A DNA stretch of 64,000 bases, from contig NW_004797404.1 in assembly GCF_000002075.1 (NCBI RefSeq), forward strand, positions 3,356 through 67,355, given 5' to 3'. Source of the DNA: Aplysia californica (lineage: Eukaryota). Positions 1 to 64,000 of the stretch are shown piece by piece. The notes below the pieces were generated by a model, which saw only the letters and a list, made by a program, of their open reading frames with translations, was not told the DNA's origin and ran no database searches. A program made the translations under genes and the position numbers. How positions within the stretch are numbered: the first letter of the stretch is position 1; each line of letters opens with the position of its first letter.

Positions 1-835
1 GTTGAGGGAAGGGGGGGGGCGGGGCTGTTGGTTTTTCTCTTTGGGTTTTTTTCCCCTAGATGTGGACCACGAGTAACTTACGCAGCCTACCTAGTCTGTC
101 ACCTCCAGCTCACTGGCGCCATTTTTTTTAATACAGTAAATTATTATATCCAGTTTCTACAATTTTACGGGAGAGATTTAAAATAAAACTGAATGTTTTT
201 ACCAAAAAAACAACTCTTTATACAAAGCCCAAGTCAATATTTTTTAAGAATATGGTTTTGATAATAACTTCCGTATTACCTTTAAAGCAATTGTTTTGTT
301 TTGTTTTGGTTTTTTGTGTGTTTTTAAGGGAAAGGGGGGGATAGGTTTATTGTTGTTTCGGCTCTCCTGTAATTTTTTTTAAAAAATATAAATAAATATC
401 TTCATATACTGTACTTTTTTAAATGACGACAGCACAGGAACACCGTGAAAACAATCTAAGCAACTTCTTCCCCAACTAATGACCATATTAACAGTAGACA
501 TTGTTTTAAGCCCCCATCGACACGACTTAGATCATAATAAAGAATGCAGAGAGCTTCGAGCTTGCTCTTTAGATATATTATACTATAACCTGAAGGTGCG
601 ATGCATTCCAGCAGACAGATGGGGGTGCTTGATAGAATTATTACCCAACCGGGGAATTGGACTCGTGTCTTCTGTGTAGAGCAACCATTACACAACAGGC
701 GTCGGTCTCCCCATAATAAACATACTCAGCTTCAGTCCACGAAAAAAATAATTTGTTGACTGAAGAGCCAACAAGGTCAGTTATCTCTTTGAGGACACGC
801 AATCTGGTTATTCAGCAACACTTTTTTTTTTTTGG

Positions 836-1135
836 TAAGTGTTTTACGGCGTTCGCAACTGTATCGGGTCGTATGAGCGAGCTGGACAAACCAAAGATTC
901 TCAGTTGGTAGCAGATTTTGAATTTTGCCCGGGTGACCCCGAAGCCTACTCTTATCGATTTTGGACCAACAAGGGACCTGCGCAACTCGCCCTTATTCGA
1001 GATCTTTCCTACCATAAGTTCAGGGGTGCGGCTGAAAGACACCAGTAAGAAGGAGCCAAGGAGAAGCAGTTGAAAGCCTCAGAAAGAGTCAGGAGCCCAG
1101 AGAAGGGGGCAAAGGTGAGGGGGTGGGGGCAAAAA
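836..1135 (-). mobile_element. 5'-truncated copy of the same SINE family
   Basis: CCCGAAGCCTACTCTTATCGATTTTGGACC and GTTTTACGGCGTTCGCAACTG shared with 2003-2466; poly-T (A tail) at 822-833. Confidence 0.7.
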
Positions 1136-2002
1136 GCGAGCAAACACTTCGCTACCCTTGAATTATTCTCAGTACCTCGTTTTGAGAAATTTGACGTTTC
1201 AGATTTTGAGTTTCACAATATGTCAAAGTCAAGATTTTTTCAAATTCTATTCTAAGTGTATACATGTATCTTGACAACAACTCCACATATCCTACGATTT
1301 TGATTGACAGAACATTTAGTTTCTGACCTCATGATCTTAGTAACTCAAGACGGCCAAAAATGTCAGGTGTTATTTTAAAGTAGCGACTTTCATGTATTTC
1401 AGAAGCACTGTTTTAGGGCAATTAAATTTTTTTAAAGAAGCATGATTTTGTTATTTATACAGATTTTTCACTTCAAATATCTTTATTTGCAACTTTAAAA
1501 AGCAGGCAACAGCGTGCGCACTGCATGTTAATTCCTGATTCTGAGTTGTGTAAGGTAAACTGAAATGTTTAGTTTTAGTAAGAGTCTTACGGCACTTGCA
1601 ACACAGTAAGGTCATATAAGCACCGGATATTAGGTGTTACTAGAGAGTAACAAACATAAAAAACGATAGTTGTTAGATAGGACAGAAGGAGCAAACCACA
1701 CCAGAGCACCCGCCAACCACCCACGCCTGAAATCTGCCACAACATAGCGTTTAGTCTGCTGCTGATTGGACCTATAGTATGTCCGTTACGTCCTGAAAGA
1801 GTGCGGTGAGTAAGGTCCTCGAATGCGCTCCCGAAGGTTTTGGGTNNNNNNNNNNNNNNNNNNNNNNNNNNNNNNNNNNNNNNNNNNNNNNNNNNNNNNN
1901 NNNNNNNNNNNNNNNNNNNNNNNNNNNNNNNNNNNNNNNNNNNNNNNNNNNNNNNNNNNNNNNNNNNNNNNNNNNNNNNNNNNNNNNNNNNNNNNNNNNN
2001 NN

Positions 2003-2466
2003 GGCAACTGCATATTAAGGTAATATGTGCGCGCGGGATATATTAAATATTTTCAATTGGTAGGAAATTTAGAATTTTGCCCGGGTAGCCCCCGAAGCCT
2101 ACTCTAATCGATTTTGGACCACCAAGGGATCTTTAATGTGCGCAACTTGAACACGGGACCTCCGAGATTTTTCGCTCTTGATGTGGATCATGTTACCATA
2201 AGATCAGGGGTGTGGCAAAAAGACAACAATAAGTATGAGTATGAGCCACGGGGTACATTTGTAGCACTAGAAAGGCTGCAGAAAGAGTCTGGCGCCCAGA
2301 GGAGGGGGCAAAGAAGGAGACGACAGAACATAGCTGGAGAGCAGGAATTGAGGTGAAAAGAGACAATTTTAGAGAAAAAAAATTTCCCGTCGCTATCCGG
2401 ATATGAACCCGGGACCTATTGAAAGAGAGGCAAACACCTTAATCTCTAGGTCACGAGAACCCCCCT
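2003..2466 (-). mobile_element. Second copy of the same tRNA-SINE family
   Basis: Reverse complement aligns by eye with 45039-45560 (box B GGTTCATATCC, AGAGTAGGCTTCGGGG, 3' tail next to the N gap). Confidence 0.75.
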
Positions 2467-3185
2467 TGAAGGAGGAGGAGAGATTATAAGGAAGATAAAT
2501 CTTTGAAAAGAAAGACGGAGCACCCGCAAACCACTCATGCGACAGAAGACAAAGTATCTTCCCGTTGCTTTTGACAGCATTGAATTATTGTGCATGATTT
2601 TAAATGAGTGAGTGACGCCCTCATAGACACAATTACGGTAATGTTCAGGGCAGCCTGCTTCCACTCTGCCTGCCTGGTCCAACTCACATCGAGAGGGATA
2701 CAGCATCCGACAGACAGACAGACCGACAGACAGACAGAGAGACTGAGATACTCGATAAAAATAATAACTTCCCTGCACTGGAATCAACCCAAACTCGCAT
2801 CTTCTATGAGCAAAGACTTATAAATAGCCTACCATAGAAGTTTTAGTTCTAGGAACTTTCAACATTAAAGTCATATAAGGGCCAAAGATTGGAGGTGTTA
2901 CAAGCGAGTAACAAACACAGAAAAGAAGGAAGAAAGAGACAAGGACAATAAATGTTTGATTGGAAAGAACGAGCAAACCTAACCAGAGCACACACCAACC
3001 ACCTACTCACCGTAGAAGACACAGGCGACAGCACTGTAAAACAAGATGGACAAAAAATAAGCACGTAACACAAAACAAGCAAATATGAGAAAGGGACAAA
3101 ATGATTCAAGTTAAGTACATACCATAATTCTCTTTAATTCGTTTCAAGTTTCAACTACGTCTATGTACAGTGAAAGAACAGACAA

Positions 3186-3255
3186 CAATAGCAGTATACA
3201 GTGAGTCTATGCTCATCGACAATAGCAGTATACAGTGAGTCTATGCTCATCGACA
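3186..3255 (+). repeat. 34-bp perfect tandem duplication
   Basis: ACAATAGCAGTATACAGTGAGTCTATGCTCATCG twice. Confidence 0.9.
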
Positions 3256-3597
3256 AGACCCTACCCAACACTGTACACAAGTCAAAAGCATGATATCTCC
3301 CCACCCCCATCACCCGACCAAGAAGGTAACACAGGCTAACAAGGGTTCCCCAATGTCACTTTCACAAACATACTCTGTGACAGTTTTTCTCATTTTCCTA
3401 CTTTTAAATGAGCACAAAAGTCAAACTTGTAACAGCAAATAGAGGGAGCTTTTCTCACTTTTCCCCCATTGGGAAAAAATGGGGAAAGATTAGGAATTTC
3501 TCACAGTCACAGTTACTACCCTGTATTAATACATATCAGCCATTTGTACCGCTGACAAAAAAAGAAATAGAAATGAACCGTTTTAACTCTCAGACTA

Positions 3598-3810
3598 TGT
3601 GACTAAGCGTATGAGACTGGATCATCACCTTTTCCACCGTACAGCCCTAAATGACATCAGAGCTACACACTTCTCCTTCCAAGAGCTAACATTGACAACA
3701 CACTCTACGGAACATTACAGCAACTGCAGCAAACCTGCACTTATCACTACATGGCATTGGACAGAAGGGCGAGAGCCTAGCTGTTGCTGGATCGATAAGA
3801 ACAACAAGAG
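3598..3810 (+). mobile_element. LINE 3' fragment (I/Nimb-like), longer copy of the 23354-23427 insert
   Basis: Degenerate LLPRANIDNTLYGTLQQLQQTCTY followed by the shared 3' UTR and AAC tail; the clade is a guess. Confidence 0.55.
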
Positions 3811-5830
3811 ACAATTGTTAATCATCCGGTTGCCGTGGAAGAAAGAAATGTCAACAAGGAAACGACGACCTGTGCATTCTTGGATAGCGTCCCCGTACCC
3901 ATCAAGCATTAGGGAAAACAGAGAACTCGCCGTCATACTTGCGACCTGACAAAACTTTTACCATCATGCTCTTCTTAGAATTAATTACTTTTCGGTCAGG
4001 CCATTTTCATATATTCCATTTAGACCTTAGATTGCAAAAGCACTAAGTCAAAAGTAAAATGTGCTTATTCCTAGTTCTTAAAGAAAGTTTTATAGAGGCT
4101 GCACAGCCTTTTCGTAAAAGAAGAGACATCTAATCAATCCTCTCTATTAAGGACAAAAAAATAGAACACCTTGTTTACAGTTTAAATAAAAGTGTATTGA
4201 GAGAGACATAAAGATTACAAACACAGTCCTGGAATGGGAAAAGATGCATATGAAGACATATGAAGAGAAAAAATATTTCTCTTCTCTACAATTGTTCACA
4301 GGAGACAGGAAACCTCATTCTCTGGGAAAAACTGGAAAAGTTCACTGGCTTGTGCATCATGTCATCATTGCAATCAACAATCTCGCTCTGGTCAACAACT
4401 CAGAGATCTACTGTCTCTTATTTATTGGCATTCAGTGACAAGGTTGAAACTGGAAGAGTCCTTCAAGTGTCAAATTTACACCAGTATCAGTAATCACTCG
4501 CATTTCAAACATAACCTAATTCTCAGAAATAAAAAAGTCAAAATATGTTTTCTACAACTGAATTAATCGGGAAGTTACAGCAAAGAAAATTTCTTGCATA
4601 TTTGTAAGGACAACTAAAGTAACAACAAATGCTAACACAAATATGGAAACAATGGACAAATATCATATTATGTATGTGTGTATTATCCGCAACTGTCAAA
4701 AGAAAGGAAATGAAATCAACAATTCTTGGACACAAACCAATCTAAAAACGACCCAGCTTCCCTCATGTTACACAAATTCTTCCTATAACCCACTATTCCC
4801 TATGTAGACTGCATTACCCAAGTTATATGTGTATGCTATCACACATTATAGGAATGAGGGTGGGGGGTGGGGGGGAGAGGAGTTTATAGCACACTAGTTT
4901 TTAAAAAAACACCAAAACTACATATAAATTTCTACCACTGAACTGATTGACAGATTAATAAAACAAAAACAAAGATAATATACAAAAATTTTATGTCTGT
5001 ACCTACAAAAAGTTGGGATTTTCTTTTTTTAGCAAAACAGTTTGCATAATCTCGACTCTAGCCCACTGGAGTGTTGGCGATTACGGAAATGGAAGACACA
5101 AGGGACTCAAAGGCGGGAGGAGCCAACCATACAGGGTAATGATGGGAAACAGGGAATGATATAATGAATCTAAAACAAACATGTCACTGTCTCAAACAAG
5201 AATACATTCCAATCTTAAACCGAAGACCCCCCTGACATCCAAATGCCAAGCAAATCTATTCATGGGGTGGCAGACACACAAAAGGTAAACTTGTTCATTG
5301 ACTCTCAAGCACACATTACTTTTCCCAATGCCTAAAACAGCAATAACATTGATAGAAAAACTGTTTTCTTTCTACATTTTTATGAACAACATAATTTTAC
5401 AAAAAACAAATTTGTAAGAAATGAGCTTTTTTTCTTCAGAGTATTCTGCAAATAAGTCAGGCATGAATTTTATATAACTGAAATGAAAAGGGAGAAAGAG
5501 ACAAATAGGATTTTTTTAAAACAAGAGGCTGGACAGGAATGATATTCTGCACCAGTCTCCGCAACAAATGAAGACGAAAATACTGTACGGACAGGCGCAC
5601 ACTAGGTTTTCACTAGCACACGACAATTCACTTCATATTCTTCTGTAACATCTCCAAAGACCAAAAAATCCCACAACTTCTTACACTGGGCATTCTTTAC
5701 TATCCACTTTACTATCCAGTCTCTCATTCTTCTCATTTCAGTCTCTCAATCTGAAAAACAACAACAACACAATCCCTTGGAGGACAGCAGAGTGGGCACA
5801 AGCACAAAGACAAATTCCAGGTCCTATCGG

Positions 5831-8800
5831 CTAAGAGCGTCTGGCTTTGCGGGCCTTCATGACATAGGCATCCACCAGCGAGCGAATCTTCTCCTGGTGC
5901 ACCACCGTCTCCTTCGAAGCTGTCACCTGACCAAACAAAGGAGACGACAAGACAATAAGTTTTAAGTAAGAGTTTCAAGGCACTTGCAACACAAATAGTT
6001 CGAACAAGAGCCGAAGATAAGAAAAGTGCTACTAGAGAGTATATACAAAGAGACGTAAGGGAGAAATAGGGACAATAGATGTTTGATGAAAAAAAAAGAG
6101 CAAACCACCTACAGTGAAAAGAAAACAGGTGATCTACTATTCTTTGAAAATTTCCAGACAGTCCATATTTCAGCAGGAAACACAACATTTTAAAATGACT
6201 CTGTGCTTCAACTTTATACCTTGCTGTAACTAAACTATTAAAAAGAAAAATAACATTTCTTGTCAAAATGAGAACAAACTTATACCCCAAAAAAAAACCC
6301 CAAAGGATGTTAATTTAGAGTAGAGAAAAGGAGACAGAGATAGGCAGAAGAGAAAAAGTGAAGAAAAAAAGAAGGTAGAATCTACCACTGGCATTCCCCA
6401 TCACCCACCTAACTTCCCACTCTCCACCAACTCCNNNNNNNNNNNNNNNNNNNNNNNNNNNNNNNNNNNNNNNNNNNNNNNNNNNNNNNNNNNNNNNNNN
6501 NNNNNNNNNNNNNNNNNNNNNNNNNNNNNNNNNNCACCCCCTCATCCTCATGACACTGACCTTCTCCACGGATCTCTTGAAGATGTCCTTGTACTCCTCC
6601 TTGCTGATCTTCTTGTTGCTCCAGGCGGCCTTGAGAGCGCTGCGCACTGCGTCCTCCACCAGCTGTTTAAAACCTTTCTTCACCTGCCCCCCACACAGAC
6701 ATAACAGTGGATGAAATACAACAGTCCATCAGACTAAGTAACAAGCTTTAGTCTAGTCTAGTCTAGTCTAGTCCAGTCCAGTCCAGTCCAGTCCAGTCCA
6801 GTCCAGTCCAGTCCAGTCCAGTCCAGTCTACTTTTATGGAACTTGCTACACAAATAGGTCATACAAATGCCCAAGATTTGAGGTGGTTACAAGTGAGTAA
6901 AATACAAAGAAAAAAAGGATGAGAGATAAAAAAGGTAGGCGTTTTTAGCAAAGAAAGAGCAAACCACACCAGAACACCCACCAACCACCCACATCACACA
7001 TTGAAGAAGCCCTTGTCGATCCAAATAACTATAAGGACAATACAAAAAAGACTCATCTCTGACAGATGTTGTGACATAACAGTAAATGTTTTCTGACCCC
7101 TTTAATGTATTTGAAGTCATTTAGAATGCTGACAGCTTCAACCCAACCTGTCAGGACCAACCCTGGCTGTGAGGGACCCAGCATCCCAGCACTGGTCATT
7201 AGTCATTGTATAGCTTTAACACCCCTTTCAACACTGTAATAACATCCCAGTAAAAACAAACATTCACTAAAATCAATTTCCCTATGTGGGAATCAAACTC
7301 AGGTGTTTTACCAGCAACAGCCTATCAATATCTCCACATGCTAAAAGTGTTACTTGGGAGAAACAGGCTTGTTGCACTAAAAAAATCAACTATGGTATGG
7401 GTTAAAGATCATACAGTCAACAACGGACAAACATGCAGCGACTCACCTCATCATGCAGGATATTGGAGGCCAGTCTGTCTGATGTGGCCACTCCCCGGAT
7501 GGCGGGCGGTGGGGAGATGCGATAGCTGGCCCGCCGGCTCACCTTCTCTTGCTTCGGGGATTTCAATCGTGTTTTACCGGCCTCATGACGCAACGCAGGA
7601 TGACTTTCAACTTTCCCTGCTGTTCCTGGCTCTAGTTTCCCACCGCCCCCCACTTCCTGTTTGAGGGTAACTCCTGGTTCTACCTTCTCCACACCTGTCA
7701 CGGGTTGTGGGTAGCGGGGGTAGCCCGGGTGGGCAGCAGGGGCAGGTGGTTGTTGGGGTGGTGGCTGATGTTGGCTGGTAGGGGGGTGGGATGGGTACGT
7801 TGAGCCCACTGCGGGTGCCGTTGGGTACATAGGGTGTCGTGTCGTAGCAGGGGCAGGTGGTGGGTAGTGACCCGAGGGCGGCCCAGGGTAATAGGGTGGG
7901 TGTTGCGACATGTGAGGGTGGGCTGCGGTGGTGCTGGCTGTAGGGGGTTGTGATGGAGGGGTGTGCCCGTAGTGTGGGGGGAAACCTGCATTGTGCGGTG
8001 TAGAGGTAGGGTGGGTGGTGGGATGGCCAGGGGGCGGGACTGGTGGGGGGAGGGTCGCGTTGTGCATTGGGTTCATGGGTCTCGGGGCCGGAGGGTAGGT
8101 AGGGTACCCAGGGTAAGGGTAGCTATGAGGACGGGTCATGGGTCTAGACCCCGGAGCCGTGGCGGGATTGTGGGGGTGGGGTGGGCCAGAGTAGTGAGGC
8201 GGTGGATACGAGGATTGTGGGTACGAAATGGCTCCTGGGTGGGCTGGGGGTCTTGCTGTGGGGTGGGGAGGCAGATGATGCTGCNNNNNNNNNNNNNNNN
8301 NNNNNNNNNNNNNNNNNNNNNNNNNNNNNNNNNNNNNNNNNNNNNNNNNNNNNNNNNNNNNNNNNNNNNNNNNNNNNNNNNNNNAAAGCACTGAGGTTGC
8401 GAAATCTACATAGAGAGGGGCAGACTTCGGTGTAGTGAGTGTGACGTCATCTCGGACAGATCCGAGGAATTCGTGGGGGCCGTCGGGGTGCTGAGTGAAC
8501 GGGGCTGGTGGCTGCTGTCGGCCACCGTGGATATGTACTGAAGGGTGGTGGGCATGGATCTCTGCAGGAGCCCCCTGTATAGGAGGGGGATGGCCCGGCC
8601 ATGGTTGCCTCTCATTAACCTTCTCCAAGTTGTCAGCAGCACTTGTGGAGCTAGCTGGGAGGTCATGATCTCTATTATAAGCATACCCGTTTGTTGATAC
8701 CTCTTCCATCCTTTCCCTCTCCTCTGCCCCTTCATCTCCACTCATCCCTGAGCTGACGTTTCCGTTACCAGAACCCTCCTCTCCTGAGCTGCTGGAAGAG

Positions 8801-11800
8801 TCTTCCTCTTCCTCCCTGTCCCTGCGAGTTCGGCTCCACTTCCCCCGCCGTCTACGTTTCTCCTCTCGGCTCTGGTGCCTATCTCCTTCATACCTCCTTC
8901 CCCGTTTCCTTTCCTCACTCCTCGACCTTGACCTACTCCTTCGTCTTTTTCCTCTGTTCCCCCTCCGCCGTTCATCCTTCTCGCTGTCCCTCCGCCGAGG
9001 CCGAGACGAGCTGCTGTCATATGACCCTGACCTTTGACTGACAGGCCGGCTATCCTGGGAATCAGAGCGTCGACGCCGCTTTTCACCATTGGGTTGAAAC
9101 TTCCGGTATTTTCTACTGTGTTTCTCCCCATGCTGCCAGGAGGGCTCCCCGCTCCACTCGTCATCTTTCTGCCAGCGACCATCTCTCCTCCCAAAGAACT
9201 CAGAGCCTCCATCCTCCTCCTCCTCTTCTTCTCCATCATAACCTTTACGTTTTCTCCCACTGCCAAATCGGAAACCCTGTTCTGAAGAGCCCGGATACCA
9301 TCTACCTCGTCCTCTACCACGGTAAAATCTCCCTCCCCCTTCCTCCTCTCTCCCATTCTCAAAATATTCCTCCCCACCAAAACCCGTAGTTCCTCTGCCT
9401 CCCCTCCCTCCACGGCCACCATAATGAAAACCTCTCCCCCTGCCCCTCCCTCCCCCTCGGGACACAACGGACGTTGACCCCTCTCCCTCCACTCCAAACT
9501 TGGGCCCGGCGGGTCCCAGGAAGTCAAGGATGCTGATCTTCTTTTTGCTCTTGTCCTCCTCTGCTTCCTGTCTATTCCTCTCTTCCTCCTCCACCTTCCT
9601 CTTTGCTTCCTCCTCCTCCTCCTTCTTCAATGTTTTCTCCTTTTTTTCATCAAAGTTATGAGTCACCAAGCTGCCCATCATGGACCCATTTACTCGTCCA
9701 TCTCGCTCTTCTTCATCAGTAACAGCACCTTCTTCTTCTTTCACAACAGGCGAGTCTTTATCAAATTTATCCTCCTGTGTCTTACCCATCTCCCCTGCAT
9801 CCCCTCCACCCCCTCCCAGTTGAACCTCTCCCTGACTCTCACTCCTCTTCCGGAAGGTTCCCCTTTCCATCTCCTCAATGTGAATCGCGTTCACGTCAAG
9901 ACCTCCACCACCCCCCTCCTCCTCCTCCTCCGCACACCCTCCTGCTGGGGGAGCCCACTCCTCCTCATCATCCACAATCTCCCCCTCCTCCTGGTCTCCC
10001 CCATCCCCTTCCTCCTCAACCGCCTCCCCAACAGATCTCACTTCTCCCTCCTCCCCACTATCACTTGCTTCCCCTTCCTCCCTCTCATAGCGGAAACCCA
10101 CCTCGCCAGTGTCGATACTTCCTGTCTCCTCATCCTCTCCACTCTCAAAACCTGCCAGATTGCCCTTTGAGCTGACCAGGTAATCTAGATTTCTCTTCAT
10201 GCGGCTGACCCGACCATGCCCTTCTACAGAGCTCATGGCATCCAGAGCTGACAGACTGGGTGCCAAGGACTGTGCAGACGAGGAAGGACCACTGGACAGT
10301 GCAGAAGAGGAAGGACCACTGTTGGAAAGACCCTGTGATGTTGATGGTTCCTCTGAGAAATCATCCACCTGCTCATTCTGAGTGTTGCGGGCACCATGCC
10401 TTTCTTCTGAGTCACCATCTGGGACTGAACTCAAATTTTGACCACCCAAACGGTCAGCACTTCCATCATCACAGAACACAGCAGAACTAGACGGGCCAGT
10501 CTCGCTTAGGTCACAACCATCGTCTGATGTTCGCTGGGCTGAAGACGACACCAAAGAATCTAGAAAACCCTCCGCCATGGTTTCACTCGCCCCACGGCTA
10601 GCTCCACCTCTCTTCTCCTCCACCATCTCATCTCCACTAGTATCCATCATCCCTTCAGTACCACCCATCGCCATCGTTGCTAACTCTTCATCAGAATCCG
10701 CTGATTTTGAAAAACTCGCCTCGGTCTCCACAGACTTCGATGAAGTGGAACTCTTTACTCGAGCCGTGCGCTTTTTGTCTCGTATTTCCCAGCTTATGGT
10801 CTTGTCAGATTTAGCTGTGACCTCAGAGGCTGAGGAGGATTTCTTGATTGGTGACTGCTTGACCTGCAGGGAGCTATCACTTCTGGCCTCAACACCGCTG
10901 GACTGTGCAGACGAGGACGGACTACTGTTGGATTGAGAACTACTTTTCGAACCTGCTGCATGTAGGGAACCTGGAGAAAAAATAAAAGTGGCTGAGTGGT
11001 TAGTGTGCTCAGGCTCACAATAATGTCAGGCATATGTCGATGACACAGCACTTTGGTGGGTGGTCAATGGGAGGGGTGTATCCTTCGTCACAACATAAAA
11101 ACCCTGACTTAGTGGTTAGGCTCTCGGACTCGCAACCGTAAGGTTGTGGGTTCGAATCCCGTCAGGGGCCCGACGTTGTGTCCTTGGGAAAGGCACTTTG
11201 CACAAATTTTCCTCACTTCACCCAGGTGGAAATGGGTACCCGGCTATAAACAGTGAAAGACTTTGTCAGTTTGATAGTGTTTGAGCGCGTGAAATCCGCA
11301 GCTTGCACTGTATGCTTCCTCAGAAGCTGAGAATGTTTCTGAGTGTTCTCAGAGGGTCTGCTGGGGTAATAATAGTTGTAAAGCGCATAGAGCATGCTCT
11401 TGAGCATGGATGTGCGCTATATAAATGCAATTATTATTATTATTATTATTAAACAAGGTGCTGCGCACGGACGACCAGCAATGATTTGTTGACTGTATTG
11501 GTGTGCCATGGTGTACTGTCACGAAACATTGATAAATTATTGCATTGTCTTGCACTATGCCTGGGATCAATGAATAGGGAATACTAAACAATTTTTGTTT
11601 TAAATACTAAGACACAAACACAGACAACACTTGCAGCTATTGCTACACCAGTCTCCCAATCTGACTTGCAACAATTTCCTAATGCAGTTGACATTTCACC
11701 CTAATAGACCAAGCATAGGTAAATTTGAAGGTGAACGTTGGGTTCCCCATCCCATAAAATGAAATATTTCAGGAAGATGAAAATGAAATGAAAAAATTGG

Positions 11801-14800
11801 ACCTATTCAGACTAAAAAAGAGCTGAAATTGTATGCCATAGACCTTTTTCATTGCCACAGTAGCACACATTTTCACACTGGTTGCTATTAGACTCTTGGG
11901 ACACAATGTCCATTTCATTCCCATCTGCATCTCAAACATCATCTCAAGCAGACAAAGTCCTCATTAAGTCTAATTGTACTAGCCTGACAAAAAAATGAGT
12001 ACAGCATTGTCTACAAGGGGGATCCAAGTCCAGTGGTTAAGACTAAGACTAAGATCCTGGGTTCTATTCCATGCACCCTTGGTTGAATACTGTGTCAATT
12101 GTTTTGGCTTTTCTGCTTATTGTCCTCAATTTATACAGCTGCTGCAAATGGGAACTTGGCTATTAGCAGCAACATATACGATAACATTTAAGTGCCTAAC
12201 ACTCTGTCACACTGTATGTCACTCAGGAATCTAAAATGACAAATTAGAAAGGCCAGAGGAAGCAAAAGGGCTACTGTCATGTTGTGAGAGCTTTCAGTTC
12301 ATATGAACACTAGACTAGAAGCAATCACATTAGCTATACTGATAAGTTGGTTCCAAAAATGGAGTCTAAATACATACAGTGGCCCAGTACCCACTGTGGA
12401 GACTTACCGTCCCTCTTGATGATGACGTGCTTACTTCCCTTGGCCAGTAGGTCCTGGTTCTGCATGATGGAGCCCAACAGGTCAAAGCACGAAGCAGATG
12501 CTGCCGGGGCAGCAGACGGGGAAGATGTTGTCGCAGATGAGGAGGATTGTGCTACTGGGGGTTGCGGAACCACAATTTTCCTGTGCAGAGTGAACAAACC
12601 TGTTGGCATTTTGTCTCTAAAATAAAAGCATTGATAGTAGACTACAAGATGATTCACTATAGTTCAGAGTGTTTTGAGTAAAGAGGTTTTGTTTTTTTTA
12701 GTAAGAATTTTACAGCGCTCGCAACTGCGTAGGGTCATATGAGCACCAAGGGGTGAATGTCATCAGAGAAGTCCAAACGGGGAATCAGGCTTACTCTGCT
12801 CACCTCTCTAGCTTCAACAGCACAAAGTCTGCTTCGACTATCAAGGCACCCCAGAAAAAGCAGTTCACAAGAGAGTGACAAATATACAAAAGAAGTAGAG
12901 GAAAAATGACGATAGTAAGGATGAGGAAAGAAAAGCAGCAGTTCCCCCTAGGTTTGTTCCAACACAGTATGAGCATGACATTGATAAATCAGCCCATTTA
13001 CAATTCTACTGTGCATAAGAACATGTTAACATCCCCCCTACAGGAATTTGAGAATACAGAAGCACATCAACACAACCATCATATAGTGCTGGGAAAAAGC
13101 AGGACAACGTATTTTCCACAGTCAAGATTTGCGACCTCTATATGGGGCTGGGGACTCCAGATTCCTAACGACAATCTGGACCGAACGGTAATCAACACCT
13201 GGATACAGGCAGATATACAACTACCGGCCCTGACCAGATGTGCTATAGACCAGACCAAAAGAGGTCGTAACATATCGGACCGCATGTGGCAAGCTGCCGC
13301 CCTCTGGAGGAGGCGGCCATAGAAAAAAAAAAAAAAAAGAAGCAAGACAGAGTAATAATAGAGGGTGAAAAAAGAAGTACTCACTCTTTTTTTTTAAATT
13401 CATGAACATCAAACAGTGTTCAACTGGTATTGCCGGTGGTTTTGATAAAAGCGTTTTGTTCAATTTTTCAAACAGAAGTTCTTTTACATTCAACATATGT
13501 CATTCACTAAAAACAGTATCAGAGCAGCTGTACTATAATTAATGTGAATGGTATCATTTTAGTGGCTCAAACAGGAGTGAACCTTCTTGTAAAGCCCATA
13601 CTTTGCTAAGAGATAATACTTCCAAACTTAAGCTCTGTTATAAAGAAGTGAGGTATGGTAATGTATTCCATGCCCTTTTCAACTGAGTGAGACCCTATCC
13701 TATGATTGAAATATTTTTTGAAAACTCCCCAAACAACCCGTTACAAGAGCATATCATTGAGGATTTCAAACAGGGTCACGTGCACCGCAGTCCATCATTT
13801 TATGAACAGATGTGGAATAATAGGAGGAAGACATAAAGACAAGGAGGGAACAATAATAACCAGAAGCATTAGCTGCAATATCGATAGGAACACACTCAGG
13901 TAAAAAGACATGCTGTTGAGAGACAGTTTGTGCCAAGTTATCACTTTCAAGGCACATTTCAACATGTACAGATAAGGATAACAGTAACAATAAGAAGAAG
14001 CTGATCAAGACACTCGGGTTAAAAACTTGTAAATGGTCAACAAGTAAGTCTATCTAATCTTGTTTTCTCTTTTTCTTATTGTACATCTGTATTCCAAGGC
14101 AACGCACTTTGCCAGTTCTAATTGCGACCAAATCCTAAGTACAGGGTGATCCAATAAAAACTGTACAACTTTTTTCCTAAATATCTCGCACAAACTTTGT
14201 ACTAGAATGTTATAATTTGAAACAGATATTATTCATTCATTTGTTTGACATAAAATTCACAAAAAATAAACTTACTTTCGAAAATGGAAAGGTTTTAATA
14301 AAAACCACCTAAAATGCAAAATGCACCAATTCGAAAGGTAAGGAAAATCATGAAATAATTGGTTGGTTCTTTCCTTTCCTTTGATTTTAAAATCTAATGT
14401 TTCCATCCCTGTAACCTTTAATCAATATTTCTTTTCTTCTCCAGATTATTTTTTTAAATTCCGGAATTCTGAGAGCAATGGTCTATATGTCCTCATTTGG
14501 ACTCGACACATTTTAACGTGTCGTTCGTAAAGTTCAGAGGTGGCCAAACACAAGGATTCATTCAACCATGAGTACTCAAAGCCATTCACACTGTACACCT
14601 TACAGTATGGAGCTGTTTCTAGAGACAATAGGAGGGGGGATGAGGTTGCCCAAGTACACAGCATTTGTGGAGTTGATATAACCTGAAAGGTGAATTTAGG
14701 CTTTGCCAAGGAACCAAATGTCATAGAGGAAATGTTCACGCTTTTCAAACAATCAAGGAATCATGAACACATTGCCATCCTCTGATAGCTTCGCAAACAG

Positions 14801-17800
14801 GGAAATGGCTTATCTACTGAGTGTAGTACCCCGGTGACGTTTAAGGGGTGCAAACGGTGTGCGTTTGGCCTGAAATGGTTGTTTTGACTAGGAATTTTTC
14901 GCTCTGATTCTCTATAGGTCCTGATGGACCATTTCCACCCATGACAACAAAAAAGTCCTTAAGGGCACTTTAACATTTTGTCCGTACCTTGTGCGAAACT
15001 TACGAAATGAGTTGGGGTGAGAAGATGTTCAATACAAAAAGCTCTCTCCTCTTTATTGATCTTAACTATGATCCCAGTAGGTAAAGGAAACTTGAGGAAA
15101 ACTATCTGCAAACTGCAGTAGTTTGCAATATAGCGCAATCGTTGGGATTTTTAGTGGTTGGCCTGATGCAAACTAGTGCGTCAAGCTACAAAAAATGAGG
15201 ACAGCTGAAAATGGGTTGATTTTTTTACGCGCTACATAGAGCAAAACTATTCTGTGGATTTATCTATAATGAATATCCGACAAATTCCTTTGGACTTCCA
15301 AATGTTGTATACAACAGTGTGAATACTTCAGTGTGAAAGAAAATATTAACCAAAAAAAGTTCTACAGGTTGTTTTGGGATCACTCTGTATATCTGAAAAA
15401 GAAAAACCACACAACTTTATTACGTCAATATACAAATAAAGTACATCTCAAATAAAAGGAAGAGTGCGGAAAAATTCTCGCATTGAGCAGTATAAAAACT
15501 CACCGCTTGGTCGGAGCAAAACTGAGTGGTTTGTGAGAGGAAAGTGCTGAGCGAGACAGCAACGCTTTGGCCGGAATGGCTGGTCGGTTGACAGGCTGCC
15601 GCTCCTCACCTTCATGTCTGGGGGAGGAATTGTTAGAGTAAAGAGTCGGTGAAGGGGGAAAAGTAAGACAATTAGATAGAAACAACAGAAGGAAAAAAAG
15701 AAATACAGCAGACTTTGTGTAACACAAACCATGCAATACGAAATTCGGGTCAATGCAAACGATTTCAGATCCACAAATTTTTTTTCGCTCTTTATTCTAT
15801 GCACTGTAACTTTCCTTAACATGTTCAAAAATTCCCAAAGATCTGATTAGCACAAAGAGATTTTGGGCAGTTTTATCATTCTTCTCGACGCTGACACTTC
15901 CTCTTTCTTTCTTTTTTTTGCTCAGGGTAGCCTACCAATGTCAATACACGTCACACAACGCCTTTTGTTTCACAGGACAGGAAAATGAGACACTTGGAAA
16001 TGCCAACCATCCCTAATTTAAAAGGAAAAACACTTTGGTGCTGTTGTAGCTAGACACGACATACTTAAAGAGTTAGTAGTGTAGCCAAAGACATGACACA
16101 CACTTAAGGACTGTTGTGGCCAAAGACATGAAACATACATAGTTGCTGTTGCCACAAAAAAAAAACGCCACATACTCAGCAAAACAGTAGAGTTCATCCT
16201 TCCTGCCTAGGATGGAGAACGAGGACATCTTGAAGTCGGAAAACCGCCCAGCGCCACCCGGCTCCACGCGACTGGCTCCGCTGGATGTCTTTTGAAGTGG
16301 AATGGATCGTCCGGCTGGGGGACGAGACAGACCTAGCTTGTCGGCAATACGACCTTTGACACTTGTTACTGGCGGTATGCGAGCCGTCCGAACCTGTCAC
16401 GGCAAGACAAAAGAGAAAAGATAGATCAGTACAAGAAGCACATCAACGCAAAAGTGGTGATCTTGCAACACAAGGTCATATGAATATAAGTGCTGAAGAT
16501 TAGAGGTGTTAAAAGAGAGTAACAAACACAAAAAAGAAAGAGAGATAAGGACGGTAAATGCTTTACAGGAAAGAAGGAGCAAACCACATCAGAGCATCTA
16601 CCTACCACTTACAATGGTGATTTGCTTCAGGAAGGAATTTGCACCCCCTGACAGACAGCACACAGAGCTGTATGCACCATATTATTGCATTGATGTTTGA
16701 GAACAGTTAGATGTCAGAGTAATTTGTTTTTATGAGCACCATTTAGTATTGAGAAAAAGAAAGGCAGATAGAAACAACAGGAAGAAGAAAGAAGTAGGAC
16801 CTAAAGATAATGCACATTCATAGAAAAAACAAACTGTACACATCATGTGGTAAAGTCATTAGCTGAAAATAAAAAAATTTCTCAAGATTCCGTAACCTAG
16901 TCTTCATCAGGACAGCCCCTGCTCATAGTGTTGCTTCCTTACATCATTCAGCATCTGTGGTGTAAAGGTTATGCTTTCATCATTGAAAGAAAAAAACAGG
17001 AGTTTCATTCTAGAGAGGGGAAAGTATTTTATTGACTATCTCCTGTCTGTTGGGATTTTGAATCATACTCAGCCAAGGTTGGCCAAGGCATGTATTGTTG
17101 AAGAAGCCGTTTAGATGACTTACCTTTCCAAATTATGTCAACAGGAGCATAAAAACATAATAACCACCAATACTCACAGCAGCCGGTGAGCTTCCAGTTG
17201 CTGACGACCTCCTTGTTGTTTTCTTGACCTTCCTTTTCTTGCGGCCTTTTCCTTTCCTTGTAGTCTTCCTCTTTCTCTTTGTCCCTGTCTTGCTTCCTGC
17301 TGTCTTCTTCTTGGTAGTTTTCCTTTTGCGTGTGGTTTTCCTCCGTGTTTTCTTTCTTGTCGTCCTTTTGCGAGTCGTTTTGCGTCTACGTGGAGCTGCT
17401 GCCCTTGTTGTTGACGAGGAGGTGGAAGGACCTGGTTCATTGTCACCCTGAATTTTAAAATTAAAATTAAAATTAAAAGATTTTTAACGACGGCATTCGT
17501 ATCAATAAAAAAAATGCATGGACCCCAGCACTCATGCGAGTTTCAGGTTCACAGAAAAAAAACAAGCCACGAATTCAAAAACATGATGAGAGAAAATTAC
17601 ATGCTTTAAAAATGCTCAAATAACACCAATAATAAGTAGATAGTGCACACACTGAAACTCATAATAGGCGCAAACAATCAACGTTGGTGGCCATAACGAG
17701 TTACAAAACAAATGAATTTTTGTCTTAGTTTTTGTAAGTTTTAAGGCACTTGCAACAAAATAAGGTTAGATAAAGGCCAAAAACTAGAGGTGCTACTAGA

Positions 17801-20800
17801 AAGTAACATACAAGTAAAATAAGGGGGAGAGATAAGGACAATACATCTTAGACAGGATGATAGGAAAGAAGGAGCAAACTACACCAGAGCACCCGCAAAC
17901 CGACCACAAAAGTGTTTTTGCAAACAGGGCAAATTCTGAAGCCCTAGCCCAGTAAGCTGACGAACCTCTCCCTCATCCTGGGCATCCATGGCTGCAGCCA
18001 CACGCTCCTGTCTTTGAGCTCGCTCGATCCGGATATCTGCGATGATTCTACGCACGCGCTCACTGACCCTCGTGCGGGCTATCTGGCGTCGTAACTGCCT
18101 TGGCATCAGAAGATTGGCTGTGAAAAAAACCAAGTCATGAGGAATAACAGCATCGTGGGAAATGTCTCGGATTTTAAATAGTCAAGTAAAGTAACTGAAA
18201 TATTTATCAATTGTTAACTAAATCAAAGTAACAAACTACATAACTCTGTGGTGCGATGGTTAAACTCTCTTTTCCTGTATACAGATAGCATGATTTCCAT
18301 CCCGGCATGGGGAAGTCTATTTTCCCAAATATCTCATATTTCTGTCAGCACACTGTATCCTGCATAGCCTATGTTGGCCACGACAGGCAGGGTCTTTGAC
18401 TTTGAGCAAAGAGACTCACATTGCCATGGTAACAGTGATTTAGAGCGTGGAAAAAGTAAGACAAATAGACACAGGGAACAAAAGAAGTAGAAAGACCTAG
18501 CAGTCGTGCTCTCCATCCAACAAACCACACAGGCTGGGCCAAAGCTGCCCACTTCCTTAATTATATAAATTGCATTGCGGTTTTAATTTTACTAAAGCGT
18601 TTTAAGCCACTTACAACGCAATGAGGTCAAATAGTGTCAAAGATTAGAGGTGTTACAAGACAGTAACACATACAAAAAAGGAAGGAGGGGAGATAAGGAA
18701 GATAGATGTTTGATAGGAAAGAAGGAGCAAACCACACCAGTGCGCCAGCCAACTGCCCACTTGCGTTGAATGAGGGTGTGCATGAAACATTTACCACCAT
18801 TAACAGTCAACAGCAACAACAAGAGACCACCATTACAGGAAAAAGAGGTGGAAACCACCAGTGCAGGCACCAACCTTGGTCACGGGCCTGCTGACAGTCC
18901 GGGCAGAACCACTCATCCACCGGCACTTGTGCCAGCGGTGGGTCCAAACATTCACAGTGGTATCTGAGGTGGAGAAAAAAACAAAACAACACATATAATG
19001 AAAATCTTGACCTGGACAGATGGCTGCTGGAATCACACCCATGGACAGGACCCAAGTTTGAAACCTGCGGTGATGCCCAATGCCGCGTTTCTCAAAATAG
19101 ATTAACTCCCAGCAGTTTTGCCTATTGTGGTTTTTTCATTTATGTTTCAGGGGTCCTCCATACCCTCAAACCTCATGCAATAATCTACCCACTCCAGATA
19201 GACATATTATATCAATAGAAAGGGAATTGGATGGTCTTTCAGACATAGCCAAAGGATTTCATTTTTTGTCAAGCTGTCATAAGTGGGACCTTTTTTTTCG
19301 TTACTAAAAATAGAAACAAAAACAGAAATCACACTATTCCAGCAATCACAAAGAAGGAAAAAAAAGTGTTTGAGAATTTAGAATTTGCAATTATTTCATG
19401 GAAAAGTGCATTCAGTTCTGCATATTAAGTGTCAAAGATACACAATTCTGTGGGAAAATAAAGAATGAGAGCATTCTAGTACATCCTACAATTCCTAGTT
19501 ATTGCCCTTGAATCTGGAAATTTAATACAATCACGTTTTGCTCTCAAGCATCCTGCAATAACCTGTCTGTTCCAGATAGACATATCATTTACCAATAAAG
19601 GGAATTAGATGGTGTTTCAGACCTAACCAATAGATTTTATATTTATCAAGCTTTCTTGAGGAGTGACATATTTACCGTGTTACTAAAAATAGATGCAGAA
19701 ACAGAAATCGGACTACCCCAACAATGACAAAGAAGAAACTAAAATATTTAACAATTTAGAGTTTACATTAATTTGATGAGAAAGTACATTCAATTCAGCA
19801 TGTAATGTGTAAAAGACCCCTCATTCTGTTGAAAAATAAAGAAATGAGGACCTTTTTTGTGCATTCTACAAATTCTCGGTTATTGCCCTTGAAACTGGAA
19901 ATTTCAAAGCGAGAATTTTATAATGAAGCCATCAATTTTAATATCTATTTTATATTTTTTAGGCTATTTAGTCACTTTTATTTGATAAAAACACCTTACA
20001 AAATCTTTCTTTTTAAACGTAAATGTATATTATCGGCAAAATACCACATCACCAGCCATCGTATATATTTCTAAGGTATAGTACTGCATGAACTGCTGGG
20101 AGTTAATGGATTTCTGTAATTCCCTCCCCCTGACACAACTTGAACAGAGTGAAATAAGACAAGAGGAGATAGGATTGAACAGAACAGGACAAGATGCATG
20201 TACAGTGAGTAGGGCTGGGTCACGAGCGCGAGAACGGAACTGAATCGCCACTCTTTCCTGCGGAACGCGATTCACGATTCACTTCAGCGGAACGCAGAAC
20301 AGTATCGCCAAACGATTCCCGATTCATTCCCCTGTCGCTGTCACCACCCTGTGGCTAGTTCAACCTACTGTTGAGTCGTGAGTCGAGTCACGAGCGCAAG
20401 AACGGAACGGAACACTTAGTATGGCTCCCCTTATTTTACAAAAGATAGTATAGTCCAACCCCCCTGTTAAAACAAAATGAACGGGGTCCAACCAATAGAC
20501 AGAAGGAATTTTATGGAGCCGTTGTTTTAGCGAATCATAGAGTTGGGGGGGGGGGGGGGGGGATTTATGGGGGTCACTAATTGAGGTCAGTTGATAGAGC
20601 AGCGCAACAAAGGGTGTGGGGCGGAGAAGATGGTGGAACAACAAGAGTGGGACTCGCGCTCGCCAAGAGGCGTTGATATGACACTGTTCCGTTTCAGTCA
20701 GTGTTCCGCCACAGTTCCACGAGCGCTCGCATACTCGCGATTCTTTAAAGCCGACTGAATCGCGAATCGCCACTCTCAAATTTCACGAGCAGGATCCAGC

Positions 20801-21392
20801 CCTAACAGTGAGGCAAGAATACACGAGGTAGGATAAGATATTATACACTGCTGATATACTCCACAGGAAGAAATAAAACATACTTTCCCTTGCTTCTATG
20901 AGACAAAATATAAATGTATAGCATCACTCACACCTACGCACAATTGCACGCAGGCACACATGCACGGACGCACACAAGCATGCAGGCACCCACACATTTG
21001 TGTACTCTACAATACAAGAAGGTCAATAACCTCCCCCATCTCCCTTCCCACCCTTCAGTCCCCTTCAGACTTTTTCACACAACAATCATTCAACAGTCAC
21101 AAAATCAAACACACACACACACAAACATACACAAACAGAAACACACACATATACACATACACACAGAAACACACACACACACAAAGAAAAACACACACAC
21201 ACATAGAAAAACACACACACACAGACATACTAACCCCATGTCACATCCATCACACAGCAGTAGCCTGTCCTCTCTGTCCGCCTGACCACACACCTCACAG
21301 TACGTCGGGTCATCTTCCTCTTGCTCCTCCTCTGCCTGGCTCCGATTTTCCACAGGAATCTGAGAAAGGGACAAAGTAAAATACAAATCACA

Positions 21393-21455
<63 letters not shown>

Positions 21456-24400
21456 TAACAGTTCATCCGTCAATTTCTGATAATGACCATTGCACCCGCA
21501 GCGGAGAATTTAAAAATATTTTTAAAAAGAGAAATAGAAGAATTAAAGGTTAAGATGACTTGTGGCTTCTCCGATGGTCAAGGAGACCAATTCTGGTAGA
21601 AAAAAGATTTCCACATTTTGAGCTTTCGAAAGTCCACTTCTACTTGTGAATGTGAGCAGCTTTCGGGCTTCTCTCTTGATTTCAGCATTTTTTATTCGTG
21701 AAGCCTCACTACATAAACAAAAATCAAAAATACAATCTACCAAAGGCAAACTACAGCCATCCACCTGGGGAGAAAATACAAAGTACAAAACAGTAATTCA
21801 GTAATAGCAACAGCAATAGAACAAAACCCTGTTCATTTTCTACTGATTACCTACATAAACATTTGACATGGACTGTCAGTACATAAAATAAAGCTTAATA
21901 AAGGACAACTACGACAGCAGCAACCATGAACACCACCAGCAACAACACAACAACAAATACAACAACAGCAAACAATAACCAAAACCACCACCAAGAACAA
22001 AAAAAACCCCACAGAAAATCCCGATTAACAACGACAACAACAGCACCATCATAATCGCCACCACTAACAACAAATTTTGAAACACCACTTCCAGCAAAAA
22101 TTTCTACTCCATCACCATCACCACCACCACCTCCAAGACTACAACCATCATAACCAGGGGCGAAGGCCGACTTGTTTGACAGGGTAATCAAAGTGAAATG
22201 GGACCAGATAGGGCCTGTAGATATCACACAAGAATCTTACTCGAGGCAGCGACTCTGAGTTGTGAATGAAAACAAATCCGGAATTCATATTGTATGTTCA
22301 ACCGCCAAAATAATCGGGAAAGTATCTTATTAAATATCAGTTCCCACTAAAATTAAACTTAACTTTAGATGTGAATACATAAACATAAAGCAAAGAAGCA
22401 GAGATGTCAGTACTAGATCTATATGTTATAGATCTACCAGTGAGTCTAACTCTTTGGTAGAACATGACAATCAGTATTTTTTAAATTTCACATTTGGCTG
22501 TTTTTGTTAGCCTTTCGCGGCCAGGAGCTGGTGTCATAATCGAGGTCACGATCTGATTATAGGACGGTAAAAAGTCGAGGAAAAAAAACAAGCACAAGCA
22601 GCAGTCAAGAGATTGTTAAGAGTTAGTTCCCCTCACATTTGTGAGGTAGACTCGACCAGTGTTAGTTAGCTTACTTAATCAGGGCTGGTGATTGATTTTA
22701 ACTGTGGCCCCAAAGGGGTGAACAGGGTATATGTGGCAATGAAACAGCTTTGACTGCCATGCACATGTTCCCTTCAACTCTATTCCAGCCTCACTTTATT
22801 TGTTGATTACGAACGTCTTTTGACATTTAATTTATGAGGTTTACGTTTAAGGATGAATTTGACAGCGACAATGTTTCAAAATTAGAAAGGGAAGCAGTGA
22901 TTATTTGATTATATAGACGCTTCGCCCCTGATCATAACAACACAATCCCATCAACCACTGACCTGTTTGAAGATGATCTCCTCCCCGACATGCCGAGCCA
23001 GGATGAGATGAAACACTTGCCTGTCCACGGGACACGTATTCACGTTCTGCAGAGCACAACGGTTATTCTGTACAGGGCAATACACAAGTTTTCTCCCAAA
23101 GTCAGAGAGCATAGCAACGTTTTGAAAAGAGACACATGTATGAGTCACGGTGTGGTGGAATCAGCCGCTCGTCAATTTTTTGGGGCATATGGGGTAATTG
23201 GTATCATCTTAAAACCTGTTCTTTTGCCTTCCTTTTGGGGAAAAATATATCCATCTATGTTGAATAGAAGTTGAAATGTTTGCGATTGAAAGAGGTCAGG
23301 GTCGTCTGGTTCCAGAAGTAAAATTAGCAAGAAAATGGCCTCCATAATTTGGTTGTTGTTGTTACCGATCCAGCAACAGCTGGGCTCTCGCCCTTCTGTA
23401 CAATGCCAAGTAGTGATAAGTGCAGGACTCCATAATTTGGTAACTTCAATAGTCTGAGAGTCCTTGGAAACTGACAATTTACATTTTTTCTACCTTTAAT
23501 TAATGTTTTCCAGTAAAATCCACACAAAAATGTGTTTTTAAATGGACGAAAAAGGTGTTGAGCCAAAAAAAAAAAGAAAATTAGAAAAAAATTGCCAATC
23601 GCACAAAAAACGGCACTGAATTTCACAACGATGCCTCACATATGACAGATTCTTTTACTGAGCAGTCGATAGGCTTTCAATATAGACAACTTCTCTCCCG
23701 AGATTCTAGCACATGACATCTCAGGCCACAGGTGAAACCCTCGGTAAAGAGAATTCTCTATTCTCATATATTGAGTATAACACAGATAAGTCGAACACAG
23801 AAGACTCGAAATCACACATTCGTCAAACTGTGCCTGCGGTCCGGTATTTATTTTTTTTCTTTATCCTTGAAAGAAATCCCTCGAACTACGAATCCCTTGA
23901 ACTACAGAGGCCAGTCCCGACGAATTCAAGCTATCTGTGTTATTATACTGTATATATATTTCTACCACCACAGTCGCGAGTAATCCCATTGTATTTTACT
24001 CCCCCTCTTGCTAGAGCAACAAAATGAGCCATGCTCAAATTGTGGGCATTGCATAAGTGCCTCCTGTTCTCCATACATGAAAATAAACAACACTAACAGA
24101 GAACACATTTTAAATCAGGTTTTTCAACTGAAAAAGGAAAATATCAAATAAATTCTATACAGTACATCAAGAAATCAGTCGAGTGAACCATGTCATTGAT
24201 GACAGAACCTACCATTAATCATATATTTCCATCTCCTACAGCAAAAATGAAACCATCTCCCTCTCCTTCANNNNNNNNNNNNNNNNNNNNNNNNNNNNNN
24301 NNNNNNNNNNNNNNNNNNNNNNNNNNNNNNNNNNNNNNNNNNNNNNNNNNNNNNNNNNNNNNNNNNNNNNNNNNNNNNNNNNNNNNNNNNNNNNNNNNNN

Positions 24401-26398
24401 NNNNNNNNNNNNNNNNNNNNNNCTGTATACACTCTAGGCAGAAGCTGTGGTCACATGACTCAGGTGTGCCAATGTCCTGAAGACGGAACTTGTTCAGACA
24501 AATGGGACATACATCGCCGTCTTCTCCATCAGACTCGCTTTCTTCAATCATTGCAGCCTCACCGCCCTCTTCCTCTCCTTCCTCCTCCTCTCCTTCTTCT
24601 TCCTCTTCTTCACCATCATCATCATCGTCATCATCATCTTCTTCTCCTTCTTCTGCATCAGACTCACCCTCTGAAAAACAAGAATAGCAAAAACTGTTTC
24701 AGGTTTTAGCAGAAGACAACACAGGCTACAGCTCTTCACATAATTTTATCTCATTACACATGCATGTAGTCACAAACAGATGCCGAGTTAGCCTAGAGCC
24801 CTTTCTTTCTGATCGCCAACGCCAAGCTGTCAACATCGCTACCACTAGCCCTTGAGAAAGAAACCTGATTCAATTTTCAATCAAGTGAGACCAAGAGGTC
24901 ATGTTGAACAAAATCGTCATCAGGGGAGATAAAAAAAAAAATAGACAACGCCAAACTCATAGATTGGGTCTACTTTATTATTTCCCTGGAATTAATTACT
25001 AGATCCCTTGTAACGTGAATCCTGCTTTAACTGATATTTTGCTCCAGTCCCTTCCCTCTCGTTATAACTAACAGCATTCCACTGTATTAGTGTCCCATTG
25101 TATGGGTTTTAATCCACTTTCAACACTGTACGGTTATTCAAGAGAAAAGACCTCCAAATATAACATCCATCTACAATAGCTTCGAGTCATATTTTAGTAT
25201 ATGGTCTCCCCTAATTCTACTGGAGTCGTTTTTGCTTCACTTTTCCGATCCAGCAGACATCTGAGTTTGAACGCTTCGGCCTTAAACTGGAGATCAAGAA
25301 CACCTCTTTGGGGATTTAAACCAAGGTCAACTGCACCATAGTGAAGCATCACACTGAGCTAAGTACGCACCTGTACATTACATTGTAGTTGCAGTGGAGC
25401 AGATATAATATGATACAGTGGAATCCATTTATAACGAGTCCTCAAATAACGAGTTATAAAGACACTATTCTAAAACCCCGTTTTTCTCCCTTCTTTAACT
25501 TTGTACATAAAATACTGCTATAACGCAATCAGACAAACACGCGAATATAGCTGCTGCTGTGCACAGTGCATTTACAGGCCATTTACTCATATGTAAAACC
25601 TCGCCAGTTGAGAAATTTGTTGGTTGTCTAGCGAAACAGAATGGGAGAGCCCACGTGTGCCAACAATAAAGGCCGGATCTAATGAGTGAGGAGAGTGTGG
25701 CATGCACAGACAAGCAGAACGCATCGTGTGATAGGCCAGCCTAGTTTAGATTATCACTTCTTCGATGCGGGGACAGAGAGGTCACAAAGCTGTACTGTGA
25801 TGGACGAGCGAATGTGTGACGTGGACGGGATGTGGTATGTTCCCATTGTGCGCAAGCAGACGAAACGCACCACAGGATGTGGTGGGGTGGGGGACAACAC
25901 AGCGGGCAAGTTAGCCGAGAGAACTTTCTTTCTTATTGTCAATATCGCTAGCGCTAGAGAAAGAAACCTGATTCGACTTTTGATCAAGTCAGACTTAAGG
26001 TCATGTTGAACCAAATCATCATCATCAGGGGGAGATTACAAAAAGAAATAAACCGAAAACCAGACTCATAGATTCGGCCTACTTTATTATTTCCCTTGAA
26101 TTTATTACTGGATCCCTTATAACGAGAATCCTGCTTTAACAGACATTTGGCACCGGTCCCCTCTCTCATTATCACAGGATTCCACTGTATACCACAGCTT
26201 ACCTTCTTCTCCTCCTCCTCCTTCTTCTCCATCTTCCTCTCCTTCATCTGACTCCTCCTCCTCCTCACTGCCACTTTCCTCCTCTGTGGACTCTCCATCC
26301 TCCTCCTCTTCTTCCTCCTCCTCCCCCTCCCCAGCCTGATCTTCTGGGTCATTGTCACCCAGCTGCTCCATGTTGAGTTCTTCACCAGTCGTCGACAT
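5831..26398 (-). CDS. PHRF1: Gene B: PHD and RING finger domain-containing protein 1-like (RING, PHD, basic tract, acidic/RGG/RS/Pro-rich region, diverged SRI-like C-terminus), 13 coding exons, ~1800 aa
   Basis: Phase-consistent GT-AG exon chain read by hand: 26398-26203 (ATG in GCCACCATG context; acceptor at 26440), 24670-~24410 (end hidden in N gap; RING CPICLNKF..PESCDHSFCLECIQ), 23046-22963 (NVNTCPVDRQVF), 21359-21235 and 18963-18875 (PHD: CEVCGQADREDRLLLCDGCDMG/YHCECLDPPLAQVPVDEWFCPDC), 18117-17966, 17447-17178, 16393-16176 (RIADKLGLSRP, FSILGRKDELYCF), 15617-15504 (SRSALSSHKP), 12580 or 12616-12408 (DLLGSIMQNQDLL..VIIKRDG), 10970-7447, 6683-6561, 5926-5831 (TAG). RING-PHD order and the middle motifs match PHRF1. 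Confidence 0.9.
6748..6830 (+). repeat. Compound pentanucleotide microsatellite (TAGTC)n/(CAGTC)n
   Basis: Read directly. Confidence 0.95.
7447..10970 (-). CDS. PHRF1: Gene B large exon (~3.5 kb): acidic, EEGE motifs, RGG, RS and Pro/His/Tyr-rich low-complexity regions
   Basis: Extends ORF 7417..10731 upstream to acceptor TTTTCTCCAG at 10971 (completes KRDG/SL); donor GTGAGT at 7446; includes N gap 8285-8384. Confidence 0.88.
11106..11450 (+). mobile_element. tRNA-derived CORE-like SINE with L2-type 3' end and (ATT)n tail
   Basis: TAGTGGTTAGG / GGTTCGAATCCC boxes, GTGTCCTTGGGAAAGGCACTT core-like segment, GTAAAGCGC..GCGCTATATAAAT then (ATT)7. A partial minus-strand relative lies at ~47610-47715. 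Confidence 0.8.
14142..15387. mobile_element. Non-autonomous Tc1/mariner-type element
   Basis: TA|CAGGGTGATCCAATAAAAACTGTACAACTTTTT ... AAAAAAGTTCTACAGGTTGTTTTGGGATCACTCTG|TA imperfect TIRs, TA TSD. Confidence 0.75.
18875..21359 (-). CDS. PHRF1: Gene B PHD finger, split over exons 21359-21235 and 18963-18875
   Basis: C4HC3 pattern CEVC..LLLCDGCDMG|YHCECL..WFCPDC; phase-2 intron consistent on both sides. Confidence 0.9.
19194..19905 (+). repeat. Diverged tandem duplication, unit ~378 bp
   Basis: CCAGATAGACATAT..AAAGGGAATT.GATGGT.TTTCAGAC at 19194 and 19572; GTTACTAAAAATAGA and GTTATTGCCCTTGAA.CTGGAAATTT in both units. Confidence 0.8.
20210..20804. mobile_element. Non-autonomous hAT element (MITE)
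   Basis: TIR TAGGGCTGG..CCAGCCCTA; perfect 8-bp TSD ACAGTGAG at 20202-20209 and 20805-20812; subterminal repeats (CACGAGCGC, GAATCGCCACTCT); CpG-rich, so probably young. Confidence 0.88.
21396..21450 (+). repeat. (AAT)n microsatellite; AC-rich tract also at 21105-21225
   Basis: Read directly; the two tracts flank the first PHD exon. Confidence 0.95.
23135..23642. mobile_element. Non-autonomous DNA element, related copy at ~33900-34301
   Basis: Shared blocks GTGGTGGAATCA..GCTC.TCAATTTTT, TAAAATTAGCAAGAAAA, AGTCTGAGAGTCC.TGGAAACTGA, TGCCTCACAT; weak terminal inverted similarity. Confidence 0.65.
23354..23427 (-). mobile_element. 74-bp 5'-truncated LINE end nested in the DNA element
   Basis: (AAC)n tail; 14-bp TSD CTCCATAATTTGGT at 23340-23353 and 23428-23441; homologous to 3734-3808 on the + strand. 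Confidence 0.8.
24423..24670 (-). CDS. PHRF1: Gene B RING-finger exon (3' end lost in assembly gap)
   Basis: Acceptor TTTTTCAG at 24671; acidic tract then CPICLNKFRLQDIGTPESCDHSFCLECIQ; RING completed by NVNTCPVDR in exon 23046-22963. Confidence 0.88.
25416..26187. mobile_element. pogo/Tigger-type MITE, copy 1
   Basis: TA|CAGTGGAATCC .. GGATTCCACTG|TA; body matches 41938-42692; a partial third copy at ~24781-25084. Confidence 0.85.
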
Positions 26399-29300
26399 GG
26401 TGGCTGATGTTACACTTTGTACAATCTGTCTCTCTTCACCTGTAAAGTAATTTATTTGTTTGAGTAATCAGAAACACATCAATGCAATAACAGTCATTTA
26501 GTGAAGGGGGTACAGTATAACAGACAGAAACAACAGAGGGAAAAGAAAAGAAGTCGAAGCTACAAATAGTGCTTTCCCAAATTCCCATTTGTTTAGACTA
26601 GGTTTTTTTCTTCTAATTTTAGTAAGAGTTATACGGCACTTGCAAAAGATGAAAATAAGTGGTGGAGACTAGAAGTGTTACTAGGGTGTAACATACAGAT
26701 AAAAGGAGGAGAGATAAGAACTATACAGGTCTGAAAGGAAAGAATGAGCAAAAACCAAACCAGAGCATATATACATTGTACGAACCACCACCCTTCACAT
26801 ATGTGAGAGCAAGATTGGAAGAGAGTTTCGACCAACAGTACAAACATCAATTTCGATTTGGTTTGGTTTGTGTAACAAAAAGCCCAACAACACACTAGCC
26901 GTCATTTAGGACTAGGGAAAAGCGGGATATACACACAGAAACAATAGACGAGTGAAAAGAAGAGCCTAACCAGGGACGCCTTCCAACCACCCATGCCATG
27001 ACAAGCACCACTTTACTTTGCACCCATCCATCCTTCGACAGAAAGAGAGAAACCTTCTACTGACTTCACATGTCACATTACAGTAACTCATGAGGTTGGC
27101 AGGTTCATTCCCACAAATTTACCACCTTAGTCACAGTCCTGTTACTTGTGAATAGAGAATTAGAGTTGCAACCTGTTAGGCCACTTTCGTTCGCAAATTC
27201 CATCTCTCCCAAAGTTGACATACTCATTTGCAGAGCAGCTAGGGACAAGGAACATAACGAAAACACTGACCTACCAGGGAATTAAACTCATTATTTTTTA
27301 AATTGTAAGTCAAGTTCAATGATGAACCAACACATTAGAGTTAGTGCACATCATGTACTAAGAAAATGTAAAATAATGAGTACTTGGTAGTTAAGCACAA
27401 TGCTATGGTCAATTATCAATAGGACACATCAAAACCGATAGACAAAACCTGGAGAAATAGAACCAAATTGACACCCTCTAATTGCCTCTATAGAAATGAT
27501 ACTAATAATTGTAATAATAGAATGGAACTAAAGAGAGATCGTTCACAAGAGGCTTGTGGCAGACACAGCTGAGTGACTGCTGCCGAAGTCAATTCAATAC
27601 AATAAAGACAGCCATACTGCACCAGGAACAGATCTAAAAAGGAAATATTGAGTTAGTTTTATGGTGCCTTATGACAGCCCTCGGACAGCCAGTTTTAGTT
27701 CCGTTTTGAAGTAGAAGCACACCGCAATAACAAAAAGACATTTAGTGCAGGTAAAAAGTAATAAGCAAGATCGACAAAAACAAAGGAGAACAGGAAACTA
27801 GGATTTTTTTCTTTTTTCATAAGAGTTTTACAGCACTTGCAACACAATAACTTGAATAAGGTAATATAAGTGCCGAAGATTAGAGGTGTTACAAGGGAGT
27901 AACAAACATGAAAAAGGAGGGGAAATAAAGACGATAGAGGTTGGATAGGGAAAGAAGGAGCAAACCACACCAGAGCACCCGCCAAACTAGGATCTACCAC
28001 CAGTGGTGCCATCCAAATACCAGAGGTGCCACCAAAGTCCAAGTTATTCCTACATAATATATCCAACCATCAGGTTCGAGAGTGGAAACTCGAGGGGAGC
28101 ACTGTCTAGACCTGTTAGAACAGGGACAATCAAGGTGGGGNNNNNNNNNNNNNNNNNNNNNNNNNNNNNNNNNNNNNNNNNNNNNNNNNNNNNNNNNNNN
28201 NNNNNNNNNNNNNNNNNNNNNNNNNNNNNNNNNNNNNNNNGGTGAACACACGTTACCATGTAGAACAAGGTTTTTGAGTGAAGAGAAGCACATTGATACG
28301 ATAATGGTCATTTAGTGCAGGGGACAAATAATGCAGACAAAGCCAGATGAAAAGAAATGAAGTAGATAAAAGCCACCAGTGACACCCTCTGACCTCCCAC
28401 TAACAGTGTGTGATGTAGGCTAGGCTACACTGGCCACTAGAGCAGTTCTGCTGATTCAGATTGACTGTCTCACAGTGCCAGTATGTGTACTATGTGCTAT
28501 GTAATCTTGATAAATTAATGTGTATTATAACATCGTCCCCTGTCCTAGTCCAAAATGCTGACGGATAAATTTTACTGGAGAAACAAAAAATGAGATGCAA
28601 TGTTCTTGCGATGTGATTTTTGAGTCGGAGCAAAGCTTTATCTTTATCATCACTCTAAATGTTGTCCCCTTGTGTTAGAGACTTATGATTTGGAGGAGGG
28701 GGGAGGGAAAATTTTGCCCGCTGGGAACAGTGCACCAAGACAGACAAGTGTAGGTTTTTTAGAAAGCACAATTAGTAGTAGGCCTTCATCAGAAAAATTT
28801 GTGCTTCAACTCCATCTCCAAGTTATTTTTCCCCTGACCCTGAAAAGTATGACAAGTGAAGATGACCTACAGTACTCATCTCTTTTGTGAAAGTGAAAGT
28901 GACCAATATTTTATTCATCCAAAACGCAAAGCTTCTGAAATTGTCGTTTCTTAGTAAAATTTAGGTACGGTAAGTTCCAGTAACACCTGTGTGTACTGGA
29001 GCAAATATGCACTCTATTTGACAAGCTTAATTAAAAACACAACACACAACATAAAACACAAATCTATTTGGCAAATGAGTTTATTATACACTGAAACATA
29101 CAAAAGTCGTTGGCAAAAACTGAATTAAGAGTCATGAAATAATTTAAGCGAAGATCAACATACGTACACAGTAAAAAAAAATGTTTAATTTATTCATGTG
29201 ACACTGAAAAAGAAACATATTCACATTCAGATGAAACACTGACAAAACATGATGGTGCTTATGTACAAAGCTTACACTACTTACATCTGTTTGATTCATA

Positions 29301-31892
29301 GTACGACAACTAGGACAAGCCAAACACACGTCACATAGACAAGGCCTCAAAACAACACATGTGTCACATATGCTACACAAGTGCCCAGCATAAGACATGT
29401 GTCACACACTATGTACCTGAGGCCTCAGCACAACACTCTCCTCACATATGAACACAGGGTCTCAACTTTACACACATCTCATATACTATGATAATGCAGC
29501 ACAACACGTCTGCCATGTAAATAAGGTGTTGGCACAACACATGATATCATAGAGGACTCATACAAGGCCTCGGCACAACGCGCATGTCAGAATGTGACAC
29601 TTTGGTACAGCACATACGTTGCACACACAAGGCCTCAAGACAATGTGTCATATACATTGAGAGGTTGTCTCGGGTTTGCCCACAGGTGTCAGGAATATAG
29701 TTAGTGCCAGGGAGCCAAACATAACAACCATGTTCCATTACACGGCTATGTTTCTTCTCTGGGTTGCTCAGGGTAAAAATTCATCTCGTGAGATTGCAGA
29801 AAATGAACTTTTTCCAACATTTGTATTTTACACTCTGAACAGTACATAAGGATAGCCTAAAACTGAGTGTTAACAAGAAGGCCCACATAACTTCACAACT
29901 CAACAACACCACCCACAACCAAACAGTTCATTTCAATGCACCACCTCAGTGACCCCCCCCCCCCCTCATTAGTCATATAACTCCTTGATTCTTAGACACC
30001 AGACCCTCACTGCCTATCACATACGGAAGTCTTCACTTCCCTTCTCCCTCTACAAAAACCCATGACGATTGTCTTCAGCTGGACACTTCCATACCCTTAC
30101 TCCAGGGTCCTAAACAACCACTGAACACAACTACTTTTGATTGGCTGATTAGCTACAAGACATTTGTTTCAAAAGTTTAATGGTACTTGCAACACAATTA
30201 GGCCATACAAGTGCTGGAGGCTAAATGTGATACACGAAAGTAACAAACATAAAATGGAGAGATAAGGACGAAGAAAGGAAAGAAGAAGCAACCCACAGCA
30301 CAGCACCCACCAACTACCCACAGTCAGAAGACACGAGTGATTCTCGTTTGTTCTAATGACAAATTCTCATGGTCCAACCAACAGAAAAATGTATCCTCAA
30401 CACTTAATGCAATATCAAAAGAGGTTTAACCCTGACAAACAGGAACGGACTGCCTTAGATGTCAATCAATGTGTGAGAGATTACAAGTGCCTGCCATACA
30501 ACAGACAGGCTGTAAATCCTCAACAAACCCTTAGTCACAGCAGACATTCATTCATTCACAATTCCCCCCCCCCCCACCTCCCAATCCACCCACATCTTTC
30601 ACTTTTTCTAATTAAAAGACCATGTGGTTTTAAACACAGCATGGAGACAATCTATTGCTCTGCCAGATATATCTACGGAGACTGCAAGCAAAGAGCAAAA
30701 CCTACATAACTGCATAATGGACACTTCGGCATGAAGTACAATTCTCTTTCTTCATCTGAGTGAGGGTAAATTCAGCCATCAAATAGCCCTGAGCAAACTG
30801 AACAAGATTCATAATTTATTCTTCACTAGTAGTGGGGGCGTTTACACTGGACTGAACACACCCCCCCAAGGAGTGTTGGACTGGGCTGGCAGCCTCACAA
30901 GAAAATGGCAAGGAAAATTGATCTCAATTATGTCCATGGACGCATAAAATATTTCCAATCAAGAAGAATTGTGGGACACTGTAACTTTCAATTCTTTAGT
31001 CAGATATTTAGTGCAGTAACCTGCACACCAACTAACAATTTCACACCCATGAACCAGAAAAAGATTTTTAACAAACTAGGGAGGCCTGCCCTCAAATGGA
31101 AACAAAAACAAAATAAGTCTTCACACTATCAGCAGTGGCTAGCCACAACCTGAACCAGGAAAAGGAACACCTCGGTTTGAATTCAGATCAATACATCTTA
31201 AAGAGACTAGCAATACTCTTTGACAGTAAATGCTCTACACCCCCACAAACACAATTTAGACGATCTGGAAGGCAGGCTGCCTTAAAAAGCCAAACAACTG
31301 TACAAAAGACGCCACTGTCAATGAATAAGTTTGATCTCCTGATTCGTGTCATAAAAATTACACATCGGTCAGCAGAATCGGTACAACAACCCAACGTGTA
31401 CATGGCACAAAATCTTGTTCAACTATGAGCAAAACGAGAAATGCAAATCACCCTAATTCTACGACAAACCCCAAGAAAACAGACTAATCCCCCATATAAA
31501 AATCACAACAGGAACCACCACTCAATGTTACAACTTCCAATCAATCTACTGCTGCCTCAAAAAATTCCCAGCAAACCAAACTGGCCAATGATCACGCACC
31601 ACACAAGCCTCCAAGCACAAACACTACAGCACATACAGGGAAAACCCCCTCCAGGGCAGACGTAGCAGAGAAGTTGAGGCTTGCTCACGTCAGATCATAT
31701 CAACAGAACACTTTGGTAAATAACAACAACTGCCTTTACAAGCTGGCTAGGATGAAGCCAGCAATGCTCTTCATCAGTAAGACCACACTATAGAAAAACT
31801 GGAGATCGTAAGTTTCTAAAAGTAACAGGCCCCAGCAGGAATCGAACAGCTCAACCACCTCTTCTTTTGATATATAATATATATATAATATA

Positions 31893-32659
31893 CAGTAGAA
31901 CACGGCTATAGCAGGACTTTTGGTTCCAGAGGAAAAATCTCGCTGTTGGCGAGTTCCCGCTAAAGGTAAGCAAAGAGGATTTACCCAATTAAAATAGGAA
32001 AATCCACATGATGACCTCCCTTACATATCAATAAAATTTGGTCTTTAGCTTAGACTTCCTTTTCTCGTCAATTATTATCTCAGCCTTCAATTCGAGTGGG
32101 AAGCATTTCCTTTTGACTTTGTTGGAAGCCATCTTTTCCTCGGTCTTGTTGCTTGTGCTGTCTATCGTACAGGTAGGCCTGCTGTAGAACTGGTGAGGTG
32201 GATTCGTGCATATGCCTGAGCATCAACAATAGCAATTTAATGAATCAGGAATCAGACACTACATGCTCTAATCTTCTTTTACTTTCTGGCCTAGCCTGGG
32301 GCTATGGCCTATATATGCTCTTATACAGAGCGTCTAGGCTATAGCACATCACTTTTAGAGTGGCTCACGTAACGCGTCTCTCTCTGCCGCCTACCCACCT
32401 CACTCATCACTGGACAGGCCAATCACAACGCTGCATCGCTGAGTGCCTGTTGAGAGCCCACCTTCAGCCTCCCACCCCCTTTCCCCAGCTAGAGCTTGCT
32501 TGATCTCTCGCGCTGTATCAAGTTCGGGCCTCACCTTGCCCCGTTATACCCAGGCATAGGTAATTGAGTTTACATAGAGACTAGAAGGGGGATTCTTGTA
32601 CGATCCCGCTGCAGGGATGGTCCCGCTGTAGTAGGTCCCGCTATAGTCATGTTCTACAG
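31893..32659 (-). mobile_element. Internally deleted pogo/Tigger transposon
   Basis: TA|CAGTAGAACACGGCTATAGC .. GCTATAGTCATGTTCTACAG|TA; minus-strand remnant from ATG 32132, MASNKVKRKCFPLELKAEII, resembles the CENP-B-type HTH start of pogo transposases. Confidence 0.7.
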
Positions 32660-33338
32660 TACAAAGACATTGGGTGAACACACAAACCCGCTCAGCCAAA
32701 GACATAAAAAAGAAGCATTCAGCATTCACTCATTTCACAGCCAGCCACACTCACAGAAACACAAACTTGTAGCAAAGACTCTAAGATTATACACCTTGAG
32801 AGGGTTATCTTTCACTCAGTATTAACAACATCCACTATTACGCACAGAAATAACACATGTTATGGCGAGGGAAAGTCTGCGGTACGGTAACTAAAACATA
32901 TGATTGGCAACAAAAAAAACTGAGGACAACAGCACAGACCAGAATTGGCTGGCTAGCTGAGATGTTTTTACTGGCTCCACCCCGTGCCTGAGTGACAGGA
33001 AATGGTTTACACAAACATTTCTCTACAATCACCGATTGTCGAGTAGGTAGTCTTGGTCTACAGAGACTGCCAGAACTACACGTCCAATAATGGTCACAAA
33101 CTCAGTACCTCCGTGACCTAAATTCAGGCATTGGTAACAAATTCTGAAAGTCGCTGACCTAAATTCGGAAATTGACATTATTTATGTCAATGACGCACAG
33201 CACAGCACAAAGCTCTCTCTCTCTCTCGTGACATACAGGCATCAACAACAGAGTCATACGTAATAAACAGGTCCTGTTCTCCTGGTACCTACACCACACT
33301 CCATAACATTCACCCTCTTTCATACAGATCCACCATCA

Positions 33339-36300
33339 TTATCTCGCTTGTTTCTTGGCACGCTCTCCGTTTTGCCTCACAGCCTGCGGGCCGCCACCAC
33401 CACCACCGCTGCTCTCTTTGGCTTCTTTGTTGGCCGCAGCAGGCATGCCTTCTTTGCCGCCCTGGTGAGGCCCTTTCTTTTTCTTGCCGCCCAGACTGTG
33501 ACCTTTCCTCATCTTGCCCACATATGCCTCTACCAACTGCTGAATCTTTTGCGGGTTGATGTTCCCACTCTTGCTGTGGCAGACCTGAAAGACAAGTTTG
33601 TTTGGAAAAAGAGAGAAATACATCTACACCTATAATGGGTTATGAAAAAAAAAAAGGGACATACTTAATAAACTGCACAGATTCTCCTCAACACATGACT
33701 TACAGGGCAATACCCCAACCCCTGTCCTTTAAGTCTTAATTCTAATTTTATACTTCTCCTTACTATCCTTCCATCAGAAATAACACAAAGACAGGAGACG
33801 TCTCACAGACACAAGTAAAATCTTAATTTATACCCGACTATTTTCAACTTCGGAAAACATTTGTGCTCACTAAATGTGACAAAATAGCAATGAAAATGAA
33901 TTGTGCCACGACGTGGTGGAATCAAGCGCTCATCAATTTTTGGGCATGTAAGGTTATTGGTGTCACCTTAAAGCTTGTTGAATTGAAGAGCTTTCGATGA
34001 AAGAAATACACATTTCTCCTGAATGCAAGTCAAGATATTTGTAGTGATTGAAGGGGATGGGAGTCACAGAGGTAAAATTAGCAAGAAAACAGCCACCAAA
34101 AATTGGTTAGTTACTGAGTCTGAGAGTCCATGGAAACTGATAACTTATATTTTTTATGCCTTTAATCAACATTTTGAAGTAAATTAGATGGACTAAAAAG
34201 GTATTGAGCCCCCCCCCCCCCAAATTGCCAAACCTACAGAAAATGTTTCTTCGATTTCATTATTTCTACAAGTGTCTGATTTCACCTGTGCTGCCTCACA
34301 TTTATTGTAACACAAAAATATGAGGACTAGGTCCAGATATCTTTATTTCACTTAACCCTTTCGCACTTAGCAGGCTTGGCCAGCTGTGCCCCCCCCCCCC
34401 CATCCTTAAGACAAGGGCAACAACTCCACGAAAATTGAAGGGGTACCTTACTAAAAAAAAATGGTATAAAATCGCAAACACAACCAAAAATGATGAAAAT
34501 AGTATTTTCTGAAAGGAAAATGAATGAGCTAAATTACTAGTACAACATTATAAGTGGAATAGTAGAGTATGAAATGACATGAGAGGTCTTTCTGAGATGC
34601 GTGTCTTGGATTCCGAGTCTAGATCTAGATCTCGTATACATTTCTTCAACTCACGAAGTTTCTGCCACTGACAAAAAGGTAATCCACACAAAAGAAATAC
34701 AACACATTCACAGAGATTTGAGCCTCTGGTGGAAACTTGAAAGCACCTAAAAGACTTTTCTTTGGGTGTTTTTATTTTGTTTCTGCCGTACTCATATCGG
34801 GCAGCTTTGCGCCCATGCACCCTAGAGACATGATGGCGTGTTTACAACTAAAATCTCCTCCGACTTTTGTTCCCGCTCAAAAAGTGACTCTTTGTGCTAG
34901 CGAAACAAGAAAAACACCATAGTAAACCGGAACTTTTCCTCTATAAAGATAGCTACGTGAAACTTCTGATGATAGTAAAAGTAGAAGCCTCCCACGGCAA
35001 CGAAACAAACACCCCCGTGGCGGGCGCATTCGGTCGCTATAGGGATGAGCGGGGGTCACCGGCGCAGGCGCATACGGGCGCTGTAAGTGCGAAACGGTTA
35101 AATATGATTTATAAATGATACTGTCTTTGTAAGTTATGAGGCATCACTAGATCTAGTTAGTTTTTTTTAAATAAATAAGGCATGGGAACAAGTTTGTCAC
35201 CTATAATTTTATATAGGAAAATGATTCAACTAAAGTTCCCTACAAAAATTATGCCGCATTAATAAAATGTTGTCTTGAAAAATATGTGAAATACCCATCA
35301 TGTCTATGTTTCAAATTAGGGTTAAGTCGATACCCAAGCTATGTTCAGGACCAGAGCTCAGTGAGTTGATAAAAATTTCTCAAAAAGTGCACACACTTCA
35401 GTCTGGATTTCTACCAAATGAGAGAAAAATGGGCAGTTTGCATAAGCTATGAGAAAATGTATTTTTACAGAAATCCTGGACTTACTTTTGGGACAGCTTT
35501 TCTCAATATAAGCTTGTACTGTTCTTTAGTTATTTTCTTGGAGCTGTAGAACGGCTTTATGGCCAGCTTCACTTCATCAATGACACGCTCCTGGAACTGA
35601 AGCTTCTTCATGTACTGGAAACAAAAAACACAAGAAAAGTGAGTGAAAACATAGGCACATTTCATAAACACATGCATACAATCTGGTAAAACTTTTCAAT
35701 GCAAGTAAATTTACATTTACTGTTCAGTGTCAAAGTTTCAAGACTATGTTCAACACTTTCTTAAGTCCTTGCAGGCCTTTCTTAGGTAAAAAAAAAATGT
35801 TTAAAACTGACACTTTTAATGACTTCTGACCTCCATCCATAACTTTCAGTTTGACCAAGAAAGAGACACATTCAGGGCATGATCATGCCAGGCAAAAGCA
35901 CATTCTGTAAGAATACAGCAAACACGCCATTCGTTCATAAAAACAGCACAACACAAAGCACAAAACCAAAGAATATACACCTATCCTTACCTTCTCTTTG
36001 TTGGTGAGCTCCACAGCACTGGCTGGGACATCATCATCTGGAACGTCCATCCTCCGTCGCCGTGACTGTCTGCCCTTGTCTGGACCAGACACCTGGCCTT
36101 GACCTTTGGGGGCAAGCTTCTCAATGACCTTGCTCAGAACCTTCAGGTACACAGCCGGCTGGACCAGACCTTTGCCCTGGCCAGCCTTGGAATCTCCGGC
36201 AGCAGAAGCCTTGTGGTCCGAGCGGCGCCCTCTTCGTCGCCGCTCATCTGGGGAGGAGTCCGAGTTGGGAGAGGGGAGTTCCAGTTCACAATCGTCTTCC

Positions 36301-39300
36301 CCTGGGCTCATGTCCATGTCCACCACCTCCGTGGACTCATCAGGTCCGCCTGGACCTCCTGATCGCATGCTACGGCCACCGCCCATGGACCGGCCCATCC
36401 CCATGTTGGAAGCCGAGCTGTTGGAGAGAGGGCCTTTGCCCAGAAGACCAGGGCCGCCCATTGAGTTCACAGGCATTTGGGGGGTTTTGAACGCTTGTGG
36501 GGGCTGTTGCATGCCCCGATCACCTTGCTGGGACGCTAGTTTGGCCTTCTCCAGTGCCGGCAGAAGGCTGGTGAGTTGTGCGAGGGGGGCCATGGAGGAG
36601 ATAGGCATGGAAGGTCTCATGTTAGGGTGAGTGGGGCCCCCAGAGTCCCTCTGTAAACCCTGGTGGGACATCGGAGGCATAGAGGGGGAAAAGGGCAGCC
36701 CTGGGCGAGGGGCATCCCCTGGGAACATGGGTCGAGCGTCTGGTGTAGGCAGGAGCCCTCGAGCATGGGGGCCTGTTGGCTGTCCTGGAGGAAAGCCTGC
36801 CGGCCTGTTGTTCTGATGCATCATGTTCTGAGGGGGCATGTTCCCACCGGGTCCTCCGCCCAGAGGCCAAGGGAATCGCTGGGGCCCACTGCCACCACCA
36901 CCTCCTGCCATGCCAGGGAATCTCATCATCCCTGGCATAGGTTGCTGTTGTTGCTGTTGCTGCGGAGGAGCGGGCGGGGGAGGCTGTGGCTGGAACATGT
37001 GGTTGACTAGTGGCATGTGAGGAGCAGGGGGGGCGCCCGGAAGTGGGGGAGCAAGGCCCTGAGAGGGAGGCCCACTCTCTGATAGGGCAGGACCTGGGGG
37101 AGGAGAAGGGCGCACCTCCTCGGGGGGCGGGTGGTTGGGGGGCACAGGGCCTGCGTCTTTGGGGGCTGAATTTGGTGCGGGGGCAGCAGCAGCGGGCGCA
37201 CTCACTTCGCGGTCCTCCGGCTCCTCTGTCGGATGAGCAGGGTCATAATCAGACTCATTGACAGTCTTCCGGGCACTGTCAGTCTGCCTGCGTACAGCAT
37301 CTGTGTGTTCATCTCGTGTTGGGGTTGCATCCCCATCCTCCTCTTCCTCCCGGCTTGCATCGTTGTCTGTGGGAGCTGGGTTTATTTGAATGAGGGCACT
37401 GCGGCGAGCATTTCCAGACAACTCTGGTGGGGGCGGTATGCTCTCACCATCCACAAGAGTGGTACTGTCGTCAACAGCATTAGCATGAGTGATATCTACC
37501 CTAGAAGGAGGGTCTTCTTCCTCGTCCAGATTGATGACGATTCTCTCTGGTTCAACCAAAATGACGTCGCTGGAAGCGCCCTCATCGGAACTGTCCTGGC
37601 TCTGGTAGCTGCGCCGCCCACCATGGGTTTTCTGACGCAGGCTACCACTGCTCGTGCTGGACGAAGATGAAGAGGAACTACTGCTACGGGCACGTTCATG
37701 TCTCTGGCGGCGATGAGAGCCACGGCCACTGCCTCGCTCCTCAGACTCACTGTCCTCATGTGTGCGAGCATGATGGCGCCGTCTGCGGGAACTGTCATCG
37801 CGATTTTCTTTATTGGAGCTCGCCCGCTCAGACCGTCGCCGTGGACTGCGTGACCGGGACGGAGATGCCCGACGCCTGCGCTCAGAGTCCCTCTCACGAC
37901 TGCGGTCACGATGCCTACGTTTAGATCGCTCTCTTTCCTTCTCCCGCTCCCTTTCCCGTTCTCTCTCTCGTTCTCGCTCTACAGACCTATCTCGAGACCT
38001 TGACCTATGTCTTCTATGTCGTGAGGATCTATCCCTTGACCGTGACCTCCTGACTCTCTCTGCTGACCCAGAGCGTCTCCTCCGCTCCTGAGACCTACTT
38101 CTGCTATGCCGACGCCTCCTCTCCTCCACTTCCACTCGACGACTCCTCTCTCTATCTCGGCCACTCTCCCTTTCTCTCCCAGCTTCTCTCTCCTTTTCCC
38201 GCTCTCTTTCCCGATCCCTGTGGCTCCTCTCCCTCTCCCGGTCTCCCCGAGCCCTCTCCCTCTCCCTGTCACGGGGTGTGCCATGTCGGTGTTCTTTCTC
38301 CCTGCGGACCTCGCGAGTGTCTCGACTCTCCTGCCTCCTATCCCTCGACTCCTGCCTCCTCTCCTCATGACGTCTACTGCGTCTGTGTTCCGACTCCTCC
38401 CCTCTCACCTCCTGGTTCAGGCTGCCATCAATGTGTTGGTCAAAGCTCTTCACCGAGTCCTCAGCCCCAGAGTCATGGCGCTTGCGGTAATTTTTCTCCA
38501 CCCTGTGAAAGTGCCGTTCCTCCTCCCCATGAAAAGAGTTTGGGTCTGGGTCAACATTCTCATCTATCTCCTCCCCTGCCTCATCCTGCACAAAAAAGCC
38601 GGCTAGGAAGGAGGGGAACTTTTGCGAGTCCTCATCTCCTTGACTCCCCTCCTCGATAGTGGCCACCTCTCGCCGGCTTTTCTTCTTCTTTCTCTCCTTT
38701 TTCTCTCTTTTCTTCCCTCCTTTCTTCTTGCTGCCATCAACCTCCACAATCTCCCCTGGCTCCCTCTGCTCCTCGGTGCCATGGTTAGCAGGGCCTAGGT
38801 CAAACACTTGCTCGTATGCCGACATTCTCTCCTCCTGGCTCTTGCTACGACCAAGCCCAGCCCCTTCAGTGTCCAGCTCCCCCTCTTCCCGACTCTCCAC
38901 ACTCTGCCGGTCACGTCTAATTTCCACAAACCTTTGGTCCTCTGCTTCCTTCTCCTGCTGCTTGGACAATCCTTTCTTACCCTGACCTTTTTTCAACTTT
39001 TTTCCTTTCTTTTTCAGCTTCTTTGAACCTAGTTTCTTCTTGGTTTTCTTTACTGGTTGCTCCACGTCATCCTCTATCTTCTCGGGGTCACTCTCTTCAC
39101 GGAATAAATCAACCAGTGCTTTCTCATTCCGGCTGTCAATCTCTTCCTGTCGACGCAACCTCTCTCTCTCTTCCGTGTCCACCTCCTCTAAGCGTTCGTC
39201 TCCACTTACGTTCTCCTCCATCTCCTGATCAAAACTTCTCCCCGTGAGTTTATCCTCTCCCTCTACAGATTCGCCACCCTGATCAAAGGGTTCCTTCTCC

Positions 39301-40970
39301 AAGACGAAGTCACTGTCATCAAAAGCAACATCAGGCACATCGCTGTATACCTCCTCCTCATTGTCCACCACCGAGGTCTGTGTGTTCTCATCCGTGTCCA
39401 GTGGGATGTCTTGACCCTTTTCAGGGCTGGGGCTGCCTGCTCGGCTGTCCTCCTTCTGTGCATCAGGACTGGGAACAGAGACTTCCCCCTGGTCTTCTTC
39501 CGGGCTGCAAGCCACCTCCTCCACATCTGGCCTCTCCTCTACTTCTGGGGGACTTTCCACATGCATCTCATTCCTCTGACCTTCCCCCTCCCTCTCACGC
39601 TCTTCATCCCTCTCACCTTCTTCCTCCACTCCCTCTTGGTTTTCTTCTTCCCCTTCCACTTTCCCATCCTCCTCCTCTTCCTCCTCCTCCACCGACTCCC
39701 CCTGCCCCAGGAGCAAAGACGTTTCGCTCAAGTCAGCAGTGATAGGAGACGAGCAGCCCTCAGGCATGTCAACCTGCTCGCCACCATTACTTAAATCTAC
39801 ATCCTCCTGAGACTCGCAACCTTGAGAGTCCCAGCGACCGTCTCCTTCCTCCTCTTCCTCTTTTTCTGCCCCATCACCCGTCGCCTCAGCAGCACACCCA
39901 TCATCATTATCCCCATTGTCTTCAAAGTTATTTTGATTCACATTATCTTCACCCGTTTCCTCCCCTTCTTCTTCTTGAGGTAGGTCTCCATCAGCATCCT
40001 GACCAGTTGCCTCAATGTCCTCCTCAGCCCCGTCCTCTCCACCAACATCCTCGCCATCCACATCTTTCTCCACAGAGTTGTCGACGACCTCCTCTTCTTC
40101 GTCACTGACCGTTGGCTCAGCAGGATCATAGTCAGAGACTTGTGCACTCCCCTTTCCTCCTTCCCCATCATCACACGGAGACTTGCCCCCGGCGTTGGGG
40201 CTGAACGCTTCCTCTGTGGGCTCTGATGGGTCATAGTCATCAGTGGGTTCTGACGGGTCATAGACAGACTGCTCTGGAACTTTCTCAACCCCTCGCTCTG
40301 GTACTGTGAAAGTTTTTTAAAAAAAAAATGGAAATAGCACAAACGAATAAAACTGAATTATCTATCTTTGCAAAGAATATTATAAAGATATAGTTTGTCA
40401 TACATACCTTCAAAATAAAGTAATTACTCTGGTCACTCACAAAACTAAACTCATAAAAGAATAAAACAGGCTAAATATGAGTAACACAACTGAGAAGAAC
40501 TTATACATCTACTAGACAGAATCTTTCTCCAGCTGTCACCTTACATTGTTCTGCCTCCTACTTCAAATAATTCAAATGCTAACAAATATCACATTTTATC
40601 ACTTCCCAACTGACCATAGGCATCTCATCAATATTGATTTCACGTTTGAACAAGAAATTATCAGATTTTCTAAACTCATAGAGATACTTCTTCAAAAATA
40701 CAAGTCCCAAACTCAAAGACTCCACATTTCATAATGCATATACAGTACATATGAGTTAAGTAGGCCTACAGTCCTAACCTAATCCTACATTTTCCATACC
40801 TGCATATAAGTTTTGTACAGTAAGTTTTGATTATAAATCTCGTAAACTAAAAAATGGTCCTCACCATTAGCATTTCCTGAAGGCTGCTTCATCTCTTCCT
40901 GTTTCGCTTCTAGATCAATCTCCATCCCGCCATCCTCATCCGAGGTGTCCCAGCCATACTCCATCATCAT
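33339..40970 (-). CDS. Gene A: SR-related CTD-associated factor (SCAF1/SCAF11/PHRF1 family) lacking RING/PHD, 4 coding exons, ~1597 aa
   Basis: Exons 40970-40865 ([18 protein letters not shown], donor GTGAGG, phase 1; exon acceptor at 41091), 40303-35991 (phase 1/0; ends [12 protein letters not shown]), 35614-35486 ([43 protein letters not shown]), 33584-33339 ([33 protein letters not shown]). Sum 4794 nt, in frame. The C-terminal domain is the conserved SRI-like CTD-binding domain of the family. Confidence 0.88.
34356..35097. mobile_element. piggyBac-type MITE
   Basis: TTAA|CCCTTTCGCACTTA .. TAAGTGCGAAACGG|TTAA (13/14 TIR match, TTAA TSD). Confidence 0.82.
35991..40303 (-). CDS. Gene A large exon (4313 bp): YDPxxPT repeats, acidic region, Lys tracts, RS/RE region, Pro/Gly/Met-rich region
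   Basis: ORF 35883..40073 stays open upstream to acceptor TTTCACAG at 40304; donor GTAAGG at 35990. Confidence 0.9.
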
Positions 40971-41937
40971 GAAGCACTACACACTACACACACGCGAGTG
41001 CACCAATGGCAAAGTGGTGAACACACTGTCTGGGAGGTGAATGCACACACGCGCACAACATTCACTCCTGCATGGCCTCAGCTCTTTTGTCTGTGGAGGT
41101 AAAAAAAGCATAATATTACAATATTTCTCAATGAACGGTACAAGTAACAAGAACAAGTAGTACAAGTGAGGGAAGAATAAGAAAATAAGTTCAAAACTCA
41201 GGCCTCTACATTTCATAACATACACAGTATATTCAAATACATAAAAAGTTAAAGACATAGCTTGAGCATGATAAAATCAGACAGCCTTTCTTAGTGGAAC
41301 CGGGAGCCCAGCAACTGCACTCAACATACAATGTGTGTCCTGACAAGTCTCTCTTGGTTAGATTATAAATCTACTTCCCAATAATCACATTCTAAACCAC
41401 TTAGGGGGCAGTTTGCTTCCACCCTGTCTGTAAAGGCCAACCCAAGCCTTCCCCCCCCCCCCCCCCAAAGTTATGCTTTCAAAATATGATCCTGCCATAG
41501 AGATCTAGCTTCTGTTTCTAGGGATTGGTGGAAGGTCTCTGACATTCTCTTTCCTGTAAAAGCCACCCTTTATTTGGATTTCATTACTGCTTTTTTCTAC
41601 AACTGACCTCACTACAATTTGACAAAAATATCAAAAGTTGACACTAATTTTAAGGGGATTGAAACTAACTCAAAGCAAGGAAATTTTATCCATCCCGGCC
41701 AAAAAACTGATATATCTGAAAGGTAATATTTATATCATCTCCACAACATATTTTGTTGGGGTGTTAGTATCAGAGCTGACCATACAACTTCGTAGCCTGA
41801 GATCAAACACTACATTCTCTTTCATGAGCATGAGCTGTCCCTCAGCGTTGTCAAGAGGGATTAAATGATACAAAGAAATTAGTTATTGGTCTGATTTGAA
41901 AAGTGCTATTCCTGGAAAAACAGGGAGTTTTTCACTA

Positions 41938-42692
41938 CAGAGGAGTCCACTTATAACTAGTCCTGAAACAACGAGAAGTCTATTATAAAGACACTATTCT
42001 AAAACCTCGTTTTTTCCCCTTCTTTATCTCTGTAAATAAAATACTGCTATGGCGCAATCAGACAAACATGCGATTCGGTTATAGCGGAATATTACTGCTG
42101 CTGTGCGAAGCCCATAGGCCACTTATACATAATGTAAAACCTCGCAAGTTGAGAAACTTGGTGAACTAGCGAAACCAAGAATGGGAGAGCCCACGTGTGC
42201 CAACAATGTAGGCCGGAGCGAATGAGTGAGGAGAGTGCGGAATGTGCAGACAAGCAGAAGGCATCGCATGATAGGCCAGCCTAGACTTGTTTATCTAGGC
42301 CTACCATGCCTCTCAATTTTCCGATGTAGGGATGGAGAGGTCACAGTAATTTGATGGAAGGAGCGAATGAGTCACGTGCGCAAGCAAGGTGGGGAACAAC
42401 ACAGCGGGCAAGTTAGCCTAGAGCCCTTTCTGATTGCCAACGCTGAGCTGTCAACATTGTTAGCGCTAGAGAAAGAAACCTGATTCGATTTTTGATCAAG
42501 TATGACCTAGAAGTCATGTTGAAACAAAATCGTCATCAGGGGAGATAACAAAAAGAAATAAACAGAACACCAAACTTACAGATTAGGCCTACTTTATTAT
42601 TTCCATGAATTTATTACTGGATCCCTTACGAGAATCCTGCTATAATGGACATTTCCCAGTCCCCTCCCTCTCGTTATAACAGGATTCCACTG
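41938..42692. mobile_element. pogo/Tigger-type MITE, copy 2
   Basis: TA|CAGAGGAGTCCACTTATAAC .. GTTATAACAGGATTCCACTG|TA; shared blocks such as GAATGGGAGAGCCCACGTGTGCCAACAAT and GCTAGAGAAAGAAACCTGATTCG. Confidence 0.85.
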
Positions 42693-44149
42693 TACCAGCT
42701 TATTTACACAAATTTTTCACATTGCTCTAAATCTAATGGAGAGCCAAAGGTGTTCATTTCAAGGCGCCAGAATGGTTGTTATTCCATTTTAAGGAGAGAA
42801 CCACAACTGGTGAAATTTTGGGGATAAAATTTCCGTATTTGAAAAGAGACTAATAAAAGTATTTGATAAATTACTAGAGTGATGTCAACTGATTTATACT
42901 TTGAAAAAATTACAATTTATGGTCTATGCCCCCACTGACACAATATCCCTTGAAAGGGCAACCAGAACTTAGAGGGGATAAAGAATCCAAAACAAAACTA
43001 AAAAGATCTTTGATAAGACAAACTCTACCTGGGGGGAATGGAACTCACGGCTTATATTTATAAAGAGAAAATAATTACAATTACATAATTATATCAGACA
43101 CCAAAGTCAGGCAAAAGACACCAGTACACACAAATACCCACCCCACCAGCCAAACTGAACGTTTATACCAAAAGCATGTAGACATTAAGAACATACTTTT
43201 CAGAATAAAGAAGACTTCTACAATTCTTCAATAGTATTTAAAGGACCACCAAAGTAAACATTTGTTTTGATAGTTACATGACAAAAGGGTAATATTTGGC
43301 CACCTGTAACAAATGCCACCTTGTCAGCCAGCCTCTAGACCCTAAACACAAAGTACTCAGTCTACAAAAGAAACATTAGACCACGTAAAGGACGGACAGG
43401 AGAGTCAAGGAAAGCCTGTGAACTAAAAAATCTCAAAAGAAAGAGCTGCAAAGCTGCCCTGACAACAAAAAAAACTGCATCTCCCCCTGACACTAAACAT
43501 CAAAAGAGGATGAAAAAGTAAACAAAAAAGTAAAAGTACGAAAAAAAAAGTCAAGAGTCAAGCACAAGAACTGACAACATTGCCTCATAAACAATTTTAC
43601 TGCAGAACCAGACAGCCTGCAAGTCAAAGTTTTCCAGTTCACAGGACTACCAAACACAAGTCAATATAGATGTCCCTTCTGCTTTTTATCACCCACACCC
43701 CAACCCCAGCCACATGAAGATATTGAGATTCCTCTGATTATAGAGCTCACGGTGACAAAGTACAGTAAAGCAGACTTGCTTTTGCTGAAACAATGAGCGA
43801 ACAAACATATTTAAGATTATTTTGAAGCATGTGAAGTAAAATAGACAAAGGAAAGGAAAAATTTTGAATACATTTAGATAAGAAGCCCAAAACTTCTGTG
43901 GAGTTTACATGTTCTAAAGCAACTGCAGCATGGCCTGCCAACCAAGAGAGCAGAAATGACATGATTCAACACTACACAGGATACCCATGGAAACTAACAA
44001 AGCATGGTAAACTAATTAGTTTTTCATCAATGGTTGCATAAGGAAGATCATATTGAAAATCCACAGGCCAGGCACCATAAGTAATGAAGTATTATGGAGG
44101 AGAAACCAACCAACAATCGACTGTGAGATCAAGGAGCACAAACTTGGGA

Positions 44150-44376
44150 AACCAACCCACAAAATGACAATATGACAAGACTAAGTCTAAAATGGAACCT
44201 CCTGGTAGGAGGAAGAGAGGAAGGCCCAGATCTACCTGGGAACAAGATCTGCAGGCAGATCCAAAATGGGGCACAGCTGGCTGGAGGTGGAGAAGATCGC
44301 CCACAACAAAGACAGGTGGAGAGCCCTCGGAGCAGCCTGTACCCAATACTAGGGTGAAAGGGGCGAATAATGAAGA
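44150..44376 (+). mobile_element. RTE/RTE-X LINE 3' fragment
   Basis: LKW..PGRRKRGRPRSTW motif typical of RTE C-termini. Confidence 0.6.
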
Positions 44377-45038
44377 CACAGGCTACCAGCCCCTCCCACA
44401 CCAAAGGGTGCTTTCCAGTAATAACATCAAAAGTCAGTTTTGACCCAGTAGGTGTGCCCCATCTGATCACACCTTGAACCGCAGACCTGCTGTAACCCTT
44501 CATCCAGCACAAAAGCTAGACCCCAAACAACAACTCCAAAACCTCCCTGATCAGGACCCGACCAATGGATGAGGCCAGTACAAACTACAATGAAGACACC
44601 ATGCTGGAGTTCACTGCTTGCGCAACTCACAGCAGGAAAACTTGTTTAAGTCAACATTAGTGTTAAAATTCTTACAGAAACAAAACAGAGAAGATACTTC
44701 AGACAGTCAGTCCTGCTTGTCAGAGGGTAAAACTCTGCAACTTGTTCCCTAATGCAGTAAAGCAGTACAGACCAATAATAATAACGGCAATCTATGATGA
44801 TTGTAAACCATCCCCTATAGAAATGCTATGGATAGAGGTTGTGAGATAAACATTTATATACAGACTTTAAAATCTCTTGATCTGCAACACAGCTTTCATT
44901 GCTTTTCTAGGGGTGTGTATGTGGGGTGTTGTAGGAATGAGGATAATTGTTGAGAGGTTGCATATCGTTCAGGTTACTATTCTCTCAGTTTTAAGACTAA
45001 CAGAGTATTACTGTGCATAATATTTAAAGAAATAGCCA

Positions 45039-45560
45039 GGGGGGCCCTGGTGGCCTAGAGGATAAGGTGTTGACCTATCATTGAAAGGTCCCGGGTTCGA
45101 ATCCCGGTGACGACCGAAATATTTTCTTATCTAAAATTGTCTCCTTTCCCCTTCTTTCCTGCTCTCTAGCAATGTTCTGTCATCTGCTTTCGTCTCCTCT
45201 TTCCGACCCCACCCCCTCACCTCCTTTGCCCCTCCTCTGGGCTCCTGACTCTTTCTGCAGCTTTTCTACCGCTACTCCTTGGCTCCTTCTTACTGCTGTC
45301 TTTTAGCCACATCCCTGATCTTCAGGTAGGAAAAATCTACACCTAGTAGCCTTCTCGGATGAGGGCGAAAAATCTTGGAGGGCCCGTGTGCAAGTGGAGC
45401 ATGTTGAAGATCCCTTAGTGGTCTAAAATCGAAAAGAGTGGGCTTCGGCCGCCACCCCAGGAAAATTCAAAATTTCCTACAAACTGCAAGTTTAATGTGT
45501 CCCGCGCACTCATATGACCTTATGCAGTTGCGAATGCCGTAAAACACCAAAAAAAATAAA
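45039..45560 (+). mobile_element. tRNA-derived SINE with Meta-like central domain, full length
   Basis: Box A TGGCCTAGAGG and box B GGTTCGAATCC; central GGCCCGTGTGCA..TGTTGAAGATCCC..TCGAAAAGAGTGGG; tail ATATGACC..GTTGCGAATGCCGTAAAAC + A-rich end; AAATAGC on both flanks (probable TSD). Confidence 0.8.
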
Positions 45561-48500
45561 AAATAGCTACAACTACAATACTGCCATTCACAACGGGACT
45601 ATGCAGTGCCTCCAAAACTTCAGTGTGGGCAGGAAAAACTATTTTGAAATAATGTCTTTGTGCAAGAAGTCCTAGAGATTGACATAAACGTATTCAAGAT
45701 TAATATCATATGCTCCATTGTACTGACCAAAAAAAAAACCCATGAAATTACGAAAACTGATTGAAAGTCGTCCCGAAATCCTGTAACAATACACGGCCTA
45801 AGAAGCAAAGACACAATATAATAATATATCCGGGTGGGAAATGCTGTTTCCCAAAAGGGTTAAAGGTTTTGTAAGGTTTAGCCTATTGAGATTGGCTACA
45901 AGACTGGAAAAGCATGAAAGACAGCTAAATGACACAACCTTTGAGGATTTATTCACATACAACAGATGTGTGAGACACTGTGCCTTACAAACTGCACCCG
46001 ATTCTCAGACTGCACCCTATTCTCAGACACCAACTCACACAAAATGTTCGTTTTGTCTAACTTTTTTGTTATGTTCCCCTCCACTGCTTGGACACTGACA
46101 GCTAAACAAAAGACATTGCGTGTTTCATGAACCAAAAACCCACTATACCAGTAGCCATTGAGAGCAAGATCTCGCATCAGCTTGTTGGCACAACCAACGG
46201 CAGACCACCTCAAAACATAATTTATTCAAGCCATCCTAAGAGACAACACGCTCAGCATTTAAAAACTTTTGAGGCTCACAGGGAAACACACAAACAGTAA
46301 TCTTAATGCTACCGCTGCCCCCCCCCCCAACCCCAAAATCAACATTATGTCTTGTGCCTAAAGCAGGCAAGTGCAACCCACACACACACATACACACACA
46401 CAAAAACACCTCCTCAAAAAAAAAAACGGTACTGCACACCAGAGTCCACAGCAGTTCTCTGCCCCGACTATGAGTACTACATTTTTTTTTACCCATTGAT
46501 GAGAAACATAAGAGCATGATATAGAGTATTTCCCATCCTTTCAGCCATAGAAGGCAAAAAAATGGTTAGATGGAATAGGTTTAACGCCCCTATCAACACT
46601 GTTCGGTTATTTAACTCTTTCCAGGCGTATCGCTGATATATCGGCGCGAGTCCACTCTCCTTGTGGACGTATCGGCTATGATAGGGTGCCTCGATATTGT
46701 TTCGTTTTAACACGATACGTTATTTATAAGTACGTATTATTGTTATTGAAAACTTGGAAAGGGTTTAGGAAATGAAAACGTCTACTTTCACTTTGTCAAA
46801 AGTGTCGGTTTGGCGAAAAACGAGAGAATTAATTTTTGCAGTGTTGCATTAACAAAATGACGTAATCTGACTCAGTAGAAATATCATAACTCAAACAAAA
46901 ATTGGAATATTGCTTTAAAATAAAAGGCTGCGTGTTCAGAAATTTATGGATTATGTTCTTGGCCTGTATAATGATAGATAGCTATGCTGATTTGCATTCA
47001 CATGTTTGGATAGTTACTCTTGAGTATAATTTTTTCGGTCAAAATTTATTTTCCTCATCATCATCACCCATTCTAACCCTTGTAATGCATGCTCATCTTC
47101 AAAATTAATCTCCGTTTCATGTTGGAATGTATTCCTCATTCAGTTTCCTTCAATTTGATACATCATATGTTACCCTTTGAGTGATGGTTAAGCTTATATA
47201 AAGTTTTTTTGTACATCACCGGCATTGCCACATCGAGCCACAAATTAATTTATTTCCGGAAAAGTTTAGTTAACAATTACAGTACTGAAGGCTCATACAG
47301 TGAAAAACCCTCAAGTACTGCACCAGTTTAGAATGTTGAAGCCGTGGCAGAAATTCTTTAAATTTAAACAAATCTTTGCAGCCCAAGGAACATGCTTTAA
47401 AATTTCTCAGAGTAGGTTAGTCAACCATTCAGCTATCATATAGAGCGACTTCCTTTGGTATTTACTTCAGTGCAATGTGTCCATTCGCTGTTTCAGTACG
47501 ATTAATGTGCCAGACAAGCGGTAGAGAGCGTTTATTAAGGACTGGCAACTAAAGCTACAAACGGTACTGTAAGTGTTAAGAAAGGACCAAGCCAAGTGGG
47601 AAATTCTATAAAATGCCTTTCCCAAGGACACAACATCTAGGACCGAGGAGAGGCTCGAATCCTCAAACACACAATTACCAGTACGGGAGCCTAACCACTA
47701 GGCTTCCGACACCACTACAGAAAGGCATGCCAGAGTCAATAAAACTCACTCTCCATAGGTGCATGAGGAGCTCATATTTTAAAAAGGAAGAAGTAAAACT
47801 GAAAAACACCCATGCAAATTTACACATTTTCACTGCAGCTTTCAAAATATAGGTTTGCCATCTTATATTTGTCGTTGAAAAGGAATTCCAACCTCCACTC
47901 CAGATTTACAGAACATTCTCATCCATTAATAAACCGAACAGTCTGAACAAGAAAGTTGTATTTCGCTTCATCCTTCAGTCAGCATGTTTTTCAGTTAAAT
48001 TTTTTTATTCTATTGCCGTCAGATCTATCCAACACTGTAACGTACCGAAAATCATTTCAGGTTTATGTGCCATTAACTATAAGTTAAAATAAAAATACAC
48101 AGCTCCATATTAGCACATTTTTTCCAGTTCTACAATTTTTCCAAACTCAAGCTCACAGTTGTAAAAGTCTACACTTAGTTAAACTAAACCACTTATCCCT
48201 CCTCTCCCTCCCCCTGTAAACTAAATAAGAAATGAATGCTCCAGTCAAACTATCCTGAACCGTAATCTAAACACTCACTAAAAAAAAGTATGGAATAATG
48301 ATCCTTTATCCTATACACACACAAAAATTATATCATTCCTACTCCTGGATTCTACCCCATCAGAATGAACAACTATTTATATTCGATCAAGTGGCTTCCC
48401 ACACCAGGAACAATAATTTTTGCCCAATAACTGGGCCAAGACAGACCAACTTAACATGATTTTTTTTTCCAACCAGCGTTAAACCTCCTTATAAACAAGC

Positions 48501-50593
48501 TTTAGACTTATTTATAATCATAATTCCCCTCCCCCAAGTGATTCAGGTCATATGGTGCAAAATCAATCAAGTAAAGAGTGGTTGCCACACAGAAAGACTG
48601 CCTGATTAGTCCACACTAACCAAACTGCTTTGATTTTCTTTTTTTTTTTTAAATTGGAATTAGGCTAAATTATTTCTTCTCTTTGGAAAATTAAGAAAAA
48701 AGATTTCACATAAAAATGTCACAGAAAAGGCTCTCCAGCAATTAATTTTTAGTTTATCAGTCTTTATTACTAATGCCAAGGATAGTGGAATTAATACTTA
48801 CTGAAAATGTGAAAAAAAAATTTATAAGAAGTTTGAGATTAGCAAAAGAAATCTGAACTGAACAAACTGAGATACTTACTTTGTGTGGCTACATCAGGCA
48901 AGTCTTTTAGTGTGACAGCAACGATGACAACCTCTGATGATCAGTCTAAACGCTCAAAAATCGGACTTGGAACTCGTTCAGTGACAGCTCATTTTTCTTT
49001 TTCTCAAAAACGCGCCGTAAACAGTTTCTCCAGTACGCAAAATTTGTGACAAAAAATAAAGATCATTGATATGAATTTCACAAAATCACCTTCTCAATCA
49101 ACCCTCCTAAAGGCAAATGAAAAGTGGGATTTTTGCAGCCCTCAGAAGTAGGTAAATTATTAACAAAGGTAATGACAGAATCAAACGTGCAACAGTTGCC
49201 CTCACCCTGCTTCTTTTCTTGAAATAAATCCCCAAACCAAATTGCATTTTTTACGACAAAGGAAAACGTTTTTGTTCAAATTGCTTATGTTTCATTAAGT
49301 ATGGGTATCAACTCCCTGACCCATATAAACAAATTCTAGTGAGAATTCTAGATTTAAAAAATGAGAGAAAAGCAGAATCAATGAGCCAGACAAAGCATGA
49401 AGTAGCAAACAAACTTGGCATCTCAGGGAAGTAAGTGATTTGCATCTGCATTGTAGATTGAACACACGTAAGCAAGTCCTTTCTCGTTTCTTTTTCAATA
49501 CTTCTATTTTTCTATGTATCTCGCTTCCAACAAAAAGACGATCGTACCAATAACAATTGACTATCAACCATCATATATCGTTCACAATTTGTTCTGTTGA
49601 ACATGAGCTGAAAAACATTTTCAGCCTGGAGGTGTGTAACATGATGCGGTGTCAGATAGCAACAGTCAACACTGCCATCGCTGAAGTAAGCCATAATGCA
49701 AGGCTGTTTCAGATCCTTGATGACCTTATAATGCAGATAGAATTTGCTGACAACTCCTTATCAATATTAGTGCAAACAGTCTTCTGAATCCAATTAAATT
49801 TAAAACAAGCCAAGGCACATTGACACCCAAGTATCTCTTGAAGAGAGAGCATAGCGAGAGCCAAGGAAAGAACAAACAGAATGCGCTTCACTTATCTCAG
49901 ACATTTTACTAAAGAGTATTCCCATGAAAGTGCATTGTATCTTCTGCTCATGCTATGAAATGCAGGAATGGGCAAAGAGAATAACTGTCAACCTATACAC
50001 TTTAGATCGAAGAGACAATTCAGATGATTTCACAACATACACTAGAACATTCAAGGCATCAGAACTGTCCAACACACTGAAAGAAACACGTCACCCAGAC
50101 AAAATACAAGACGAAATTATCACAATCCTTATCCTATCCAAGTATAAAATAAAGGCTCTTTTCCTTGAAAGTAAAGCAATTGTGAAGATACTACCTTGGT
50201 CAGAAGTTGATAATCATGAGTTTACCTTGGAATGTATCGAAAAAAAGCAGATTTAGCGACAAATCTACAAATAGCCAAAAAGCCTAAGAAAAACAATTTG
50301 AAAAAAAAACGAAGGGACTATTTCTCCGAACGCTCAGGAAAAAAAACTTGACTTGCCAAAGTCTCTTTGAGCGGTTTCCGTTCTCGAGATTTTTGTTTTC
50401 ATATGGGAGAGTTCAGACACATCTTTCATTCCGCCGTTCTGCGAGGACTGGAATGTAAAGCATTTTTTGCATCAAATCCAATTTCTAGAGCTAGAGATTT
50501 TTAGATGCCTGAATATTCAAATACTTCAATTGTGGTTGGGGCAACGTTCCTGGACTATACTTCATTTGAAAATGCCTTCAAAAGGGACTGCCA

Positions 50594-51010
50594 TGAAGTT
50601 ACAATGAGCACCTAGCACACTTTGTGATTGGCCCAAAAATAGATGACGTATTTCCGCCATTTATTTTTGTCATTGTCCGGGGTATCCCCCAAGACTCTCG
50701 GGTTTCCCTCACCAGTAACTTTCGACTAGATCTCGCCATGTTTGGGTTTTTTTGTACTAATTGGTGTTATCTTTTTTGTAAACAATCTCAGAAATTCTCG
50801 TACCATAAATTTACCTTCTCCTGAAAATCGTACAAACACACACACGCACACAAGCGCGTATCGCGCGTTGGGCAGCAAAGTGGGCTAACCAAGCTGAGAT
50901 CTGGTTAACTAGAGAGGGAAGCCCCAGAAGACGACAAAAATAAATGGCGGACATACATCATCTATATTGGGCCAATCACAAAAGTGTGCTAGGTGCTCGC
51001 TGTAGCTTCG
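50594..51010. repeat. Inverted repeat with ~80-bp arms (MITE-like)
   Basis: GAGCACCTAGCACACTTTGTGATTGGCCCAA..TCCGCCATTTATTTTTGTC (50606-50671) is reverse-complementary to 50933-50998. Confidence 0.8.
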
Positions 51011-52059
51011 TCAAATCAAACTCCCTCCACGCCTCCAACCCTAAACACACATGCACATACAGCCCAATGAGTCGACGATGAAACCTAGTGACGTAGCCCA
51101 TCGTGCGTTTACACATTACACCCTAAGGGCCTGAACCGTAACGGGACGTCCATTCCTAGATCCCAACAGACCTGCCACTCTATGAAATCGAAAAATCAGG
51201 ATTTTGGAGTAAAAAATCAGGATCTGGTGAAAAAAATCGGGATCAACGGCAAATCAGTAAATGGGGCACTGGGGGAGGAGGGGGTCCTGGTTCCCTTTTA
51301 TGAGGCAAGTATGCAAGACAAAACTTTTTAGGAATAAGTTCACATTATGATTTGGGCCTCTAAATAGTGGGAAAACTGAAAGACTGCATGTACTTGAGTC
51401 GGAGTCGGATAGACTGGGGGAGCGCAGGTTGCAATAAAGCTGGAACTCGTAGTTTTGAAAATAACCGACACATAGCTACAAAAAGCCCGTTGTCATACGT
51501 TTGACTTCCATCGCATATACACGCAAGGCAACCCCCCACCGAAAAAAAAGATCGCGCCAAGGTTGTTCAATTTTTTTTTTTTATTATTCCTTTCTCCTCA
51601 CACACACACACTACCGGGTCTGGGCGCTGAAACTTTCCGAAATCACAAAAGAGTTCCCCTACCAGGTCTGTATACTTCGCAACTTTGTTCCCGGTTACCG
51701 GGTCTGTATACGCTTCGATTTAAAAAAGAATAGAGGGCCTACATGACTTTGGACAAGTATCTCAATCTCTTGAATCTGTTTTTTTAGTTCGGGCCTTTTT
51801 AGTTGGGAAAAGGAGGAAGGGGGTGCCACACCTCTGCAGTTCCTGGTTCCCAGTCCCAATGCAAAACCCACTACTCAATGGCCACCTCTATTCTCACCCG
51901 GAGTGAGAATAGTGCAGGTGAGTCTTGTGGCTATTCTCACCCGGTGCGCGTTCACCATAAACCACAGAATTCTACACTGTATATAACAGAAAAATTGTAG
52001 AATTCTGTGCGGTGAACAAACGTTCCATTACAACTGTAGCCTACTAAAAGCGAACAATT

Positions 52060-52355
52060 TTGTCTGTGGGCAGTGGAGAGAGAGAGAAAGAGAGAGAGGA
52101 GTAGCGCGAGAATTTCCGGGCAAAACAAAATGGCGACCCGCGTAGTTCGGCTCGATTCGAAAAGTTAAATAGCCGTAGCATCTTTGTAGACAACCAAATT
52201 AATTTACTTTTGTGTTTTAACATCATTTTTTTAACTTTGTTTTGGTCAATTTGATCATCCACACCGATAGACAGTATTCAGAAAGAGACAGAGAGAGAGA
52301 GAAGAGGGGAGGAGTTGATCTTGCGAGAACTTCCGGGCGGGCGAGAATAGCCACT
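52060..52355. promoter_or_regulatory. Candidate housekeeping promoter region for the minus-strand locus
   Basis: CpG-retaining segment with ETS-like TTCCGG twice (GCGAGAATTTCCGGGC, GCGAGAACTTCCGGGC), YY1-like AAAATGGCG and GA tracts; lies upstream of both genes. No TSS data. Confidence 0.4.
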
Positions 52356-52532
52356 TTCCTACTCAATAGAATATAATAATTCAAACTAGATTCTAGAATC
52401 TAGATCTAGATTAGATTCTAGATTTACATTCTCATCATAAAATCATAATCATAGCCACCAGAGTAGAGAGCAAGGAGTGGCCACCACCAGCCACAATCAC
52501 AAGTTTCCCATTTCGAATCTCTTCCCATTTAA

Positions 52533-53237
52533 CCCTTAAACCCGTCATCCTTGCAAAAGACACAAAATCAATTGTTTACAGGGCTGACTATACAGTAATA
52601 ACACAGAGAAAGTCATGCATATTGATGAACAAAAGTGAAACACCATTCATGAGTGCCAGCGTTTCCTTGTCAAAATGCAATGCTGAGTTTGCACCGACTG
52701 AAGCCAATGCCAATGGCAATGGATGGCAATGATACCCAAACAAGATGATGGATTGCAATGTAATATAAGCGCTCAACAACACTTGTTATTCTATAACCAA
52801 AAGATATTTCATAAGAATGTTTCAAGTGCAACGACAAAGTAAATTGTAATCACACTTGTCTACGCATTCACCTTCAAATCACTTTAAGATGAACAAAATT
52901 GACACGCTTTTGTCAACCTTACGATTTCAGCCATTTTGGTTATATCCAGTACCCGGATGTACAGATAGTCTCGAGAGAGAAATTGCCAAGAGGGCCTTTG
53001 AGTGAAAAAAATACAAAAATTAGTTAGACCTATGAAACAGCGTGTCTTTCGAATTCCTTCTAGGGTCCTTTCATATCTCTCTTTCTATATTTGTTTATTA
53101 TACCCGTTAAGTTTACGGCAAAATAATTTGCTTTCTAACAGGGTGCAAACTTCAGGAGAAGTGTTACCTTTTGGCAAGTGCCTATGTATGATCAAAGAAA
53201 AACTGAGTGCCACAGACTCGTGGGACAGGTGAAAGGT
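52533..53237. mobile_element. Possible older piggyBac-type MITE
   Basis: TTAA|CCCTTAAACCCGTC .. GACAGGTGAAAGG|TTAA, degenerate TIRs. Confidence 0.4.
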
Positions 53238-55199
53238 TAAAGTTATCGCATGCGTAAAGTTATAGGTAGCCTTGGCTAAGCTTTCGGCTTGGGCATTGGA
53301 CAATAATTCTTTTTTTAAATTATTATTATTACTTTATTTTTTTATTTTTTTTTATAAGCTGTGCATCATGACATTACAATGTATTATAAAAACGGTAAAT
53401 TTACCCCAATAAGTTGGCTCAACTCCAATGCCCTAAAATTCGAACAAGTGTGCAATAACATTTTTGAATCACTATATTATGTTTTGCACTATGTTTTTAA
53501 AGGTGATCTTGTAGTTTTCCGTCCCTTAAAGTCCACGATCCATTTGTTTACTCCCAGAGAGGAAATCCAGAAGTCTTGATGACCAAATAGGCTACACAAA
53601 AAGCAGGGATGCAACCTAATTGCAAAACATCAAATTAGGATAAAATTCAGAGGTGCAAGCCCCCCCCCCCTCCATATTTTTATTAGGTCATAGGGGGGGG
53701 GGTGCACTGAAACCCCCCTACTCTTGACTTTAACGAACGAAACTACAAAATCGCCGTTTCACATAGCTTTGGTAATTTTTAACGTGCTTTTTTGGGGGGG
53801 GGCTTGGAGAGGTTAGTTTTGAGTGAATTAAAGATGGTGGCCTAAGTCAAGTGTGAACATCTCCGAGACGAGAAGTTTTCAAAGAAGCCGACTTTGGAAG
53901 ATACCGTGGTCAAGTTTGTCTAACAACAATAACAAGGTCACACGCAATTCTAGTCTGACCTCGAGACGACGATGCTAACTTGCAGGGGCGGTGCAACTGA
54001 TCGGCTGTTGTTCACGTTGCCCCCCCCCCCCCCCAAACATACACAGAGACACATATTTGTCATTGTCTACATCNNNNNNNNNNNNNNNNNNNNNNNNNNN
54101 NNNNNNNNNNNNNNNNNNNNNNNNNNNNNNNNNNNNNNNNNNNNNNNNNNNNNNNNNNNNNNNNNNNNNNNNNNNNNNNNNNNNNNNNNNNNNNNNNNNN
54201 NNNNNNNNNNNNNNNNNNNNNNNNNNNNNNNNNNNNNNNNNNNNNNNNNNNNNNGCACTTTTGGGATAGGCCCGCGGCCACCTTCCACCACATATTTATT
54301 AAAAAACCGTTTCCACGTAGCCTACATGATGTGAAAGAGCCAACATTTGACAGTCTCAAGAAACATCTAACAATTAAATATGCCTAGACGATAAAAAATG
54401 ACGTGGTACTTGATTTTCATTTGTACAAAAATTCCGCCCTTCTGCCTTTTGGAGCAAATTAAGATCTAAGTCGACAACTCTTTTAATGAATATTTCAATT
54501 TCACAATGTCTCATGGATAGACGGATTTGCTAACGCATTCATACGATCTTGCCCCTTAGATGGGCGTGTAAAGCCCATGACCCTCTTAAGGTGAGTATAC
54601 TGCTCTGCCTCGGTTACACACACATGTTCTAAATTTTAACGTCGGCCTAAGTCTGAGTTTCTAGACATTATGAATGAAGTTATTGAGATGGATAGAAAGT
54701 GAAATGATCGCCATGGAAAAAAGAAACACTACAACCATACTTGAAAGCAAACTAAAAGTGAGAAGTTTAATCAACTCTTAGTGATAGTTGTTCTGGTCCG
54801 CGTACTTAATCCAAAGATTAATATCTCGACGTAAGCCTACACTCGTCTTGTAAATACATGTAATAAGAATTATCCCATGCAGATCAAGCCAAGAATCAGA
54901 TACGATTTACTTAACACACACGCATTGAACAAAGCAAGCATACAATATTTTCCTCGTCTTATAATCAAATGTTCGTAATTCGTCGCACTTTTCAGACCAC
55001 TGTTTTAAGTGGGGGACTGTCAAATTGTAATGCTAATTATGGGTGTTTGGTTGTACAGCGTATGGCGGTTGGGGTGTGTTGTTTTCGGCCCAGACTCTGA
55101 CAGCCGAGTCCCTCTCTACTCGTAAAATTTCCATCTATATTATGACTTGTCGATCCTTGTCATAGACGATCAAGCAATTGGGCCAGGTGATGTTGAATA

Positions 55200-55380
55200 A
55201 CAACAGACAAGTTTGATTGAAAGAGAGGCAGAGGCAGACAGAGGGAAAAGCTACCGGACAAGATGACAACATGGCTAGGAGCAGCAAGAACAACAGACAC
55301 CATTGCTGCAACGCAAGACAGAGTGAAGTGGAGGTCCATGATCACCAACGCCAGTCGGCAAGGCACCGGATGATGATGAT
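55200..55380 (+). mobile_element. RTE-type LINE 3' fragment
   Basis: KRGRGRQR-like coding end, (GAT)n tail, TSD GATGTTGAATA at 55189-55199 and 55381-55391. Confidence 0.7.
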
Positions 55381-56384
55381 GATGTTGAATATGGGGGAGA
55401 AAGCGATGACTAGAACAACAAACGAAACCATACCTGGCTAAAAAAATTCAATTTTATTCAACAACGATTAGGGCCGCATAATATGGCTGACAATAATATG
55501 TTCTAACTGTAATAGAGACGATTGCTATTGAGTATTTTTCAAGATCGTTGTTCAACCTCATAACATTTAGGAGCAGGCGCGATTCGTCCATAGAGCACGG
55601 TCATGCAGTGCCGCCCAAAATGGTTTAATCTTCTATGACGTAAAGCACCCACAATAATAAAATAAAAGACACCAGAAACAAACACTAGCCAAATATTATA
55701 TCAAAACAAGGCCCTGGTTGGCGCCGTAACTGTCATTTCTATTCTATAGCACCGTAAAACATCTACTATGCCATGCCTAAGTTCATGCGCTGTATCTAAA
55801 CTTAACAGGATAGTCAACAGTGGAAACCTGACCTACAAATCGCTCTTTGGGATAACCAAAGCGATGACGACACTTGTAGAGAGTTTGGCGATACATTAAT
55901 ATTAATAAGACGGCACATCTCAAATGTGCTCCAGCCGAATAGCGCCGAAACATAGCCCACAGTAGGCAATCTAAAAATAAACGCCATAGACTGTGCACTA
56001 TTCAATGCCAAAATTCTGTGGGCCCCGGAGAAATCCAGCGGAGTGCTCAAGTGAATTGTGATTGGTTCATTTTCTTGTCGTTATTTTAAGTAGCTCTGTG
56101 ACCGTGAACCTGAGGGAGGTGAAAGTGACATACTTAAGTCACCGTCCTATGAGTTGTGCTTTTGAACGGTTTTGTAGAGGAGTGGTGAAAGGTACTACTT
56201 GAGTGTTCAGTTCTAATGCAGGATGAATGAAATTGATGTTTAGCTAACAAACAGATTTAGTTCTAGAAGTCAAAGCCACAAGTAAAACGAATGAAAATAA
56301 AAGCACAAGGTCTTCCTTCACCAACTCAAAGATCCTAAAATTATACATCATCTCATTTACTCTGTCCTTGGTTATCTTCAGCCT

Positions 56385-59300
56385 CTTCTTCTTCTTCTTC
56401 TTCTTCTATCCCGTGGTTGGAGCAACCGTTGTGGCACCACTGCATTGGAAAACCAGCTCTCACCATCTATTTTTGTCCTCTGCTCTCCTCAGATTGTCAC
56501 CCATCGTCTTTCCTGTCCACTCTGTAATGTTGTCCTCCCATCTCCTTCTCTGTCTTCCTCTCTTTCTCTTTCCTTGTACGGTTCCTTGCAGGATTGTTTT
56601 GGCAAGTCCTGTGGATCTTGTGACATGCCCATACCATTTTAGTTTTCGTCTCTTCACTGTGGTCAGTAGATCTTTATATTGCCCCACTGCGTTGGTGATT
56701 CTCTTTCGTACTTCAGCATTTGAAACGTGGTCTTTGTACGAGATGTCAAGGAGTCTGCGGTAACATCTCATCTCTGTGGTCTGAATCTTTTCCTCTAATT
56801 CTGCTGTTAGTGTCCATGATTCGCAGGCGTATAAAAATATTGAGATGACCAGTGAGCGCATTATTCTAATTTTTTAGCTGTGCGTGATGTTTCTGTCCCT
56901 CCAAATAGGCTTCAGTTTTGACAGCGCAGCTGTTGTTTGCGCGATTCTGTGGAGAATTTCTGGTCTTGAGCCTTCTTCTGAGACGATAGATCCGAGGTAT
57001 TTGAAGCTGTTGACGGGTCTCAAGTTTCTCGCCCCTGACTTTGATGTCCGCATTGATGCCATTGGTGTTATTGGTCATTAGCTTGGTTTTCTCGGCACTG
57101 ATCTCCATGCCGTAGGCTGCTGAGGTTGTGTCCAGCCGCTCCACTATTGTGGCGAGCTCCTGTTCTTCTCCTGCTAATCCATCGGTGTCATCGGCAAAAC
57201 GCAAGTTAGTGATTGTCTTGCCTCCAATACTGATTGTTCCATTGTGGTCTTCCAGAGTGTCAGTCATGATTCGTTCTAGGAAGATGTTGAAGAGAGTGGG
57301 AGAGAGCAAACAGCCTTTGCCTCACCCCGACCGTTGTCCTGAACCAATCCCCCATGCTGCCATTAAGGTAGACTGCGCTGGAGGCTTTGTCGTATAGTTG
57401 TTGTATGACGTTGATCAGGTTGGCGTTGATGTTGTATTTCCTCATGGTTGCCCATAAGGCTGCATGCCAGACCCTGTCGAAGGCCTTTTTAAAATCCACA
57501 AAGATACGGTATAGGTTTTGTTGGTGTTGGAGGTACCTCTCGCACAGTATTCTGAGCTTGAAGATCTGTTCTGTTGTGCTGTGCCCTGCTCTAAAGCCTG
57601 TCTGCTCTTCGGCAATGATCTCCTCTGCCTGTGGTTTCAATCTGTTCAGCATTATCTTCAACATAACCTCACTGGGGTGGCTTATTAGACTGATGGTGCG
57701 GTAATTCTGATATAGTTGCAGGTTACCTTTCTTGGGGAGTGTAATCACTAGTGATTGTGTCCATGGTGTTGGCCACTTTCCTGTCTGCCAGATTTTGTTG
57801 CAGATGACAGTCAGAGCGCTTATCATGTCCTTTCCCCCTGCCTGTATCAATTCTCCTGGGATGTTGTCCACTCCTGCTGATTTCCCCTTCTTCAGTGCTT
57901 TAACTGCTGCTTCAACTTCTTCTCGAAGGATTGGGTGGTTATCGATGTTGGTTGCTGGGGGAACGTTTAGAATCTCGGGGTTCACCGTGGCTTTGTAGTT
58001 GTACAATTCTGAGCAGTATTCTGTCCATCTTTTCAAAATGTCTTGTTCCTCTGTCAGGCATTTTCATTGTTTGTCTTGAATGGTGGTGGTGCGCCCTTCT
58101 TTAGTGCATGTCAGGTCTTTTACTAATTGATACGCTTTTTTGCTGTTGTTTGTCCTCAGGCTGCTTTCGATTATTTGGCATTGTTCCTCGATCCAATTTT
58201 CTTTTGCCCTTTTCATACTTGTTGTAGTTTTTTGGCTGACTGCTCTGTACTCCTTAGCACCATCTGCTTGCTTCTTTTTCTCCTTTAGTTTTCTCCTTTT
58301 GTCACACAGGTTAAGGATGTCAGTTGTGACCCAGGGCTTATTGACTCGTCGGTGTTTTCCGAGGATCTGACTGGCTGTTTCAGTCACTGCTGTATTGAAG
58401 GTGTTGATCCACGTGTCCATGTCTGTGTCATTATTGTTACCAGCATCGATGACAGTGAGTGGTGCACACTTTCCTCCTGTCATGGCTTGGAAGCTTCTGC
58501 TACTTCTGGGTTCTTTAGTTTTTCGAGATCAAACTTCACCCTTGTGTTTCCGTGCTTTTTAATCCTTTTCAGGTGGGGGTGAAAGTTCATCATCACAAGG
58601 TCGTGGTCGATTCCAACGTCTGCTCCTGGGAATGTTCGTGTTTTTCCAATTTTGACACTGGACTGGAAGCGCTTTTTCACCATGATGTAGTCAATCTGGT
58701 TGTGATGTTCTCCACTTGGACGGTGCCATGTCCATCTCCGTGATGCTTTGAGCTGGCCAAATGTGTTTGTCAGCACTAGGTTGTTATAGCTGGCAAATTC
58801 CAGGAGCCTTAGACCTCTTTCATTTGACTCTGAGTTGCAGTGTTGTCCGCATGTTTCTTTCCAGTTCTTGTATACATCCTTTTCTACTTTTGCATTCCAG
58901 TCCCCTTGTACAACGATGATGTATTTTTTAGGGGTCTGGTCTATCACTTCTTGTATCTGGTCGTAGAAGCCCTCCACAGCCTGTTCATCATAGTCTGACG
59001 TCGGAGCATATGCCTGAATGATAGTGATGTTGAATGGGACTGCCCTAAAGCGGATGGTAATAAGCCGGCTAGAAATAGGGCGGCAGCCCATGACCGTATT
59101 CACGATGTCTTTGTGAATAAAAACTCCAACGCCATTCATATGCGTGTCCTCTTCTCCATTGAAGTACAACTTGTGGCCTTCTTGTTTCGTGATCTCCCCG
59201 AATTTCTTCCACCATACTTCGCAAAGTCCAAGTACGGCCCATTGATATCTGTTCATCTCGTACGTAAGCTCTTCTAGTTTTCCGGCTGTTCTCAGTGTCC

Positions 59301-59876
59301 GTACGTTCCATGTGCCAATGGAGATGTTGTTTCTGGCACGGATCTTCTGTGCATCAGTAGTATACTTTTCACCTCCGTTCTGGTGCACAACAGCGGAAGG
59401 CGCGGTCCTTGGTGACCCGGGCGACAACCGATCCGGTATAGTGTCTGAGCTGTTTGTCATTTCATGTGGTGAGTCTTGGGCAGAGAAGCTTGGCGGTGCC
59501 CATTCCTCTCCAAGCTCTTAACCGTAGGCCGATGTCCACGAACATGATGTGGGTCGCCCCCGATCGCATACACTTGACCGTTGAGCTCAGCTTGGAGCCC
59601 TTCCGCTCTGACCGTTGGGTCCGTCATTGGACCCTTCCGCTCATGGCCGTTGGCTGTTTGATGCTACTCATCCGCCCAGTGGTGCAGTGTAAACACCACC
59701 CCCTCACATGGTTTAGTCCGCCAGCTGAAGCGATGTACCGGGGTATGGCGCTGTGGAGCCACATGTGAGAGATTTACAGGATGTTCAAGGACCAGTGATG
59801 CCCGTCCGCCCTACCAGGTAGGGTGCAGCACGCCAAACATCAAAGGTACTAGGTACCTCACACAGAGCCCCCTATA
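56385..59876 (-). mobile_element. Full-length RTE-clade non-LTR retrotransposon (APE endonuclease + reverse transcriptase), frameshifted
   Basis: Endonuclease (IGTWNVRTL, QAYAPT, GDWNAKV, NQIDYI, DHDLV) 59460-58480; RT pieces (FVDFKKAFDRV, GVRQ, LSPTLFN, LRFADD, FKYLGS) 58483-56460 in shifting frames; RTE C-terminus LKWYGHV..GKRKRGRQRRRW; (GAA)n tail at 56385-56406; 9-bp TSD CTTCAGCCT at 56376-56384 and 59877-59885. Confidence 0.93.
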
Positions 59877-60200
59877 CTTCAGCCTAAGATAGCATAATTG
59901 TGCACTCCCACTTTTTAGACCCACGAGCCGCCCCTGTTTAGGAGGGCCGAAAATAACAAAACAACAACGACAGCAACAATAGCGATGTTAAATTAATACT
60001 AAAACGATGTCCTTAGTATATTTTCGCTGTTGTTTGGATGTTAGTTTTACGCACTTAAGAACAAATGAATGCCAGTTTAGATATATGGGATCCAATTGTT
60101 CATTATGTCTGTCTCCCCAAGCACTGATTGGGAGAGGGCCATACAACAACTGTATAAACTCCTTGAGAGGGAGATGGAGAGAGAGGGGGGGGGGGAGAGC

Positions 60201-60276
<76 letters not shown>
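60201..60276 (+). repeat. (GACA)n microsatellite
   Basis: Read directly. Confidence 0.95.
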
Positions 60277-60278
<2 letters not shown>

Positions 60279-62199
60279 GGTGGGAGCGGCTTGGAATGAG
60301 GGTGAGAGGGGGGAGGATCTGTTGTTCTCTGTTACAGAACATCTGGACCTCCATAAAATTATCGTCATCGTGTGTAGTAATGTCTGTAGTGAAGTTAAAA
60401 ATTTCACGTGTTTGCCGTTGTCACCAAGATAAGAAGGGGGAAAAAACCTAGTTTCTTGAACGAGGCTTCTCACAGCAGTCATGGGCCTTTTGATATAATA
60501 TGAAGGCCTACATGTGGATCATTAATAATGAGCAAAAACACACTGAGAGTGATTTTAAATCACAGTGGAGGTTGTGTATTAATGTTTCGATTTGTGCTTC
60601 ATTCTGAGTGCCATTGCTATCACTTTCAAGAGCCATTGATAAGTTTGTCACAAGGGAATGGAAGTAGGGAAGGTTGGTGTCATAGCTATCGGCTGTCGAT
60701 TGTGACAGGCCAAAGACTCTTCTCAAACAACACTTTGGAGATGCTTCACAATGGGATGTGTCATGACAGTCTCTAACCTTTTGACTCTAGAAGGGAGTAA
60801 GTGAAGTTGGTATCGATTATTTTTTAAAAAATCATTAATCATCATACCTCTACACAGAAGCTGCTCGCTATTCTAGTGTTAGAAAAGCTATAGTTTGGTA
60901 AACAATAGAGGTAAAATTGCTCGCTACTCCAGTGTCCTCCCACTTTGAGNNNNNNNNNNNNNNNNNNNNNNNNNNNNNNNNNNNNNNNNNNNNNNNNNNN
61001 NNNNNNNNNNNNNNNNNNNNNNNNNNNNNNNNNNNNNNNNNNNNNNNNNNNNNNNNNNNNNNNNNNNNNNNNNNNNNNNNNNNNNNNNNNNNNNNNNNNN
61101 NNNNNNNNNNNNCTTTCTTTCTCCACGCCCCTCCCTCTCTTTCTCTCTCTCCATAAGATTAAATGCACACTTCCACTCTGGCCAGTGTTTATGGCCAATT
61201 AAGGAAAAAAAAACCCAATAGTTTACTCTTCTTTTAATCAGTTCGACACTTCAGTCGAACGGTTTCAAATCAACACAACACGTCTTGTTTTTACTGTTGT
61301 TATTATTACTGATCAGAATCATGAAGAAAGCTAGTATAATGCAATTTGTTATGAAAGTTATGTTTGCAGAAGCCGATATAATTCCAAGTTAAATTTTTTG
61401 ATGGTTTGGATTTGTGACTAAGCACGGCTTACAAGATTTATGTAAGAAATATTTATTCTCTCTTAGTTCACTTAGTCGAAAACTCGAGCGCAACTAACTG
61501 TCAAGTGTTTCCACAACTACCGAACATGAAGTACGGCAGTGCTCATAATATGACCGTATGCAGTTGCGAGCGCCGTAAAACTCTTAGCCTCCTTAACTAA
61601 AACAGAACATATGATAAAGTCTCCAACTTTGCACAATGACTTGTATTAAATGTCTTTTCTAGAAAATGCCTTAATAAATACAAATTAAGATCCCCAAAAG
61701 ATAGTTTCAAGTTTGTTTCAACAGATTTGAAAAGGTTTACAGCTGAGACAATATCGCTTTTAAAAGCAAGTCCATTTTTTTTCTAATCGCGACATTATGC
61801 TTATTGAACGCATGTTTTGAGAACCTTCAGTGCAAAAAAAAAGTGTTCACTACAAAACTAGATTTCTTATAACAAGTTATGCTAATAAAAAGTGTCATCA
61901 GTGAGCTTAGTATGTAAAATGTGTATGGGACTCGGAGAAGCGGGAAATGCTGTATAAAGCCCATCTTCCGCAAGGCGGAGATTTATAATATTTTATGCCA
62001 TCATCACCCCAACCAATTCATGGAAATGGCTTGGTATCGTAATAAGGTGTTTGTGTAATTGCTGCTAATTCAAAGTAGAAACTACATTGGCTCCCGGTGA
62101 AACCACGAATTCAGTACAAAATAATTGTTCTTTGTTTTAAGTGCATCAACAACATTGCACCATCATATCATTGTGACATGGTCATCGAATATATAGCCT

Positions 62200-62392
62200 A
62201 CCATCTCAACCTTTAAGATAGGAGAAGAAAAGACTTTTAAGACCTGTCCAAAGCAAAAGTCAGAGACTCGGAGGGAGAGCTTTTTCACACCACGCCCCCT
62301 CCCTGTGGAACACTTTGCTAGTTCATCTACGGGAGTCTACAACACTTTAACAAAATTAAAATCAGCGCTTAAAACGTATTTGTTTCAGTACA
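62200..62392 (+). mobile_element. L2/CR1-type LINE 3' remnant
   Basis: GGRAFSHHAPSLWNTL..KSALKTYLF motif. Confidence 0.6.
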
Positions 62393-64000
62393 GCCTCAAT
62401 CTGTAATTTCCGATATTCCCAATACAAATATTATTATGTTCTCTCAGTATCTATTAGGTTCTCTCAGTACCGTTTATTCATGCTGTTCTGTTCTGTAAGA
62501 ATTTATGACTGGGTGATGTCATCAATGTGTACGAGGGTGTCTGGGAAAGTTTTGTGGGATTGTCTTTNNNNNNNNNNNNNNNNNNNNNNNNNNNNNNNNN
62601 NNNNNNNNNNNNNNNNNNNNNNNNNNNNNNNNNNNNNNNNNNNNNNNNNNNNNNNNNNNNNNNNNNNNNNNNNNNNNNNNNNNNNNNNNNNNNNNNNNNN
62701 NNNNNNNNNNNNNNNNNNNNNNNNNNNNNNNNNNNNNNNNNNNNNNNNNNNNNNNNNNNNNNNNNNNNNNNNNNNNNCTGCATAATGTGTTCTTTGTATT
62801 ATTGTACAGCGTGTTGGGCGCTTCTTTGTGGAAATGCGCTATNNNNNNNNNNNNNNNNNNNNNNNNNNNNNNNNNNNNNNNNNNNNNNNNNNNNNNNNNN
62901 NNNNNNNNNNNNNNNNNNNNNNNNNNNNNNNNNNNNNNNNNNNNNNNNNNNNNNNNNNNNNNNNNNNNNNNNNNNNNNNNNNNNNNNNNNNNNNNNNNNN
63001 NNNNNNNNNNNNNNNNNNNNNNNNNNNNNNNNNNNNNNNNNNNNNNNNNNNNNNNNNNNNNNNNNNNNNNNNNNNNNNNNNNNNNNNNNNNNNNNNNNNN
63101 NNNNTTCTCTTGGAACTAAGCTTCGGTAATACTCAATATATCAATCTTTTTTCCTTCAATTATATCGATAAAACCAGCCCCTGCGATGTTGCAGCCAAGC
63201 ACTCAACCCGAGCACACGGAGTTTGTCATTAGTAAAGTTCGATTTCCGTATGAAGGAGAATATTTACCGAGTATCTCGATCTTTGTACTAAGAGTAAGAC
63301 ATTGCATCCCTCCCAGCCCCGAGTTGGCCATGGAAATCATGGTCGAAACCCGCTTCCCAAATTATCTTAATTTTGTTGATGGTGACGGCAAACATCTGCA
63401 ATTATAAAACATTGATTACCTCAGTTTTATTAATAAAAGAGAGAGCATCGAGGCAAGTGATTCTGTACATCGGAGCGTCCTCATGGAATATTATATAATA
63501 TACAATCAAAGCACATTATGTACATAGTACATAACATTGTTTTGTTGACAGTCATCTGTTCAAAAACGCAGTCGAATTCATAACATTTCTTTTCCAGTAA
63601 TCTCAGGCTTGGCCTTTTTTTCTTTAAAAAAATTTTTTTTACATTTATTTTTTTTTTTTTAATTTAATTTTTTTTTTTTTGGGCGGGGGAGGGGGGTGAT
63701 TCTCGTTTTTACACTGATATGACTGAACACATCGCAAAGCATTTCTGTGTTGTGGACTTTTTGATTTCCCCATCCCTTTTATCTTCTGTGAACGTGTTAT
63801 GTCACCTGTGTGGTTGATATTAATTATCTCGTCTGATCCTGCTTCCTGGTGAAATGAGGCCATTGTCAAGCTCTCTCGCATTTGTCCACAATTTAGCTCA
63901 GCTCAACATCTGATGGATCGTTGTTCCGTGTTTCGATTTTCAATGAATGTAAATCTTCTGAACTCCTTTTTTTCCAAAGTCTATGAATTGGTGGTTGCGC

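What the first reader, a model, noticed from the sequence alone, without database searches (positions are those of the whole stretch)
5831..40970. PHRF1 hallmarks partitioned between two head-to-tail paralogues, with the canonical C-terminal half upstream of the N-terminal half
Seen: gene A has the canonical family C-terminus ([58 protein letters not shown]) and four YDPxxPT motifs, but no zinc fingers. Gene B has RING, PHD and the PHRF1 middle motifs, no YDPxxPT in the visible sequence, and a diverged C-terminal domain. Both end giant exon / ~125-bp exon / last exon with phase-0 introns at equivalent positions. Established: PHRF1 normally carries all these modules in one chain, while vertebrate SCAF1 is the finger-less form. 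Inference: an old tandem duplication with reciprocal loss produced a SCAF1-like architecture and a PHRF1 with an altered CTD-binding end, possibly independently of vertebrates.
Basis: partly seen in the sequence, partly recalled or inferred. Interest (0 to 1): 0.75.

Follow-up and report, generated by a model that had tools for sequence, protein, structure and literature searches.

The report
Snail PHRF1 split between two paralogues
In the sea hare and related land and freshwater snails, the parts of the transcription-linked protein PHRF1 are divided between two neighbouring genes, likely after an old duplication, and one of the two has the finger-less layout of vertebrate SCAF1, which it likely reached independently.

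Summary
The window is the Aplysia californica PHRF1 locus. Gene A (1597 aa, upstream) has no zinc fingers, four YDPxxPT motifs and the canonical SRI-type end. Gene B has RING, PHD and the middle motifs, no YDPxxPT, and a diverged end still predicted to fold as an SRI bundle. Both types occur on one contig with neighbouring accessions in six panpulmonate species. Abalone, limpet, chiton and bivalves carry all modules in one chain. The split therefore dates at least to the Aplysia-panpulmonate ancestor (about 230 My by a published clock); caenogastropods were not sampled. A keeps mollusc-specific PHRF1 motifs absent from 143 vertebrate PHRF1s, so it is most likely a convergent SCAF1-like protein; the trees were too weak to prove this and held no SCAF1. 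New lead: Physella RefSeq lists B and A as isoforms X1 and X2, so the two may share a 5' exon, with A nested in B's first intron. Functions are inferred, not tested. I found no paper on it. New variant of a known kind; interest 0.5.

The parts
40865..41090 (-). Gene A exon 1 (226 nt; ATG at 40970; N-terminal SDExxMxID motif; phase-1 donor)
   Evidence: contig length arithmetic; motif also at the N-terminus of Haliotis and chiton PHRF1
35991..40303 (-). Gene A giant exon (acidic, RS/RE-rich, Pro-rich; four YDPxx[26 protein letters not shown])
   Evidence: covered end to end by contig 29 of run X9
35486..35614 (-). Gene A 129-nt exon, canonical SRI-type domain, helices 1-2
   Evidence: PF23030 30.5 bits; up to 93% identical to heterobranch orthologues
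33339..33584 (-). Gene A last coding exon (helix 3, NGERxKKxxR tail, TAA stop)
29065..33338 (-). Probable 3' UTR of A, with AATAAA at 29085-29080 and an end near 29065
   Evidence: contigs of runs X9 and X13 both stop at 29065 where X1 and X5 go on (a weak hint)
28141..28240 (.). 100-N scaffold gap between A and B, not bridged
26203..26439 (-). Gene B first coding exon; opens with a splice acceptor, ATG at 26398, acidic tract
22963..24670 (-). Gene B RING finger exons (24670-24423, end hidden by the N gap; 23046-22963)
   Evidence: Pfam RING; RefSeq match
18875..21359 (-). Gene B PHD finger exons (21359-21235; 18963-18875)
   Evidence: Pfam PHD
12408..18117 (-). Gene B middle exons (18117-17966, 17447-17178, 16393-16176, 15617-15504, 12580-12408) with the QIARTR, basic, VKGRIA and DLLGSI..IKRDG motifs
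7447..10970 (-). Gene B giant exon (acidic, RGG, RS, Tyr/Pro/His-rich; no YDPxxPT); 100-N gap inside at 8285-8384
6561..6683 (-). Gene B 123-nt exon, diverged SRI-type domain
   Evidence: PF23030 20.5 bits; orthologues
5831..5926 (-). Gene B last coding exon (helix 3, TAG stop)
   Evidence: RefSeq end identical

Best explanation
Two neighbouring PHRF1-family genes, likely made by one tandem duplication in or before the common ancestor of Aplysia and the panpulmonate snails, carry complementary parts of the ancestral protein: upstream A lacks the fingers and keeps the canonical C-terminal domain, which likely binds the phosphorylated RNA polymerase II tail, while downstream B keeps RING and PHD with a diverged end predicted to keep the SRI fold. 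Shown: the two architectures, their linkage across species, and the single chain in outgroups. Inferred history: copy 1 lost the exons for the acidic tract, RING, PHD and middle region, joining the ancestral first exon to the ancestral giant exon. Copy 2 lost that first-exon motif, and its 3' half went through a burst of change followed by renewed constraint. Inferred function: A rides elongating polymerase II through its SRI domain and acts through RS/RE-rich disordered regions on splicing or 3'-end choice, as SCAF1 does. B keeps the ubiquitin-ligase and histone-reading roles, with a retuned or weakened CTD contact or a new partner.
For: A-type proteins without fingers: Physella, Bulinus, Arion, Candidula, Elysia and two Biomphalaria species. 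B-type proteins with the same diverged end: Physella, Bulinus, Biomphalaria, Bradybaena, Elysia, Lymnaea. Motif census: YDPxxPT in A 9/9, single-chain molluscs 8/8, vertebrate PHRF1 143/143, B 0/8. SAVEL-type in 9/9, 8/8, 0/143, 0/8. EVVDMD in 8/9, 8/8, 0/143, 0/8. DDCELEL in 9/9, 3/8, 0/143, 0/8. The N-terminal motif is in 8 of 8 A proteins, both Haliotis proteins and the chiton, and 0 of 7 B proteins. The SRI cores align without gaps over 64 columns: A-B 47%, B-B 77%, A-A 89%, with a B stem of 2.9 changes per column. B's finger region forms one starred clade among mollusc PHRF1. B's end is predicted as three helices, pLDDT 80.5; best fold match Set2 SRI 2c5z (Z 7.8, rmsd 3.2, 76 aligned), SETD2 SRI 2a7o third (Z 7.6, rmsd 2.4, 76 aligned). 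SCAF1-SRI binds pSer2/pSer5 CTD directly, and PHRF1 associates with the phospho-CTD through its SRI.
Against: The trees do not resolve where A and B attach. A+B as one clade is neither found nor rejected (p-AU 0.35); A with vertebrate PHRF1 is not rejected (0.145 and 0.49); A with gastropod single chains gives 0.30. Outside the SRI domain, A and B share no detectable similarity (global identity 0.29 against 0.23-0.27 shuffled), so the origin of B's giant exon is not shown. The fold matches are tied with unrelated helical proteins (Z 7.7 and 7.6), and Foldseek found nothing at E<=0.001. The N-terminal motif was not found in Patella or the three bivalves tested. The Elysia B model lacks the PHD match. 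No caenogastropod or nudibranch appeared among named hits, so the age is only bracketed. No function was tested.
Confidence: 0.78

Rival explanations
1. One transcription unit, two proteins. A and B share a promoter and a non-coding first exon. Splicing into A's cassette with cleavage near 29065 gives A; skipping the cassette gives B. This refines the best explanation rather than replacing it, and would explain why the order has been kept.
For: Physella RefSeq has B as XP_059145558 'isoform X1' and A as XP_059145559 'isoform X2', each alone in its cluster; that such labels imply a shared splice site is recalled, not tested. B. glabrata RefSeq puts both in one locus. Both first coding exons open with splice acceptors. 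The exon order, ancestral first exon / 3' half / finger exons / second 3' half, is what a duplication downstream of exon 1 would leave. The X9 contig stops exactly 30 nt into an upstream exon, as expected at a branch.
Against: The Aplysia RefSeq B protein carries no isoform label. That contig end could equally be an intron-retention branch, as at the contig's other end, and the X13 contig runs only about 23 nt into the upstream exon. The unsequenced gap and the repeats at 26440-28400 could hold B's own promoter. No joint from an upstream exon to 26439 was seen; the joint table was cut (378 rows not shown). Other annotations list two genes.
Confidence: 0.38
2. A and B are read as one fused 3000-aa protein, as in the B. 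glabrata RefSeq model.
For: XP_055899207 (3026 aa) holds A then B.
Against: The model joins them through about 45 residues found in no other fetched protein and replaces A's last three residues. All other annotations, including two more of B. glabrata, stop A at its conserved tail. Aplysia A ends in TAA followed by a probable 4-kb UTR.
Confidence: 0.05
3. A is an old SCAF1/SCAF11-type gene, and/or B's C-terminal half was captured from an unrelated SRI gene rather than copied from PHRF1.
For: AU tests reject none of these placements. B's giant exon has no detectable similarity to A or to single-chain PHRF1. The Atlas places an A protein beside clusters named SR splicing factor 19 at 0.90 (a lead only).
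Against: A carries mollusc-specific PHRF1 motifs absent from 143 of 143 vertebrate PHRF1s, and its core is 74% identical to mollusc single chains against 65% to vertebrates. B's domain aligns gaplessly to PHRF1 at 43-47%, with the same K|V phase-0 intron, against 13-16% to Set2/SETD2. A search of 1.84 billion representatives with B's exon gave 6 hits, all B-type. SCAF1 is described as vertebrate-only.
Confidence: 0.1
4. Scaffolding error: the halves of one PHRF1 gene, or two unlinked genes, were joined in the wrong order across the N gaps.
For: A 100-N gap lies between A and B and was not bridged by any listed contig; two more 100-N gaps lie inside B.
Against: Each gene has its own complete end. 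RefSeq B runs across its gaps. A's exons are joined in one contig by length arithmetic. Six other species show the same neighbours, one of them the same order.
Confidence: 0.02

Closest known systems
[quoted passage not shown]
   Same: Every module tested is present in the pair: RING, PHD, middle motifs, RS-rich giant exon, YDPxxPT and a PF23030/SRI end with the K|V intron.
   Different: The modules are split over two chains. B lacks YDPxxPT and the pre-SRI motifs and has a diverged domain; A lacks the fingers.
Vertebrate SCAF1 (SR-related CTD-associated factor 1)
   Same: Finger-less, mostly disordered, RS-rich protein ending in an SRI domain (SCAF1 as described in bioRxiv 10.64898/2025.12.08.691990).
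   Different: A carries mollusc-specific PHRF1 motifs and sits next to its paralogue. The preprint calls SCAF1 vertebrate-only. No SCAF1 sequence was compared here.
SCAF11
   Same: Same C-terminal family (PF23030; named as an SRI protein).
   Different: SCAF11 has a RING but no PHD (recalled). A has neither finger, B has both. No sequence compared.
Cholinergic locus (ChAT/VAChT; cha-1/unc-17) as a model for the shared-first-exon reading
   Same: Two proteins from one 5' exon, one nested in the first intron of the other (recalled; one search returned no paper describing it).
   Different: There the two proteins are unrelated; here they would be complementary paralogues. A shared exon is not shown here.

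Membership tests
PHRF1 (gene B) | N-terminal RING finger | tested here: met
   Pfam zf-RING_UBOX 26.2 bits and zf-C3HC4 21.6 bits, both above cut-off, on a partial exon
PHRF1 (gene B) | PHD finger after the RING | tested here: met
   PHD hits on both exons, profile positions 1-20 and 23-47; PF00628 on the RefSeq protein
PHRF1 (gene B) | Orthology of the finger and middle region to PHRF1 | tested here: met
   63% identity to Haliotis PHRF1 over 191 columns; one clade inside mollusc PHRF1
PHRF1 (gene B) | C-terminal SRI-type domain (PF23030) | tested here: met
   PF23030 on P0121 and 37.1 bits on P0129, but 20.9 bits, below cut-off, on P0132; three-helix model, SRI structures ranked 1 and 3 at middling Z. 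Present but diverged.
PHRF1 (gene B) | YDPxxPT motif found in all other PHRF1 tested | tested here: not met
   0 of 8 B proteins against 143 of 143 vertebrate and 8 of 8 single-chain mollusc proteins
PHRF1 (gene B) | E3 ligase activity, histone binding, phospho-CTD binding | not testable with these tools
   Needs assays. The Tyr-Lys-x3-Arg spacing of RECQL5 F938/K939/R943 (mapped by spacing, inferred) reads YKxxFK in 8 of 9 B proteins and YKxxLR in all 7 A and 5 single-chain proteins.
PHRF1 (gene A) | RING and PHD fingers | tested here: not met
   none in 27000-64000 of the window; none in the A orthologues
PHRF1 (gene A) | Canonical SRI-type end and flanking mollusc PHRF1 motifs | tested here: met
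SCAF1 (gene A) | Finger-less, RS-rich, C-terminal SRI architecture | tested here: met
   (48 RS/SR dipeptides)
SCAF1 (gene A) | Orthology to vertebrate SCAF1 | tested here: inconclusive
   No SCAF1 sequence among the fetched proteins. Motifs point to mollusc PHRF1; AU tests uninformative. Not filed as SCAF1.
SCAF1 (gene A) | Binds pSer2/pSer5 CTD and shifts polyadenylation-site use | not testable with these tools
   shown for human SCAF1 only
Shared-first-exon locus | One 5' exon spliced to either coding cassette | tested here: inconclusive
   annotation hints; no joint seen in a cut table

The most novel reading that the evidence does not exclude
One promoter makes two complementary PHRF1 paralogues. 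A SCAF1-like CTD reader, evolved independently of vertebrates, sits as a polyadenylated cassette in the first intron of the RING-PHD gene. The choice between them is itself a poly(A)-site and last-exon decision of the kind SCAF1 controls, so A could set the A:B ratio by feedback. B's remodelled SRI domain would read a different CTD mark or partner.
Probability: 0.3. Interest if true: 0.72.

Novelty: new variant of a known kind. Interest (0 to 1): 0.5.

Why it matters
It is a natural separation-of-function experiment for a poorly understood CTD reader. In most animals the ligase and chromatin-reading fingers and the CTD-binding, SR-like half travel together; here they have been apart and conserved for about 230 My or more. 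A SCAF1-like layout would have arisen twice. Human SCAF1 is reported to be vertebrate-only and needed for neuronal isoform choice, and Aplysia and Lymnaea are neurobiology models in which the parallel can be tested. B offers a conserved SRI variant for mapping CTD-mark specificity. Current annotations mislabel or fuse the genes. Duplication with domain loss is in itself common, and no function is shown, which caps the interest.

Tried and rejected
No whole genome is held for this window. Run search: no RNA holder listed on record; run kinds are guesses. Laying four runs on 24423-44300 did not bridge the 28141-28240 gap, and the joint, loose-end and piece tables were cut. Runs X9 and X13 have little or no cover in the bins 27075-27737 and 28401-29063, which I do not use as evidence. 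The upstream non-coding exon was not located: the CpG profile, the promoter-motif scan and blastn with the 5' UTR of an A-type transcript L003 gave candidates only. A metagenome pattern scan for A and B transcripts of one organism gave 5 loci: one A-type mRNA (L003), no B-type. Joining A's exon 1 to B's first exon would be in frame, but the full-length B orthologues do not begin with A's N-terminus, so I rejected it as evidence. Four of the five AU tests named different placements and none was rejected. PDB sequence search with an A protein: 0 hits. Foldseek: nothing at E<=0.001. The B model had an exon-boundary slip; that row was ignored and the model corrected. Aplysia's own A protein did not appear; the reason is unknown. 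Literature: PHRF1+mollus gave 0 papers; SCAF1+invertebrate+SRI domain gave 0; PHRF1+SCAF1+paralog gave 1 unrelated listing; searches listed nothing on this locus. The library lacks most subscription papers. Earlier scan findings: none.
Full report
What is in the window. Six-frame translation and exon building give two minus-strand genes. Gene A has four coding exons (40970-40865, 40303-35991, 35614-35486, 33584-33339) that splice into 1597 aa without a stop. Gene B has 13 coding exons from 26398 to 5831. One B exon is 100% identical to RefSeq PHRF1 of Aplysia californica (XP_005096696.2), and the corrected B model matches that protein at 96% with differences at N gaps. The window is therefore the Aplysia locus. 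Pfam places RING and PHD in B only, and the SCAF11-like C-terminal domain PF23030 in both ~125-bp exons, above cut-off for A (30.5 bits) and below it for B (20.5). No finger exon lies in or upstream of A within the window. A has YDPxxPT at 50, 59, 94 and 1055; B has none. The last two introns are phase 0 in both genes. The second is at the same codon; the first differs by two codons.

Is it an assembly artefact? No listed contig bridged the 100-N gap at 28141-28240, so the direct test failed. Synteny answers the question instead. A search with A's SRI exon gave 581 hits among 589 candidates, 120 listed. The named mollusc proteins were five finger-less ones of 1404-1512 aa (Physella, Bulinus, Arion, Candidula, Elysia) and three with fingers (two Haliotis, Patella). 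Searches with B exons returned B-type proteins from Candidula, Lymnaea, Bradybaena, Physella, Biomphalaria, Bulinus and Elysia. In 6 of 6 species where both types came from a genome annotation, they share a contig length and have neighbouring accessions: Physella XP_059145558/9, Candidula CAG5116860/1, Bulinus KAH9494767/8, B. glabrata KAI8781278/9, B. pfeifferi KAK0049618/9 and Elysia GFR80011/14. Order and orientation are shown only by the fused B. glabrata RefSeq model, which runs A then B as in the window.

Transcript hints. Run kinds are guesses. Contig 29 of run X9 is 4728 nt, covers A's giant exon end to end and leaves 159 and 256 letters outside it. The sum 30+226+4313+129+30 equals 4728, which fits the predicted splicing plus a further upstream exon; the unmapped letters were not seen. 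Contigs of X9 and X13 (two studies) stop at 29065, 15 nt past an AATAAA, where X1 and X5 go on. This is a weak hint of A's poly(A) site. An A-type mRNA from an unnamed metagenome record has the same architecture (L003).

Outgroups and age. A search with the Haliotis finger region (869 hits, 120 listed) added Pecten, Argopecten, Ylistrum, Dreissena, Potamilus and the chiton Liolophura. Eight full-length non-heterobranch proteins were scored; the Potamilus model, which lacks the middle SRI exon, and the fragment P0011 were left out. All eight keep fingers, YDPxxPT and the canonical end in one chain; Ylistrum missed my RING pattern but has a RING Pfam entry. Aplysia, Elysia and Physella are all Euthyneura. 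PMC7931591 (passages read) dates the clade that joins sea hares and panpulmonates at 230 +/- 50 My and its split from vetigastropods at about 480 My. No caenogastropod or nudibranch appeared among named hits, so the event is bracketed, not dated. Absence of a second copy in the outgroups is not proven.

Which part came from where. The motif census (9 A, 8 single-chain mollusc, 8 B and 143 vertebrate proteins; partial B records left out) shows a clean reciprocal pattern. YDPxxPT is in all groups except B. SAVEL-type, EVVDMD and the NGE..R tail are in A and molluscs but in no B and no vertebrate PHRF1. DDCELEL is in all A and in the three gastropod single chains. A's first exon carries an SDExxMxID motif that also begins Haliotis and chiton PHRF1 and is missing from 7 of 7 B proteins; Patella and three bivalves lack it too. 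In Haliotis, three YDPxxPT motifs follow directly on the last middle-region motif, just as three open A's giant exon. So A looks like the ancestral first exon joined to the ancestral 3' half, and B like the ancestral finger and middle exons joined to a remodelled 3' half. The SRI cores align without gaps: A-A 89%, B-B 77%, A-B 47%, A-molluscs 74%, A-vertebrates 65%, B-molluscs 43%. B's stem is 2.9 changes per column, which suggests a burst of change and then constraint. Against this reading, the trees cannot place A or B: p-AU is 0.35 for A+B, 0.145 and 0.49 for A with vertebrates, 0.36 for A with all single-chain molluscs and 0.30 for A with gastropods. B's giant exon shows no similarity to A beyond the shuffled level. 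No SCAF1 or SCAF11 sequence was among the fetched proteins.

How it likely works. PHRF1 is an E3 ligase with a methyl-histone-binding PHD, and it associates with the phosphorylated Rpb1 CTD through its SRI domain (PMC10403053, passages). SCAF1 has only an SRI domain, a short RS region and disorder; its SRI binds pSer2/pSer5 peptides, it shifts poly(A)-site use, and it is described as vertebrate-only (bioRxiv 10.64898/2025.12.08.691990, passages and part 1 of 2 of the Discussion; supplements not seen). A has that layout and keeps the Tyr-Lys-x3-Arg spacing whose Arg is needed for CTD binding in RECQL5 (PMC3001069, passages; the mapping is inferred from spacing). I infer that A is a polymerase-riding processing factor. 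B's end is predicted as three helices (pLDDT 80.5; the alignment held 8 B and 4 canonical rows). Set2 SRI (Z 7.8, rmsd 3.2, 76 aligned) and SETD2 SRI (Z 7.6, rmsd 2.4, 76 aligned) rank first and third of 48,161 chains, tied with unrelated helical folds. The Atlas also returns SRI-type clusters at 0.90. B has Lys at the Arg position in 8 of 9 proteins. The domain is kept and constrained, but what it binds is open.

One locus or two. Physella RefSeq names B isoform X1 and A isoform X2 on consecutive accessions, and B. glabrata RefSeq merges them into one 3026-aa model. Both first coding exons begin with acceptors. This fits a shared non-coding first exon with A nested in B's first intron, and it would explain the conserved order. 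It is not shown: the Aplysia B record has no isoform label, the gap could hide B's own start, and no such joint was seen in a cut table. I give it 0.38. The fused protein is probably a prediction error, because its linker is unique and the other annotations end A at its conserved tail.

Novelty and score. My searches found no paper on this locus (search listings only) and no earlier scan finding. The library omits most subscription papers, including the 2014 SRI-family paper cited, which I did not see. B is a PHRF1 member that has lost one family motif. A is PHRF1-derived, probably works like SCAF1, and is not filed as SCAF1. Duplication with reciprocal loss is a known kind of event; this instance is clean, old and testable. 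New variant of a known kind, interest 0.5.

Noticed in passing
window 56463-59517 (-): Broken LINE-type retrotransposon: endonuclease and reverse-transcriptase pieces in shifted frames (Pfam Exo_endo_phos, RVT_1).
   Followed up: partly
window 8385-8475 (-): About 90 nt next to the N gap in B's giant exon are in frame but absent from the RefSeq protein, which has other residues there; probably contig-end junk.
   Followed up: partly
window 50595-51009: 94-bp inverted repeats (85% identical) with CCAAT and CGCCATTT-like words flank an AAACATGGCG motif and a GTGAG donor-like site; a small element or a candidate start for the locus.
   Followed up: no
window about 52127 (+): AAAATGGCG motif in CpG-rich sequence; possible start of a divergent gene.
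   Followed up: no
window 24772-26190 and 41936-42694; many sites such as 27803-27985: Dispersed repeats: one family in B's first intron and upstream of A (74-81% identity), and a very abundant ~170-bp family in many introns.
   Followed up: no
P0121 (RefSeq B): The RefSeq protein starts at a Met in the second coding exon and omits about 105 acidic N-terminal residues that the window encodes in frame and that orthologues have.
   Followed up: partly
P0132; P0004 = L003:175-4599: More divergent B-type and A-type proteins from unnamed records show that the pair extends to a further lineage.
   Followed up: partly
L005:1-1824 (-): A finger-less fragment from an unnamed metagenome record with yet another diverged SRI-type end; unrelated to B by eye.
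   Followed up: no
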